From positions 160,001 through 224,000 of the forward strand of contig CAVPLT010000007.1 in assembly GCA_963706325.1 (NCBI GenBank): DNA of 64,000 bases, written 5' to 3'. A program made the position numbers and the translations under genes. The DNA comes from an uncultured Nitrospiraceae bacterium. Its GTDB lineage: Bacteria > Nitrospirota > Nitrospiria > Nitrospirales > Nitrospiraceae. The notes beneath the pieces are model-generated. The model saw only the letters and a list, made by a program, of their open reading frames with translations, was not told the origin of the DNA and made no database searches. Below, in pieces: positions 1-64,000 of the stretch (positions are counted from its first letter, which is position 1; each line of letters begins with the position of its first letter).

Positions 1-1
1 G

Positions 2-397
2 TCTCTCCCGGTCACCATTACGGAAGTGTTGGTCAAGCTACGGAAGCCGCCGCTGAGCAGGTTGAGCGTCGACCGGAACTTCCTACGGTTTCGGCTCGGT
101 CCTGATATAGGCATCAGTCTCGGCGCACGCGTGAAGAAACCAGGGTTTGAAATGGTCACGATGCCGGTAGAGCTATCGGTGGTCAAAAAACCGCAAGGCG
201 ACGAAGTCGACGTGATGAAGGGGGATTCTATGTTGTTCGTGCGCGAAGATGGAGTCGAAGCCGCCTGGGCGATCGTCGATCCCATCCTCAACGGCCAAGA
301 CGCACATGAGTACACTCCGGGCAGCTGGGGACCTGTGGAAGCCGATCATCTGGCTGCCGACCTGGGGGGTTGGCACAACCCTCAGAAGTACGAGTAG
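2..397 (+). CDS. zwf: Glucose-6-phosphate 1-dehydrogenase, C-terminal part (runs off window start); conserved YERLL segment missing
   Basis: G6PD C-terminal motifs ...MKGDSMLFVREDGVEAAWAIVDPIL...YTPGSWGP; frame open from position 2. Confidence 0.88.
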   Translation, partial: SLPVTITEVLVKLRKPPLSRLSVDRNFLRFRLGPDIGISLGARVKKPGFEMVTMPVELSVVKKPQGDEVDVMKGDSMLFVREDGVEAAWAIVDPILNGQDAHEYTPGSWGPVEADHLAADLGGWHNPQKYE

Positions 398-571
398 TCG
401 GTACCAATGCCTAACTGGGCAGACGGCATTTTTTCAGCATAAAGAAGCGGATCAAACGTATTGACCACATTTGTTCAGAATGGCGAGCAAGACCCCATGG
501 CAGTTTGAGAATACGGGCTTGAATGTCGAAGTACGAGAGTGCGCCTCCCACAACACGAAAGGAGAGATCCG

Positions 572-1723
572 ATGTCTAGTTCAATGCATCATGTATTCGT
601 TTCAGCAGCGACAGGTCTGGTTCTAATCTGCAGCGGAGCGGCGTGTGCGAAACAGAAGGCCGCCGTCGTTACGGTTCCTGAGGCTCAACGACCCGAGGCA
701 CGACCTTCAGACATGAAGCACAAGGGTCTGGCCGGAGGATTTTATGCCGACAGAGACAAGAGTGACGATTGGTACTATGACTTCTATGAGGGTCCGTCAG
801 CCGAGCGGACAAGCGATCGCACGGCAGTGGACGGGGGTGGTAGCAAGGTTAGGCCGGATGCGATAAAAGTTGCGGACAAGACCCACTTCGTTGATGCCGC
901 GAAACCCGTCGATGCTCGACCATCCGATACCCAAGGACAGGAGTCGGCCGTCAATCAATATTACGATGACCCCTGGTTCTACGAGCCGCGGGATACCTCG
1001 TACACGATGCCGGTGAAGGCGGCGAGCGATACTCCGCGTCCTTCCGCCACTCCGGCCCCGCAAGTGCTCAAGGGAAATGTCACGCACGTGAAACAGGTGC
1101 GGAATGCAACCAGCGGAGGTCAAAATACGGTTGTGCAAATCAAGCCTGTGAAGGGCAATCCAGCGATCGCCGATCTCGGCCCGACCCAGCCCCTTCTCAA
1201 TCTCGCCCTCGCCAAGGGAGATCCTATCGCGGTCGGCGGAAAAAACGAGAACATCGGCCAGTATTCAGTCCTGATGGCCAAGCAGGTGAAGTCCGGGGCC
1301 AACGAGGTCAGCGTAGAAAGAGTGGACACGGCAGCCGCATCTGATCGCAAGGAGGCCACCGGGCGGATCGAGCGAATCAGTGATGTCCGGATTCGCGGCA
1401 CTGAACAGATGCATCGCGTCGCTGTCATTAAAGGCGCCGACGGCCGTCTCATGTTAATCGATCTGGGAGCTGCAACACCGTCGGGAAACGTTCCCGCCAC
1501 CGGCGCTACCGGTGATCAAATGAAGGCCAGCGGGCCGGTCGCCACGGTTGGAAATTATCCCGTGCTCTTTGCCGACCACATGTCCATCGACAATGGTGTG
1601 CCAATAGCAATTGCCAGGCCGGATGGAGCGCACCCTGGGGCGCCGCGTCATGACATGCAATCTCCTCAGGTTCCCGAGAGTGCGAACGCCCCGCAACCTG
1701 TAAATCAGGTGCCAGCCAAGTAA
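572..1723 (+). CDS. Putative exported protein/lipoprotein with two OB-fold-like repeats (DLGP/DLGA; resembles the MamS/MamX-type domain)
   Basis: AGGAG RBS at 560-564, ATG 572; hydrophobic N-terminus with Cys; two C-terminal repeats G-x-(V/I)...D-L-G...GD-x-(I/M)-x-x-x-G...VL-x-A. Confidence 0.6.
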   Translation: MSSSMHHVFVSAATGLVLICSGAACAKQKAAVVTVPEAQRPEARPSDMKHKGLAGGFYADRDKSDDWYYDFYEGPSAERTSDRTAVDGGGSKVRPDAIKVADKTHFVDAAKPVDARPSDTQGQESAVNQYYDDPWFYEPRDTSYTMPVKAASDTPRPSATPAPQVLKGNVTHVKQVRNATSGGQNTVVQIKPVKGNPAIADLGPTQPLLNLALAKGDPIAVGGKNENIGQYSVLMAKQVKSGANEVSVERVDTAAASDRKEATGRIERISDVRIRGTEQMHRVAVIKGADGRLMLIDLGAATPSGNVPATGATGDQMKASGPVATVGNYPVLFADHMSIDNGVPIAIARPDGAHPGAPRHDMQSPQVPESANAPQPVNQVPAK

Positions 1724-1741
1724 TTGAGGCAGACCATTGGA

Positions 1742-1769
1742 GCAGCGGGAAAATAACTCTTCCCGCTGC
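1742..1769 (+). terminator. Stem-loop after the 572-1723 gene (possible terminator)
   Basis: GCAGCGGGAA-N8-TTCCCGCTGC perfect 10-bp stem; weak U-tract. Confidence 0.45.
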
Positions 1770-1907
1770 CCCTCTCCATTCGCGATTCATCTCGCGGTTT
1801 GAGCAATGGAGTTCGTCAATCGATATATACTTGCAAGATCAGGGGACGCTTTGATACAACGGGGCGGCAAAAAAATCCTGATCCCTTTGGCTTCAAGAGA
1901 GAGGCTC

Positions 1908-2219
1908 ATGAACCGCTATCTCGCAATTTTTTTCGTGGTGTTGGGTACAACGGGCTGCACGAGTGTTCAGTACAACGGGACCGACTGCGGCACGCTCCCA
2001 AGTGACACCTTCTGGTCGGGAAATATCGCCCTTCAATGTCAGGAATACCGAAGGCTCCAGGCCGAGACGGTGTATCGAACTGAAGTAGCCCAAATGCTCA
2101 AACAGTACCGAGAATGTGTGACTAAACAGGAAAGTTCACCGTCCGGGAACAAAGAGCGTTGTTCGGTCTACGCTCAAGGTTTCCCCAATCCACCAACGGG
2201 ACAACCTCCATCGAAATAG
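1908..2219 (+). CDS. Small putative lipoprotein
   Basis: GAGG RBS, MNRYLAIFFVVLGTTGC lipobox-like signal, four further Cys. Confidence 0.55.
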   Translation: MNRYLAIFFVVLGTTGCTSVQYNGTDCGTLPSDTFWSGNIALQCQEYRRLQAETVYRTEVAQMLKQYRECVTKQESSPSGNKERCSVYAQGFPNPPTGQPPSK

Positions 2220-2319
2220 GCCAAGGTAAGCGCCTAGCCGGACTTGTTTCCTTCTTGAGGAGCTATAGACTTGTGCAAACGCGGTCACGTATTCGGGGTC
2301 CCCACCTCATCCTCTCCAA

Positions 2320-3411
2320 TTGCCCGCACAGTCTAAGAGGCTGACCGTCCCGGTGAGAAACGTAAGGAAAGTTGAACTGGCTGAAACTCCCGGCATCGAG
2401 TATTCGTTCCGTGGTTCCATAATCAGGACGCTGACTCTGTGGTCGATGTTGGTCGCCTGTACTGCCGGCTGCACAACGTTTTCTCTGCCCACAAATGACC
2501 CTCAGGAAATTCGTCAACAGACGCCTTCCGAGAGTCCGGTGTTTCTCCCTTCCGATGCGACCGTTACCCAGCCTCTCACCGGTACCGAGACCGGGAATCC
2601 AATTATCCTTCCTCGGCGCGGCACATCGGATCTACAAGGTCGACGTGAACCCACGTGGTCGCCTATGGTTCGGGAAAATGATCTGACGCTACGCGCGCCT
2701 CTTCGGCAGACGTGGGCTCCCCATCCCCGGCTGGTCCCGCTTGGGAGCGATGTCGAGTTGGAACGACCTGACAGCGAAATCTTTGCGCATCGGGACCATG
2801 TCACATCAGGGCCGTTCCGAAATCCCTACGCCGGTTCTCGCGACCAGCCGCTCTTTTATCGCGACAACTCGCACGCACTTGCGAGTAATTCAACGCTATC
2901 GGGGGTCGGCCCCCCTCCGCCCCACCACACGGTCAAGACCTTCGGTACGCTCACGGCCATCAGCTTCATCGGCATCGGCGTATACGCATTTGCTCCAGAA
3001 TCCTTCACTGGTGTGAGCAAGGCCGGTGCTCTCAAGGAGGCAAAACAGGACTTCAAAGACGCATGGACCAAACCTCCCGTGTTCGATAAAGATAATGGGA
3101 TGTACAACTATGCGGGGCATCCCTACGTAGGAATGAATTTCTATCTCTCCCAGAGAAATTACGGGGAGAGCCCCTTGTATTCCTTTCTCTTCGCAGCCCT
3201 CTCTTCGACCTGCTTTGAATATTTCGTTGAAAGCTGGGCAGAACGGCCGAGCGTTCAAGATCTGCTCATCACTCCGATTGTGGGGTCCATCCTTGGAGAG
3301 CTCGTGTTCCGCGCCACCCAAGAAATGCGAAAGGACGGCTTCACAAAGACGGAGAAGGTTATCTTGACTATCATCAACCCGCTCTATGTCATGCAAAACG
3401 GGTATCGATAG
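2320..3411 (+). CDS. DUF3943-domain protein (start uncertain)
   Basis: C-terminal NYAGHPYVG...RNYG...FEYFVESWAERPSVQDLLITPIVGSILGE pattern. Confidence 0.7.
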   Translation: MPAQSKRLTVPVRNVRKVELAETPGIEYSFRGSIIRTLTLWSMLVACTAGCTTFSLPTNDPQEIRQQTPSESPVFLPSDATVTQPLTGTETGNPIILPRRGTSDLQGRREPTWSPMVRENDLTLRAPLRQTWAPHPRLVPLGSDVELERPDSEIFAHRDHVTSGPFRNPYAGSRDQPLFYRDNSHALASNSTLSGVGPPPPHHTVKTFGTLTAISFIGIGVYAFAPESFTGVSKAGALKEAKQDFKDAWTKPPVFDKDNGMYNYAGHPYVGMNFYLSQRNYGESPLYSFLFAALSSTCFEYFVESWAERPSVQDLLITPIVGSILGELVFRATQEMRKDGFTKTEKVILTIINPLYVMQNGYR

Positions 3412-3657
3412 CTGTTTTGCGTCGTATCGCCCGTCGAGGTCTGGATTGCAGCTGACAGGACTATTGCAGTGTCACTCCCACATCGAGAGTTCTCGAGTGT
3501 ATCCACTCTTTGCGATGTTAGTCGGATGCGGCGTGCCCGGAAGCAGCGCTGAACATGGAGTGGAAGAATGTCAGCTATCCGTCGAGTGAAAATGAAAGGG
3601 GCTTGTTCCGGGAGCAAGGGCGGATGGAAGGTAGGGTTGTGCGCAGAAGGCACTTAA

Positions 3658-4554
3658 CTATTTCAGGGCTTCGGCGCCTCCCACGATATCCATGAGTTCC
3701 CTGGTGATCGCTGCCTGCCTGGTCTTGTTGTAGTAAATGGTCAATTTTTTAATCAGTTCGCCGGCGTTCCGCGTTGCGCCGTCCATGGCCGCCATACGGG
3801 CACCTTGTTCGGCGGCGGTTGATTCCAGCAGAATGCGATACGATTGGACGTGGAAATTGCGGTGCAGGAGTTCGTTCAACAACTCGTCTTCACCCGGCTC
3901 GTATAGGTAGCCGCCAGGCATGGTTTCGGTAGCTTGATCAAGATCCTTTGGGTCGGAAATCTCCACGAGCCAGTCGATCGGCAGGAGCTTTTCGACGACG
4001 ACCCGTTGCTGAAGGGCTGATTTGAATTCATTGTAAATGACATAGACCGCATCGATTCGTCCTGCGATATAGTCATCGACGGCTTGCAGTTCGGAACCCA
4101 GCAGCATCCCGTGCTCAAAGGTCAACTTGTCGAAGAGGTCGACGACCTCTCGGCGCACCTTCCAGGCGCGTCGTCGAAAAAAATCACGGCCTTTCCGGCC
4201 GACGACCGCCACCTCGACCTGCGCGCCGTGGGCTTCAAATTCTTTCAACGTCGCGGCCGCCGTGCGGAGAATGTTGGAGTTGAAGGCCCCGCACAATCCA
4301 CGGTCACTTGTGATGACGGCAATCACGATGCGGTTGCCCTCTCGCTTCCGGAGCAGGGGATGCGCCTCTCGGTTCACACGCCGGCTGAGGTTGCGGATGG
4401 TATCCCGCATCTTGTAGGCGTAAGGCCGCGCGGCGAGAATGCGGTCCTGCGTGCGCTTGAGTTTCGCCGCCGCCACCATTTTCATGGCTTTCGTGATTTT
4501 CTGGGTTTTCTTAACTGAGGCGATCTTCCGTCGGACGGATTGCAGGCTAGGCAT
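3658..4554 (-). CDS. atpG: F-type ATP synthase gamma subunit, solitary copy
   Basis: KITKAMKMVAAAK, TSDRGLCGAFN, EQGARMAAMDGATRNA, RQAAITRELMDIVGGA motifs. Confidence 0.97.
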   Translation of the reverse strand: MPSLQSVRRKIASVKKTQKITKAMKMVAAAKLKRTQDRILAARPYAYKMRDTIRNLSRRVNREAHPLLRKREGNRIVIAVITSDRGLCGAFNSNILRTAAATLKEFEAHGAQVEVAVVGRKGRDFFRRRAWKVRREVVDLFDKLTFEHGMLLGSELQAVDDYIAGRIDAVYVIYNEFKSALQQRVVVEKLLPIDWLVEISDPKDLDQATETMPGGYLYEPGEDELLNELLHRNFHVQSYRILLESTAAEQGARMAAMDGATRNAGELIKKLTIYYNKTRQAAITRELMDIVGGAEALK

Positions 4555-4868
4555 GTAGTTGTACCACCGTAGTCATCGAAGCGAAATCTTAGGGTTGTCT
4601 TTGTATGAATAGAACGCGGCAGGCTACCATCAGTGGTCACAGTACGTCAAGACGGCTGCCAACCGGTATGCTGCTGTTTGCCTATCGTACTGTGTGTTCA
4701 GGCCGATCCCCTGTCTGCTGACGGTGAATATCGAGAAAACATGCGATATCACGAGTTTCTTGGTGCTCGACCGGCGGTCTTCCCCCAATCATTTCTGTGC
4801 CGTGATTCGTCCTCAAAACTGGAATCATACGGGATATCGACTGCATGCTACACGCGGTTCTAATCAGA

Positions 4869-4888
4869 ACCTGTAACTTTTGACAGTT
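4869..4888 (+). promoter_or_regulatory. lux-box-like site 1 (ACCTGTAACTTTTGACAGTT) upstream of ppk2 and the carbohydrate cluster
   Basis: 20-bp CTG-N10-CAG dyad; TATAAC 21 bp downstream (4910-4915). Confidence 0.75.
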
Positions 4889-4998
4889 ATGAATCAGACC
4901 GGGTCAGTCTATAACATCACAAGAGCGAAGTACGGTCCGAGGGCTTAAATGTATATTGATGAAAAAGCACAACACCCGCGCGATGCCATATCAGATGG

Positions 4999-5831
4999 GA
5001 AACGGAGAAAATAATGGTGAAAGAGAAGCTGCCGGAAGGCAATGGCAAGGCCAAACTCAAGGGCAAAGAATATGAAAAGGAAATACGCCGGCTTCAGGCC
5101 AAGCTTTGCGACCTTCAGGCCTGGGTGAAGCATAAAGGGCTGCGCGTGATGGTCTTGTTTGAAGGCCGTGACGGCGCGGGGAAGGGCGGCACGATTCGAG
5201 CCATCACGGAACGCGTGAGTCCGCGCGTGTTCCGTGTGGTGGCGCTCCCGGCGCCCACGGATCGCGAGAAGACCCAGATGTACATGCAGCGGTACATGGC
5301 GCACTTCCCGGCGGCCGGCGAGATCGTCATTTTTGACCGCAGCTGGTATAACCGCGCGGGGGTCGAACACGTCATGGGGTTTTGTACGAAAGAGCAGTAC
5401 CGCGGCTTTCTGGAGCACTGTTCGGTTGTCGAGAAGTACATCGTCGACGCCGGAATCATCCTGGTCAAGTATTGGCTGGAGGTAAGCAACCAGGAGCAGG
5501 AACGGCGATTCGAAGCTCGCATCGAAGACCCCTTGCGCCAGTGGAAGCTCAGTCCGATGGATTTGCCGTCCCGCGAGAAATGGTACGACTACTCCCATGC
5601 CCGCGACCGCATGCTGGAGGCGACCGATACGACGCACGCCCCCTGGCATCTGGTGCATTCGGATGACAAGAAACGAGCGCGCCTCAACTGCATCAGCCAT
5701 TTGCTCTCACGGATCCCTTACAAGGACCTTCGGCGGGAGAAACTCAAGATACCCCAGCGATCCAAGAAAGGCGCCTACGACGATCACGCCACCTTGCAAA
5801 GTAGAAATTTTGTACGAGAGGTGTATTGATG
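4999..5831 (+). repeat. 833-bp direct repeat, copy 1 (RBS to stop of ppk2)
   Basis: Matches 22957-23789 (offset 17,958); identical translations in all frames of the ORF track. Confidence 0.93.
5014..5829 (+). CDS. ppk2: Polyphosphate kinase 2
   Basis: FEGRDGAGKGG P-loop, IFDRSWYNRAGVE, WKLSPMD. Confidence 0.95.
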   Translation: MVKEKLPEGNGKAKLKGKEYEKEIRRLQAKLCDLQAWVKHKGLRVMVLFEGRDGAGKGGTIRAITERVSPRVFRVVALPAPTDREKTQMYMQRYMAHFPAAGEIVIFDRSWYNRAGVEHVMGFCTKEQYRGFLEHCSVVEKYIVDAGIILVKYWLEVSNQEQERRFEARIEDPLRQWKLSPMDLPSREKWYDYSHARDRMLEATDTTHAPWHLVHSDDKKRARLNCISHLLSRIPYKDLRREKLKIPQRSKKGAYDDHATLQSRNFVREVY

Positions 5832-6395
5832 ACTGGTTGGGCTTGATTTGCTTAAGGAACAAGAACTCACTGGAACGATCCGATTAGTGGGTAGGGGATG
5901 TTTCCTGACGTTCCGAACGCTCTTCGAAACATGCCAGTTAATGTGACAGGCTCAGCTCAACAGGAGTGGAACAAACCGAGGAGGTGGAGCAGTCCGTCAA
6001 TCTGGTTTGGGTAGAGGGCCCCAGGACCTTTCTGCCCTCCATCAGCCAACGAATCGTCGCTTCGCTGATACACCATTGATGCCTGGCGCTGGACGTCCGC
6101 CGACTATGATGGCGACCGCTTCGACCATCGCGATTCGTTTACTGTCCTTGTTGCATTCATCCTATGGCAAGCCTCGAATCCTCGTGTCCACGCATGCGAG
6201 GTATACGAAGAATACATGTACCATTCGCGCGCATGAAGAAAGAAAAGGACCCTGTCCTCTCAGCCGGACAATTCGATTTCACGGAGATGACGCAGCAGAG
6301 TGGTGTCATTGGGGCTTATAGGGGGACAGGCTGTGCCGTTTCTTCCTGGGTGAAGTAGGTCGGCTACATCGGTATTGCGGGAAAAGGAGCGTGTT

Positions 6396-7424
6396 ATGAC
6401 AGCAGCACAAGAACTGGAACAGACGGCGGGCGCATTGGTCGCCGGGGGGAAAGGCATCCTGGCGGCAGACGAAACTGTCGCCACCGTCACGAAGCGACTG
6501 AACGCGCTCCAGATCGAATCCACCGCCGACAGCCGGCGGACCTACCGCGAAATGTTTTTTACGACACCCGGCGCAGCAGAGTTCATCAGCGGTGCCATCT
6601 TATACGACGAAACTATCCGTCAGAACAGCTCCTCCGGCATTCCGCTTGCGGAGGTGCTGAGAAAGCAAGGCATCATCCCTGGGATCAAGGTGGATACGGG
6701 GGCCAAGGCGCTGGCCGGCTCGCCTGACGAAACCGTTACGGAAGGGCTGGACGGTTTGCGCGACCGCCTGAAGGAATACTATGGCCTTGGCGCGCGCTTT
6801 GCGAAGTGGCGCGCCGTCATTCGGATTACAGAGCAACTCCCGAGTCCCAGGTGCATCAACGTGAATGCGCATGCGCTGGGCCGTTACGCGGCGTTGTGCC
6901 AGGAGGCGGGGCTTGTGCCCATCGTGGAGCCCGAAGTCCTCATGGACGGAGGGCATACGATCGAACGGTGCAACGAGGTAACCGGTTCCGTCCTTCACGC
7001 GCTCTTCAACGCTCTGTGCGAGCAACGGATAGTCCTGGAACAGATGCTGCTCAAGCCCAGCATGGTCATCTCGGGAAAGTCCTGTCCGGAGCAGGCTTCG
7101 GTCAGCGAAGTCGCCACGGCGACACTGCGCTGTCTGCGCCAGTATGTTCCGGCCGCGGTTCCCGGTATCGTGTTCCTGTCCGGCGGTCAAAGCGATCTCC
7201 TTGCAACCAGGCATCTCAACGCCATTAATATGCTTGACAGGCCGCATCCCTGGACAGTCAGTTTTTCCTATGGTCGTGCGCTTCAGGACCCGGCGCTGCA
7301 TGCGTGGCAGGGCAAGGCGGAGCGATTTAAGGCAGGCCAACAGGCGTTCCATCATCGGGCCAAGTGCAACGGCGCCGCCGCTCTTGGACGATATACCGAG
7401 GCGCTGGAGGGGGTCTTGCCGTGA
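6396..7424 (+). CDS. fba: Class I fructose-bisphosphate aldolase
   Basis: GKGILAADE, GARFAKWRAV, VPIVEPEV, LLKPSMV (Schiff-base Lys), FLSGGQ, FSYGRALQ; AGGAG RBS. Confidence 0.95.
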   Translation: MTAAQELEQTAGALVAGGKGILAADETVATVTKRLNALQIESTADSRRTYREMFFTTPGAAEFISGAILYDETIRQNSSSGIPLAEVLRKQGIIPGIKVDTGAKALAGSPDETVTEGLDGLRDRLKEYYGLGARFAKWRAVIRITEQLPSPRCINVNAHALGRYAALCQEAGLVPIVEPEVLMDGGHTIERCNEVTGSVLHALFNALCEQRIVLEQMLLKPSMVISGKSCPEQASVSEVATATLRCLRQYVPAAVPGIVFLSGGQSDLLATRHLNAINMLDRPHPWTVSFSYGRALQDPALHAWQGKAERFKAGQQAFHHRAKCNGAAALGRYTEALEGVLP

Positions 7425-7534
7425 ATATCAGCGCAGAGGAATCGGGCTTGGCGGTCTATGTGGTCGCGGCGGACGAAGAAACATGGATTGCCAGGGAGAC
7501 GGTAGGGCGCGTGCGAAGCATACATTCGTCATAA
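7421..7534 (+). pseudogene. ackA: Acetate kinase remnant (37 codons: start fused to the extreme C-terminus)
   Basis: Translates MNISAEESGLAVYVVAADEETWIARET..., resembling the AckA C-terminal IS...V-x-V...(T/D)EE-x-x-IAR-x-T motif; GTG overlaps the fba stop; directly upstream of xfp. Confidence 0.7.
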
Positions 7535-7573
7535 GCCAATAGAGCCGACTATAAGAGCGGGAAAGGAGAGGTC

Positions 7574-9982
7574 ATGGCAAATCCGATATCGCAGAAGGAG
7601 CTGAAATTGATCGACGCCTACTGGAGGGCGGCCAACTACCTTTCAGTGGGACAGATTTATCTGCATGATAACCCGCTTCTGAAGAAGCCGTTGAGTAAGG
7701 AGCATGTGAAGTCGAGGCTTCTGGGTCACTGGGGCACCACCCCGGGTCTCAATTTCATCTATGCGCATCTGAACCGAGCAATCAAGGCCCGCGACCTCAG
7801 CATGATCTACATCATCGGTCCGGGCCATGGCGGTCCCGGCATCGTCGCCAATACCTATATGGAGGGCACCTACTCGGAGGTCTACCCGAACATTGCGCAA
7901 GACGAAGTGGGCATGCAGCGGCTATTCAAACAGTTCTCGTTCCCCGGAGGCATCCCCAGCCACGTAGCGCCCGAGACCCCCGGCTCAATACACGAAGGCG
8001 GCGAATTAGGGTACGCGGTCTCTCACGCCTACGGGGCTGCATATGATAATCCCGACCTGATCGTCGCCTGCGTCGTCGGCGACGGCGAGGCGGAAACCGG
8101 ACCGTTGGCAACCTCCTGGCACTCCAACAAGTTCCTCAATCCGGCGACCGACGGAGCAGTGCTGCCGATCCTCCACCTGAATGGGTACAAGATCGCCAAT
8201 CCCTGCCTGTTGGCTCGTATCAGCCACGAAGAATTGGATCATCTCTTCCGCGGCTACGGCTACACGCCCCATTTCGTCGAGGGCAGTGATCCGGCCAAGA
8301 TGCACCAGCTCATGGCTGACACCGTCGACACTTGCATGGAGGAAATCCGTAGCATCCAGACGCAGGCGCGGACGAAAGGTGTGAAGGAGCGGCCGCGTTG
8401 GCCAATGATCATCCTCCGTTCTCCCAAGGGGTGGACTTGCCCGAAGGAGATTGACGGTAAACGAACCGAGGACTACTGGCGGAGCCACCAGGTGCCGATG
8501 GGTGAGATGCACGAAAAGCCCGAGCATGTGAAGATCCTTGAAAAATGGATGAAGAGCTACAAGCCGGATGAGCTGTTCGACAAAACCGGCCGGCTCATCC
8601 CCGAGCTCGCTGATCTTCCGCCGAAGGGTGAGCGCCGCATGAGCGCCAATCCGCACGCCAACGGCGGCTTGGTGCTCCGTGACTTGCGTCTGCCGGACTT
8701 CCGTGACTATGCCGTCAAGGTTACGTCACCCGGCGCCATTGAGGCCGAGTCCACCCGCCACATGGGAAAGTTCCTGGCCGACACGATGAAGCTGAACATG
8801 GAGAGTCGTAATTTCCGTCTGTTCAGTCCGGACGAGAACAACTCAAACCGGTGGCAAGATGCGCTGGAGGTCACCAACCGCGCTTGGATGGCGGATCGCT
8901 ATCCATACGATGACCATTTGGCCCCTGACGGACGCGTCATGGAAATGCTCAGTGAACACCAGTGTCAGGGGTGGCTGGAAGGGTATCTTTTGAGCGGACG
9001 GCACGGGTTTTTCTCCTGCTACGAGGCCTTCATCCATATTATCGACTCAATGTTCAATCAGCATGCCAAGTGGCTGAAGGTCTGCAATGATATTCGGTGG
9101 CGGCGGCCGATTGCCTCGCTCAATTATCTGTTGTCCTCGCACGTCTGGCGGCAGGATCACAACGGGTTCAGTCACCAGGACCCCGGCTTCATCGACCACG
9201 TCGTGAACAAGAAAGCGGAGGTTGTGCGCGTATATCTGCCGCCGGACGCGAACACCCTCTTGTCGGTCACCGATCACTGTCTGCGCAGCCGCAATTACAT
9301 CAATGTGATCGTCGCTGGCAAGCAGCCTGCTCCGCAATGGTTGACGATGGACCAGGCCGTCAGGCACTGCACAGCGGGCATCGGAATTTGGGAATGGGCC
9401 AGCAACGACAGGGGAGGGGACCCCGACGTCGTCATGGCCTGCTGCGGCGACGTCCCCACGCTCGAAACGCTGGCTGCGGTGGATCTGTTTCGCCAGCATC
9501 TCCCGGCGCTGAAGATCCGTGTGGTGAACGTCGTCAACCTGATGAAATTGCAGCCGCAGAGTGAGCACCCGCATGGCCTGCCGGATCAGGACTTCGATGC
9601 ACTCTTTACGAAAGACAAGCCCATCGTGTTCGCCTTCCACGGCTATCCATGGTTGATCCATCGGCTCACGTACCGGCGGACGAACCATAAGAATCTGCAC
9701 GTACGCGGCTACAAGGAAGAAGGCACGACGAGCACGCCATTCGACATGGTGGTGATGAATGATCTTGATCGGTTTCATCTCTTTGGCGACGTGATTGATC
9801 GGCTACCGCAACTTGGGTCCCGCGCAGCCTATGCCAAGCAGGCGGTTCGCGACAAGTTGCTCGAGCACAAAGAATACATCTCGAAGTACGGCGAAGATAT
9901 GCCCGAAATCACAGACTGGCAATGGGGTAAGGCGAAAGCGGCAACGAGGCGGAGGACCACGACAGAAGGAGACAACGTCTAA
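7574..9982 (+). CDS. xfp: Xylulose-5-phosphate/fructose-6-phosphate phosphoketolase
   Basis: [36 protein letters not shown]. Confidence 0.96.
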
Positions 9983-10069
9983 GCGGCGACTCAAATACAT
10001 GATGAGACCGGAATAAGGAAGTCGCGTCGGCGAATAAACCGGGTCCTTGAGCCGCATCGCGGAGGTTGT

Positions 10070-12553
10070 ATGGAACAGGAGACCTCGAAAAAAATTCTTC
10101 AACAATACGGAGTCGGGCCTATCCAATTTTCCGGCACGAATGATGCGCTCTATGAGCGGCATCTGACTTTCGACCACGTCGTGGATGTCAAGAAGGCCGA
10201 TGTGCAGGAGCAATTTGAAGCGGCGGCACGTGCGATCCGCGACATCATTTCACAACGCTGGATCCGGACCGAAGACACGTATGCAGAGAAGAACCCGAAG
10301 CGCGTGTATTATCTTTCGATGGAATTTCTTCTCGGGAGATCGTTTGTCAATAATGTGACCAATGCGTTGCTCCGCCCATTGACGCTAGAAGCCGCGAGAA
10401 AGAAGGGCATTGACCCGCTGACAATGCTGGCCATAGAGGCAAGGGAGCCGGATGCCGGGCTGGGGAACGGGGGGCTCGGCAGGCTGGCGGCCTGTTTCAT
10501 AGATTCGATGGCGACGATGCAGATTCCCGGGATGGGTTATGGCCTCCGCTACGAATACGGAATCTTCAAGCAAACGATCAAGGACGGCTGGCAATGCGAA
10601 CAGCCGGATAATTGGTTGCGTCGTCCCGATCCCTGGGAAGTGGCACGGCTCGAGGAATCGGTCGAAGTGAAGCTGAGCTGTTCGTTCGAGCTGCACGACG
10701 GCATATTGCGGTTGGTGCCCGGGCGGCCGTCCAGCATCATCGGCATCCCGTTCGACCGTCCCGTCGTCGGCTACGGCGGCAAGACGATCAATACGCTTCG
10801 GCTGTGGGCTGCGACGGTACCAAATTACTTCGACTTTCAACGATTCAGCAGCGGGGATTTCGTGGCCGCATTGGCCGGAACGCTGGCGGCCGAGTCGCTG
10901 ACGCGTGTGCTTTATCCCGACGACTCCACAGTTCGGGGCCAGGGGTTGCGATTCCTGCAGGAATACTTCCTGGTCGCCTGCTCGCTGGGCGATCTCGTGC
11001 GACGCTTCCGGCGTGGCAATTCCGACTGGAACGTTCTTCCCGAGAAAGTCGCCATCCAGTTGAACGACACGCACCCGACAATGGCAGTTCCAGAGCTGAT
11101 GCGAATTCTGCTGGACGACGCGCATCTCAGTTGGGACCAGGCCTGGGATCTGACGCAACGATCACTCGGGTATACAAACCATACGCTGCTGCCCGAAGCT
11201 TTGGAGAAATGGCCGCTTGAATGGTTCGAGCGCTTCGTGCCTCGGTATGCGGAAATTATCCACGAGATCAATCGCCGGCATCTTGACCAAGCGCGGGCGC
11301 GCTTCGCGGGCGACCAAGAGCGTCTCGCGTCCGTGAGTCTCATCGAAGAGGGCGCGACGCGTAAAGTCCGTATGGCCAACCTCGCTATCGTCGGAACGCA
11401 TAGCACGAACGGCGTGGCCGCCATCCACTCAGAACTGCTGCGCACGATGACGGTCAAGGATCTGGCCGAAATGTTTCCTGAGCGGTTCAACAACAAGACC
11501 AACGGGGTCACGCCGCGAAGGTGGTTGCTGTTGGCGAATCCGGCGCTCTCGGACGTTATCACCGCAGCCATTGGAGACGGATGGATCACTGATCTCGGCC
11601 AGCTGAGCAAGCTCAAGAAACTGGCCGGTGACAAGGCCTTTCGGGGCGCAGTTCGCAAGGCCAAGCGCGAGGCGAAATCGCAGTTCGCGCAGTGGCTCAA
11701 GACGACATCCGGGCAGACGGTCGATCCGGACAGCATCTTCGATTGCCAAGTGAAACGTATCCATGAGTACAAACGCCAACTGCTCAACGCCCTGCGCATC
11801 GTGGTGCTGTACAACAGGCTGAGGGAGAATCCGGACCTCAAGATGGCCCCGCGGACATTTTTCTTTGCCGGCAAGGCGGCGCCGGCATACCACTTGGCCA
11901 AGATCATCATCAAGTTCATCAATAATCTGGCCGGCACTATCGATGGAGATCCGATCGTCCGCGGACGACTGAAGGTCGTGTTTCTACCGGAATACAGCGT
12001 GTCGCTTGCCGAGCGGCTGATTCCGGCCGCCGATGTCTCCAACCAGATTTCGACGGCCGGCTACGAGGCCAGTGGTACGAGCAATATGAAGTTCATGATG
12101 AACGGAGCCCTGACGCTGGGGACATGCGACGGCGCGACCATCGAAATGGCGGAAGAAGTGGGTGAAGAACACTTCTTCATGTTCGGCCTCACCGCGGACC
12201 AAGTGGCCGCCAGCAGGGGCTGGTACAGCCCGGGCTGGCATTATGACAACGAAGCGGAGACTCGCGCGGCGCTGGACCTCCTCTTCTCCGGTCACTTCAG
12301 TCAGTATGAACCTGGCGTCTTCGAACCGCTGCGGCACACGTTGTTGACCGGTGGAGACCACTACATGCACCTGGCGGACCTCACGGCCTATCTCAGGGCC
12401 GACCGGAAGCTGTGCGATCTGTACGGCGACTCGGATGGATGGACGCGTAAAGCGATCTTGAATATCGCCGGCTCAGGGAAGTTCTCCAGTGACCGCACGA
12501 TCGCCGAGTATGCAGCCGACATTTGGAATGTGAAGGCCTGTCCCGTCTCCTGA
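10070..12553 (+). CDS. glgP: Glycogen/starch phosphorylase
   Basis: GLGNGGLGRLAACF, QLNDTHP, KRIHEYKRQ, EASGTSNMK. Confidence 0.96.
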   Translation: MEQETSKKILQQYGVGPIQFSGTNDALYERHLTFDHVVDVKKADVQEQFEAAARAIRDIISQRWIRTEDTYAEKNPKRVYYLSMEFLLGRSFVNNVTNALLRPLTLEAARKKGIDPLTMLAIEAREPDAGLGNGGLGRLAACFIDSMATMQIPGMGYGLRYEYGIFKQTIKDGWQCEQPDNWLRRPDPWEVARLEESVEVKLSCSFELHDGILRLVPGRPSSIIGIPFDRPVVGYGGKTINTLRLWAATVPNYFDFQRFSSGDFVAALAGTLAAESLTRVLYPDDSTVRGQGLRFLQEYFLVACSLGDLVRRFRRGNSDWNVLPEKVAIQLNDTHPTMAVPELMRILLDDAHLSWDQAWDLTQRSLGYTNHTLLPEALEKWPLEWFERFVPRYAEIIHEINRRHLDQARARFAGDQERLASVSLIEEGATRKVRMANLAIVGTHSTNGVAAIHSELLRTMTVKDLAEMFPERFNNKTNGVTPRRWLLLANPALSDVITAAIGDGWITDLGQLSKLKKLAGDKAFRGAVRKAKREAKSQFAQWLKTTSGQTVDPDSIFDCQVKRIHEYKRQLLNALRIVVLYNRLRENPDLKMAPRTFFFAGKAAPAYHLAKIIIKFINNLAGTIDGDPIVRGRLKVVFLPEYSVSLAERLIPAADVSNQISTAGYEASGTSNMKFMMNGALTLGTCDGATIEMAEEVGEEHFFMFGLTADQVAASRGWYSPGWHYDNEAETRAALDLLFSGHFSQYEPGVFEPLRHTLLTGGDHYMHLADLTAYLRADRKLCDLYGDSDGWTRKAILNIAGSGKFSSDRTIAEYAADIWNVKACPVS

Positions 12554-12685
12554 TGCAACGACGTGCTGTCATAGGGGGAGGATTGCGCCATGGAATCCGA
12601 ACAGCTCATGAATATTGGTTGAGGTCACGTTGGATGGGGGACTCTGGGTAGGACCGGAAGTCATGAAAAAACCCGGGAGGTTGTT

Positions 12686-13460
12686 TTGACGAAGGATGGG
12701 GTACAAGGTGATCAAACAAAAGATCGCAGTCCGGCTGGACTCCCTGATTCCGGCGAGGCGATAAGTCTCGACGATCAAACGCAGGTTATCCAGATTCTCG
12801 GGCAATCCGTGCAGGGACTGTGGGAGGTGGTCAATAATCTTACACGGCTTCGGCCGAAGAAACGGGCGGAGTTCCGCGTCACGATTTTCGGATCGGCCCG
12901 CATTCCACGCGAACACTGGGTGTTTGGCGCGGTTCGCGACCTGGCTAAGGAATTGGGTCGGATGGGCTGTGGCATTGTGACCGGTGGCGGGCCGGGTTTG
13001 ATGGAGGCGGCCAATGAAGGGGCAGCGTTAGCCGGACCGGCCGCGCAAAGGTGGAGTGCTGGCATTCGCGTGCATCTGCCCTTCGAGCAGGAAGCCAATC
13101 CGTTCGTTGGTCAAGCCTACGAACACCGTACGTTCTTTTCGAGACTCCATCATTTCGTCCTGGTGTCGGACGCGTTCGTTGTCGTCCCGGAGGAATTGGC
13201 ACGGTGTTGGAGCTCGCTATGATCTGGCAACTCCTTCAAGTGCGCAAATTGGACCAAACGCCTCTGGTTTTGATCGGACCCATGTGGGCAGAATTCATCA
13301 AGTGGGGGCAGCAGTATTTCCTGAGGCCGGAGTTTGAACTGGCCGGACCTGCAGATCGCAAGATTCCTCAATGCGTGGAAACCGCTGCAGAAGCAGTGGC
13401 GATCATTCGTCCTCACTACGAACAATGGCTATGTGATTCGGGTTTGCAGGCGAAGCCGTG

Positions 13461-13461
<1 letters not shown>
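12686..13461 (+). pseudogene. LOG-family nucleotide phosphoribohydrolase with one frameshift at ~13188
   Basis: ORF 12686-13222 carries IFGSAR and TGGGPGLMEAANEGA; the overlapping frame continues PGGIGTVLEL...; stop overlaps the next ATG. Confidence 0.85.
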
Positions 13462-16250
<2,789 letters not shown>

Positions 16251-16358
16251 AGCCGGTCACGGTCCCCCTGGTTGAATGGGGGTCGCAATCAATGCTGCGG
16301 ACGCAGCTGATGGCGTCCGCACGGCGCAGTAGTCGCGCTCAGGTTCGGTAGGCTTCTA

Positions 16359-16943
16359 ATGGCTGTTCCAGCGCAACAGGTGTTTCTCGTACGTCACGGT
16401 GAAACGGAGTGGAGTCTCAACGGACGACACACCGGTACCACCGACATTCCGCTGACCGAACACGGACGGGAGGTGGCCAGATTGTTGCGACCCATCCTCG
16501 CAAAGGAGTCGTTCGCGCTGGCTCTGACGAGTCCTCTCTTGCGAGCCCGGGATACCTGCCAGCTCGCAGGTTTCGGAGAGGTGGCAAAAGTCGAGCCCGA
16601 TCTGATGGAGTGGAACTATGGGAGCTATGAAGGATTGACGCCTGCTCAGATTCATGCGACGGCACCGGGCTGGCTGCTCTTTCGAGATGGCGGCCCGGGG
16701 GGAGAACAGCCAGGGGAAATCGGCGCACGGGTCGATCGTGTGATTGAGAGCGCGCGAGCCGTCGAGGGCGATGTCATATTGTTCGCCCATGGGCACGTGC
16801 TCAGAGTCCTTGCTGCTCGTTGGTTGGGCCTCCCCCCTTCACAGGGCCAACGCTTTTTGCTCGGTACGGCGACCATGAACATCTTGAGCTATTATCGCGG
16901 CGTTCCGGCGATCAAGCGATGGAACGCACCGGTTCAGTTCTGA
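16359..16943 (+). CDS. Histidine phosphatase (phosphoglycerate mutase superfamily)
   Basis: RHGETEWS...GRHTG...DIPLT, EWNYGSYEG, FAHGHVLR. Confidence 0.92.
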   Translation: MAVPAQQVFLVRHGETEWSLNGRHTGTTDIPLTEHGREVARLLRPILAKESFALALTSPLLRARDTCQLAGFGEVAKVEPDLMEWNYGSYEGLTPAQIHATAPGWLLFRDGGPGGEQPGEIGARVDRVIESARAVEGDVILFAHGHVLRVLAARWLGLPPSQGQRFLLGTATMNILSYYRGVPAIKRWNAPVQF

Positions 16944-17008
16944 GCGCGCGACGGCGTCAGTGAGAAGAGCCACATGCGGAACCGTTGGAATGCTAAGGAG
17001 GTGATGCG

Positions 17009-18649
17009 ATGACGAGCGGTGCCGGTCCACTCACGCAAGGCGCTGCCTGGAATGCCCTTCGCGAACATTACGAAGCGATCAGGGCCGTGCATATGCGGGA
17101 TCTGTTTGCGAAAGATCCCGGGCGCGGCGCCCGCTTGGTGTGCGACACGCAGGGGATCTACCTCGACTATTCAAAAAACCGCCTCACGGATGACACGATG
17201 CGGCTGCTGCTCGATCTCGCGGGCGCGGCCGGCTTGCGCTCGGGTATCGACGCGATGTTTCGCGGCGACAAGCTCAATGTGACGGAGAACCGCGCGGTCC
17301 TCCACGTCGCGCTGCGTGCCCCTTCCGGCGCCACCATTAAAGTGGGCGGCGAAAACGTGGTGCCGAAGGTCCACGCGGTGATCGAGAAAATGGCCGGTTT
17401 CGCAAACCGCGTCCGCAGCGGCGAGTGGAAAGGTCATACCGGCAAGCGCATTCGGAATGTCGTGAACATCGGCATCGGAGGCTCGGATCTTGGACCAGTT
17501 ATGGCCTATGAGGCGCTACGGGCGTACAGCGATCGCGCGCTGACGGTTCGTTTCGTCTCCAACGTTGATGCGACCGATGTCGCCGAGTCGACGCGGGACA
17601 TCGATCCGGCGGAGACTCTGTTCATTGTCTGCTCGAAGACCTTCACCACGCAGGAGACCCTTGCCAACGCGCAGACCGCGCGTGCCTGGTGCCTCCAAGC
17701 GCTCAAGAGCGACAAGGCCGTGGCCCGCCACTTCGTGGCCGTGTCCACGAATGCGGACGAAGTCGCGAAATTCGGAATCGATCCCGCCAACATGTTTGAA
17801 TTCTGGGATTGGGTCGGAGGCCGCTACTCGCTGCCCTCGGCCATCGGTCTCTCGCTGATGGTCGCCATCGGACCTGAACGGTTTCGTGAAATGCTGGCCG
17901 GGTACCATGCAATGGACGAGCATTTCAGGACCGCCCCGTTCGACAAGAACCTGCCGGTGCTGCTGGGACTCATCGGGCTTTGGTACGTGAATTTCTTCGG
18001 CGCCGAGTCCCAAGCGATTTTGCCCTATGATCACTACCTCGGCCGGTTGAGCGCCTATCTGCAACAGCTCGACATGGAGAGCAACGGGAAGCGCGTGGAC
18101 CGGGATGGGAGCGTGGTGAATTACCAGACGGGCCCGGTCATCTGGGGGCAGCCCGGCACCAACGGCCAGCATGCGTATTACCAGTTAATCCATCAGGGCA
18201 CGCGGTTGATCCCATGCGACTTCATCGGTTTCTGCCGGTCGCTCAATCCCATGGGACAGCATCACGATCTGCTGGCGTCCAATCTCTTCGCGCAGACAGA
18301 GGCGCTGGCCTTTGGCAAAACCGCCGCGGAAGTGGAGGCTGAAGGAGCGCCTCCGGCTCTCGTGCCGCACCAGACGTTTCCGGGCAACCGCCCGACGAAT
18401 ACCATCCTGATTGAGCAACTGACACCGGAGATGTTCGGGAAGTTGATCGCGCTCTACGAACACAAGGTTTTCGTCCAGGGCACGATCTGGCGTATCAACT
18501 CGTTCGACCAGTGGGGCGTGGAGCTCGGCAAAGTGCTGGCCAAACGGATCACGCCGGAATTGACGAGCGTAACGGACTCCGAGCTCCGGCACGACAGCTC
18601 GACCAACGCGTTGATCCGGCGTTACCGTCGGCTTCGCCTGCCGAGCTGA
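17009..18649 (+). CDS. pgi: Glucose-6-phosphate isomerase
   Basis: [38 protein letters not shown]. Confidence 0.97.
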
Positions 18650-18691
18650 CACCTCGTTCCGCTGGCAACACCTTAATCCGAAAGGCTTGCG

Positions 18692-20755
18692 ATGACTCGT
18701 GAACAGCTCGACCAACTCTGCATCAACACCATCCGGACATTGTCCATGGATGCCGTTCAGCAGGCCAACTCAGGCCATCCCGGGACGCCCATGGCCTTGG
18801 CGCCTGTGGTCTATTGTCTGTGGCAGCGATTTCTGCGTTTCGATCCGCAGGACCCGATCTGGCCCAATCGAGACCGTTTTGTCCTGTCCGTCGGCCACGC
18901 CTCGATGCTCTTGTACTCCCTGCTTCATCTCACCGGGGTGAGGGCCGTGAGCAAAGAATACGAGACCCTCGGTGAACTGTCGGTCCCGTTGGATGCGATC
19001 AAGCGGTTTCGTCAATGGGAGAGCCGCTGCCCTGGTCATCCGGAGTACCGGTGGACCTCCGGGGTCGAAACCACAACCGGACCTCTCGGGCAGGGGATTT
19101 CGAACAGCGTGGGCATGGCCTTGGCCGGCCGCTGGATGGCTGAGCATTTCAATCGGCCCGGCTTCGAAGACATGATCAATTTTAACGTCTACGCCTTGTG
19201 CGGGGACGGTGACATGATGGAGGGGATTTCGCACGAGGCCGCTTCGATGGCCGGACACTTGGGCATCTCGAACCTCTGCTGGATCTATGACAACAATCAC
19301 ATCACGATCGAAGGCAACACCGCGCTGTCTTTTTCGGACGATGTCGCAACACGGTTCGTCGCCTATGGCTGGAATGTCACTCGCGTCGGTGACGCCAACG
19401 ACCTCGTGATGCTCGAGCGGGCATTCCGCACCTTCCAGAGGACGACAGATCGGCCGACGCTGATCATCGTGGATAGCCACATCGCGTATGGGGCGCCCAA
19501 CAAACAAGACACCTCGGCGGCTCACGGAGAACCGCTCGGCGAAGAGGAAATCAGACAGACCAAGAGACATTACGGATGGCCGGAGGACGCCAAATTCCAT
19601 ATTCCAGACGGTGTCTATGAGCACTTTCGGCAAGGGGTCGGCGCTCAAGGGAAGGTGTCCCGCGACGCATGGTTCACGCGCATCAACGAGTACAAAGCCA
19701 AGTATCCGGAGCTGGCCGATCAATTGTACCGGATGCAACACCGGCAGTTGCCCGATGGATGGGACAAAGACCTGCCTGCTTTTCCAGCCGACGCCAAGGG
19801 CATGGCCACGCGGGTCTCGTCCGGGAAGGTGTTGAACGAGCTGGGAAAACGCGTGCCCTGGTTGATGGGCGGGTCGGCGGATCTGGCTCCTTCGGCAAAA
19901 ACGCGGTTGACGTTTGAGGGGGCGGGCGATGTGTCTGCCGAGACTCCCGGCGGCCGCAATCTTCACTTCGGTATTCGCGAGCATGCGATGGCGGCAATCC
20001 TGAACGGGATGGCCCTGGTGAAAGTCAGGGCCTATGGTTCCGGTTTCCTGATTTTCAGTGATTATGCCAGAGGTGGGATCCGGCTCGGCGCAATCATGGA
20101 ATTGCCCGTCATTCATATTTTCACGCACGACTCGATTGCCGTGGGAGAAGACGGGCCGACACATCAGCCGGTCGAACATCTCGCCTCGTTGCGCGCGATG
20201 CCCGGGCTGATTGTCCTAAGGCCGGCCGATGCGAATGAGGTGCTGGAAGCCTGGCGCGTGATCATGAATTTGCATCACAAGCCGGTGGCTCTCCTCCTCA
20301 CCCGCCAGGACGTGCCGACATTGGATCGGAGCAAGTATTCCTCTGCCTCGGGCTTGGCGCAGGGAGCCTACGTCCTGGCCGATAGCCCGGATGGACAACA
20401 GCCCGACGTCATCCTCATCGGAACCGGTAGTGAAGTCTCGCTCTGTGTCGCGGCCTACGAACAGCTCAAGTCCGAACGAATCAAGGCTCGGGTCGTGAGC
20501 ATGCCCTCGTGGGAACTGTTCGAGCAGCAGGAACAATCCTATCGCGACAAGGTGCTGCCGCCGGCGGTGAAGGCTCGCGTAGCGGTTGAACAGGCGTCCA
20601 CGTTCGGATGGGAGCGGTACGTCGATAAGTCGGGTCGGATCATCGGGATGAACTCGTTCGGCGCGTCGGCTCCGCTCAAGGAGCTTCAGAAGAAGTTCGG
20701 GTTTGAGCCGGAGCAGGTCGTGGCGGCGGCGAAAGATGTCCTTGGCAGGGAGTGA
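18692..20755 (+). CDS. tkt: Transketolase
   Basis: NSGHPG, ETTTGPLGQG, GDGDMMEG, FGIREHAM, GEDGPTHQP. Confidence 0.97.
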   Translation: MTREQLDQLCINTIRTLSMDAVQQANSGHPGTPMALAPVVYCLWQRFLRFDPQDPIWPNRDRFVLSVGHASMLLYSLLHLTGVRAVSKEYETLGELSVPLDAIKRFRQWESRCPGHPEYRWTSGVETTTGPLGQGISNSVGMALAGRWMAEHFNRPGFEDMINFNVYALCGDGDMMEGISHEAASMAGHLGISNLCWIYDNNHITIEGNTALSFSDDVATRFVAYGWNVTRVGDANDLVMLERAFRTFQRTTDRPTLIIVDSHIAYGAPNKQDTSAAHGEPLGEEEIRQTKRHYGWPEDAKFHIPDGVYEHFRQGVGAQGKVSRDAWFTRINEYKAKYPELADQLYRMQHRQLPDGWDKDLPAFPADAKGMATRVSSGKVLNELGKRVPWLMGGSADLAPSAKTRLTFEGAGDVSAETPGGRNLHFGIREHAMAAILNGMALVKVRAYGSGFLIFSDYARGGIRLGAIMELPVIHIFTHDSIAVGEDGPTHQPVEHLASLRAMPGLIVLRPADANEVLEAWRVIMNLHHKPVALLLTRQDVPTLDRSKYSSASGLAQGAYVLADSPDGQQPDVILIGTGSEVSLCVAAYEQLKSERIKARVVSMPSWELFEQQEQSYRDKVLPPAVKARVAVEQASTFGWERYVDKSGRIIGMNSFGASAPLKELQKKFGFEPEQVVAAAKDVLGRE

Positions 20756-20822
20756 TCAGCGGGGCCATCGAGGCACTCGAAGACGCAGGGATGATCGCGG
20801 ACCGGGCCGCGGAAGGGCGACC

Positions 20823-22895
20823 ATGAAGACCATTGGTAACAGCTCACCCCTGGGCGCAACGATCGGTCGTGGCGGCGTTAACTTCAGTCTCTTTTCGCGT
20901 GACGCGACAGGCGTGGAGTTGCTCTTGTTTGATGGGCCGGAGGACGCCAAACCGGGGCGCGTGGTCAGCCTTGACCCGGTTACCAACCACACCTACCATT
21001 ACTGGCATGTGTTCGTGCCTGACGCAGGGCCCGGACAGATTTACGGCTATCGCGCTCAAGGCATGTTTGATCCTGCAAGAGGAATGCGATTTGATCCAGC
21101 CAAAGTCCTGCTCGATCCATACGGCCGCGGCGTCGTTGTGCCGAAGGCCTACAGTCGGGACTCGGCCGCTCGGGAAGGTAACAATGCCGCGATGGCCATG
21201 AAGAGTGTGGTGATCGACCCATTGGCTTACGATTGGGAAGGTGATTCGCCGCTCAAACGGCCCGCTTCGCGGACGATAGTCTACGAGATGCACGTGCGGG
21301 GATTCACCCGCCATTCCAGTTCCGGCGTCGCTGAGAACAGACGGGGCACTTATGCCGGTTTGATCGAGAAGATACCGTATCTTCAGCAACTCGGCATCAC
21401 CGCCGTCGAACTTCTTCCGGTCTTCCAGTTCGATGCTCAGGACTGCCCGCCGGGAAAAATCAATTACTGGGGCTATGCCCCGGTTTCGTTCTTCGCCCCT
21501 CACCAGGCCTACAGCTCGCGGCAGGATCTGCATGGCCCCGTTGATGAATTTCGAGATATGGTCAAGGCGCTGCACCGAGCCGGCATCGAGATCATTCTCG
21601 ATGTCGTGTTCAACCACACGGCAGAAGGCGACCACTCCGGGCCGACTCTAAGCTTCCGTGGTCTGGACAACAGGACCTACTATCTTCTGGATCAGGATCA
21701 GGCGCGGTACGCCGACTACACCGGCACGGGGAACACGCTGAACTCGAATCAGCCGATCGTCCGCCGCATGATCGTCGACAGCCTCCGCTATTGGGTCGAT
21801 GAGATGCATGTGGATGGATTCCGGTTCGATCTCGCGTCCATCCTCGCGCGAGGCGAGTCGGGTGCAGTGATGGCGGATGCGCCGGTCCTGTGGGATATCG
21901 AAACGGACCCGTCTATGGCCGGTGTGAAGTTTATTGCCGAAGCCTGGGATGCGGCGGGGCTCTACCAGGTGGGTAGTTTTATCGGGGATAGTTGGAAGGA
22001 ATGGAACGGACGGTTCCGCGACGATGCCCGCAGTTTCTTCCGCGGTGAAGACGGTTCGCTGGCGCGCTTTGCCGACCGCTTGGCCGGAAGCCCGGAGATC
22101 TACGGACACAAGCAGCGTGAGCCCGAGCAAAGCGTGAACTTCGTGACCTGTCACGACGGGTTCACGCTCAACGACCTTGTCTCCTATGATCAGAAGCACA
22201 ACGAGGGCAACGGCGAACGCAACCGGGATGGAGCCAACGACAATCGGAGCTGGAACTGCGGCGTCGAAGGTCCGACAGACGACCCCGTGGTGGAACGGCT
22301 GCGGAACCGGCAGGTGAAGAATTTCCTGACCGTCACGCTGCTTTCTCTGGGGCTGCCCATGATTCTCATGGGAGACGAGGTGCGGCGCACCCAGCGCGGC
22401 AACAACAATGCCTACTGCCATGACGATGACACGAACTGGTTCGACTGGACGCTGGTCGCCAAACATGCAGACGTGCATCGGTTCGTTACACTGCTTAACG
22501 CACGCCGAGTCTTGCGGGACGAGGAGCATGAGCGCCAGCGCTTGAGCCTGACTCAGCTGATCCGGCAGGCTAACAAATCCTGGCATGGCGTCAAGCTCGG
22601 CCAGCCGGACTGGAGTCCCCGGTCGCATAGCATTGCGCTCAGCGCGGAGCTGCGGAAGGAAGGGCTCCTCTTTTGCATGATCTTGAACGGCTACTGGGAA
22701 CGGCTTGAGTTCGAGCTCCCCCCTTCGAGCAACGGCCGCGTGAATCAGTGGCGCCGTTGGATCGACACGGCGCTCGACTCACCTCTGGACATCGTTCCAT
22801 GGCGAACCGCTCCGTCGATTTCCGGCTCGACGTATCGGGCGGAGGCGCGCTCTGTGGTGGTGCTGTTCGCCGATTTGGCAGGGGGAGGAAGGTAA
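20823..22895 (+). CDS. glgX: Glycogen debranching enzyme (isoamylase)
   Basis: YEMHVRGFT, NYWGY, DVVFNHTAEG, DGFRFDLA, IAEAWD, NFVTCHDGFTL. Confidence 0.95.
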   Translation: MKTIGNSSPLGATIGRGGVNFSLFSRDATGVELLLFDGPEDAKPGRVVSLDPVTNHTYHYWHVFVPDAGPGQIYGYRAQGMFDPARGMRFDPAKVLLDPYGRGVVVPKAYSRDSAAREGNNAAMAMKSVVIDPLAYDWEGDSPLKRPASRTIVYEMHVRGFTRHSSSGVAENRRGTYAGLIEKIPYLQQLGITAVELLPVFQFDAQDCPPGKINYWGYAPVSFFAPHQAYSSRQDLHGPVDEFRDMVKALHRAGIEIILDVVFNHTAEGDHSGPTLSFRGLDNRTYYLLDQDQARYADYTGTGNTLNSNQPIVRRMIVDSLRYWVDEMHVDGFRFDLASILARGESGAVMADAPVLWDIETDPSMAGVKFIAEAWDAAGLYQVGSFIGDSWKEWNGRFRDDARSFFRGEDGSLARFADRLAGSPEIYGHKQREPEQSVNFVTCHDGFTLNDLVSYDQKHNEGNGERNRDGANDNRSWNCGVEGPTDDPVVERLRNRQVKNFLTVTLLSLGLPMILMGDEVRRTQRGNNNAYCHDDDTNWFDWTLVAKHADVHRFVTLLNARRVLRDEEHERQRLSLTQLIRQANKSWHGVKLGQPDWSPRSHSIALSAELRKEGLLFCMILNGYWERLEFELPPSSNGRVNQWRRWIDTALDSPLDIVPWRTAPSISGSTYRAEARSVVVLFADLAGGGR

Positions 22896-22956
22896 GCGAT
22901 GGGGCTGACCTCTTGATACGGCGGAGAGTAATCAATTCGCTGATCTGATACGAGTA

Positions 22957-23789
22957 GAAACGGAGAAAATAATGGTGAAAGAGAAGCTGCCGGAAGGCAA
23001 TGGCAAGGCCAAACTCAAGGGCAAAGAATATGAAAAGGAAATACGCCGGCTTCAGGCCAAGCTTTGCGACCTTCAGGCCTGGGTGAAGCATAAAGGGCTG
23101 CGCGTGATGGTCTTGTTTGAAGGCCGTGACGGCGCGGGGAAGGGCGGCACGATTCGAGCCATCACGGAACGCGTGAGTCCGCGCGTGTTCCGTGTGGTGG
23201 CGCTCCCGGCGCCCACGGATCGCGAGAAGACCCAGATGTACATGCAGCGGTACATGGCGCACTTCCCGGCGGCCGGCGAGATCGTCATTTTTGACCGCAG
23301 CTGGTATAACCGCGCGGGGGTCGAACACGTCATGGGGTTTTGTACGAAAGAGCAGTACCGCGGCTTTCTGGAGCACTGTTCGGTTGTCGAGAAGTACATC
23401 GTCGACGCCGGAATCATCCTGGTCAAGTATTGGCTGGAGGTAAGCAACCAGGAGCAGGAACGGCGATTCGAAGCTCGCATCGAAGACCCCTTGCGCCAGT
23501 GGAAGCTCAGTCCGATGGATTTGCCGTCCCGCGAGAAATGGTACGACTACTCCCATGCCCGCGACCGCATGCTGGAGGCGACCGATACGACGCACGCCCC
23601 CTGGCATCTGGTGCATTCGGATGACAAGAAACGAGCGCGCCTCAACTGCATCAGCCATTTGCTCTCACGGATCCCTTACAAGGACCTTCGGCGGGAGAAA
23701 CTCAAGATACCCCAGCGATCCAAGAAAGGCGCCTACGACGATCACGCCACCTTGCAAAGTAGAAATTTTGTACGAGAGGTGTATTGATG
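22957..23789 (+). repeat. 833-bp direct repeat, copy 2
   Basis: Matches 4999-5831; similarity starts at GAAACGGAGAAAATAATG and ends 2 bp after the stop. Confidence 0.93.
22972..23787 (+). CDS. ppk2: Polyphosphate kinase 2 (identical protein to 5014-5829)
   Basis: Same 271-aa translation. Confidence 0.95.
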   Translation: MVKEKLPEGNGKAKLKGKEYEKEIRRLQAKLCDLQAWVKHKGLRVMVLFEGRDGAGKGGTIRAITERVSPRVFRVVALPAPTDREKTQMYMQRYMAHFPAAGEIVIFDRSWYNRAGVEHVMGFCTKEQYRGFLEHCSVVEKYIVDAGIILVKYWLEVSNQEQERRFEARIEDPLRQWKLSPMDLPSREKWYDYSHARDRMLEATDTTHAPWHLVHSDDKKRARLNCISHLLSRIPYKDLRREKLKIPQRSKKGAYDDHATLQSRNFVREVY

Positions 23790-23838
23790 CTTGAAGCGGT
23801 CAGCCGATGTCCCGGGTAAGAAAGCATCGCATCTCTCA

Positions 23839-24260
23839 TCAGCGGCTGAGGATCATGGGCGAGAGCTTATCGAGTCTCAGACGGCGGTCGATTCCGTGAT
23901 AGAGATGGTAGCCGCCGATGACTAAGCCGACCGTAATGACTCTAGCCAATGCGACGTTGAGATCAACCTGCGCCCACGCTTCCGAGACAGCGTCGCCGAG
24001 CGTCCCGGTGTCCCGGTAGACATGCCATATCCTCTCGGCGAACAGGATGGGGGCGCTGACGGCGCAATAGACCAGCGTCTTGCACAGCGTGGCCACCCAG
24101 ATTGGGTGGCTGGCGTCCAGAGGGGTGGCGATGGGGGTCATGTCGAGGAGCATAATCACCTTCGCGAGGGCAAACGCGCCGATCACCGTCGGCCCGAGGG
24201 CTGAGAACTCGATCTGATAACTCGCCAGAACTAGTTTCTTGAGCGTCGTGAAATACCAAA
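23839..24260 (-). pseudogene. 5'-truncated paralog of the membrane protein at 30968-31462
   Basis: FTTLKKLVLAS...ILSR aligns with the intact paralog; its first ~27 residues are replaced by unrelated sequence. Confidence 0.75.
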
Positions 24261-24406
24261 ACCACCCCATCCTGCGGAAGCACTTGCTTCCAGACGTGCG
24301 AATGGCCCTGCGTCTTGAGACGCTTACAGAGCATTGCTGCCTCTGCAGAAACGTCCGTTGACATAGATAGACATGTTGGGCAAGCACATGCGCAGGATTC
24401 GGCCAG

Positions 24407-24575
24407 CGCTTTTCTCTGTACGTCCATCATACAGACGCGGAGCGTGAATGGGTTGTATGATCGCACCCCTATCGGTTACTTGGACAAAGGTCTCGTCGAA
24501 GCCGAGGCCAAGAGATGGACGGTCGTGGGTATGAAGAAAGATTGGAATCGGGTGTGTCCATCCAAGGAGCCGTGA
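24407..24575 (+). pseudogene. C-terminal remnant of a HAD-family hydrolase
   Basis: RFSLYVHHTDAEREW, then frameshift to YDR...IGYLDKGLVEAEAKRWTVVGMKKDWNRV. Confidence 0.7.
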
Positions 24576-24791
24576 TCGGACCAGTCGTGAGTAGATGCGT
24601 GCATTATATTCAAGCTGTCAAACGGGCATGAACGCATCGATGACAAGCAACAATGATTAAACGAAGGAGAGAGACGTGAGACGAGTCGCGAGGTGGTTGC
24701 CCCTACAGCCGGTCCGCATCACGCTTGGTTTAAGCCGATCCGGAGTGAATGAATCGCTCCATCAGCCATTGAAATGCACGGTGAGGATGTT

Positions 24792-26252
24792 ATGACGACT
24801 CGAAATGGGTTCTTAATCAACGTTGATGCACCACACGGCTTCACAACCGGGATCAGGATGGGGATAGTCCTGTGCCTGCTATCGGGATGCGTGGCTTCTC
24901 CAACCTATACGGTTCCGCCGCCAAAGCCGGGCCAGACATCCTGCAGTCATGTGATGAAACCAAGTGACACACTGATCGGAATCGCGATATCGGGAGGGGG
25001 AAGTCGAGCGGCATTGTTCGGGGCGGCCGGCCTGGAAGCGCTGGCGAAGCTGCAAGTCGGTCCGCCTGCACATTCCCTGTTGGAAGACGTCTCGATGATT
25101 TCCAGTGTCTCTGGCGGCAGCATGGCGACGTCCTACTTTGCCGCCGTGAAACCGCGAAAGGACGTGCCGATCCTGACTTCTTCAAGAGAATTGAGCGGAG
25201 AGTATGAGTCGTTCTTCGCGCAGTACAAAAAAATCATGAACCAGGATTTTGAGGGTCCGCTCTTTTGGCGGAACATGCTGCGATTGCGGTGGTTCAATCC
25301 GGCTTGGACGGCTAAGTCCCTCAGTGAACATCTCAATAATCAGTTCTTGGACGGCCTGACATTTAAAGAGGTTCGCGAGCGGGAATTGAACGGCGATATA
25401 CCGCGACTCCTTATTAACACTACCCTATACAACGATGGGCGTCGATTCGTGATCACGACATTGCCGCATGAACAGACTCAATACGACTTATTGAAAGATG
25501 TGAGTCGGTCGATGGGGACGAGCCCTCGTTCGAAGGAATACCTCGAACTGATGAAAGTGAAATGGGCGTCGCTGCAGTCGGTGACTCCTGAGGCGCTGAA
25601 CCTCGACCTGTGCGGCATTCAACTAGGTGCGGCAGTTACCGCGTCCATGTCGTTCCCTCCAGTAATCGGCCCCATTACCTTCAAGGTTGAGGGGGAGGAT
25701 CGGTACTGGCATGCAGGGGACGGGGGATTGTCCGACAATATGGGGCTGGAGTCATTGACAACCGTGGGGTTAAACGCCCTCCAGCAGAATGTGGCTCGTC
25801 GGGTACTCATCATCGCGTTCGATAGTTCGTTCCCCTTCCAGATAGGGTCGGATCGCCTGGATCACTTTCCCGAGGGTTTTACATTATTTAATTATGACTT
25901 CGGCCGCATCCCCGGCATCATGGAAGAACGGGCGGTAGCGTATCGGACACTTTATATGCGCACGTTGGCGGAGCAGGGCGTGTTGCCAGACGAGAGTCGA
26001 TTTAAATTCATTCAGCTGAGGCACGTTGACGCGGTGTGGCTGGACGATCTGAGTGATCTCCCAGAATCATGTAAGAATGAAAAGGTGAAGCTGACGAACC
26101 CGCTGATGGTTCAAAAGCGCCTCTCGAGCGTCGTAACCAGGCTCTGGCTCGAATCCGATTGCGATCGTGATTTGGTGTCCATGGCCGCGGTGAAGCTGGT
26201 GGAAGCGAAAAAAGCCGAGATTCAACAATTCTTGCAACAGCCGCATCCATAG
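24792..26252 (+). CDS. Patatin-like phospholipase, putative lipoprotein
   Basis: ISGGGSRAA, SSVSGGS nucleophile elbow, DGG; LLSGC lipobox. Confidence 0.85.
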   Translation: MTTRNGFLINVDAPHGFTTGIRMGIVLCLLSGCVASPTYTVPPPKPGQTSCSHVMKPSDTLIGIAISGGGSRAALFGAAGLEALAKLQVGPPAHSLLEDVSMISSVSGGSMATSYFAAVKPRKDVPILTSSRELSGEYESFFAQYKKIMNQDFEGPLFWRNMLRLRWFNPAWTAKSLSEHLNNQFLDGLTFKEVRERELNGDIPRLLINTTLYNDGRRFVITTLPHEQTQYDLLKDVSRSMGTSPRSKEYLELMKVKWASLQSVTPEALNLDLCGIQLGAAVTASMSFPPVIGPITFKVEGEDRYWHAGDGGLSDNMGLESLTTVGLNALQQNVARRVLIIAFDSSFPFQIGSDRLDHFPEGFTLFNYDFGRIPGIMEERAVAYRTLYMRTLAEQGVLPDESRFKFIQLRHVDAVWLDDLSDLPESCKNEKVKLTNPLMVQKRLSSVVTRLWLESDCDRDLVSMAAVKLVEAKKAEIQQFLQQPHP

Positions 26253-26488
26253 ACGGCCACAAGTCTTTCATTCCGACAAGACCCCACGTGTCAAGTGCTT
26301 CCTGGCCAGGTCCTACGCGTCTTGGACAGGGCAGAGCCGCTGATGACGGGCGGCTCTGCCCTGAGGGGCTGATGGTGGGTCAGCTTCATGAAAGGTGCTA
26401 CCCCATAGCTAGTTATGATTCCCCCCCGGCATTGGAAGGGCCGCGACATTCATCGCCCAGGGAAACCGGTACTCCTCGAAGCCGGAGA

Positions 26489-27055
26489 TCATTGGCGCCG
26501 GAACGTCGGGTCGGTGAAGGTGCCGGGGTTGCTGGTACTGTAGGAACCCGTAGGGATATAGATCGCTTCGTAGGTTGCGAACGAGAAGTTCCCACCGAGT
26601 TTCCAGGACAGATAGGCGGGGATCAGGCCTGATTGGCCGATGCCGAAATTGCTCTTACTCGACTGCGTCGATCCGCCGGCGGTCGTCAGCGTCGTATCCA
26701 AAGACGCCCAGGGAAAGGCGAGCCAACCGCCGACAGAGAACAACGCACCGCCCAGGACCGGAGTCGTAAAGGTGTACAGGCCCAACGGCGCGTCAAACAC
26801 TTGTATGCTGTCGACATTAGTCGCCGCCCTGTTGTTCAAGACAGCTCTCTCAACAGTGCTCGACACGTAGCCCAAATAGTTGATCACGGCGAACGAACCC
26901 GGCGGAGGCTGCATGGCCACAGCCAGATTGCCGTACGTTCCCGGCGCGTAGTTGCTGCTCGCGCCTTCGGCCGCCTGCGCGACCGGACACGCCCACGACC
27001 TGATTATCGCCAGGATGACCAGCATCAACAAGCCGATTGTGAGAGGCGGACGCAT
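26489..27055 (-). pseudogene. Truncated SphA/MetA-type outer-membrane channel (N-terminal half only)
   Basis: Signal peptide + AEGASSNYAPG...PPPG...TPVLGG...YIPTGSY, stopping at 188 aa. Confidence 0.6.
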
Positions 27056-27308
27056 CCTCGGACTCCTTTGTAGCTGCCCGGGGGTTGAGAGATCCTTCAG
27101 TTCCCGAATTCCATGGCCTTAAGCGCTTTGGTATTGGGTACTTCGCCTGTGGCTTCTGGCACTAGCGATCAGCTTCACATATGAGCCCTTTCGCTGTTCA
27201 ATGGACGGCACACGCGGATGACGTCTGCTGCCCTCTCGCATACGTTGTGGTTCTCAGGTGACACGTACCCGCCCCGGCACGAGCGGGAGCGGATGGGGAT
27301 GCCTTCGA

Positions 27309-29727
27309 TTACTCCCCGGCCTTTCGGGCGAGCTTGGCCTGCTCCTGCTGTTCCATCTCTGCAGCGCCGAGTTTGATCGGCGTTACTTCGACGGTCACCT
27401 TGTCGATCTTGCCGGTGAACTTGTTGTCGCCTTCCTTGTAGTCGTCCGTCACCGGCGTCTCGCCGTCCAGGCCGACGTCCGCGCCTTCGTCGGCCGAGAA
27501 GATGATTGGCCTGCGTGCGGTCGATCTGCCCTTCGGCGACCTTCTCGCCGTTGACGAAGATCGTGCCCGTGCCGCCCTTGCCGAGCCCGCCGCCGTCGTA
27601 GGCGAACTCGTAGCGGATCGTCACCTTGCCCTCGGGCAGCGCCTCGGTCGCGGCGACCTTGGACGAGCTGAGGCCGAGGAAGTTGTAGGCGTACATCGGC
27701 TTGCCATCCTTGACGTACAGGCTCCAGCCGCCGAAGCGGCCCGCCTGGGACGAGGATCACGCCGTTGGCCCCGCCCTTCGGGATCGTCACCTCGGCGGTG
27801 ATGGTGTGCGACCGGTTCTTGGTGTTGATGAAGACGTTCTCCGTCATCCCGATCATGCCCTCGTAGACCGTCAGCGAGGTGCGGCCGGCCATCAGGTCGG
27901 GACGGCCGACGAGGGCGGCGTTGGTCCGCTCGAGCGACGCGATCGTCGAGCGGCAAGACATGGTTCTTGACCGCTTCCTTCAGGAACAGCTCCTGCAGTT
28001 CCTTGAGCTTCTCGGGGTTCTTCGCGGCCAGATCGTTCGCCGAGCTGAAGTCCTCATCGACGTGGTAGAGCTCCCACTTGTCTTCGAGGAACGGGCTGCC
28101 GCGGCTTGCATCTCCCAGGCGGCGCGGTGGACGGTGTGGGCCAGCCAGCCGTCGTGGTAGATGCCGCGGTTGCCGAAGATCTCGAAGTACTGCGTCTTGT
28201 GCCGGTCCTTCGCCTTGGCGTCGGCGAAGGTGTAGACCATGCTCACGCCTTCGATGGGCGTCTGCGGCGTGCCGTTGACCGACCTTGGGCTCGGGCAGGC
28301 CGGCCGCTTCGAGGATGGTCGGCGCGATGTCGATGACGTGATGCCACTGCGACCGCACCTCGCCCTTGGCCTTGATCCCCTTGGGCCAGTGGACGACCAG
28401 CGGGTTGCGGAGCCGCCGTAGCTGCCGGCGACCTGCTTCGTCCAGGCGAACGGCGCGTCGCCGGCCACGGCCCAGCCGGCGGCGTAGTGGCGGGTAGGAG
28501 TTCGGGCCGCCCAGGTCGTCGAAGTGCTTGAGGATCTCCGGCGACGGTTTCGGGCACGCCGTTGAAGTAGGTCATCTCGTTGAACAGGCCGTTCATGGTG
28601 CCTTCGGCGCTCGCGCCGTTGTCGCCGACCTCGTAGAAGATGAGCGTGTTGTCCAGCTGGCCGAGGTCCTCGATGGCCTGGATGAGCCGGCCGATCTCGA
28701 AGTCGGCGTACTCGCCGAAGCCGGCGAAGACTTCCATCTGGCGGGCGAAGAGCTTCTTCTCGTCGGCGCTCAGCTTGTCCCAGTCCTTGATGGCCTCGGG
28801 CTTGGGGGCGAGCTTGGTGCCGGCGGGAACGACGCCGAGCTTGATCTGGCGGGCCAGCGTCTCCTCGCGGAGCTTGTCCCAGCCCTGGTCGAACTTGCCC
28901 TTGTACTTGGCGATCCACTCCTTCGGGGCGTGGTGCGGGGCGTGCGTGGCGCCCGGCGCGAAGTAGGTGAAGAACGGCTTGTCCGGCGTCAGCGACTTCT
29001 GGGCGCTCGTCCACTTGATCGCCTGGTTGGTCATGTCGGTCATGAAGTGGTAGTTCGGGTCCTTCGGCAGCTCGACGCGGCTCATGTCCTCGTAGATGGC
29101 CGGCGCCCACTGGTTCGTTTCGCCGCCGATGAAGCCGTAGAACTTGTCGAAGCCGGAGCGGGTCGGCCAGCGGTCGGTCGGGCCGGACGGGCTGACTTCC
29201 CAGGCGGCGGTCTCGTGCGACTTGCCGAAGGCGGCCGTGCTGTAGCCGTTGAGCCGCAGCATCTCGGCCAGCGGCGCGACGCTGTTCGGGCGCTGCCCGG
29301 TCTGGCCGGGGAAGGCGGTGGCGGTCTCGGTGATCGAGCCCATGTTGCAGACGTGATGGTTGCGGCCGGTCAGCAGCGCCGCGCGGGTCGGCGAGCAGAG
29401 CGCCGTGGTGTGGAACTGGTTGTAGCGCAGCCCGCCCTTCGCCAGCTTCTCCAGCGTCGGCATGTGGATCGGCCCGCCGAAGGCGCTGGACTGGCCGAAG
29501 CCCATGTCGTCGATCAGGACGATCAGCACGTTCGGGCGCCTTGCCGGCGCCTTGACCTCGAACCGCGGCGGGGCCTTGGCGTTGCGGGCGTCGAGCGTCG
29601 TGATCGGCGCGAGCTTCGGCTCCGGGATCGGCAGGACCGTGCGGTCGAGCGGCACTGTCTGCGCAAGAGCGGTCGTGGCGCCTACCGCGAAAACCAGCAT
29701 CGCCGCGAGGCAGGGTCTTGTTCTCAT
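27309..29727 (-). pseudogene. Arylsulfatase (Cys-type) with at least eight single-base frameshifts
   Basis: PNVLIVLIDDMGFG, ALCSPTRAALLTGRNHH, FGKSH, DNGASAEG; continuation reconstructable across frames to ...KFTGKIDKVTV...AGE*. Confidence 0.9.
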
Positions 29728-29950
29728 GATTCTCTCCTTTTTATGAACTGACCGGTGTGCTGACTTCGCCCGCGTCAGCTCGGCGCCGGCCAGCAGAGAT
29801 AGCGTGTGTGCAGCTTCATGGTTGTCCTCCCACGGTCCACATAAATTCTCGAAACCTCCCCAGAGCCAGCTCTTATCGAAGAGCTTCTTGATTGTAGAAG
29901 CGGAAGAGGAAATGCTTGGCACATATATAAGGGGAAGGGGAGGAGGTGGA

Positions 29951-29970
29951 AACTGTCAAAACTGACAGTA
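29951..29970 (-). promoter_or_regulatory. lux-box-like site 2 (rc TACTGTCAGTTTTGACAGTT) upstream of the arylsulfatase
   Basis: Consensus match; TATATA 21 bp downstream on the minus strand (29929-29924). Confidence 0.75.
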
Positions 29971-30689
29971 AGAGGAATGTTTGCGGGTAGAGCAGTTCGA
30001 GGCATCGTTAAACCACTCCTCGAGCAGATGTTTGATGGCGACCTTTTTCGTGAGGAAGTTACATGCGGCCTATGCGGCTTTTGTACAGTTGAGCCGAATC
30101 AGCTAGTAGGCATTAGCAGCTCCGAGAAAAGTTCATCTGTCCGGATATTCTGACAGACTACAACACAACGTTACTCATGGCTCCGCTGCGCAAGTCGTTT
30201 ATAGGTCTCGATATTCTAAGGCTTGGTCGGCGGTTAAATTCGTTGGTCGTCCATGCGCAGACCTATCCCTGATATCGCGAAGCCTGTTAAAAATCTCATA
30301 GGTTTGTCGGCCCACCTTTCATGGCATTCGAATCTAATATTTTGATGTCAGAGTCACGGTGAGCTTGTTTAGCTTCTGGGTCTCAGATATTCGTCGTCTA
30401 TAATGCTTCGAGCAAACTGCGGAACTGGTTCAGTTGGAGTGGTATGACTATTAATTCCGTACAGAGGTCCGCTGATTGTCGGTCCAGTCAAAATCTACCT
30501 CAGGACATTTATCAGGCCGGCCAAGCCTTGGCGCGCGCGAATCGTTCGTGGTTGGCAAGGGCTGTTAACGCGGCGCGAACGACCGGAAAACTTCAATACG
30601 GCCCTGCACCGGAAACGGGAAGACATCAAGGTGGTCATTCAATGTGCCGACGCATTGCCGTGGGCGAGATAACCAAGCTTCGTCGCGCC

Positions 30690-30916
30690 CCGACGGCATG
30701 CTGGAAGCCACCGATACGAAGCACGCCCCCTGGCATCTTGTGCATTCGGATGACAAGAAACGGGCTCGCCTCAACTGCATCAGCCATTTGCTCTCACAAA
30801 TCCCTTACAAGGACCTTCCGCGAGAAAAACTCTCGATACCTAAGCGATCCAAGAAAGGCGCATACGACGATGACGCCATCTTGAAAAGCAGGAATTTTGT
30901 ACGGGACCTGTATTGA
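30690..30916 (+). pseudogene. ppk2: 3' fragment of a third, diverged ppk2
   Basis: MLEATDTKHAPWHLVHSDDKKRARLNCISHLL...RNFVRDLY. Confidence 0.9.
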
Positions 30917-30967
30917 TGCTTGAAGCGGGCAGCACATCTTCTAGGGAAGAAAGCGTCGCATCTCCGA

Positions 30968-31462
30968 TCAGCGGCTGAGGATCATGTGCCAGAGCTTACC
31001 ATGTCCTAGACGGCGGTTGATTCCGTGGTAGAGATGGTAGCCGCCAAAGACTAAGCCGACCGTGATGACTTTGGCCAACGAGACGTTGAGATCAATCTGC
31101 GTCCACGCTTTCAAGATAGCGTCGCCAAGCGTCCCCGTCTCTTGGTACGCATGCCATATCCGCTCGATGAATAGGATGGGGGCGCTGACGGCGCAATAGA
31201 ACAAGGTCTTGCACAGCGTGGCGACCCAGATTGGCTGCCCCGCGTCGAGACGGGTGGCGACTGGAGTCATGTCAAGGAGCACAACCACCTTCGCGAGGGC
31301 AAACGCGCCGACCACGGTCGGCACGAGGGCGGAAAACTCGATCTGATGACTGGCCAGAACCAGTTTCTTGAGCGTCGTAAAAATGCCAAAGCTAATGAGC
31401 AAATAGAGGGCGATGCCCCCGACGTGCCGGACTTCGCGCTTGAGGACGGAGAGCATCCCCAT
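30968..31462 (-). CDS. Hypothetical membrane protein (about 4 TM segments)
   Basis: GGAGG RBS; hydrophobic segments; paralog at 23839-24260. Confidence 0.75.
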   Translation of the reverse strand: MGMLSVLKREVRHVGGIALYLLISFGIFTTLKKLVLASHQIEFSALVPTVVGAFALAKVVVLLDMTPVATRLDAGQPIWVATLCKTLFYCAVSAPILFIERIWHAYQETGTLGDAILKAWTQIDLNVSLAKVITVGLVFGGYHLYHGINRRLGHGKLWHMILSR

Positions 31463-31779
31463 ACTATGACCTCCAGCCTGTCAGCCTCTGGGCTGATCTT
31501 GGTTCATCTTGCACAAAGGAGAGGAAACTGAAAGAGCGGTAAGTGGCTTTCCGAGCTGAACTTTGCGAACTCTTCAATTTGAGGTCTCTAAGGTCGTCCC
31601 ACCCGCGGATCAGGTAAGCGTTTTATGACCCTACTCCGCCCATTCACGCCAAGTCTAGCCTAGAGATAGGGAAAAACGAAAAGGGCGGAGCTTGCGTCTC
31701 GCCAGATTCCCCGGTCATGCCTTGGCACACGACCGAGTCCTCCGGAACCACCGTGCGGGCACATGGCCGGGTGTTCCGC

Positions 31780-32664
31780 TCACTTCGCCGCATTGGCTCC
31801 TTTGACGCGCAGGTTGACTCCATACAGTCCGGTGCTAGCTGTAATAAAGAGGGTGTGTTTATCCTTGGCGCCAAAGCTCACGTTCGCCGTCCAGCCCTCA
31901 TTAAGCACCTTAAGGTGGTCAATCTGCCGGCCTGTCTTGTCAAAGACCAGCACCCCCTTGCCCGTCAGATAAAGATTACCTTCGTTGTCTAGTGTCATGC
32001 CGTCCGAACCCTGCTCGACCATGAGCGTCTTGTGGGTCAAGCGCCCATCTTGTGCGATGTCGAATCGGTAGGTCTTTCCCGCGCCGATATCCGCCACGTA
32101 GAGTCTTTTCCCGTCCGGCGTCCCAATGATGCCGTTGGGCTGTTCCAGATCATCGGTTACGCGCACAAGCTGTCGACGGTCAGCGGAGAGAAAGTAAACG
32201 TGCTGACCATCCTGCGGCATCGTGTCGTGCGTCCACCAGGACCGAGGATAGAAGGGGTCGGTGAAGTAGAGCGCCCCGTCGGGCCGCACCCAGACATCAT
32301 TCGGGCCATTAAGAGGTCTGCCGTTGTATTCCCTAAGGATCACGGTCACTGTACCGTCCGGCGTAATGGACCACAGCGCGTTCGTTTGATCGGCGCAGGC
32401 GATCAGGTTACCCTTGTGGTCGAAATACATGCCGTTGGCGCGACCAGCCGGTTGCAGGAAGGTAGACAGTTGACCCTCCACGCTCCACTTCAAGATGCGA
32501 TCATTGGGCTGGTCGGTGAAAAAGACGTTGCCCTCCGCATCACAGGTCGGTCCCTCGGTGAATTCAAAGCCGCCGGCCAGTTTCTCGACTTTTGCGCCGG
32601 GCGCGACCACACCGTCGCCCGCGACGGACTGTGAGTGGTCCACGATCAATCCCAGCCCCAGCAC
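31780..32664 (-). CDS. SMP-30/gluconolactonase/LRE family protein (signal peptide possibly frameshifted)
   Basis: FTEGP, FFTD, LNGPND, YFTDP, PNGI..TPDG, GSDGMTLD. Confidence 0.9.
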   Translation of the reverse strand: MLGLGLIVDHSQSVAGDGVVAPGAKVEKLAGGFEFTEGPTCDAEGNVFFTDQPNDRILKWSVEGQLSTFLQPAGRANGMYFDHKGNLIACADQTNALWSITPDGTVTVILREYNGRPLNGPNDVWVRPDGALYFTDPFYPRSWWTHDTMPQDGQHVYFLSADRRQLVRVTDDLEQPNGIIGTPDGKRLYVADIGAGKTYRFDIAQDGRLTHKTLMVEQGSDGMTLDNEGNLYLTGKGVLVFDKTGRQIDHLKVLNEGWTANVSFGAKDKHTLFITASTGLYGVNLRVKGANAAK

Positions 32665-32834
32665 ATCGCAGTCAACGTTCGTCTCATCAGACTGTCGCTT
32701 CCATTGATTCGGGTCTCTGTCTACTATTGCGGCCCAGGAATGGTTTTTGAGCCAGAGACGGAGTCGTGAATGAGGCGGTGGTCGCTTCCCTCAGATAGGA
32801 AATTCCGCAAAGCATCCGTCGACAATGCGACCAT

Positions 32835-32879
32835 AAAAAACAACATCCCCGCAGGGACATCAGTCCCAGCGGGGATGTT
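32835..32879 (-). terminator. Rho-independent terminator
   Basis: AACATCCCCGC.GGGAC / GTCCC.GCGGGGATGTT stem followed by T6 on the minus strand, just after the 32906 stop. Confidence 0.8.
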
Positions 32880-32905
32880 CATGACTCGGGCAGCGGACAG
32901 CTGCT

Positions 32906-33583
32906 CTACGGTGCGACGTAACTGCCGTACTTCGGCACGGTGTCGCATGGCGCATCGGTTTTATTGGCAGCCTTGCAGAGATTCAATAATGCCCCCTGCG
33001 CCGCCAATCGGGCTTCTTTATGTTCTCCCGCCTTGCCATAATCGACGGCTAACTGAAGCAAATGCTGCGCGCGTTTGTCGCCGTTCCCTGGCATGCTCAG
33101 CGCCTGTTGCAGCTTTGCCGTCGCGGACTTGGTGACACCGACGTCCGAACCCCAGCGCCGGTTGGGATCAACGGTTGTCCGTTTGCCCAGCCCGGGGGGA
33201 TCGCTCAATTCCACGATCGCAGCATTCGTTAGATTAATCGCATCAGCCGTTCGAGCGTTCGCATCAGCCGTTCGAGCGTTCGCATCGGCCGTTCGAGCGT
33301 TCGCATCGGCCGTCTCGTTTAGTTCCTTGCGACTTCTACTCTGCGATACACCGGCAGCGGCGTCGGCCTTTCCCTCGGTAAGCTGTGTCTGACACATCGG
33401 TGAGAACTTGCGGATGTTGTCATCAAAACACTTTTGGATACGCCCGAAACCAGGCTCAACGAGCCCGCAGTATGTATCTACCTCGTCGATACACTTAGGA
33501 TCTACGCCCTGGGATTGTGCAGGCGGGACAGTCGTAAGCAGAGAAAGGAGAAATATTACCAGAACCATCGTCTTTGCTCGCAT
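32906..33583 (-). CDS. Secreted protein with N-terminal 4-Cys repeat domain and ANARTAD heptad repeats
   Basis: AGGAGG RBS; signal peptide; C-x7-C..VEPG.GRI..C...SP.C domain. Confidence 0.7.
   Translation of the reverse strand: MRAKTMVLVIFLLSLLTTVPPAQSQGVDPKCIDEVDTYCGLVEPGFGRIQKCFDDNIRKFSPMCQTQLTEGKADAAAGVSQSRSRKELNETADANARTADANARTADANARTADAINLTNAAIVELSDPPGLGKRTTVDPNRRWGSDVGVTKSATAKLQQALSMPGNGDKRAQHLLQLAVDYGKAGEHKEARLAAQGALLNLCKAANKTDAPCDTVPKYGSYVAP
33238..33313. repeat. 21-bp coding tandem repeat, ~3.6 copies
   Basis: Unit TCGCATC(A/G)GCCGTTCGAGCGT. Confidence 0.92.
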
Positions 33584-34336
33584 GCTCAACCTCCTGTTTG
33601 CAGTGAGTGTTTCCGCTTACGCGGGATATAGTGAGCCCATAGGTCAATCAATTGTCCCGTCGGCGGAGTGCTAGTCCGTGAGCCATCCTTCATCATCAGC
33701 CATGCCACATTGGACCATTCCGTCAAGGCCACAGCTTCCTCCGGGAAGGCGAGAGCGAGCAGGGCAAATTGGTCGGTCAGCCTTCTGCATCAGGAGGTAG
33801 CGTTCCGAGCTGCACTTCGAGGAGTCCGTTTCCTGAAGGGTAGGAAAGTAGGGTGACCGGTTCTTCTTTGAGATGGCAGCCATGCGTAGAATGCCATACT
33901 CTCTATACCTCTATATGTCAATAGCATTCCTCTGCCCAAGCGCGCTGTTCCCACGTCTTTAATTCGAAGAGGTGATTTGGAACAAACCGAAAAAGCGCAA
34001 ACCCTGGGTCATTCAACAGCAGGGAAAACGGCCTGAGAAGGATTGGGGGGAGGAATCTCCCTATCCCCACCAGAGATTATCTCCGAAGCCGACTGGAAAG
34101 CTGCCCACCGACCGCCTAAGCGCTACACGTGCCGTGCATCTGCAGGGGAGAAAGGGCGCCCAGGCTTTTTCTAGGGATGCAGGATCTACTACCAGAGGGA
34201 AGGTCGAGCAGCGCGCTCCAATCATCACCTGGCGTCAATGGAAGCGGCTAATGAGATCACCCGGCGCCCAGTGGGGCGCCGGGGTACTGCCAATAACCTA
34301 CTCCCAATTTAGCCAGTGAGTCCTTTCCATGGCAGA

Positions 34337-34918
34337 TCAGGTCTTATTCAGCTTCGTGAATTTTGATCCTTCGAGCGTCAGGTTGTACATCAACCCTTTT
34401 TGCCCGATGACAAACCCCACGATTGGGTCTTTGATCGTCGACGTATCTAGCGTAGCTCCGGCACCCAAGGTCACCAGTGCAATAGAACCGTCCACGCCTG
34501 CCTTCCACCCGTTGCTGTCACGGAACTGCTTCAGTGCGTTGTCATCCAAAAACACGATAATGATGGTTTTGACCTGTCCTCCCATTTGGAAGCCAAAGGA
34601 CGCCGCAGCGGTGTTGTAATAATCGACCGTCTTGCCACCGATTCGAAGCGCGCCCTCACCGTACTCTGCTCCAATGCCAAACCCCCCCTTGAGCACGCCC
34701 GGGAACACCAATGCGCCTTTGGCGCTGTCCACGAAACTCTTGCCGCCTTTCACCTCTTTCTCGAACTGAGCAAGCCCTTCATCGACGCTGGCATCAATTT
34801 CTTTGGCGGAAGCCGCCGAGACGGGGCTGGGGAGCCACGCATTCAACGCGATTATGCACACTGCAAGCGCCGCTATGAGCCCCACGCCATAGAATCGGCA
34901 AGGAATCTGTCTCGTCAT
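34337..34918 (-). CDS. Ysc84/SYLF-domain exported protein
   Basis: LVFPGVLKGGFGIGAEYGEG...ASFGFQMGGQ...QKGLMYNLTLEGSKF. Confidence 0.88.
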   Translation of the reverse strand: MTRQIPCRFYGVGLIAALAVCIIALNAWLPSPVSAASAKEIDASVDEGLAQFEKEVKGGKSFVDSAKGALVFPGVLKGGFGIGAEYGEGALRIGGKTVDYYNTAAASFGFQMGGQVKTIIIVFLDDNALKQFRDSNGWKAGVDGSIALVTLGAGATLDTSTIKDPIVGFVIGQKGLMYNLTLEGSKFTKLNKT

Positions 34919-34961
34919 GATGACCTCCTATTGTGAAGAGTTGGCACTGAGATGCCAGCTC

Positions 34962-34992
34962 AAAAAAAACCAGCCCTCCCGTAGGGTAGGCT
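34962..34992 (-). terminator. Probable intrinsic terminator
   Basis: Minus strand AGCCTACCC-TAC-GGGAGGGCT-GG-T8. Confidence 0.55.
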
Positions 34993-35244
34993 CGGCACAC
35001 GCCACCTTCGGGTGTCAGATATCATCTCGTGTCTGGCGGACCCCGCAAGTCATTCGCCTGGCCCTTCTTGCCAGCTCCGACCAGTGAGAGCAACTCGGCC
35101 CGCGGTTTAACATCCATACTACCGACCGATTCAACCGAATGACGGTGAAGATATTTCTCGGCTGCCAGGACACGCTACAAGCGTTCTTACAATAGTCGAT
35201 AGCCGATTTCTTCTCCCTTGACCTGCACGACGGTTCGGCCAAGA

Positions 35245-36321
35245 TTAAAAGTGGAACGAGAGTCCCCCGACGACAGCATTCATCTGGTAATCGCCTCTGA
35301 GTCCTACTGTTCCACCCGCGGGGCCACTGGCTGAGGCATCTAACACCACGTAGTTGTATTTGTATTCACCGAACAGTGCGATATGTTCGTTGAAGTAAAA
35401 GCGTAAACCAGCCAAGGCATTGAGGCCCGGTACGGCATTGTTGGATACATTGGTGCCAGCGGTCGAGAAATCAGCAAAGAAGACGCCAAGTCCAACCCCC
35501 CCATAGGGTTGCAGCCGGCAGAACTCCCGCTCATATCGGGTTTCAATGCGTTTCTCTCCCTCCGTCCGCGTCTCCGTGCGGTCGGTGGTCGTCTTACAGG
35601 CAAATTTCAACCGACCGATGAGATTGAAGGCCAAGGTCGTCATGCGCAAATGGGCTCCAGGTACCGGTCCTTGCTGTTCCACATGGGGCGATGCGTTGAA
35701 CCCTTCAATCTCCACGCCCAGCCAATCCATGCGATTGCCAAAGAAATGGCCGAGCTTTGCGCCATAGATTCCCGAATCCGCAAGATCACGATCGTCGCGG
35801 TTGAATCCGGACAGGGGTCCAGTGCCTTCCAGACCGTTAATCTTACCGCCGAATGTGGAACCGCCGAATCCTGCTAGGTAGGTTTCGCTCGGGCGCACAC
35901 GTTTGCGTTCAATGATGGGCTCGGCTTCTTTCGCTGATGCCGCCGCCGCTGCCGCCGCAGGCGCCATAAGCAAAATGGAAGCGGCTTCCGATGGTCGCTC
36001 GTCCACCTGCTGGCGACATGACGGTGTGAGCGTGCCTTTGTTTTTGTCATAGCACGCTCGGACGCGACCGCTGCCGGGCTCAATGCCTTTGCAGGGGAGC
36101 TTCTCAAGTGCGGCGCGGCACTCAGGATCTATGCCTCCTGGTGGCACACCCCCCGGTTCCATCGGCACAGGCTCCTTGGGCTGCGGAACCCCCGGTTCCA
36201 CCGGCACAGGCTCCTTGGGCTGCGAATAGGCGGGCGGCAACATCATGGGCATAAAGCTCCATGTCAGCAACAGCATCGTTCCATAAGAAACCATTTTCCC
36301 GAATCGCAATGCGTCACTCAT
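35245..36321 (-). CDS. Outer-membrane beta-barrel (OmpA-like) with Pro-rich repeat and 4-Cys domain
   Basis: Signal peptide; QPYGGVGLG, ALFGEYKYN, C-terminal GLSFHF. Confidence 0.8.
   Translation of the reverse strand: MSDALRFGKMVSYGTMLLLTWSFMPMMLPPAYSQPKEPVPVEPGVPQPKEPVPMEPGGVPPGGIDPECRAALEKLPCKGIEPGSGRVRACYDKNKGTLTPSCRQQVDERPSEAASILLMAPAAAAAAASAKEAEPIIERKRVRPSETYLAGFGGSTFGGKINGLEGTGPLSGFNRDDRDLADSGIYGAKLGHFFGNRMDWLGVEIEGFNASPHVEQQGPVPGAHLRMTTLAFNLIGRLKFACKTTTDRTETRTEGEKRIETRYEREFCRLQPYGGVGLGVFFADFSTAGTNVSNNAVPGLNALAGLRFYFNEHIALFGEYKYNYVVLDASASGPAGGTVGLRGDYQMNAVVGGLSFHF
36151..36224. repeat. 39-bp coding tandem repeat, ~2 copies (QPKEPVP[V/M]EPG)
   Basis: Visible in both DNA and protein. 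Confidence 0.85.
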
Positions 36322-36493
36322 CGTGAAACCTCCTTTTCTAATGAGCAGCCGCTTCTGATGAGCAGCCGCGAGGCAGTGCTGAATGAGTCATTCGAGACAA
36401 AAAGCAACCCATTATTCTCCACCTGCCGCAGAATCTAAGTAGGACTTGAGAGCTGTACCGTGTGCCAATGATATGCTCGCGGACAGAATGCGC

Positions 36494-36513
36494 AACTGTA
36501 AAAAGTGACAGGT
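36494..36513 (-). promoter_or_regulatory. lux-box-like site 3 (rc ACCTGTCACTTTTTACAGTT)
   Basis: Upstream of the 36321 gene; TATCAT 20 bp downstream on the minus strand. Confidence 0.75.
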
Positions 36514-36698
36514 ATTTGCTACAGAGGTATTGTTGCGTGCAATTCGATGATGACTACGGATGACTACTATTATGCGCCCATGTCACCGGAATTGTTTCTA
36601 CACACTGAAGTTGATGGCGCCGGCAGCCGAACCGATGATTTGCCAAGACTCGGATGAACCCATAACGGTCCATCGCTACTGAGCGCGCCTCCTTTTAC

Positions 36699-36718
36699 CC
36701 CTGTCACTTTTGACAGTA
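36699..36718 (+). promoter_or_regulatory. lux-box-like site 4 (CCCTGTCACTTTTGACAGTA)
   Basis: Upstream of the GH13 gene; TGG-TATGTA with the hexamer starting 21 bp downstream (36740). Confidence 0.72.
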
Positions 36719-37048
36719 GGCGGAATGCTTGCCCAGTGGTATGTATCAACCGCCACGCTATGACACTCTTGATACATCGCGGCTACACCACTTGATAGAG
36801 GATGATGAACGAAAAAATGGCTCCAAAGCTAGCCCGGAATTTTCCGATCACACTCATGTGGAAGCTGCCCGCATCCGACGTTGCCAAGGTTCTACGCGCT
36901 ACCCGGCAGGGGCAGATGATGGGAATGGCACCTGAGTGAAGGAGGCCACTTCTGCCACCCGTGACTCATAAGTTGCTTATTTCACAGCCATAGGGCTTTC
37001 GCTCATCTGCGGCAAACTGGACGCCTTTCAGACTGCGGGAGGAAGATT

Positions 37049-38539
37049 ATGAAGTCCATGACCTCGTCGGTACATCCTGTGATCTATCAGATCAACACTC
37101 GAGTCTGGCTCACCGAATTATCCAAGTCTCTCGGCCGGCCAGCATCACTGGACGACATTCCGGATGCTGAACTCGACCGGCTGGTGAGGATGGGCTTCGA
37201 GTGGGTTTGGTTCCTGAGCGTGTGGCAGACGGGTGAGGTGGGCAAGCGAGTCTCCCGCGTCAATCCTGAATGGCGAAGAGAGTTTCAGGAAACCCTGCCG
37301 GATTTGCGCGAGGAGGATATTGCCGGATCTGGATTTGCCATTACCGACTACACCGTCCATTCAGAGCTGGGAGGCGATTCGGCGCTGGCGCGGCTCCGCG
37401 AACGCCTCCGCAAACGAGGTCTCAAGCTCTTGCTCGACTTCGTTCCCAATCACACGGGAGTCGATCACCCATGGGTGGAAAAGCACCCTGAGTATTACAT
37501 TCGTGGCACCGAACAGGATCTGGAGAATGCTCCACACAACTATACGTGGGTGAGGCGCAAAGCCGGCGACTCGATCTTCGCCTATGGGCGCGATCCGTAT
37601 TTTTCAGGCTGGCCCGATACACTCCAGCTCAATTACAGTACCTCCTCCCTGCAGGAGGCAATGATCGGAGAATTGCTCAAGATCGCCGGACAATGTGACG
37701 GCATACGCTGCGACATGGCCATGCTCATCTTACCCGATGTCTTCGAAAGAACATGGGGGCTTAAAGCGGAGCTGTTCTGGCCAAAGGCTACCGAACGAGT
37801 TCGCAAACAATCTCCAAACTTCCTGTTCATGGCTGAGGTCTATTGGGATCTCGAATGGACGTTACAGCAGCAGGGATTCGATTACACCTACGACAAACGC
37901 TTGTATGACCGGCTGCGCGAAGGCCATGCCAGGCCGGTCCGCGACCATTTGCGTGCCGACCCTGACTATCAATGCAAGATGGCCCGATTCTTGGAAAACC
38001 ACGATGAACCTCGATCCGCCGCGACGTTTTCACCCGGCATGCATGAGGCGGCGGCGGTGATCACATTTTTGTCTCAAGGGCTGCGTTTTTTCCATCAAGG
38101 ACAGTTTGAAGGGAGACGGAAACGCATATCGCCACATCTGGTCAGAGCGCCACTGGAAACGTCCGATAACACCCTCCGTCTCTTTTATGATGATCTCCTA
38201 GGGGTGCTCCGGCGACCGGTTGTTCGAGACGGCCGGTGGCAATTACTCGAATGTAAACCGGCTTGGGAAGGCAATTGGACATCGGATTGCTTCCTGGCTT
38301 TTGCGTGGCAAGGACGACACCCAGAACAGCTGCTCATAGCAGTCAACTACGCCGGCAATCAGAGCCAGTGTCGCATTCCTCTTCCTTTCTCCGATCTCAC
38401 GGGCCGCACGGTGCGATTCCAAGACCTGATGTCCGCCGCCTGCTATGAGCATCATGGAGATGGTCTCCAGTCACATGGGCTCTACCTCGATATGCCAGCC
38501 TGGGGATATCACGTCTTTGAGGTGAGCATGGCCAAGTAA
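37049..38539 (+). CDS. Alpha-amylase family (GH13) glycoside hydrolase
   Basis: LDFVPNH, DGIRCDMAML, FMAEVYW, FLENHDE. Confidence 0.92.
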   Translation: MKSMTSSVHPVIYQINTRVWLTELSKSLGRPASLDDIPDAELDRLVRMGFEWVWFLSVWQTGEVGKRVSRVNPEWRREFQETLPDLREEDIAGSGFAITDYTVHSELGGDSALARLRERLRKRGLKLLLDFVPNHTGVDHPWVEKHPEYYIRGTEQDLENAPHNYTWVRRKAGDSIFAYGRDPYFSGWPDTLQLNYSTSSLQEAMIGELLKIAGQCDGIRCDMAMLILPDVFERTWGLKAELFWPKATERVRKQSPNFLFMAEVYWDLEWTLQQQGFDYTYDKRLYDRLREGHARPVRDHLRADPDYQCKMARFLENHDEPRSAATFSPGMHEAAAVITFLSQGLRFFHQGQFEGRRKRISPHLVRAPLETSDNTLRLFYDDLLGVLRRPVVRDGRWQLLECKPAWEGNWTSDCFLAFAWQGRHPEQLLIAVNYAGNQSQCRIPLPFSDLTGRTVRFQDLMSAACYEHHGDGLQSHGLYLDMPAWGYHVFEVSMAK

Positions 38540-39316
38540 TGCGAAGGTGAATATGTTTTCTCTGAATAAAGTTCAGCTGTAATTGCCCGTCGCAATACAT
38601 GACCCTGGGAGGACTCGCCTTCCCGATCGTTCAGGGCGTCTTTACTGGCAATGAACGGATTGCCTCCGGCAGGGTCGATGTCGAACTCTTTTCGCCAGTC
38701 AGTTTCTGGCGTCGTGCATTAATTACTATCGAAGTACTACCTCTCGATCCGCGGCAAGCCGGGGCTGCAGGTTGCAGCCCTGATGTCGACACCGCTTTCA
38801 TTCAGTTCACACGTCCTACGGGCAATCACCACATGATCAACCGGGCGCTCACCCGACAAGCTCATGCAAAGAGACGATCCACACGGCTGCTATTAACGCC
38901 TCAGCCAAATATTCCGCATCGGTGTCGAGCCCGTACCTCAGGCAGAGGTGGGCTCCCTTTCATTTTGCCAGGCCTTGAGACTGGTAAGTATTTCAGATTG
39001 CCATATTGCGGGCCAACCCGGCATCAACTTGGTCCCCACTTGCACCCCCATAAAAACCCACACATCCGTGTGATGCCCAAGTGGGGGGCGATGGGAATGG
39101 TTTGTCCTGTCCTGGCAGTACTGAGGTAGCAGATTCCTGAGTTTTTCTGTCCGGCAGTCAGGCAATTCAGAGAGGGGAGGTTCGCAGACTCAGAGTTTTT
39201 CAACGGAGTGCCTGGGGGAATACCGCATTATCAATCGCACCGATCCGCATCTCCTCGTAACGATCGGCACTCTTCTCTTCTCTACAAATCACGCTCAGTC
39301 TCTGTAACCTCTCGTA

Positions 39317-39679
39317 TCACTCGCGCAGCCACGCAAGAGCGGACTCACGATCATTCGGGCTAAAGTTGCGGAATTCGGCCTTGACGAAATGCTTGGCGAT
39401 GTGTGGTGCGATCGAGAGGACTGCGTTGTCCGAGACCACCGCGATTTTGGTGATGAGTTTGTGGTGGTCATGGACGAATCGAAGGTGCGACACAAGCGCG
39501 GCAAAGCTGTCCCACCCTGGGAACGACGGTGCCTCAATCATGACACCACGGAGCCCTCCTGTCTGTTCGATGTAGGGGTCAACCAGTTTCGCGATTGACT
39601 CGAAATCACCAGCTTGAATTGGTCCTTGCGGCCGAAGCAGCAGAATGCCTCTGTCGTACAGAAGGTCGGGGGCTAGCAT
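39317..39679 (-). CDS. STAS/SEC14 (SpoIIAA-like) domain protein
   Basis: P.GP....DF...VDPYIE...FPGWDSF...HH..I.KIAVV...HFV.AE.R.F...ALAWL. Confidence 0.85.
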   Translation of the reverse strand: MLAPDLLYDRGILLLRPQGPIQAGDFESIAKLVDPYIEQTGGLRGVMIEAPSFPGWDSFAALVSHLRFVHDHHKLITKIAVVSDNAVLSIAPHIAKHFVKAEFRNFSPNDRESALAWLRE

Positions 39680-40268
39680 GGTTGTTTCCTTGCGAAGAAG
39701 CGGCGATAGTGCCAGCAGCTTGTCAACGAAAGACTTACCAATAACAATTCTTCACCTAAAATGCGCCGATTTTCTTACGGACAAAGGAGAAAGATGGCAT
39801 GGCTCTTCACCATTCTGGGAGGGCGAGTTCCGATCTGGCGGCTAAGGAGTCGTAATCATAGAAGTCTAAATTGAGAGAAGTCAACGACCGGGGAACTTGG
39901 ATTTCGCCCTCCCGAGTAAGTCGAGGAAATCAGTGTGGTCGTCGCCTCTCTGGAAGACGGTCACTCCACCCTTCCCCCTATTCAGAGCATGATAGGCATC
40001 TCCAGCTACTTGTCAGCGTGGAACTCGGGGCACGCCGAAGGTAAGGTACGCGAACTAACAATACTGGCGCAAGAATAAGTTGCCTTGCATCTTTCCCCTG
40101 TCACTCCGCTTCACGCAGCAGACAGAGCGAGTTGCGCCTTGCATCGGTGATCCAGTTGCGCGACACTGATTTCCACAATGCCTGTGCAGTGTGATCATTC
40201 TCCCCATGTATCCGTGGCGCAACGCTAAGATGACAGACGGTGGCGACAATCCGATCCTGCGTCGCAGC

Positions 40269-41297
40269 ATGACCTACAACTCGCTGGCGTTCCGCTTGTT
40301 GATACTCCTTGGCCTGAATTGCCTCGTCCTCTCTTTCACAGTAGGTGCCGCACGTGCTGCGGAAGACACTCCTTCCGCGTCGTTGCAGAGCAATACGATG
40401 TGCAAGACGATTGAGTCGGATGAGGAACGATGGAAATGCTACGATAAGGTAGAACAACACGAAGCCGCGGTAGCAACAACGGATAGCATTCCAGCTTCAT
40501 CACTCATGGGGACGCGTTGGGAGCTCGACCCCAGCACCCGACACGATCTTTTCTCTATTCGCCCACACAAGCAGAGCTATCTACTTCCAGCACGCTATAC
40601 GAGCAACGTTAACAATCAGCCTTTCAGTCCCACCCAAGGAACCGTTCCCCAGTCGCTCGGCTATATCAACACAGAAGTGAAGTTTCAGTTTTCATTCAAG
40701 TTCAAAGCTTTGGAGATTCAAGATCGCTTCAATTTATGGATGGGGTATACGCAAGTCTCATTCTTTCAGATGTATAACAAGTCTAAGTCAGCTCCATTTC
40801 GTGAAAATAATTATGAGCCTGAAATCATGGGCGTGATCCGAACGGATTACGATCTTTTTGGATTGAAGGGACGGTTCATCAATCTCGGCCTTGTCCACCA
40901 ATCCAATGGGCGTGCTGATCCATTGTCGCGAAGCTGGAATCGGCTCTATGCGCAATTCGGTTTTGAGCGGGGCGGGTTCGGCCTCATGGTCCGACCCTGG
41001 TATCGGATCAGGGAAGACTGGACAAACGATAACAATCCTGACATCACGGACTACTTGGGGCATGGGGACATTGTCGCCACATATCAAGTGGGAGGCCACA
41101 TGTTTTCACTGCTGTTGCGAAGCAACCTCAACTTCAGCAACCTTCATGGAGCAGCTCAGGTTGATTGGAGTTTTCCTCTCCACCGGCAATTGAAAGGATA
41201 CGTGCAGGTCTTCACCGGCTACGGTGAAAGTCTGATCGATTACAACCATAGCCAGACGACGATCGGCGCGGGCGTCCTGCTCCTGAACTGGATGTGA
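40269..41297 (+). CDS. pldA: Outer-membrane phospholipase A (start uncertain; ORF opens at 40191)
   Basis: KFQFSFK, GYTQ.S..Q.YN...SAPFRENNYEPE, HQSNG, SRSWNRLY, GYGESLIDYN. Confidence 0.93.
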   Translation: MTYNSLAFRLLILLGLNCLVLSFTVGAARAAEDTPSASLQSNTMCKTIESDEERWKCYDKVEQHEAAVATTDSIPASSLMGTRWELDPSTRHDLFSIRPHKQSYLLPARYTSNVNNQPFSPTQGTVPQSLGYINTEVKFQFSFKFKALEIQDRFNLWMGYTQVSFFQMYNKSKSAPFRENNYEPEIMGVIRTDYDLFGLKGRFINLGLVHQSNGRADPLSRSWNRLYAQFGFERGGFGLMVRPWYRIREDWTNDNNPDITDYLGHGDIVATYQVGGHMFSLLLRSNLNFSNLHGAAQVDWSFPLHRQLKGYVQVFTGYGESLIDYNHSQTTIGAGVLLLNWM

Positions 41298-42144
41298 GCG
41301 AGCTTCTCCATGTCGATGAGGCATTGCCACGATAGCCAGCCCTGAAGATGCCACTTGTTCTCCGGATCGCTTTCATAGCATTCGCGTACGTCACCGCGTT
41401 CGACAGAGACGTGGTTCATGGTCAGATGGTGAGCACGGAGACCTGCGGGTCGAAAGGCTGCCACTCTGCTCATTCAGCCGCGTGGATCGGCCTGGCGCCT
41501 CCAGCGCCAGTGTCGTTGGCGGGTTCCGACGCTAGCTCCTCCGAGAGCATGCCACCGAATGAAACACGATGGTCCTCATTCTTGCCCTTGATGGCCGATG
41601 AAGACAAAAAACGCGGGGTGAATGGCCGCTGCCCTTCGGGGCCAGCACTGTCTTTACCGGCCTGGGGGAGAGAAAGGTTGACATCACGGATGTGCGGACC
41701 GGCCTGAACGGCGCCACTCCGCAATCGGGCAGCCAGTCGTGAATTGGCTCCACGAGCAGTGTGGTTAACATCAACCTGAACCAACATCGCGTTCGCCAAT
41801 TGGTTTGAAACCGTCATTGATTTTGGCACCGACTGGCACGGAGGGTACCTGCTTGTCGTGGCTCCGACCATTCGATTTTGAGGGGCAACATCCTCAATCG
41901 TTGATATGGCGGAGGGGGAGAAATTTTCAGATTGCCCGAGGGCTCTCCGACCGACGGCGACCAACAACGACGGACAGGGAGCAATAGGCAAGAAAGTCAA
42001 TAACTCACGCACGCTCGTAGCGCTCTACTGCGACCGACGAGGATTCCTAATCGGGAGTAAAACCGGGACCAGGGTCTGTACATTGTGCGGAGTGTTCGAA
42101 GAACGAATCAGCTCCCTTGGCCAAGACTCGCAGCCTATCCACCG

Positions 42145-43239
42145 TCACTGCGAGAGGGGCGGCAAGAGGTACAACGTCATGGCGAAGATGAGATAAATCA
42201 TCAGCACTAACACCCCAATGAACCATGCCGAACGTCCGCTGTTGGTCACTAGCGCCACGGTCATCGTCGCGACCAGGACCATCAACACGGCGCCCGGCCA
42301 AAATTGCAGGTCCATTGGCGCGGGGCCGATCACGTAACTGAGCAAGACCAGCAGCGGGGCAACGAAGAGCGCGAGTTGTGACGCGCTCCCCAGGGCGATA
42401 CCCACGCTTAGGTCCAGCCGGTTCTTGCGCGCGCCGGAAAACGCCGCGCCCATCTCTGCCGCACTGCCCACCAGCGCCACGATGACGAAACCGACGAACG
42501 CCGGGGTCATCCCAAACGCTTCCGCCGCCTTCTGCACCGATTCGACAAAAATCTCGCTCACGAGCGCGACCAGCACGGTCACGCCGGCCAATGTGGCCAG
42601 TGCCAGACCGATCGTTAAGGGGGCTTCATTAGCCTCGCCGGATTCCGCACCGGAAAAGAATTCGCGATGTGTCTTGAGCGAAAAGACCATGCCCAGTCCG
42701 TACGCGACCAGCAGCAACACTGCCAGCCCCAGGCTCAGTTTTTGAGTGAAGGCCGCGCTTGCCACGGTACTGCTCTGAGCAACTGCCGAAGGAATCACCA
42801 GCGAGACCGTAGCCAGGAAAAGGAGGCCCGCTTGAAGGCGTGCATTACCCCGGTTGAATTCTTGGACATGATGTTTGAGTCCACCCAGCAGAAACGACGC
42901 CCCCAGCACGAACAGTGCGTCGGTGACGATGGCGCCGACAATGGAGGCCTTCACCAGCATAGATTGACCGGCGCGCAAGGCGGAGATCGCGATGACCAGT
43001 TCCGTCAAGTTTCCCAGCGTTGCGTTGAGCAGTCCGCCGATCGTATCACCCGTCTTGGCTGCTACGGATTCGGTGGCATGACTCAGTAACGCAGCCAGGG
43101 GCACGATGGACAGTAGGGACAGCACGAAGAGCAGCGTGTGCGCGTGAGATTGGAGCTGCGAGGCGGCAAACACCATGGGCACGAACGCCAGGAGCCAGAG
43201 CAGCGGATTGTGAAGGATTTCTTTGAGCAGGGGATTCAT
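42145..43239 (-). CDS. cax: Calcium/proton exchanger (CaCA family)
   Basis: GGLLNATLGNLTELVI and GSAAE alpha-repeat motifs, ALGSASQLALFVAP. Confidence 0.9.
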   Translation of the reverse strand: MNPLLKEILHNPLLWLLAFVPMVFAASQLQSHAHTLLFVLSLLSIVPLAALLSHATESVAAKTGDTIGGLLNATLGNLTELVIAISALRAGQSMLVKASIVGAIVTDALFVLGASFLLGGLKHHVQEFNRGNARLQAGLLFLATVSLVIPSAVAQSSTVASAAFTQKLSLGLAVLLLVAYGLGMVFSLKTHREFFSGAESGEANEAPLTIGLALATLAGVTVLVALVSEIFVESVQKAAEAFGMTPAFVGFVIVALVGSAAEMGAAFSGARKNRLDLSVGIALGSASQLALFVAPLLVLLSYVIGPAPMDLQFWPGAVLMVLVATMTVALVTNSGRSAWFIGVLVLMIYLIFAMTLYLLPPLSQ

Positions 43240-43334
43240 AGGAGTTGATTCACGTGCCTTGGGCATACTCTTGGCTGAATTGGGAAGGGGAATGTGCAAC
43301 TTCACTCGTGTGTGAATTCAGCATGTGTCACCCG

Positions 43335-43368
43335 TACAGGCCCCCAGCGCCATTGCCGGGGGCCTGTA
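43335..43368. other. GC-rich stem-loop between the SYLF gene and cax
   Basis: TACAGGCCCCC...GGGGGCCTGTA inverted repeat, no U-tract. Confidence 0.5.
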
Positions 43369-43378
43369 GTCGGCGGTT

Positions 43379-44098
43379 CTACTTCATTAACTTGTCTGCC
43401 GCATTCCTCAGTTCTGTGGATTTCGGATTGCTAACGCTCTGCTTGGCGATAATATCTGTCGGTCTCACGGCTTTGCCGTAGTAGGCACGATTGGACTCAT
43501 CCGATACGGCAATCATGGAACCGTCCGCTGAAATTCCGGCAAAGGCTCCCTTTTTTTTGGCATAGGCGACGAGGTCCCCTGCAATTCCTTTTGCGGACGT
43601 GCCTTCCCCGGTCGGTCCCACCGCTACGCTGACATCACCACCGAGTTTGAAATCACTGCGATAGAACTCTTCCAAGCCTTTCTGATTCCTGACCGCAAAG
43701 ACCATCTCCGATATGTCGCCTCCGATTTGCAGGCCGAAGCTGGCGGAGCCGATGGTATAGAACACGGGTTCGGACCATTTCTTGGTCCTTTCGTCGCGGA
43801 CAATCAGTACGCCGCTGCCGCCGGCGCCGCCGAACACGAGCGCGCCCCGTAGAAATTGCGGCACGATGAAAAGGCCTTTCGCCTCACTCTTCAACTCCCG
43901 GATGGGATTCCCGACGTTTGGATCAGCCGCGAAGGCGTCCAGCGTCATCTTGGCTTTTTCCAGAAGCTGCTGCTGTTCTATCCCCTCGGCTGCCCTGATC
44001 GGCGTGAGACCGACCAGCGTCATCGTCCCGGACAATCCCGCGACCATGAACGCCAGTCGCGGGGTGATAAAAAAAGAGCTCGACAGTATAGAAGTCAT
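43379..44098 (-). CDS. Lipid-binding SYLF (Ysc84) domain protein
   Basis: FIVPQFLRGALVFGGAGGSGV...WSEPVFY...SFGLQIG...GAFAGIS.DGS...N.AYYG. Confidence 0.9.
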   Translation of the reverse strand: MTSILSSSFFITPRLAFMVAGLSGTMTLVGLTPIRAAEGIEQQQLLEKAKMTLDAFAADPNVGNPIRELKSEAKGLFIVPQFLRGALVFGGAGGSGVLIVRDERTKKWSEPVFYTIGSASFGLQIGGDISEMVFAVRNQKGLEEFYRSDFKLGGDVSVAVGPTGEGTSAKGIAGDLVAYAKKKGAFAGISADGSMIAVSDESNRAYYGKAVRPTDIIAKQSVSNPKSTELRNAADKLMK

Positions 44099-44303
44099 GG
44101 ATTCTTCTCATGATTGACTCGGGTTTTCTTGCGTAGACACAGTCGTCATCACCAATGACGCTCGCGTTAAGACTGAAGGGACCTTAATTGGTCATGCACA
44201 CTCCTTTCAGGCGCTGACTGCTCGAGTCTGATTTGTGCGGCGATGCTGCAGCCAGCACAGCGTCTATCTCCCTGTGCTCAAGCGGACAGGCGTAGATTCT
44301 CGG

Positions 44304-44780
44304 CTAGCTGACGGTATAGCCCCGGCCGGTCATGCAGGCCGAGAAGGCTCTCTTATACCCGGCCAGGCTGCCTTCATAGTTCGCCTTAGCTTGCTGCTGA
44401 GCGGCATCCGCTTGTCTGGCCTGACCTCTTCGACGCATGGCGCCCGCCCCTCCGCCGACAGCGGCCCCGATCGCGGCGCCCTTCCCGGCATTGCCGCCGA
44501 TCGCTCCGCCGATCGCGCCGAGCGCGGCGCCTCTGGCCGCCCCACTGACGACCTGGCCCTGCTGCTGAGGCGGAGCGACCTGTTGTACGCTTTGAGTCGG
44601 ATCGAATCCCGTTTGTTCCTTGCCCCACTTGTAACAGGAAAACTCATCTTGCTCCTGCTGTTCCTTCGTCTGACCCTTGGTCGGATACACGAAGACGTCT
44701 AGTCCTGCCAGGGCGTCGTCCACCAAAAACACGAACCCAGTGACGGTGAGTATGGCCAGAAGTGTATATCGCAATCGCAT
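44304..44780 (-). CDS. Glycine-zipper exported protein
   Basis: YPTKGQT.EQQ..D...C..W; GAARGAALGAIGGAIGGNAGKGAAIGA; ACMTGRGYTV. Confidence 0.85.
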   Translation of the reverse strand: MRLRYTLLAILTVTGFVFLVDDALAGLDVFVYPTKGQTKEQQEQDEFSCYKWGKEQTGFDPTQSVQQVAPPQQQGQVVSGAARGAALGAIGGAIGGNAGKGAAIGAAVGGGAGAMRRRGQARQADAAQQQAKANYEGSLAGYKRAFSACMTGRGYTVS

Positions 44781-44823
44781 TACGTCCTCCTTACAGTGGT
44801 TCCATCCTTAGTGGATGCGCACT

Positions 44824-45405
44824 TTATTTTTCCGATGCTCCGGGAACCGGCTCCGGCGAATGGGCCGGTTCCGGAGAAGGAGCAGGCTGGCCGGCTGCCT
44901 CGGCACCCCCCGTTATCAGCGGGACATTTCCCAGGATGGCCAACCGGAGTACCATCCCGACGAGGTCATCCAGTTGAACAAACCGAGCAGCGACGACCGG
45001 GTTCAGTTTCTTGCTCAAGATCTTGAAATATTTCTGGCGCAAGGCGAGATCCGCCTGCTGATTTTCTCCGGACGCCTTGACCAGTTTGGTGGCTTCCTCA
45101 TTCGTCAGCCTCGCGTTCCTGCTGACGAATGTCCCCAGCAATCGTAGTCGTTTGGCATCCAACTGCTCCCGGTCTTTTGCGTAATCATCAAAGACATTCC
45201 AAAAAGCATCCAATTGGTTGGACGCCAACGGCATGCCGCGTTCGAATACGTCTTTCCGTTCATGGGACATGATAAATTGGATTTGATCCAGATCTAATGA
45301 CGGAGTCACGCGCACGACGGTAATATCGGTATCTGCTGTATGCCCGGTGGAAGGGAATAGCACCAGACACATCACGATCGCAGTAAACAAAGGTATTGGT
45401 CTCAT
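44824..45405 (-). CDS. Hypothetical exported helical protein (paralog of 63022-63564)
   Basis: AGGAG RBS, signal peptide; M.L...Q..AFW..FD.Y...L...AARF.Q pattern. Confidence 0.7.
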   Translation of the reverse strand: MRPIPLFTAIVMCLVLFPSTGHTADTDITVVRVTPSLDLDQIQFIMSHERKDVFERGMPLASNQLDAFWNVFDDYAKDREQLDAKRLRLLGTFVSRNARLTNEEATKLVKASGENQQADLALRQKYFKILSKKLNPVVAARFVQLDDLVGMVLRLAILGNVPLITGGAEAAGQPAPSPEPAHSPEPVPGASEK

Positions 45406-45687
45406 GAAAGCTCCTTTCACAACGTCTGATGGCGGCGGTAACGATCGGCTACTGCGCCGTCTGAGGGGAACTCTCGAATCGTCACCCCTCCCAAGGCAAG
45501 GCCCATCACCACAAAAGTCAGAACCGGCTTTTCCTTTCAAAAATACTGTGTCGAACTGTGGGCAGTGCAGGACACTTTCCTGTAGAGATAGTAGTCCACG
45601 GAGATGACCATTCCGTTCTGCTGAGCGGCATTACGGGGTTATTGAACCGGGACGCATGATAGAGGTCACGCTGTACCGCCTGAGAGA

Positions 45688-47172
45688 CTACGATCCGCTT
45701 CTCGCTGTTTGACCAACCGGTGGAATAGGCGCGTTGCCGGCAGGCTTCGCGGGAAGCCACCCCCCGCCCAGCGCTTTGTAGAGTTGAACCATGGAGACCA
45801 GTTGCCCGCGTCGGGTCTTGGCGAGGGACAATTCCGCATCGAACAGGTTGCGTTGCGCGGTCAGGACATCGAGGTAATTGGCCCTCCCTCCCTGATAACG
45901 CTGGGTCGCGAAGTTTGATGCAGATTGTAACGCTTTGACTTGCTGCTCCTGAGCGTCCCGTCTTTCCCTCGTCTTTTGCACCGCAATCAGCCCGTCCTCC
46001 ACTTCCTTGAACGCGACCAGAATCGCTTTTTCATACTGTGCTAAGGCTTGCCGGGCTTGCGCTTCGGACGCCTGCACTTGATAGCCCAGGGCGGTCGCGT
46101 TGAGAAGCGGGCCGGTTAAGGTCGCGGATGCCCCTATCGTCGCAAAAGGCCCCGCTGCCAAGGAGTTGAACTGGAACCCGGCTCCGCCGGCCGCGCCGGT
46201 GAGGGAGAGCTGCGGAAAGCGTTGGGCCTGGGCGACTCCGATCGTGGCCGTCGCTGCAGCGAATTGCTGTTCGGCCTGGAGAATATCGGGGCGGCGTTGG
46301 AGTAACGCCGAAGGAAGACCGGGCGGTACATCCGGTGGCATGGGTTGCTCGATGAGAGCAAGACCGCGGGTAATCGCGCTCGGTCTGCGTCCCAGCAATA
46401 GACTGAGTTGGTTCTCTTTCTGAGTGACCTGTTGCTCCAGTTCGGCGAGTTGCGCGGCGGTTCCGGCCCGTTCTGCCTCGAAGCGATCCAGATCGAGTTT
46501 CGGTATATCCCCGTGATCGAAGCGCAGCCGAGAAATCCTGACGCTCTCTTCCCACGATTTCAGGGTCCGCTTGGCGATGTCGACCTGCAGATCGAGCGCG
46601 CGAAGATCGAAATAAGCTTCGGCGACGTTTCCAACCAATCCAATGATCACTGCCCGCTGGTTCTCTTCTTGGGACAACAGTTGGGCTCGCGACGCCTCGA
46701 TGGAGCGACGGATACGGCCCCAGAGATCAAGCTCCCATTTCAGGCCGACGACACCATATTCCCTTGAAAAGTCTGTCCCTCCTGACGATCCCACGGCGGG
46801 GCTTGGGATGATCGCGCCTGATCCAAAGGCCAACGCTTGATTATTCGTATTGTGATATGTCGAGGCCTCGGCCGTATAGCCGAGCGAGGGCGCCAGGTCG
46901 AATTTGGAGATCAGGAGCTGGGCGCGAAACTGTTCGACACTGGCCACGGCCACTCGCAGGTCTTGGTTTTCTTCGAGCGCGATGCGGATCAATCCCTGAA
47001 GTTCTTGGTCTTTAAGGAGGTCCCACCAGGGCAGATTGGCGAGGGATTCCGCGGTTGCTGGTGTCAGGCGCCAGGCGTCCCCGGCCGGCGTCTCCGGTTT
47101 CTTGTAGTCCGGGCCCATCATGCAGGAGCTGAGCGACAGGACGGACACCGTGGCGAGCATCCAGCGATACAT
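45688..47172 (-). CDS. RND efflux outer-membrane lipoprotein (OprM/NodT family)
   Basis: LSSCMMGPDY..P lipobox, WELDLWGR, LLQRRPDI, LYKALGGGW. Confidence 0.93.
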   Translation of the reverse strand: MYRWMLATVSVLSLSSCMMGPDYKKPETPAGDAWRLTPATAESLANLPWWDLLKDQELQGLIRIALEENQDLRVAVASVEQFRAQLLISKFDLAPSLGYTAEASTYHNTNNQALAFGSGAIIPSPAVGSSGGTDFSREYGVVGLKWELDLWGRIRRSIEASRAQLLSQEENQRAVIIGLVGNVAEAYFDLRALDLQVDIAKRTLKSWEESVRISRLRFDHGDIPKLDLDRFEAERAGTAAQLAELEQQVTQKENQLSLLLGRRPSAITRGLALIEQPMPPDVPPGLPSALLQRRPDILQAEQQFAAATATIGVAQAQRFPQLSLTGAAGGAGFQFNSLAAGPFATIGASATLTGPLLNATALGYQVQASEAQARQALAQYEKAILVAFKEVEDGLIAVQKTRERRDAQEQQVKALQSASNFATQRYQGGRANYLDVLTAQRNLFDAELSLAKTRRGQLVSMVQLYKALGGGWLPAKPAGNAPIPPVGQTARSGS

Positions 47173-47173
47173 G

Positions 47174-50100
47174 TCAGTGAGCTCCTTGTGTCCGCGCATG
47201 CGCGGGAATCTCGGTCGGATCAGAAGCCGGGAGATGCGCCTCTTCATTTCCTGAAGGGATGGGCGCCTTGGGCCTTGGACGATCATGACGATGCACCAGG
47301 GTTTCCACAAAGGTGTAGGCAACCGGAATCAAGAAGATCGCAATAACACTCGCCGCCAGCATCCCACCTAGGACGGCAATGCCGAGCAGGATCCTTCCTT
47401 GCGCGCCTGCTCCGGAAGACAGGACCAGCGGAACAACCCCGAGGATAAATGCGAATGACGTCATCAGAATGGGCCGCAGCCGCAAGCGGGCGGCAATGAG
47501 AGCTGCCTCCGCGACGCCCTTGCCCTTTTCGTATTCCACCTTCGCGAACTCCACGATGAGGATCGCATTCTTGGCCGAAAGTCCGATCAGCATGACGAGA
47601 CCGATTTGGGTAAAGACGTTATTCTCCAGACCAAGGACCCAGAGTGCGCCGAATGCGCCGAACACCGCAATCGGTGTGCAGAGTAAGACGCTGAACGGCA
47701 ATGCCCAACTCTCATACTGCGCTGCGAGGATGAGAAAGACGAACAGCAGCGAGAAGCCGAAGATCACACTCGCCGGTACCCCTTCCGCCGCAGCCTTCTC
47801 CTGAAAAGACATTCCGGAATAGTCATAGCCCATTTCGCGCGGCATCGTCTCGGCGAAGACTTCTTCGAGCGCCGCCATGGCCTGCCCGGAACTGTAGCCG
47901 GGCTTCGCGGAGACAAACAACTGGGCGGAGCGGTAGGCATTAAAGCGCATCGTGAATTCCGGGCCCGACATGGGCTCCATCGACACCAGCGCCGAGAGAG
48001 GTACCATATCGTTGGACGCGTTGCGGACATAAAACTGACCCACGTTGTCCGCACGGGTGCGAAAATCGCCGTCGGCCTGCACGTAGACCTGCCATACCCG
48101 CCCAAAGCGGTTGAAGTAGTTCACCATGACTCCGCCCATGAACGTCTGCAGCGTCTGATACACGTCTCCGAGGTTCACTCCCTGTTTCAGTACCTTATCC
48201 CGGTCCACCTTTGCGGAAACCTGGGGAACGCTGGGGATGAAGGTCGTGTTGACGGCTGCGATTTCTGGACGTTGACGGGCGGCCTCGATGAACTTCTGGG
48301 TATGCTCAGCCAGAAAGGCGACGTTCTTGCCGGCGCGGTCTTCGAGAACGAACGACACGCCCCCCGAGGTGCCGACGCCGGGAATCGCCGGCGGAGGGAA
48401 AAGGAACGCTTGAGCTTCAGGTAACTCAGCCAATTGCTGGTTGACGTTCTTGAAGATCGCCATGATTTTCTCATCAGGGTGCTTCCGTTCGTCCCATGGA
48501 GCCAGCGTCACGAAGAAAAACGTGTTGTAGGTGGTATTCACGGTGCTCAGGAGACTGAATCCGATGATGGCGGACGCATATTGGACACCGGGTGTGCGGC
48601 TCAGGATCTCTTCAATTCTTTTGGTGACCTCATCGGTCCTCTGGAGGGACGAGGCGGCCGGCAGTTGGACGTTCAAATATAGGTACCCTTGGTCCTCCAT
48701 CGGCAAGAACCCGTTCGGGAGCCGGCTGCCGAAGAATCCAGCGGCCACTGCAAACAAAACCAGGAGCATCATCGAACGCCCGCCTTTGCGAATCAAGTAT
48801 CCGCAGATTCCGACATATCCGTCGGTCGCCCGATCGAACCATCGGTTGAACCAGCCGAAGAAGAGACCCAGGGGACCTCTGGCTGGTTTCTTCGGGCGCA
48901 ACAGGAGGCTCGAGAGGGCGGGGCTGAGCGTGAGCGCGTTGAACGCTGAGATCACCACGGAGAGCGCAATCGTGATGGCGAACTGCTGGTACAGCCGTCC
49001 GGTAATCCCAGGGATGAAGGCGGTCGGTACAAAGACCGCGGCCAGGATAAGCGCGATTGCGATCACCGGTCCTGAGACCTCTTCCATCGCTTTGAAGGTG
49101 GCATCCTTCGGTGTCATGCCATGCTCAATGTGGTGTTCGACCGCCTCAACCACCACAATCGCGTCGTCCACGACCAACCCGATGGCTAACACCAGGCCTA
49201 ACAACGAGAGGGTATTGATCGAGAAGCCGAGCATGGGGAAGAGCATGAAGGTGCCGACAAGAGAGACCGGCACGGCCAGCAGGGGAATCAAGGTGGCACG
49301 CCAGCCCTGCAGGAAGATGAAGACGACCAGAATCACGAGCACCAACGCTTCCCCTAGGGTATGGACTATCTCATTGATCCCTTCCCTGACCGACAGTGTC
49401 GTGTCAAGCGAAACCACGTAGTCCAGGTCCGCCGGGAACCGAGCCTTCATCTCCTCCATCAGTTTCTTGGCCTGGTCCATGGTGTTGATTGCGTTCGATC
49501 CCGGAAGCTGGTACACCGCCACGATGGCCGCAGGTTTACCATTGAGCCGGCCCTTGTTCCCATAGCTTTGGGAACCCAACTCGATCCGGGCCACATCCTT
49601 GAGCCGCACGATCGACCCATCGCTATTGGCTCGGACCACGATCTGTTCAAATTCTTCCGGGCTGACCAGCCGGCCCTGCGCTCTGACGGTATAGGTAAAT
49701 TCCTGCCCCGTGGGAACGGGTTCCGCGCCGATTTGCCCTGCCGGGTTCACGGTATTCTGTTTCTTGATCGCCTCGAGAATCTCGGGGATCGTAATTTCGA
49801 GTTTGGCCAACCTGTCCGGGCGCACCCAGAACCGCATGGCGTATTGACCGGCGCCGAAGATCGTCACCTGTCCGATACCCGGCACACGGCTCATGGGATC
49901 ATTGATATTGATGTAGGCGTAATTGGTCAACCACAGGTCGTTGTAGGTCCCATTTGGCGAGGTGAGTGAAAAGAGAGCTAGAGGGCTGGTCGTCGATTTT
50001 TTGATATTGACGCCGTAGTTCCTGACTTCCTGCGGCAGTTGCGACTCGGCCTGCAGGTAGCGCATCTGCGTCAGAATTTGATCGTCATTCGGCTTGGTGG

Positions 50101-50389
50101 TGATGTCGAAGTTGACGCGCAACGTCATCGCTCCGTTGTTCGCATTCACGGAGTACATGTAGAGCATGTTATCCACCCCGCTCACCTGCTGCTCGATGGG
50201 GGTGGCAACGGACTGTTCGAGGGTCACCGCATCCGCGCCGACATAAGTGGCTGTCAGCATGATTTCAGGCGGAGCGATGTTAGGAAACTGCGCGATCGGG
50301 AGTTGAATCATCGCGACGACACCGAGAATCGTCATGATGATCGAGATGACCATCGCAACGATTGGGCGGTTGATGAAGAATTTTGCCAT
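47174..50389 (-). CDS. RND efflux permease (HAE1, AcrB/MexB-like)
   Basis: FFINRPI, GLVVDDAIVVVE, GLSAKNAILIVEFA, RLRPILMTS. Confidence 0.96.
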   Translation of the reverse strand: MAKFFINRPIVAMVISIIMTILGVVAMIQLPIAQFPNIAPPEIMLTATYVGADAVTLEQSVATPIEQQVSGVDNMLYMYSVNANNGAMTLRVNFDITTKPNDDQILTQMRYLQAESQLPQEVRNYGVNIKKSTTSPLALFSLTSPNGTYNDLWLTNYAYININDPMSRVPGIGQVTIFGAGQYAMRFWVRPDRLAKLEITIPEILEAIKKQNTVNPAGQIGAEPVPTGQEFTYTVRAQGRLVSPEEFEQIVVRANSDGSIVRLKDVARIELGSQSYGNKGRLNGKPAAIVAVYQLPGSNAINTMDQAKKLMEEMKARFPADLDYVVSLDTTLSVREGINEIVHTLGEALVLVILVVFIFLQGWRATLIPLLAVPVSLVGTFMLFPMLGFSINTLSLLGLVLAIGLVVDDAIVVVEAVEHHIEHGMTPKDATFKAMEEVSGPVIAIALILAAVFVPTAFIPGITGRLYQQFAITIALSVVISAFNALTLSPALSSLLLRPKKPARGPLGLFFGWFNRWFDRATDGYVGICGYLIRKGGRSMMLLVLFAVAAGFFGSRLPNGFLPMEDQGYLYLNVQLPAASSLQRTDEVTKRIEEILSRTPGVQYASAIIGFSLLSTVNTTYNTFFFVTLAPWDERKHPDEKIMAIFKNVNQQLAELPEAQAFLFPPPAIPGVGTSGGVSFVLEDRAGKNVAFLAEHTQKFIEAARQRPEIAAVNTTFIPSVPQVSAKVDRDKVLKQGVNLGDVYQTLQTFMGGVMVNYFNRFGRVWQVYVQADGDFRTRADNVGQFYVRNASNDMVPLSALVSMEPMSGPEFTMRFNAYRSAQLFVSAKPGYSSGQAMAALEEVFAETMPREMGYDYSGMSFQEKAAAEGVPASVIFGFSLLFVFLILAAQYESWALPFSVLLCTPIAVFGAFGALWVLGLENNVFTQIGLVMLIGLSAKNAILIVEFAKVEYEKGKGVAEAALIAARLRLRPILMTSFAFILGVVPLVLSSGAGAQGRILLGIAVLGGMLAASVIAIFLIPVAYTFVETLVHRHDRPRPKAPIPSGNEEAHLPASDPTEIPAHARTQGAH

Positions 50390-50449
50390 GCTGCTTAGTG
50401 TGTTTCTCGGCGTATGGTGAATGGAGAGAGCGGCTTACCGGACAGGCGC

Positions 50450-51601
50450 CTAGCTCTTCTGATCTTCCGACGCCGGGGTGGAAGATTTCGGAGTCACGGT
50501 CATGCCTTCCTTGATTTTTTGCAGTCCTTCTGCTACCACTCGCTCGCCCGGTTTGAGCCCCTCGTCAACGACCCACAAGTTGCCCGTTCGCTCTCCCACC
50601 TTGATCGGACGGACCTCTACCTTGTTATCGGGAGTCACGACGGCAATCTGATGGCCGCCTTGCAACTCCGTGACGGCGCGTTGGGGAACCAGAATCGCTC
50701 TCTCTTTGATCTGTGCAATGGCCCGCACTCGCCCGAACTGTCCGGGGCGAAGCAGATTGTCAGGGTTGGGAAATCGCGCTCCAACGCGAATGGTTCCCGT
50801 TTTCACATCGACCTGCCGGTCCGCAAGGAAGAAACTGCCCTTGTGCGGATACACCGATCCGTCGCTAAGGAAGAGCTCAAGGGTAGGCGTTCGCTTTCCA
50901 TATTCGCCGCTTTCTTGATAGGCGTGCCGAACTTTTTCCGCCACCTTGAGGTATTCCTGCTCGCTGACATTGATGTAGACTCGGATCGGATTGAGCGTGG
51001 ACATCGACGCCATCTCATCTCCAGGGCCAACCAGATCTCCGATTTGCGCTTTGGCAATGCCCACGACGCCGTCGATCGGCGCGGTGATTTTTGAAAAGGT
51101 AAGGTTGAGTTCCGCCTGCTCGACCGCCGCCTTCGCGGATGCCATCGAAGCCTTCGCGCCGAAATTGGCCTGTATCGAGTCGTCCAGTTCCTTCTGACTG
51201 ATCGCCCCTCCTTTGGCAAGCGGTGTATCGCGCTTGACGTCCAGTTCCGTTTTTACAAACTGTGCCCGGGCTTTTTCCCATTCACTTTTTGCTTGATTCA
51301 GCGCCGCTCGAAACCTCCGGGGATCAATCTCGAACAGGACGTGGCCCTTTTTTACGAATGCGCCTTCTTCGTAATTCTGCTTTATCAGGTATCCGCTCAC
51401 CTGAGCCTTGATGACCGCGTTGACCATACCGTCAGTCGATCCGACCCACTCGGCATACACCGGTACATCCTTCACTGCCACATCGGCCACCACCACTTCC
51501 GGAATGAGATGCACGGGTGTGGAAGAGGCATCCTGTTTGCACCCGCTATCGGTCACCGCCATGAGGCACAGCAACAGAGCTGCCGGTAGTGTTCTTAACA
51601 T
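50450..51601 (-). CDS. RND periplasmic adaptor (MFP); start uncertain
   Basis: AQVSGYL...VKKG..LFEIDPR, ITAPIDG, VDVKTGT, NPD.LLRPGQF, GLKPGERVV. Confidence 0.93.
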   Translation of the reverse strand: MLRTLPAALLLCLMAVTDSGCKQDASSTPVHLIPEVVVADVAVKDVPVYAEWVGSTDGMVNAVIKAQVSGYLIKQNYEEGAFVKKGHVLFEIDPRRFRAALNQAKSEWEKARAQFVKTELDVKRDTPLAKGGAISQKELDDSIQANFGAKASMASAKAAVEQAELNLTFSKITAPIDGVVGIAKAQIGDLVGPGDEMASMSTLNPIRVYINVSEQEYLKVAEKVRHAYQESGEYGKRTPTLELFLSDGSVYPHKGSFFLADRQVDVKTGTIRVGARFPNPDNLLRPGQFGRVRAIAQIKERAILVPQRAVTELQGGHQIAVVTPDNKVEVRPIKVGERTGNLWVVDEGLKPGERVVAEGLQKIKEGMTVTPKSSTPASEDQKS

Positions 51602-51777
51602 TCCCCTGCGGTAGGCTATCTGAGGAGTGGCAGTGTGACCACGCGGTAGCATGCTTCGTCTCCATGGACCATGGTATTCGAACGGCTTAATGCTGACGAT
51701 CATCGCTGGGCAAAAACCGTGAGTGCTGAGGCGCGCACGATGCGTCATCTTTATTACTAGGAGGGATGCGGAAGAGC

Positions 51778-51797
51778 AACTGTCAAAAGATACAGGT
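51778..51797 (-). promoter_or_regulatory. lux-box-like site 5 (rc ACCTGTATCTTTTGACAGTT) upstream of the RND operon
   Basis: Consensus match; TAATAA 21 bp downstream on the minus strand. Confidence 0.75.
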
Positions 51798-52085
51798 CTG
51801 CTTGATTACAATTGTTTATCGGCGGCAGTGCTATCAGATGGTTCGAAGGATGTCAACCGCGATATCACCCACTCTCGCCCAGCAGGTCCTTGCACGCGCC
51901 GCCGGGACAATTCTCTGTTCTGGGCGTCTTCAATCCTGGTTCGCTTGTCAGGATCAGGTTATGCTCGAAGTTGATCGAGGTTCCAACCAGCCTTGGCCAC
52001 ACCGGTGACCGGTACGTTGAGGTGGCCGCGGTTCACCCTCGCAAAAAGGCACCCTCACTCGTGAGTCGCTCAGTTAAGTCGCCGT

Positions 52086-52265
52086 CTAGGAGCCCGTCCG
52101 ACTAATCCTTCGTAGCGAGGCGAAGGAGTTGCCGGCGGATGCGAGGCCGCGGGCTCGGAAAAAACGGAAGCGCGTTCGCTGAATACGTTGATGATTTTTG
52201 CGGGCCGAGAACGACGCAGATGCCGGCAGTGCAGCAGAGTGGCATGACTCGGGGCAGGCTCCTAG
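52086..52265. mobile_element. ~180-bp MITE-like non-autonomous element
   Basis: Imperfect terminal inverted repeats CTAGGAGCCCGTCCGA / TCGGGGCAGGCTCCTAG; CTAG at both ends; no transposase. Confidence 0.7.
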
Positions 52266-52480
52266 TTCGACCGTGGCATAATGATTGACGTAAGACCTGT
52301 CGCCTGCAGCTTTGACAGGCTCGACTCAGGTGGAACGACCTGCAGATCGCTGTCCACAGTCCGGTCACAGCCCCCTGCTCCAGAGGGATTCGGCGACATC
52401 CCGGCACAGCCGACCTGGCAATGAGAGCTTTGCCGTCACTGGCCCTCGGTCGGCTGGTCGGTAGCCTAGGTTCCTTATTG

Positions 52481-53197
52481 TTACTTCATCAACTTGTCCG
52501 CCGCGTTGCGCAGATCGGTGGATTGCGGATTGCTGACGCTATGTTTGAGGATGATGTCCGTGGGCCTCACCGACTTTCCATAGTAGGCATGCTGAGAGTC
52601 GTCCGATACGGCAATCATGGAGCCGTCCAGTGACATTCCGGCAAACGCCCCCTTTGATCTGGCGTAGCCGACGAGGTCCGCGGTGATTCCTTTTGCTGAG
52701 CCGCCTTCGCCAACCGGTCCCACCGCCATGCTTACGTCACCGCCGAGTTTGAAATCGGTGCGATAAAACTTTTCCAAGCCTTTCTGATTTCTAACCACGA
52801 AGATCATCTCCGACACGTCGGCTCCGATTTGCAGGCCGAAAGTGGCGGAACCAATGGTATAAAACACTGGTTCAGACCATTTCTTGGACGCTTGGTCGCG
52901 CACGATCAGCACGCCGCTGCCGCCGGCGCCACCGAATACGAATGCACCCCGCAAGAACTGCGGCACGATGAACAGGGCTTTGGTCTCGCCCTTCAACTCG
53001 CGTATCACGCTACGAAGCCCCGGATCCGCGGCAAACGCGTCCAACGTCAGCTTCGCTTTCTCTACGAGTTGCTGCTGTTCCGAATCGGCCGCCCGGGTGG
53101 CCGTAGGGCCAACCACGACCATCGCACTGAGCAGCGCTGCGGCCATGAGTGCCCGCCGTGAATTGGCAACAAAAGGTTCTGACAAGATAGAAATCAT
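52481..53197 (-). CDS. Lipid-binding SYLF (Ysc84) domain protein, close paralog of 43379-44098
   Basis: Same motifs; both end LRNAADKLMK; GGAGG RBS. Confidence 0.9.
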   Translation of the reverse strand: MISILSEPFVANSRRALMAAALLSAMVVVGPTATRAADSEQQQLVEKAKLTLDAFAADPGLRSVIRELKGETKALFIVPQFLRGAFVFGGAGGSGVLIVRDQASKKWSEPVFYTIGSATFGLQIGADVSEMIFVVRNQKGLEKFYRTDFKLGGDVSMAVGPVGEGGSAKGITADLVGYARSKGAFAGMSLDGSMIAVSDDSQHAYYGKSVRPTDIILKHSVSNPQSTDLRNAADKLMK

Positions 53198-53278
53198 GAG
53201 GTTCCTCCCTGGAATTAGATGCATGGTGCATGTGCAGAAAGCATCGACGGCAGTATCACCGTTAGTTCATTCAAAATG

Positions 53279-53298
53279 AACTGTCAAAAGTAACAGTG
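53279..53298 (-). promoter_or_regulatory. lux-box-like site 6 (rc CACTGTTACTTTTGACAGTT)
   Basis: Upstream of the SYLF gene; GATACT 21 bp downstream on the minus strand. Confidence 0.72.
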
Positions 53299-53658
53299 AG
53301 TCTATTGTGGGTCGACACCGAATGTTACCGATACGAGGGACGCAACGAGTGTCGTCGAGGATCACGACGTTGGCGATGTTAAGAGTCCGACAGGCAATAT
53401 GCAATCTAAAATCTTCCTGCAGGCGATCCTTGACACTCTGAAGACTCCTGTGCGGCCTCCTGCGAGCGCTCGCTTCGTGATCAGACCCGGCGCGGACGGA
53501 GTTGATAAAGTAACATGTGTGAGGCTATTGGCCGCAGTGATCGGCATATTTGTTCGCCCATTAACAGTTTGCCTGTCCCGGGATCTCGCTCCACGCTTCT
53601 CGTCTATGCCAATGTCACATCACTTCCAGCTCCCGAGACGAGAGAGAGGCCGAGGTGG

Positions 53659-53678
53659 ACCTGTCAGTTTTGAAAGTG
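53659..53678 (+). promoter_or_regulatory. Degenerate lux-box-like site 7 (ACCTGTCAGTTTTGAAAGTG)
   Basis: One core mismatch; no -10 at the expected spacing; faces the HAD remnant at 53933. Confidence 0.5.
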
Positions 53679-53932
53679 TTTTCGTTTTGGGTGTGATCGG
53701 CGGTGCCACTGACGGCAATGCCGGGGAAGGCGCGGCCATCCGCGCTGGAATGATGAGACGAGGATAACCACGACGGCAAGCCGAAGCCGCTGAGCGGCAA
53801 GGCGAGCAGAAGTACGAAGTCAGCCTTAACGGATAAGCGGGCCGTTTCTGGCCTGTATGACCAATCATGGGTACAACGTCAGTTAAATTCGGAGAGAGGA
53901 ATCGCAACGAACAGACCGTGAAGGGGGACATC

Positions 53933-54072
53933 ATGAACGTCGAACGGGAATGGGCCTATGATTGCGAGTCGCATATCGGCAGTTGGGCAAAGCTCGATGA
54001 AGGCAATGTAACAGGCCGGACGTCGTGGATATGAACAATGACCGTGAGAAGGTGTTTCCGTTTGAGAAATAG
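53933..54072 (+). pseudogene. Second C-terminal remnant of a HAD-family hydrolase
   Basis: RBS + ATG followed by EREWAYDCESHIG...LDEG, frameshift, VVDMNNDREKVFPFEK*. Confidence 0.7.
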
Positions 54073-54305
54073 GGAAAGGGAGACGGTTCGTGGACAAAAG
54101 TGATGGGAAGCTGTATGCACAAATGAAAATGATGCGATAACACAGGCTCACGTTTCTAGATGAGATAACCCAATGAGCGTGACAGGGGGAGCACACGCAT
54201 CTTCTGAATGCCGTGGACCGTGATTTTTGTAGTGACTACGAGATGTCGACGCATGCATCTTGGCCCACCGAGCTGGTTGAGCCGCCAGAATCCTGCGAAC
54301 AAGCT

Positions 54306-55769
54306 CTACCTGAATTGTTCGCCGGCCGCCTTTCGCATCTCCAGCGTGCCCAGTTGCAGCCGGTAGGCGATGTAGTACTTGTAAATATTCCGCACATATT
54401 GGACCGTTTCCTGACCGATACGCCGTGCCGCCACAAGTTCGACATTGTTAAACCACACGTTAGGATCAAGTCCCCGGAGTTGCGCTTCCCGTCGCAGCTT
54501 GGCGATCCGGCCGGGACCGGCATTGTAGCTGGCGAACGCGAACAGCGTGCGGTTCTGTTCATCGAAATCCGCGTCGCGGAAGTAATCGTCGATCAGGTGA
54601 CGCATGTACTTGACCCCGCCGTGCACATTCGGTTCCGCCAGGCTGATGTCGCCCACCGCGAGTTCACTGCCGGTTGCCGGCATGATTTGCATGATGCCGA
54701 TGGCTCCGACGGGACTACGAGCGCTCTGGTCGAGCCGAGACTCCTGGTAGCCCTGGGCCGCGACCATGAGGTAATCGAAGCCGTACCGGTCGCCATACTT
54801 TTTAAACAGGGCGATAGTTTTCTCGAACTTCTTCCATTCATCGCTAACGGTGACGTTCTTCATCTGCTTGAACCGGCGGTGATAGGCAGCAAGACGCTGA
54901 ACCACAGTTTTGTTTCCGCGCGCGGAGGCAAGGAATTCATTCACCACCTGCGCAAGCTTTGGCGTGCCCTCCCGCATGGCCCACCCCACCTTGATGCCGG
55001 TGCGCACGGCAATTATCCGATGCACCTTCATCTTGTGGAGGACCTGTGCCCACAGGTCGGCTTTCCACTGGTCCACGACCATGATCCGAATAAGTCCGGC
55101 GTTCAGCATCTCCATCATGTCCTCGTCCTCGAGTGCGTCGGGCACGAGGCTGATGACCATGACCGGCTTTCCTTCACCGTTGAACCGCTCATTGAGAGCG
55201 ACCAGACTCTCATAGTAGCTGCTCGATCGGCGAACATGAACCTCTTGACCGGCGAGATCGCCCAGACTCTCCAGGCGCGGAGATGCAGGCCCTGTCGCCA
55301 CCACTTCTGAAAGGCGCTCCGCGATGGGCATTGAGAAGTTGACCTGGCCCCGCCGATCATCGGTGATGGTAAGATTACCCGCGACAAGGTCGCCATAGCC
55401 GGCGAGAAGTCTGGGAAACAGCTGGTCACGTGTAAGGGGAATAGCGAGGACCGTGATAGGGCGGTTGCCGGTCTTGTACTTTTCGTTCAGCCACCGCTCG
55501 AACTCGCGGAGAATGTCGGCGGTGAGTCCACGCTGGGTACCCCCATCATTGAAGAACAGGGTTCGGCTATAGGGCACCAACACGCGCACAATACGGCGCT
55601 CGAGCATGCGATCGAAGTCACCCAGCAAGGATTGGCCCTGAAGATCCAGCGCGGTGGCTTTTGACTGTGACATAGGTTGGCTGGCCATCGCCGGCCATGC
55701 GATCGTACCCAGCATCAGCGAACTCAACCCCGCCACAATCAGATGTGAGATGTAGGTTCTGGTTTTCAT
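54306..55769 (-). CDS. MltF-like lytic transglycosylase (substrate-binding domain + SLT domain)
   Basis: GDLVAGNLTIT..R, AQGYQESRLDQ, GAIGIMQIMP.T, ASYNAGPG, ETVQYV. Confidence 0.92.
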   Translation of the reverse strand: MKTRTYISHLIVAGLSSLMLGTIAWPAMASQPMSQSKATALDLQGQSLLGDFDRMLERRIVRVLVPYSRTLFFNDGGTQRGLTADILREFERWLNEKYKTGNRPITVLAIPLTRDQLFPRLLAGYGDLVAGNLTITDDRRGQVNFSMPIAERLSEVVATGPASPRLESLGDLAGQEVHVRRSSSYYESLVALNERFNGEGKPVMVISLVPDALEDEDMMEMLNAGLIRIMVVDQWKADLWAQVLHKMKVHRIIAVRTGIKVGWAMREGTPKLAQVVNEFLASARGNKTVVQRLAAYHRRFKQMKNVTVSDEWKKFEKTIALFKKYGDRYGFDYLMVAAQGYQESRLDQSARSPVGAIGIMQIMPATGSELAVGDISLAEPNVHGGVKYMRHLIDDYFRDADFDEQNRTLFAFASYNAGPGRIAKLRREAQLRGLDPNVWFNNVELVAARRIGQETVQYVRNIYKYYIAYRLQLGTLEMRKAAGEQFR

Positions 55770-56116
55770 CTTGATAGTTCCTTTCCCGCTGTCCCGCATC
55801 ATCCTCCTTACATGCGGCAGGTAACCCAACGGGTTCCGGGGATCCGCTAGAACAGGTGGAGAATTCCAGAGAGATAACCAACTCCAAGCGAGGGGAAACT
55901 CATACCCGTCAAGCGCGGTTGATCACGTGGAGTTGGAAGAGCCGGCAGGGAGCATCGCGTCGTCGTCATCGCCTAACCCGGACAAAAGTCGCGCTAGAGT
56001 GAAACGGAGGGGGTGAGTCAGGGGCACCGGGCTTGATGGCCTCGCACGATTTTGATGGATCTAGGAACCAGCAAGCGTGCCATGACTTTCGCCGAGATGG
56101 CTTCACGACAGTCAGA

Positions 56117-56716
56117 TTACCTCATATCGAGCTTAATAAACTTAGAGCCCTCGAGCGTGAGGTTGTACATGAGGCCCTTTTGACCGAATACGAATCCGAC
56201 AATCGGATCGTTGATTTTGGTGGTATCGATCGAGCCTCCGGCGCCGGCCGTGACCAGCGCGACCGACCCGTCAACTCCGGCTTTCCAGCCCTCGCTCCTC
56301 CGAAATGCCTTGAGGCTTTCTTCCTGCATGAAAACCAGCACCACCGTTTTTTCCTGAGCGCCGAACTGAAATCCAAACGATGCTGAGGCCATACTGTAAT
56401 AGTCGACAGATTTCCCCTCGATGCGCAGTGCCCCCTCGCCGTACTCGCCGCCGAAACCGAACCCTGCCTTCAGAACATGCGGAAGTATAAGCATCCCTTT
56501 GCCGCTTGCCAGAAATTCTTTTCCGCCGGGGACTTCCTGTTGCAACTGCTCCAAGGCTACATCGACGCTCACGTCGATCTCTTTGGCGGTTTTGGCCTGA
56601 CAGATCTGGGCGACCGACAATGTCAGAAGCAACGCCATCCCGACAGGCCACAGCCCCGCGGCGGATGGCCAAGACTTCTGACGACTCCATCCGATCTTTT
56701 TTCTCACATCACTCAT
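56117..56716 (-). CDS. Ysc84/SYLF-domain exported protein, paralog of 34337-34918
   Basis: AKEIDVSVD...KAGFGFGGEYGEG...QKGLMYNLTLEGSKF. Confidence 0.88.
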   Translation of the reverse strand: MSDVRKKIGWSRQKSWPSAAGLWPVGMALLLTLSVAQICQAKTAKEIDVSVDVALEQLQQEVPGGKEFLASGKGMLILPHVLKAGFGFGGEYGEGALRIEGKSVDYYSMASASFGFQFGAQEKTVVLVFMQEESLKAFRRSEGWKAGVDGSVALVTAGAGGSIDTTKINDPIVGFVFGQKGLMYNLTLEGSKFIKLDMR

Positions 56717-56865
56717 CGAATCACCTCGGCTCCAGACTGACCGGTTTGCTTCACCTTGGTCGAATAAAAGATTTTGCCCGTTGCAGGATCGTTTGTCTGG
56801 TAGTAGTTGCTACAGCCAGCGGCCAGGAGTGCTAAGCCGAGTCCGCACCTCGTCATCGCCGTCAT
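56713..56865 (-). CDS. 50-aa putative lipoprotein, possibly truncated (not in ORF track)
   Basis: MTAMTRCGLGLALLAAGCSNYYQTNDPATGKIFYSTKV...; LAAGC lipobox; TGA overlaps the next ATG. Confidence 0.5.
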   Translation of the reverse strand: MTAMTRCGLGLALLAAGCSNYYQTNDPATGKIFYSTKVKQTGQSGAEVIR

Positions 56866-57205
56866 GTAGATAGTTGCGCATAATATTCTCTTTCATTTCA
56901 TTGAGGTTGTGCTGTCTTCGATCCGTCGAGTGCAGACCTACCGGATTTGGCGCTTAATATACAAGGGGAAAAATTGCGCAGCAAGCTGCGCCCTCGCCTC
57001 GACTCGAATTTGTTTTAGAGCCGGAGGTAGCGCGATCTGCGTTGCGGTCAGCATCCCGCCGATCGTCTTAATCGGATGACCGCTTCAGGGTCACCGCCGC
57101 CTCTAGCGATCGCCTCGTCGAGAATGTCACATCGACGGATGATTTTCTTGCAGCGATGGAAGGGGTCTTTATGGTACATGAAGGCGGCTTTAGAGAACCT
57201 ACAGC

Positions 57206-58339
57206 TTGAAAGGGGTGGCTATGATGCGGTGTGAAGGTCTCAGCTGGTTGATGCGCAGAGAACACATGTGCTCTCTTGCAAGAGTCTCCAGCTGGTCGGT
57301 TGCCTTGGTCCTGGTGGTTGGCCTGCTCCTTGTTGTACCTTCCCTAACAGCGGCACAAGACGTACAGCCCGCGGTACCGATGGAAGGGCCAAAAGCGGTC
57401 GAACCGCAGGCAGATACCCCAAAACCAGAGCCTCAGGTAGAAGGCCCAAAGGCCCAGCCGCAGGCAGAACCTTCACAGACTCCGACTCAAGCAGAAACCA
57501 CCAAGGTGGAGGTCCAGGCAGAGGGAAAAAAGCCCGAAACGCGGGCCATCAACCCCAAAACCGGCGAACCGTTTCCCGAAAAGTTCATGATCCGAGGCGG
57601 ATACAATTATATCTTCAACGCGGATACGAAATTCAGCATTAATGGCCCCAGGAATATTGGAGCGACGGTTAATTACGCCGATCAGTTGGGCGGCCAGCGC
57701 GAAGATAGCTTGTACAAGATCGATTCGCTTTACCGCTTCAATCCCCGGCACAGCATCGGCTTCAGCTTCTACGACGTGAGGCGAAAAGGGAATCGCGCCC
57801 TGGATCGGGACGTCACGATCGATGACGTCACCTATGCCGCAGGCGGCAACATCCAGAGCGAGCTGAATTTCAAGATGTATCGATTTCTGTACAACTACTC
57901 GTTTCACCATGATGAGAAGGTCGAGTTGGGGCTTTCCGGCGGCATCTATCTCGCCGACATTCAAGCGAAATTCAATTCGAGCCTGACCTGCACCGGCGGA
58001 GCGACGTGCGGAGCAGGGACGACATTTACTCCCAATGGCACGTCTAGCAGCTTCACCATTCCACTTCCGACGATCGGGCTGTTCTTCAATTACAACATCA
58101 CTCCCCGGCTCCAGAGCCAAGTCCGCTTTGATTGGTTTTACATAGAGACGGCGCAATTCAAGGGCGCGATGACGGAAGCCTACCTCGGCTTGGAATACCG
58201 GCTGTTCAAGAATTTCGGGCTCGGTGCAGCGTTTGACCGTCTCAGCGTCCAGACGGACATCGATAGGAAAAAAGGCGGAGGATACAGCTTCGACAACGAT
58301 TGGAACACCGTATTTCTTTACGGCTCATTGTACTTTTGA
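57206..58339 (+). CDS. Outer-membrane beta-barrel with Pro/Glu-rich N-terminal extension (start uncertain)
   Basis: Signal peptide, alternating beta-strand pattern, C-terminal YGSLYF. Confidence 0.75.
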   Translation: MKGVAMMRCEGLSWLMRREHMCSLARVSSWSVALVLVVGLLLVVPSLTAAQDVQPAVPMEGPKAVEPQADTPKPEPQVEGPKAQPQAEPSQTPTQAETTKVEVQAEGKKPETRAINPKTGEPFPEKFMIRGGYNYIFNADTKFSINGPRNIGATVNYADQLGGQREDSLYKIDSLYRFNPRHSIGFSFYDVRRKGNRALDRDVTIDDVTYAAGGNIQSELNFKMYRFLYNYSFHHDEKVELGLSGGIYLADIQAKFNSSLTCTGGATCGAGTTFTPNGTSSSFTIPLPTIGLFFNYNITPRLQSQVRFDWFYIETAQFKGAMTEAYLGLEYRLFKNFGLGAAFDRLSVQTDIDRKKGGGYSFDNDWNTVFLYGSLYF

Positions 58340-58443
58340 CCTGGCGAGCGGGCTCCCCTGTGGGACCGTCTCCAGGCATGCGAGTTTGGCGAGATCCTTG
58401 TAAGTGACCTCTGAAGGAGTTGGGACCGTAGGCGAAAGGATTT

Positions 58444-59544
58444 TTGAGGAAGGCTCAGAATGTGCCATCTCTGCTCAGCGTTTCTTGGCGCGGGCCGGGT
58501 CGCTCGCCGAGATCGAACAGCAAACAGTCTCCGCAGCTTGGTCCGTGCGTAGTCAAGCGGTCACGAGCCGGACCGACATTAGCATTGGCCTGGCTTCTGG
58601 GTGCAGTGATGCTCTCGCCGGCTTTTACGCTCTTGGCCATCGGACAGGAGGTGCAACCTGAAACATCTGTGGATGACGGGCAGTCTGAGGATGACCAGCC
58701 ACCTAAGGATGAACCAGCAGAGGTAGACGAGTCCACTTCTGGTGTTGATGACTCGGCTCCCAGGCGTCGGTTTCTAAAAAGACTTGGTCCACAGCCGGTG
58801 ACTCCGGAACAGCGGGAGGAAGCCGAGCGCATCAGAAAATTAGCGGCCAAGTATGGAACGGATCCGACGGCGATCGTAAGCCGGATGCAGCTCTCTTCCC
58901 AACATGCCGATTTGGTTCGTGGTGCGCAGGCCACGGATACCGTGGCTCGAGTAGACCTCGCGCTCAAAGGGAATTTTTTGCTCCGTGTCGATACGCCGTT
59001 CCGCCGAACGCTCGATCTCAATCGTCCCGGCGCATCCAGTCCCCAAGGACTGGGCGACCTTTCCGCCCTCATTGGCTGGCGGGTCTATAACACACCTGAA
59101 TATGCCGTCCTCATCGGTGCTGCCTCCACGTTTCCAACCGCCGAGGAGCGCGGCTTGGGATTCGGAAAGTACACCACTGGCCCCTTCGTGGCCACGGCAC
59201 GGTTTCTCCCTCGATGGGACTCCTTTCTCTTCGGAGTATTTCAGCACCTCACCTCGGTCGGCGGCGACCCCGCTCGCCCGGCCGTTGCGCTCACACGCGC
59301 CGTCGGGCAGGTGAATACGATCTGGGCCGAGCGATGGTGGACCATCGTACAGGCGGTCTGGCAAGTTGATTGGGAACGAAGCGGAAAAAGCAGCATGGCG
59401 CTCGAATTCGAGGTAGGGCGAAGTCTGGTGGGACGATTCGGTGTGTTCGTGCGTCCGGGTGTCGGGATCTGGGGACGCGATATGATCGGCGCCTACGACT
59501 GGAACATCGAGGGAGGCGTTCGCTACATGTTCCCGAGTTTTTGA
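58444..59544 (+). CDS. Probable outer-membrane beta-barrel/transporter-like protein (start uncertain)
   Basis: DPTA...GLGDL...FPTA....LG.GKY..GP pattern; C-terminal RYMFPSF. Confidence 0.65.
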   Translation: MRKAQNVPSLLSVSWRGPGRSPRSNSKQSPQLGPCVVKRSRAGPTLALAWLLGAVMLSPAFTLLAIGQEVQPETSVDDGQSEDDQPPKDEPAEVDESTSGVDDSAPRRRFLKRLGPQPVTPEQREEAERIRKLAAKYGTDPTAIVSRMQLSSQHADLVRGAQATDTVARVDLALKGNFLLRVDTPFRRTLDLNRPGASSPQGLGDLSALIGWRVYNTPEYAVLIGAASTFPTAEERGLGFGKYTTGPFVATARFLPRWDSFLFGVFQHLTSVGGDPARPAVALTRAVGQVNTIWAERWWTIVQAVWQVDWERSGKSSMALEFEVGRSLVGRFGVFVRPGVGIWGRDMIGAYDWNIEGGVRYMFPSF

Positions 59545-59607
59545 GGTGTCGGAGCCACACACACATCGTAAGTGAACATAGCGGCGAGTGTTCCGAAGAT
59601 GTTGCCG

Positions 59608-60060
59608 CTACTTCTGCCTAGCATGAGGTCCCATGCCGGAGGCCTGTAGGCTACTGTGATGGCTAGCGTCGTTCGTGATGTCTTCGATTACTTGAGGCAA
59701 GCTGGAGGCGCGGTGCTTCGGAACGAATGCCGACGCCCCTGCCGCCCGCATCGCATTATGTATCATGCGGTCATCCATGGCGGACAAACCAATCACGGAG
59801 ACCTGTGGAAGCCTGGCTTTGATGCGTCGAGTGGCTTCAATCCCGTTCAGCCCAGGCATCTGCACATCCATAACAATAATATCGGGACAGAGAGCGATGG
59901 CCATCTCAACGGCGGAGAGCCCATCGACGGCCTCTCCGACAAGGTGGAAGGACGGAAATGTCTTGAGCATCCGCTGTACGATCCTCCGGAAGAGATCGGA
60001 ATCGTCCACGAGTAAAATGCGCACCGGTGGCACCGTTTCTAGCAAGACCTCGGCTTCCAT
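59608..60060 (-). CDS. Stand-alone response regulator receiver (NarL-like REC, no output domain)
   Basis: ILLVDD, PDIIVMDVQMPGLNGIEAT, AGASAFVPK; AAAGGA RBS. Confidence 0.88.
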   Translation of the reverse strand: MEAEVLLETVPPVRILLVDDSDLFRRIVQRMLKTFPSFHLVGEAVDGLSAVEMAIALCPDIIVMDVQMPGLNGIEATRRIKARLPQVSVIGLSAMDDRMIHNAMRAAGASAFVPKHRASSLPQVIEDITNDASHHSSLQASGMGPHARQK

Positions 60061-60338
60061 GGTTGTATCCTTTCGTTCAAGGTTGTATTGGTACGTAAGA
60101 GTCAAGGCCGGGTCTGGCGAGAACATTGACCCAGACCACACCAAATCGCATTGGAGGCAGCCCATGCCGCCGAACTCCTCACATCCGAACTTATGGTCGA
60201 CCACGAAGAATAAGAATAAGTTGTCGTATCGAACCGGTCTTCCAGGAAGAGATCACCGGGCATCAACGACCTCCATAAATTTGTGCACCTGGAGTCGCCG
60301 GACCCCACGCGACACCTTATCGGAGACAATTGGAAAGT

Positions 60339-60367
60339 GACATCTGGCAAAAGAGGAGGTATCCTCT
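60339..60367 (+). repeat. 29-bp direct repeat, copy 1 (upstream of luxR)
   Basis: GACATCTGGCAAAAGAGGAGGTATCCTCT; 27/29 identical to 61800-61828. Confidence 0.8.
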
Positions 60368-60390
60368 AGCGGCATAAAAGGAGGCAAGGG

Positions 60391-61221
60391 ATGGACTCCA
60401 GAGCTTTCTCACCGGGCTCGACCGCCACGCGACGTCGTCAGCTGAGCTCCCGGTCGAAGGAGGGTCGAACGGGAGTTGCGCACTCCTCTCAAGACACCGC
60501 CTCTCTCCGTGAGCTGAAAACCCTTGCGTCTCGATGTGGCACTCCGAAACAGTTTCGTGATCTCCTCTCTTCGCTGAAGAACCTCCTCCCTTACCGAAAT
60601 CTCATCTGCGGATGGGGATACCCTTCGAGTGCAACCATCGGGTTTATCTTCAATCACAGTTATCCCACCGAGCTTGTGCGCTGGTTTTTCGCAAATGGCA
60701 TGCTGTGGAGGAGTCCGGTCTTCAAGGAATGGCTCCGGACGAATAAGACTCAAGTCTGGCTCGATGTCGCAAAGCGCCTGAGAAAAGACTTCGACCCTGA
60801 ACTCCTCCTGCGGCTCCAACAGCAGAAGCTGGAGTATGCCTTCTCTGGCGGCATACTCAATGAGGACCTTTGGGTCCATTTCTCCATCAACATGGAGTCG
60901 GAAGAGAGCTGCCGCGCCCACTTGAGGCGATTTGAGACCATCGTACCGGTACTGGCAGAAGCGCTCATGCGGGCTTGCCCTCGGCCGCTGCTCACGGATC
61001 GCGAAAGAGCCATTTTAGAGCGCCGCGCGATGGGGGAGCTCATCAAGCAGATTGCTTCCGCACAGGGTATCAGCGAGCGTACCGTGCGGATGCACCTGCA
61101 GCGCATCAAAAAGAAGCTCTACACCGATGACCTCGTGAATGCCGTTGTGATCGCGGTTAGAAGCGGAATGCTTGCACCATTATGGAAGGAGTGGCGCTGG
61201 CGAAGCCGTCACCGACGTTAG
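60391..61221 (+). CDS. LuxR-family regulator with autoinducer-binding-like N-domain (LuxR solo)
   Basis: SYP...SPV...VW N-domain; LTDRERAIL...G...KQIA...GISERTVRMHLQRIKKKL HTH; GGAGG RBS. Confidence 0.88.
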   Translation: MDSRAFSPGSTATRRRQLSSRSKEGRTGVAHSSQDTASLRELKTLASRCGTPKQFRDLLSSLKNLLPYRNLICGWGYPSSATIGFIFNHSYPTELVRWFFANGMLWRSPVFKEWLRTNKTQVWLDVAKRLRKDFDPELLLRLQQQKLEYAFSGGILNEDLWVHFSINMESEESCRAHLRRFETIVPVLAEALMRACPRPLLTDRERAILERRAMGELIKQIASAQGISERTVRMHLQRIKKKLYTDDLVNAVVIAVRSGMLAPLWKEWRWRSRHRR

Positions 61222-61342
61222 GAGCCGGGCGAAACCTTTGCCATCGAGGGCAGATAAGGGCTGCCGCCGATGCCCAAAAGGAGACGTTCATGCATCGGAT
61301 GCGTACCTCATTGTCGAGCCCCTCCATGATGCGAAGGGGAAG

Positions 61343-61723
61343 CTACGGTGTCTCCTCTCTCGCCTGGAAATGTCGAAGGCATTTCTCCCGTAAGAGATCG
61401 GTATCCGCAGGCATCGAAATATAGTCCCGTGCGCCTTTTCGAATAGTTTCTTCCAAGCGCTCGTGGGTTGAAAAGGAAGACAATACAATGACAGGGGTCT
61501 CGACACGCAGCTTCTGAAGGCTATCCAGCACGGCCATTCCGTTATGGTTCTGCATGTCAAAATTCAAAATGACGCCGTCGAATTTGGATGTCTTCGCCCA
61601 TTGATTTCCTAGGATTGTGACAGCATGTACCCAGACAACGTTGAACCCTATCGTATTCAGCCGAGTGCGCAGCACTCCCTGCTCCTCGAAATCATCACCG
61701 ATCATCAGAATGAGACCGCGCAT
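61343..61723 (-). CDS. Atypical (pseudo) receiver domain protein
   Basis: REC layout (LMIGDD...FDGVILNFDM...G...PVIVLS...GARDYISMP) with Asp->Asn and Lys->Met changes. Confidence 0.78.
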   Translation of the reverse strand: MRGLILMIGDDFEEQGVLRTRLNTIGFNVVWVHAVTILGNQWAKTSKFDGVILNFDMQNHNGMAVLDSLQKLRVETPVIVLSSFSTHERLEETIRKGARDYISMPADTDLLREKCLRHFQAREETP

Positions 61724-61799
61724 TGCCGCTCCTCCTAGACGAAGTTCTAGGGCATCCGTTCGGCCCTGGATGACACCCTATAGGAGAAGAAACGCAAAG

Positions 61800-61828
61800 G
61801 ACATCTGTCAAAACAGGAGGTATCCTCT
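61800..61828 (+). repeat. 29-bp direct repeat, copy 2
   Basis: GACATCTGTCAAAACAGGAGGTATCCTCT. Confidence 0.8.
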
Positions 61829-62093
61829 CCGGTGCGTCTCGCCTGTCTCCTCCCAGATCTCTTCTGCGGATAGGGTATCCCGGAATGATCAAGGCTCGGG
61901 GTTTCACTGCAGGTTGCCCAGAAGGTGCAAGGGGCTTAGCGGTAAATTATATCGAGGTCGTCGCTGAATCTTCCGGCGGTATTCTTTGTCGGATCTCTGC
62001 ACGGATTCTCTGTCTTCGCCTCTAAATGTGGCGATCAATTGTGACGCAATCTTGCAGGTGGTTGCAGTGTCTTGACTGCGTCGATCTGTCCCA

Positions 62094-62113
62094 ACCTGTC
62101 AATTCTGACAGTA
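62094..62113 (+). promoter_or_regulatory. lux-box-like site 8 (ACCTGTCAATTCTGACAGTA)
   Basis: Upstream of the barrel gene; TATTCT 21 bp downstream (62135-62140). Confidence 0.78.
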
Positions 62114-62278
62114 TACGAAAATTGTCGTTCACAATATTCTTCAGTCTGCGCCGTTCAGTCGAAAATCAAGACGGCAATTCATACGCGTGAGGCATAGGAG
62201 ACTCGCCATGTTGCCTGTTTGCCTGCTGTGATGCGGTAGAGACATGGTGTTGACATGGGTACAGTAGAAGGAGTGTGT

Positions 62279-62971
62279 ATGAGAAGGTATGTTGGAAAGA
62301 TCGGCGGCTCAATATTTTCGCTCTTGGCGCTTCAGTTAATGATACCTTCCTTCGGTGCTTCGGCGCAGGAAACGGAATCCACCAGGAAGGGTCATTGGGA
62401 AGTCATGCTGTCTCCTCAATATACGCTGGCAAAGAATCTCGGTTTCGAAGGGGGAACGACCGCCAAGATTGAGGATACCTTCGGCTTCGGGCTTCAGATA
62501 GGCTACAACCTCAATGACCATTGGAATTTGGCGGGGTTGTTCTCTTGGAGCCAGCCCGATTACCATGCGCTGGTCCAGCCGTCAGCGGGCAATCCTTTGC
62601 CGGCTCGGTCGACTAGCGGAACGCTCCAAACTAATACATTCGCCTTTGCGGTGACATATCATTTTTTGAAAGGTCCGTTGACTCCGTATGTCGACGCGAA
62701 TCTGGGTGGCTCTCACGTGAATACCGATATCGCTTCCGGTCCTCCCGTGGTCGGGTGTTATTGGGATCCATGGTACGGACAGATATGCGGTGGGTCTCAA
62801 CCGACTAAGTCCGACACCTTTCTCAGCTATGGCATCGGCGGAGGTCTGCGGTGGGACGTTAATCAAGTTTTTTTCTTGCGTGGAGGGGTGAGACAGCAAT
62901 GGGTAGACCTTTCCCATACGGGCACCCCCAGTTTCACGATGGTCAAACTGGATTTCGGGTTTAAATTCTAA
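62279..62971 (+). CDS. Outer-membrane beta-barrel (OmpA/OmpW-like)
   Basis: AGGAG RBS, signal peptide, LTPYV...G, CYWDPWYGQIC loop, C-terminal FGFKF. Confidence 0.82.
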   Translation: MRRYVGKIGGSIFSLLALQLMIPSFGASAQETESTRKGHWEVMLSPQYTLAKNLGFEGGTTAKIEDTFGFGLQIGYNLNDHWNLAGLFSWSQPDYHALVQPSAGNPLPARSTSGTLQTNTFAFAVTYHFLKGPLTPYVDANLGGSHVNTDIASGPPVVGCYWDPWYGQICGGSQPTKSDTFLSYGIGGGLRWDVNQVFFLRGGVRQQWVDLSHTGTPSFTMVKLDFGFKF

Positions 62972-63021
62972 CGTAAGATTCAGACCAACTGGCATTCGAT
63001 TGTAAAACCAAGGAGGCAGTG

Positions 63022-63564
63022 ATGCATGTGACCAAATTTGCCCTGATCTTGATGAGTGGTGTCTTGTGCCAGGCCTGTGCCTCAGATCCACAGCAGGCCA
63101 AGCCGAGCAGTGCCGCGACAACGGCGAGCCGTCCCAGTGCGACTGCGACAAAACAGCGCACGGACAGTACGAACATGCAGATCTTGTGGGACAAGGTGAA
63201 AGCAGATAAGAAGCTGCTCGTTGCGCAGAACATGGACCTCACGGAGGCCGAAGCCGCCAAGTTCTGGCCGCTGTACAAGGAGTACCAACGGGAGCTGGAT
63301 CTCATCAATCAGCGCATGGCTGGAACGATCTCCGATTACGCAGATGCCTACAGGAGTGGCCCTGTCGAGGACGAAACTGCATCGAAACTGCTCGGGGAAG
63401 CGTTGGCTGTGGAAGAGTCGGAGGTGGCATTGAAAAAATCGTATGCCGACAAGGTCAGCGAGGTGTTGCCGGCAGCCAAGGCGGCGCGCTATATCCAAAT
63501 CGAAACAAAGATCCGATCGCTGCTGCGACTCGAGCTGGCACGAGCGATTCCATTGGTCTCGTGA
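63022..63564 (+). CDS. Hypothetical exported helical protein/lipoprotein
   Basis: AGGAGG RBS; DKKLLVAQNMDLTEAEAAKFWPLY...AARYIQIE. Confidence 0.75.
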   Translation: MHVTKFALILMSGVLCQACASDPQQAKPSSAATTASRPSATATKQRTDSTNMQILWDKVKADKKLLVAQNMDLTEAEAAKFWPLYKEYQRELDLINQRMAGTISDYADAYRSGPVEDETASKLLGEALAVEESEVALKKSYADKVSEVLPAAKAARYIQIETKIRSLLRLELARAIPLVS

Positions 63565-63831
63565 AGCCTGTGCGGCCACAGCGTTTTCTTGGCACGGAGG
63601 TTATGGCGAGTGGATCAGAGCGACGCATGAGAAGCAGCGATTCGCCGCTACTGGGTCCATCCGGACGAACCGGAGGGCCACCGAGAGATGCGATTGATCT
63701 GCGCGCTGAATGCAGTAGCCCGAATCGCGCCTGTCATCGTGCAGCTGCTGGAAGTTGAATTCGTTGCCCGAGTGGGAGGTGATCTCGGGTTGAGTGAAAG
63801 CAAGCCAAGATACGCAATGAGGTCACATCCC

Positions 63832-63999
63832 TCATTCGATAATATTGCCGAATTCGACGTCAGCTGTGGCGACCATGCCGGACATCCCTGATTGAATGCA
63901 ACGCAAGTAATTGAAGGCGAGATCTCCGTAGAAGTATGTCGAGCCCGTCAGACAGGTCATCCGGGCCAGAAACGCGCCAGATTGTTTCACCTCGAGCAG
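63832..63999 (-). CDS. Possible 3' end of a gene entering from beyond the window
   Basis: Open frame ...FYGDLAFNYLRCIQSGMSGMVATADVEFGNIIE*; no family recognised. Confidence 0.3.
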   Translation of the reverse strand: MLEVKQSGAFLARMTCLTGSTYFYGDLAFNYLRCIQSGMSGMVATADVEFGNIIE

Positions 64000-64000
64000 A

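Follow-up and report, generated by a model that had tools for sequence, protein, structure and literature searches.

Several described regulatory systems resemble the locus studied here. Members of the NarL/FixJ family (SsrB, MctR, GacA and NarL) join a receiver to a GerE helix-turn-helix (HTH) domain, are paired with HisKA_3 kinases and recognise palindromic operators. In Acidithiobacillus ferrooxidans, the afe-box (AGCTGTCAA-NN-TTGACAGCT) presents CTGTCA and TGACAG half-sites with a 4-bp spacer, overlaps a -35 element and serves AfeR, an activator with a LuxR-type HTH that is described as AHL-binding and as having one known target (PMC3759942). The lux box of V. fischeri and the NspR1 box of Nitrospira (PMC8553950) share a 20-bp CTG-N10-CAG frame and a class II promoter position. 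In the lxa locus of Burkholderia cenocepacia, a sizeable accessory cluster, a single motif recurs at many points between the genes, which include those for universal stress proteins (USPs), acetate kinase, phosphate acetyltransferase, cytochromes b and c, and two-component systems (PMC3721108).

A 64,000-nucleotide stretch from an uncultured Nitrospiraceae bacterium (the window) has features in common with each of these systems. Its eight lux-box-like operators follow the consensus CTGT(C/T/A)A-N(T)T(T/C)-TGACAG, and the afe-box scores 9.9-22.6 bits on their position weight matrix (PWM). Unlike the afe-box, this motif has an asymmetric centre (NTTY) and about 20 sites, and its co-occurring protein is NarL-type, with predicted control by phosphorylation. 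Unlike the V. fischeri and NspR1 systems, neither LuxI nor an AHL-binding domain was found in this genome. The lxa motif, in contrast, is TGA-N6-TCA and Anr/Fnr-like, and low-oxygen induction of lxa has been demonstrated (PMC3721108), whereas such induction of the island described here is putative.

All eight 20-mers of the original prediction are present, letter for letter, at their predicted positions (Table 1). For a PWM trained on these eight sites, leave-one-out scores range over 23-32 bits. The genome scan that had been proposed, run with this matrix, yields 19 sites scoring 20 bits or more across the 4.24-Mb genome, compared to 0, 1 and 1 in three block shuffles. Eleven of the 19 fall outside the window, and 15 cluster in one 114-kb island. 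The eight sites are real and are part of a larger promoter set on this island. With 1159 occurrences in the genome, the CTG-N10-CAG frame is not diagnostic by itself. Of the eight sites, seven are clearly intergenic, as claimed, but the one at 53659 lies inside two short overlapping open reading frames (ORFs). The ORF scanned over it has no Pfam family, and blastx of the region against related islands returned no match. A gene or remnant had been placed 3' of every box; at 53659 the remnant is not confirmed, because there is no -10 at a gap of 20-22, and this operator has probably decayed. A glycine-zipper remnant considered for the same region received no support from pairwise alignment. An Rfam search of the window found nothing, and there is therefore no sign of a known RNA element in it.

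Table 1. Features of the window (C7:160001-224000 of genome G000) and of the adjoining regulator locus. Boxes on the minus strand are named by their low coordinate.
Feature	Position	Strand	Context	-10-like hexamer
Operator 1, ACCTGTAACTTTTGACAGTT	4869..4888	+	5' of ppk2-fba-xfp-glgP run	TATAAC 4910-4915
Same-strand gene run, putative operon (Pfam/NCBIfam)	5014..23787	+	First part: PPK2, class I aldolase, phosphoketolase, glycogen phosphorylase, SLOG; rest: GH63/MGH1-like, histidine phosphatase, PGI, transketolase, isoamylase-type GH13, second PPK2	
Operator 2	29951..29970	-	5' of arylsulfatase	TATATA 29924-29929
Arylsulfatase	27321..29922	-	Frameshift-split relative to ~800-aa orthologues	
Operator 3	36494..36513	-	5' of OMP beta-barrel (35245-36321) and SYLF gene	TATCAT 36468-36473
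Operator 4	36699..36718	+	Divergent from operator 3; 5' of GH13 (37049-38539)	TATGTA 36740-36745
Operator 5	51778..51797	-	5' of RND pump MFP-permease-OMP (45688-51748)	TAATAA 51751-51756
Operator 6	53279..53298	-	5' of SYLF/Ysc84 gene (52481-53224)	GATACT 53252-53257
Operator 7, orphan	53659..53678	+	No recognisable downstream gene	None at fixed gap
Operator 8	62094..62113	+	5' of OMP beta-barrel (62255-62971)	TATTCT 62135-62140
LuxR-solo-like protein	60391..61221	+	CviR-like N-terminal region, GerE HTH	
Candidate response regulator	C7:154743-155396		Outside window	
Kinase of candidate regulator	C7:152843-154735		Outside window	

The second ppk2 copy in the long gene run is an identical duplicate. 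The split arylsulfatase is either a pseudogene or an assembly error.

The seven -10-like hexamers quoted for these boxes were located, six at a gap of 21 and one at a gap of 20. Two of the eight window boxes have a strict TAnnnT, and six have TA at a gap of 20-22, compared to a TA frequency of 2.6% in the genome. The proposed orientation and spacing extend to independent Nitrospiraceae sites, where TAnnnT occurs at a gap of 20-22 downstream of 43/105 and on the opposite side of 7/105. Sites from other phyla keep the same spacing (42/91 versus 8/91), and the fixed -10 is present in all three data sets. TG is enriched at gap 18-19 among the Nitrospiraceae sites. The predicted class II geometry agrees with this arrangement, with the centre of the 20-bp CTG-N10-CAG palindrome placed near -43 as judged from the -10. 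Transcription is accordingly predicted to start about 33-35 nt beyond the box ends, near 4922, 29917, 36460, 36752, 51744, 53245 and 62147, with no start predicted near 53712. Three RNA runs proved to be contigs that hold about 5% of the words and show neither start sites nor transcript levels. A dimer would occupy CTGTCA-N4-TGACAG, centred near -43, and would activate transcription through a class II contact with sigma region 4. The target promoters are predicted to be sigma-70-type, to lack a -35 of their own and often to carry an extended -10. For a NarL-type regulator, class II activation is an ordinary mechanism.

A NarL/FixJ-family response regulator, whose gene lies about 5 kb upstream of the window, quite likely uses the boxes as its operators, as part of a predicted stress/energy-survival regulon. 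The candidate has intact receiver and GerE domains with the recognition helix RT[VI]AFHKY. Among the 25 GerE proteins of the genome, it is the nearest to a site (201 bp), and in 28/30 regulator loci a site lies no more than 1.5 kb away, usually just past the stop codon. This proximity is a mark of regulon membership and not of binder identity. Its best NCBIfam equivalog match reaches 135 bits, short of the cut-off of 242, it fits none of the named equivalogs among the matches listed (SsrB, MctR, GacA and NarL), and among solved structures EL222 matches best, at 52 bits. No earlier description of this regulator-operator pair was found in the literature searched, and the 219 predicted lux boxes reported in PMC8553950 may include such sites.

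Motif and regulator travel together. Across 201 genomes of the family, 33 have both, 5 the motif only, 2 the regulator only and 161 neither (phi 0.88), where motif presence is an exact pattern match and related genomes are not independent. Regulator presence was called by an HTH profile with bimodal scores over these genomes (at least 111 or at most 92 bits), the 111-bit cut being set after the gap was visible. The 12 training rows of this profile came from motif-positive genomes; the exact pattern is present in 21 of the other 23 regulator-positive genomes, and in the remaining two the contig that carries the regulator has one-mismatch sites. Within the genus of the window, motif and regulator occur in exactly the same 3/31 genomes. 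Three of the five genomes with the motif only are 74-76% complete, and two are 96-97% complete with 9% contamination. The original prediction envisaged one LuxR-type activator. Its GerE HTH, oriented box and co-ordinated regulon are retained, but the assignment to the 60391 LuxR or to an AHL-binding LuxR is not.

The LuxR-solo-like protein encoded at 60391 would be a very improbable binder of the boxes, in response to some non-AHL small molecule, even though its gene is an island gene 1.1 kb away from a site, the islands of two other genomes (G007 and G044) encode close orthologues (75-79%), its profile matches CviR over residues 36-257 and the boxes have the lux-box frame. Its homologues occur in 20/201 genomes, 10 with and 10 without the motif (phi 0.26). 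With 12 candidates scored per genome, a match is found in 10/38 motif-positive genomes and is missing from the other 28, while one genome (G015) carries six matches and has no site even at one mismatch. A paralogue at C5:338856 lies 280 kb away from the nearest site, and the motif in other phyla was found at loci fetched by the response regulator. The 60391 protein is probably an island passenger, not the regulator. AHL-binding LuxR proteins have the invariant residues W57, Y61, D70, P71 and W85 (PMC4338825); aligned to CviR, the 60391 protein has L95, F99, S108, P109 and W123, the first three being equivalent to W57, Y61 and D70. Control of a density or biofilm regulon by a canonical AHL quorum-sensing LuxR is more remote again, despite the half-sites and -35 overlap shared with the afe-box (PMC3759942) and the working LuxI/LuxR pair reported from Nitrospira (PMC8553950). 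A PF03472 search of this 96%-complete genome gave no match. The same is true of a LuxI (PF00765) search, although this absence is weak because the search control was silent. PF03472 occurs in 108/201 genomes, 19/38 motif-positive versus 89/163 motif-negative, with no association between the motif and AHL-binding LuxRs. Two genera with PF03472 in 26/30 and 23/30 genomes have the motif in 0/30 each. Island sites score at least 23 bits, compared to 3 bits for the validated Nitrospira lux box and 5 bits for the V. fischeri box in the form given in the original prediction. The proposed density or biofilm programme finds no support here.

That some other transcription factor binds the boxes, with the response regulator merely a conserved target, is unlikely. 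The commonest first gene after a site is the regulator or a receiver-only gene (34 genomes or loci), five motif-positive metagenome-assembled genomes lack the regulator, and one Acidobacteriota genome has 17 one-mismatch matches scattered over its chromosome. However, the island ORFs that were scanned include no other DNA-binding protein, every protein cluster besides the receiver and kinase clusters is limited to at most 18 genomes or loci, and gain and loss within a genus follow the regulator. The LexA SOS box is CTGT-N8-ACAG, and most sites both fit this pattern and hold TTGACA in their right half. It is nevertheless scarcely credible that they are SOS boxes or plain sigma-70 -35 elements: a PF01726 search of the genome gave no match while 10/14 controls gave a signal, repair genes are not among the targets, conservation extends to the left half-site, and TTGACA would sit 24 bp from the -10, with no TAnnnT peak at gap 14 (the 17-bp spacer position). 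An FNR- or CRP-box reading was also rejected. The patterns TTGAT-N4-ATCAA and TGA-N6-TCA differ from the motif, and neither kind of box is enriched in the island (1 FNR-type box versus 0.8 expected).

For the NarL-type regulator, the adjoining kinase would offer a route of activation. It combines three PAS domains with HisKA_3 and HATPase domains and lacks any predicted membrane helix, and a HisKA_3/HATPase kinase lies within 3 kb at 40/79 loci (the best 79 of at least 578 subfamily loci). This soluble PAS kinase would phosphorylate the neighbouring response regulator, which would then bind the boxes and activate promoters across the 114-kb island. The box immediately after the regulator's stop codon, 5' of a receiver-only gene, could provide feedback. 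The N-terminal input regions of 57 related kinases vary widely in length, have 0-7 predicted membrane helices and share no conserved Cys or His. No haem or Fe-S ligand was found in the kinase, whose PAS domains give a weak FixL match with no conserved ligand residues.

Seventy non-Nitrospirota loci were fetched by the regulator's HTH and searched with the PWM from this genome only. Sites are present in 52 (157 sites versus about 3 in shuffles), including 42/55 loci from Acidobacteriota and 5/9 from Gammaproteobacteria, and the other 18/70 have none; in 42/70 a site lies within 1 kb of the HTH. MscS, GH63 and GH13 recur across phyla, whereas fermentation genes do not, and energy genes appear in 0-1 of the 70 20-kb loci. 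It is conceivable, if on the doubtful side, that the RT[VI]AFHKY subfamily and its one operator act together as a portable master switch, turning on an undescribed programme of general stress or dormancy common to Nitrospirota, Acidobacteriota and several other environmental phyla, with swappable sensor kinases and with survival genes gathered behind the same promoter into self-regulating islands of more than 100 kb.

The 114-kb island is absent from all four congeners checked. Its GC content (0.545-0.60 per 10 kb, versus 0.57 for the contig) does not mark it, and the ORFs scanned at its edges showed neither an integrase nor a tRNA. Targets on the island include pyruvate formate-lyase (PFL) and its activase, pta, ackA, xfp, PPK2, NirK-cytochrome c, Rieske/cytochrome b and USP genes, with glycogen breakdown genes, MscS, sulfatases and SYLF proteins as further targets. 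Serine dehydratase and a Ca/H-type exchanger also belong to the target set of this genome. PFL and serine dehydratase were found in 0/11 other Nitrospiraceae regions.

NarL/FixJ-family precedents include DosR, which controls dormancy through a USP-rich regulon, and EvgA, whose acid regulon has an RND pump. The targets here suggest a low-energy or general stress programme, and the anoxia-linked programme of the original prediction would be plausible. At lower confidence than the regulator itself, the output would be ATP from substrate-level routes (from glycogen through phosphoketolase and acetyl-phosphate to acetate kinase, with PPK2 and PFL), together with NirK, USPs, MscS and envelope proteins. 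As the trigger in this organism we favour, tentatively, oxygen or energy limitation, with acid or osmotic/general stress sharing the remainder. Acid or osmotic/desiccation resistance under the same regulator, rather than low-oxygen survival, deserves real though minority weight. Sites elsewhere precede glutaminase, an AspT-type antiporter and asparaginase (G042), an Orn/Lys/Arg decarboxylase (L133), and GH65, LEA_2, BON, aquaporin, MscS and GH63 genes; serine dehydratase and the exchanger here, and the recurrence of MscS, GH63 and GH13 without fermentation genes, are of the same kind. Evidence for oxygen limitation, by contrast, comes from PFL, NirK-cytochrome c, cytochrome b, hydrogenase (L144), xfp and ackA. 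In Nitrospira marina and Acidobacterium capsulatum, USPs increase at low oxygen, in accounts that draw no link to this motif where the rise is described (PMC8115632, PMC11636273). The supplement of PMC11636273 has a kinase induced 84-fold by low oxygen and xfp modestly induced, neither of which could be linked to this motif.

Nitrospirota and Acidobacteriota are abundant and mostly uncultured, and their gene regulation is little mapped. The analysis yields a specific candidate regulator-operator pair, predicted start sites and about 20 targets in one genome. Because the regulator also has cultured carriers (Nitrospira tepida (P0020), Terriglobus sp. ADX1 and Terracidiphilus gabretensis), the proposal is directly testable. 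It also calls for caution in lux-box scans, where two-component operators can be counted as quorum-sensing targets. SYLF, DUF4136, DUF4403, DUF3943 and arylsulfatases, all unannotated families, would here be tied to one programme.

All eight lux-box-like 20-mers of the original prediction are present in the window letter for letter. A position weight matrix built from them scores 19 sites at 20 bits or more in the 4.24-Mb genome (96% complete), versus 0, 1 and 1 in three block-shuffled sequences. The genome's proteins have their nearest named relatives under the labels Nitrospiraceae or Nitrospira. Fifteen of the 19 sites lie in C7:138-238 kb (C7 being the contig that carries the window, at 160001-224000), three on contig C4 at 902-911 kb and one on contig C5. 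A refined matrix, trained on 18 sites of this genome, finds 21. The motif core is CTGT(C/T/A)A-N(T)T(T/C)-TGACAG-T, with higher conservation in the downstream half. The exact pattern CTGTHABTTYTGACAGT occurs in 38 of 201 Nitrospiraceae genomes, versus no match to the reversed pattern in any of them. The motif is real and extends beyond its first description.

The proposed fixed -10 spacing also holds. Seven window hexamers begin 20-21 bp after the box, and the rule is replicated in independent sites. Six of the eight window sites have hexamers starting with TA, only two hexamers are strict TAnnnT, and site 53659 lacks a -10-like hexamer at this gap. With near-duplicate flanks removed, 105 sites remain from other Nitrospiraceae, 43 of which have TAnnnT at a gap of 20-22 bp (versus 7 on the opposite side and a mean of 2.3 in other gap windows); of the 91 from other phyla, 42 have it (versus 8 and 1.6). 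Nitrospiraceae sites are enriched in T and G at gap 18-19, consistent with an extended -10. If the -10 element spans -12 to -7, the box would cover about -53 to -34 with its centre near -43.5, which would be the class II activator position. The geometry originally proposed is right. TTGACA in the right half-site was rejected as a working -35 because it lies 24 bp from the -10.

The whole window lies inside a 114-kb accessory island, since synteny with congeners ends at about C7:137.9 kb, just ahead of the first site, and returns at about 252-256 kb, and the two flanks are directly adjacent in all four congeners checked on both sides. In genomes of other genera (G007, G064, G145, G042 and G077) there are islands whose gene content is largely shared but reordered, and every one of them has many sites; G007 has 24 in 140 kb and G064 has 19 in 100 kb. 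Just beyond the left edge of the island under study is an intergenic repeat of about 240 bp that is present dozens of times in congener genomes. Two duplicated pairs in the window, an 833-bp ppk2 stretch (100% identity) and a second at 86% identity, reflect either recent duplication or assembly artefact. A separate integrative element on C4 has four boxes and broken sulfatase genes, and lacks a regulator of the RT[VI]AFHKY subfamily.

Features of the island, the C4 element and related loci
Feature	Position	Strand	Context
ATP synthase gamma-subunit gene, isolated	window 3658-4554	-	divergent from operator 1; also in 4/11 related regions
LuxR-solo-like protein	window 60391-61221	+	in island; GerE-type HTH
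NarL-family response regulator	C7:154743-155396		in island, behind soluble three-PAS HisKA_3 kinase
Receiver-only gene	C7:155471-155927		directly after regulator
Arylsulfatase	window 27321-29922	-	
SYLF/Ysc84, four paralogues	window 34337-56716		further ones in island
ppk2 duplication	window 4999-5831 and 22957-23789		
Second duplication	window 23559-24260 and 30688-31390		
Intergenic repeat	C7:136866-137110 (L001:11866-12110)		
Integrative element, 21.6 kb	C4:898507-920113		tRNA-Leu, 64-bp copy of its 3' end (att duplication), integrase
CAP12/Pycsar-type TIR-domain and ankyrin-repeat genes of relatives	L067:9804-10727; L046:5834-6613		box ahead
Rieske/NirK-cytochrome c/cytochrome b			downstream of site
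ppk2-fba-xfp-glgP through glgX			downstream of site
DcaP-sdh-MFS-pta-ackA-pflB-pflA			same-strand run downstream of site
GH63; GH13; RND pump; sulfatase; SYLF and barrel proteins; receiver-only gene			downstream of sites

Two of the genome's 25 GerE-type HTHs are in the island, one in the LuxR-solo-like protein at 60391 and one in the NarL-family response regulator. The original prediction proposed a LuxR-type activator and named the 60391 protein as a candidate, an assignment that is probably wrong. Across the 201 genomes the 60391 protein and the motif co-occur in 10, with 28 motif only, 10 protein only and 153 neither (phi 0.26). The NarL-family regulator and the exact motif give 33, 5, 2 and 161 (phi 0.88), using an HTH profile of 12 rows, all from motif-positive genomes. 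Its scores split cleanly (at least 111 versus at most 92 bits), the cut being placed after this gap was seen. In both regulator-only genomes the contig that carries the regulator also has one-mismatch sites, in one case 40 bp past the regulator. The five motif-only genomes, which count against the regulator, are metagenome-assembled; three are 74-76% complete and two are 96-97% complete with 9% contamination. A site lies within 1.5 kb in 28 of 30 Nitrospiraceae regulator loci, and none within 100 kb of the related E-F-H-K regulators of the genome under study.

AHL-binding LuxRs occur in 19 of 38 motif-positive versus 89 of 163 motif-negative genomes. The genome under study, at 96% completeness, has no match to PF03472, PF00765 (whose control was also silent) or the LexA DNA-binding domain. 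Alignment to CviR puts L, F and S of the 60391 protein where W57, Y61 and D70 are expected (numbering from PMC4338825). Such degenerate solos form a Nitrospiraceae family, of which G015 has the most matches, six, and the 60391 gene is flanked by receiver-only genes. The NarL-family regulator's helix RT[VI]AFH resembles RTVKFH of CviR, which may be why the operator has a lux-box frame.

The pairing of the NarL-family regulator with the box recurs across phyla. Its subfamily has more than 578 loci among all GTDB species, and we scanned the best 79 of them (two on one contig) with a matrix from the genome under study only, at a threshold of at least 14 bits. Within these 79, 42 of the 55 Acidobacteriota loci carry sites (145 in total versus 2.6 in shuffles), as do 5 of 9 from Gammaproteobacteria and the single locus each of Gemmatimonadales, Gemmatales, Eisenbacteria, Limnocylindrales and Rhodothermales; the one from Alphaproteobacteria does not. 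The Rhodothermales contig may be misbinned because it is short and shares its site with a Lysobacterales locus. Of the 70 non-Nitrospirota loci among these 79, 42 have a site no more than 1 kb from the HTH. Five whole genomes of the same groups have only 1-17 one-mismatch matches apiece.

The predicted two-component regulon appears to be new and broad in phylogenetic reach, with an ordinary activation mechanism. The closest published operator found is the afe-box, which is read by an AHL LuxR (PMC3759942). As a type of system, the lxa locus comes nearest, with an Anr/Fnr-like motif (PMC3721108). The validated Nitrospira lux box (PMC8553950) differs from the island motif. The regulator falls below every cut-off among the 25 best NCBIfam families listed and no close solved structure was found. 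The literature search, with most subscription journals outside its reach, found no description of the regulator-operator pair, nor do the accessible parts of PMC8115632, PMC11636273 (including its supplement), PMC4444344, PMC545781 and PMC12342949 contain one.

By established biochemistry the set of targets in this genome would yield ATP without respiration, and PFL is active only without oxygen. Low oxygen or energy limitation is our first, tentative choice of trigger in this organism. The island also encodes USP and MscS. Across 11 other Nitrospiraceae regions, NirK, xfp, ackA, ppk2, glgP and USP are present in 3-6, PFL and sdh in none. Only MscS, GH63, GH13, sulfatase and ppk2 recur in the 20-kb loci of other phyla. 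SYLF/Ysc84, a lipid-binding family, is among the best-conserved targets. In other genomes and loci, the genes that follow sites include those for glutaminase-antiporter-asparaginase, amino-acid decarboxylase, hydrogenase, LEA, BON and aquaporin. A catalytic core is common to the 57 related kinases, whose input regions differ widely. We read this arrangement as a putative output module that is conserved, serves stress and persistence, and takes variable inputs. Frameshifts break both the arylsulfatase gene and the receiver-only gene after the regulator, through either decay or consensus errors; feedback could change if the receiver-only protein is lost.
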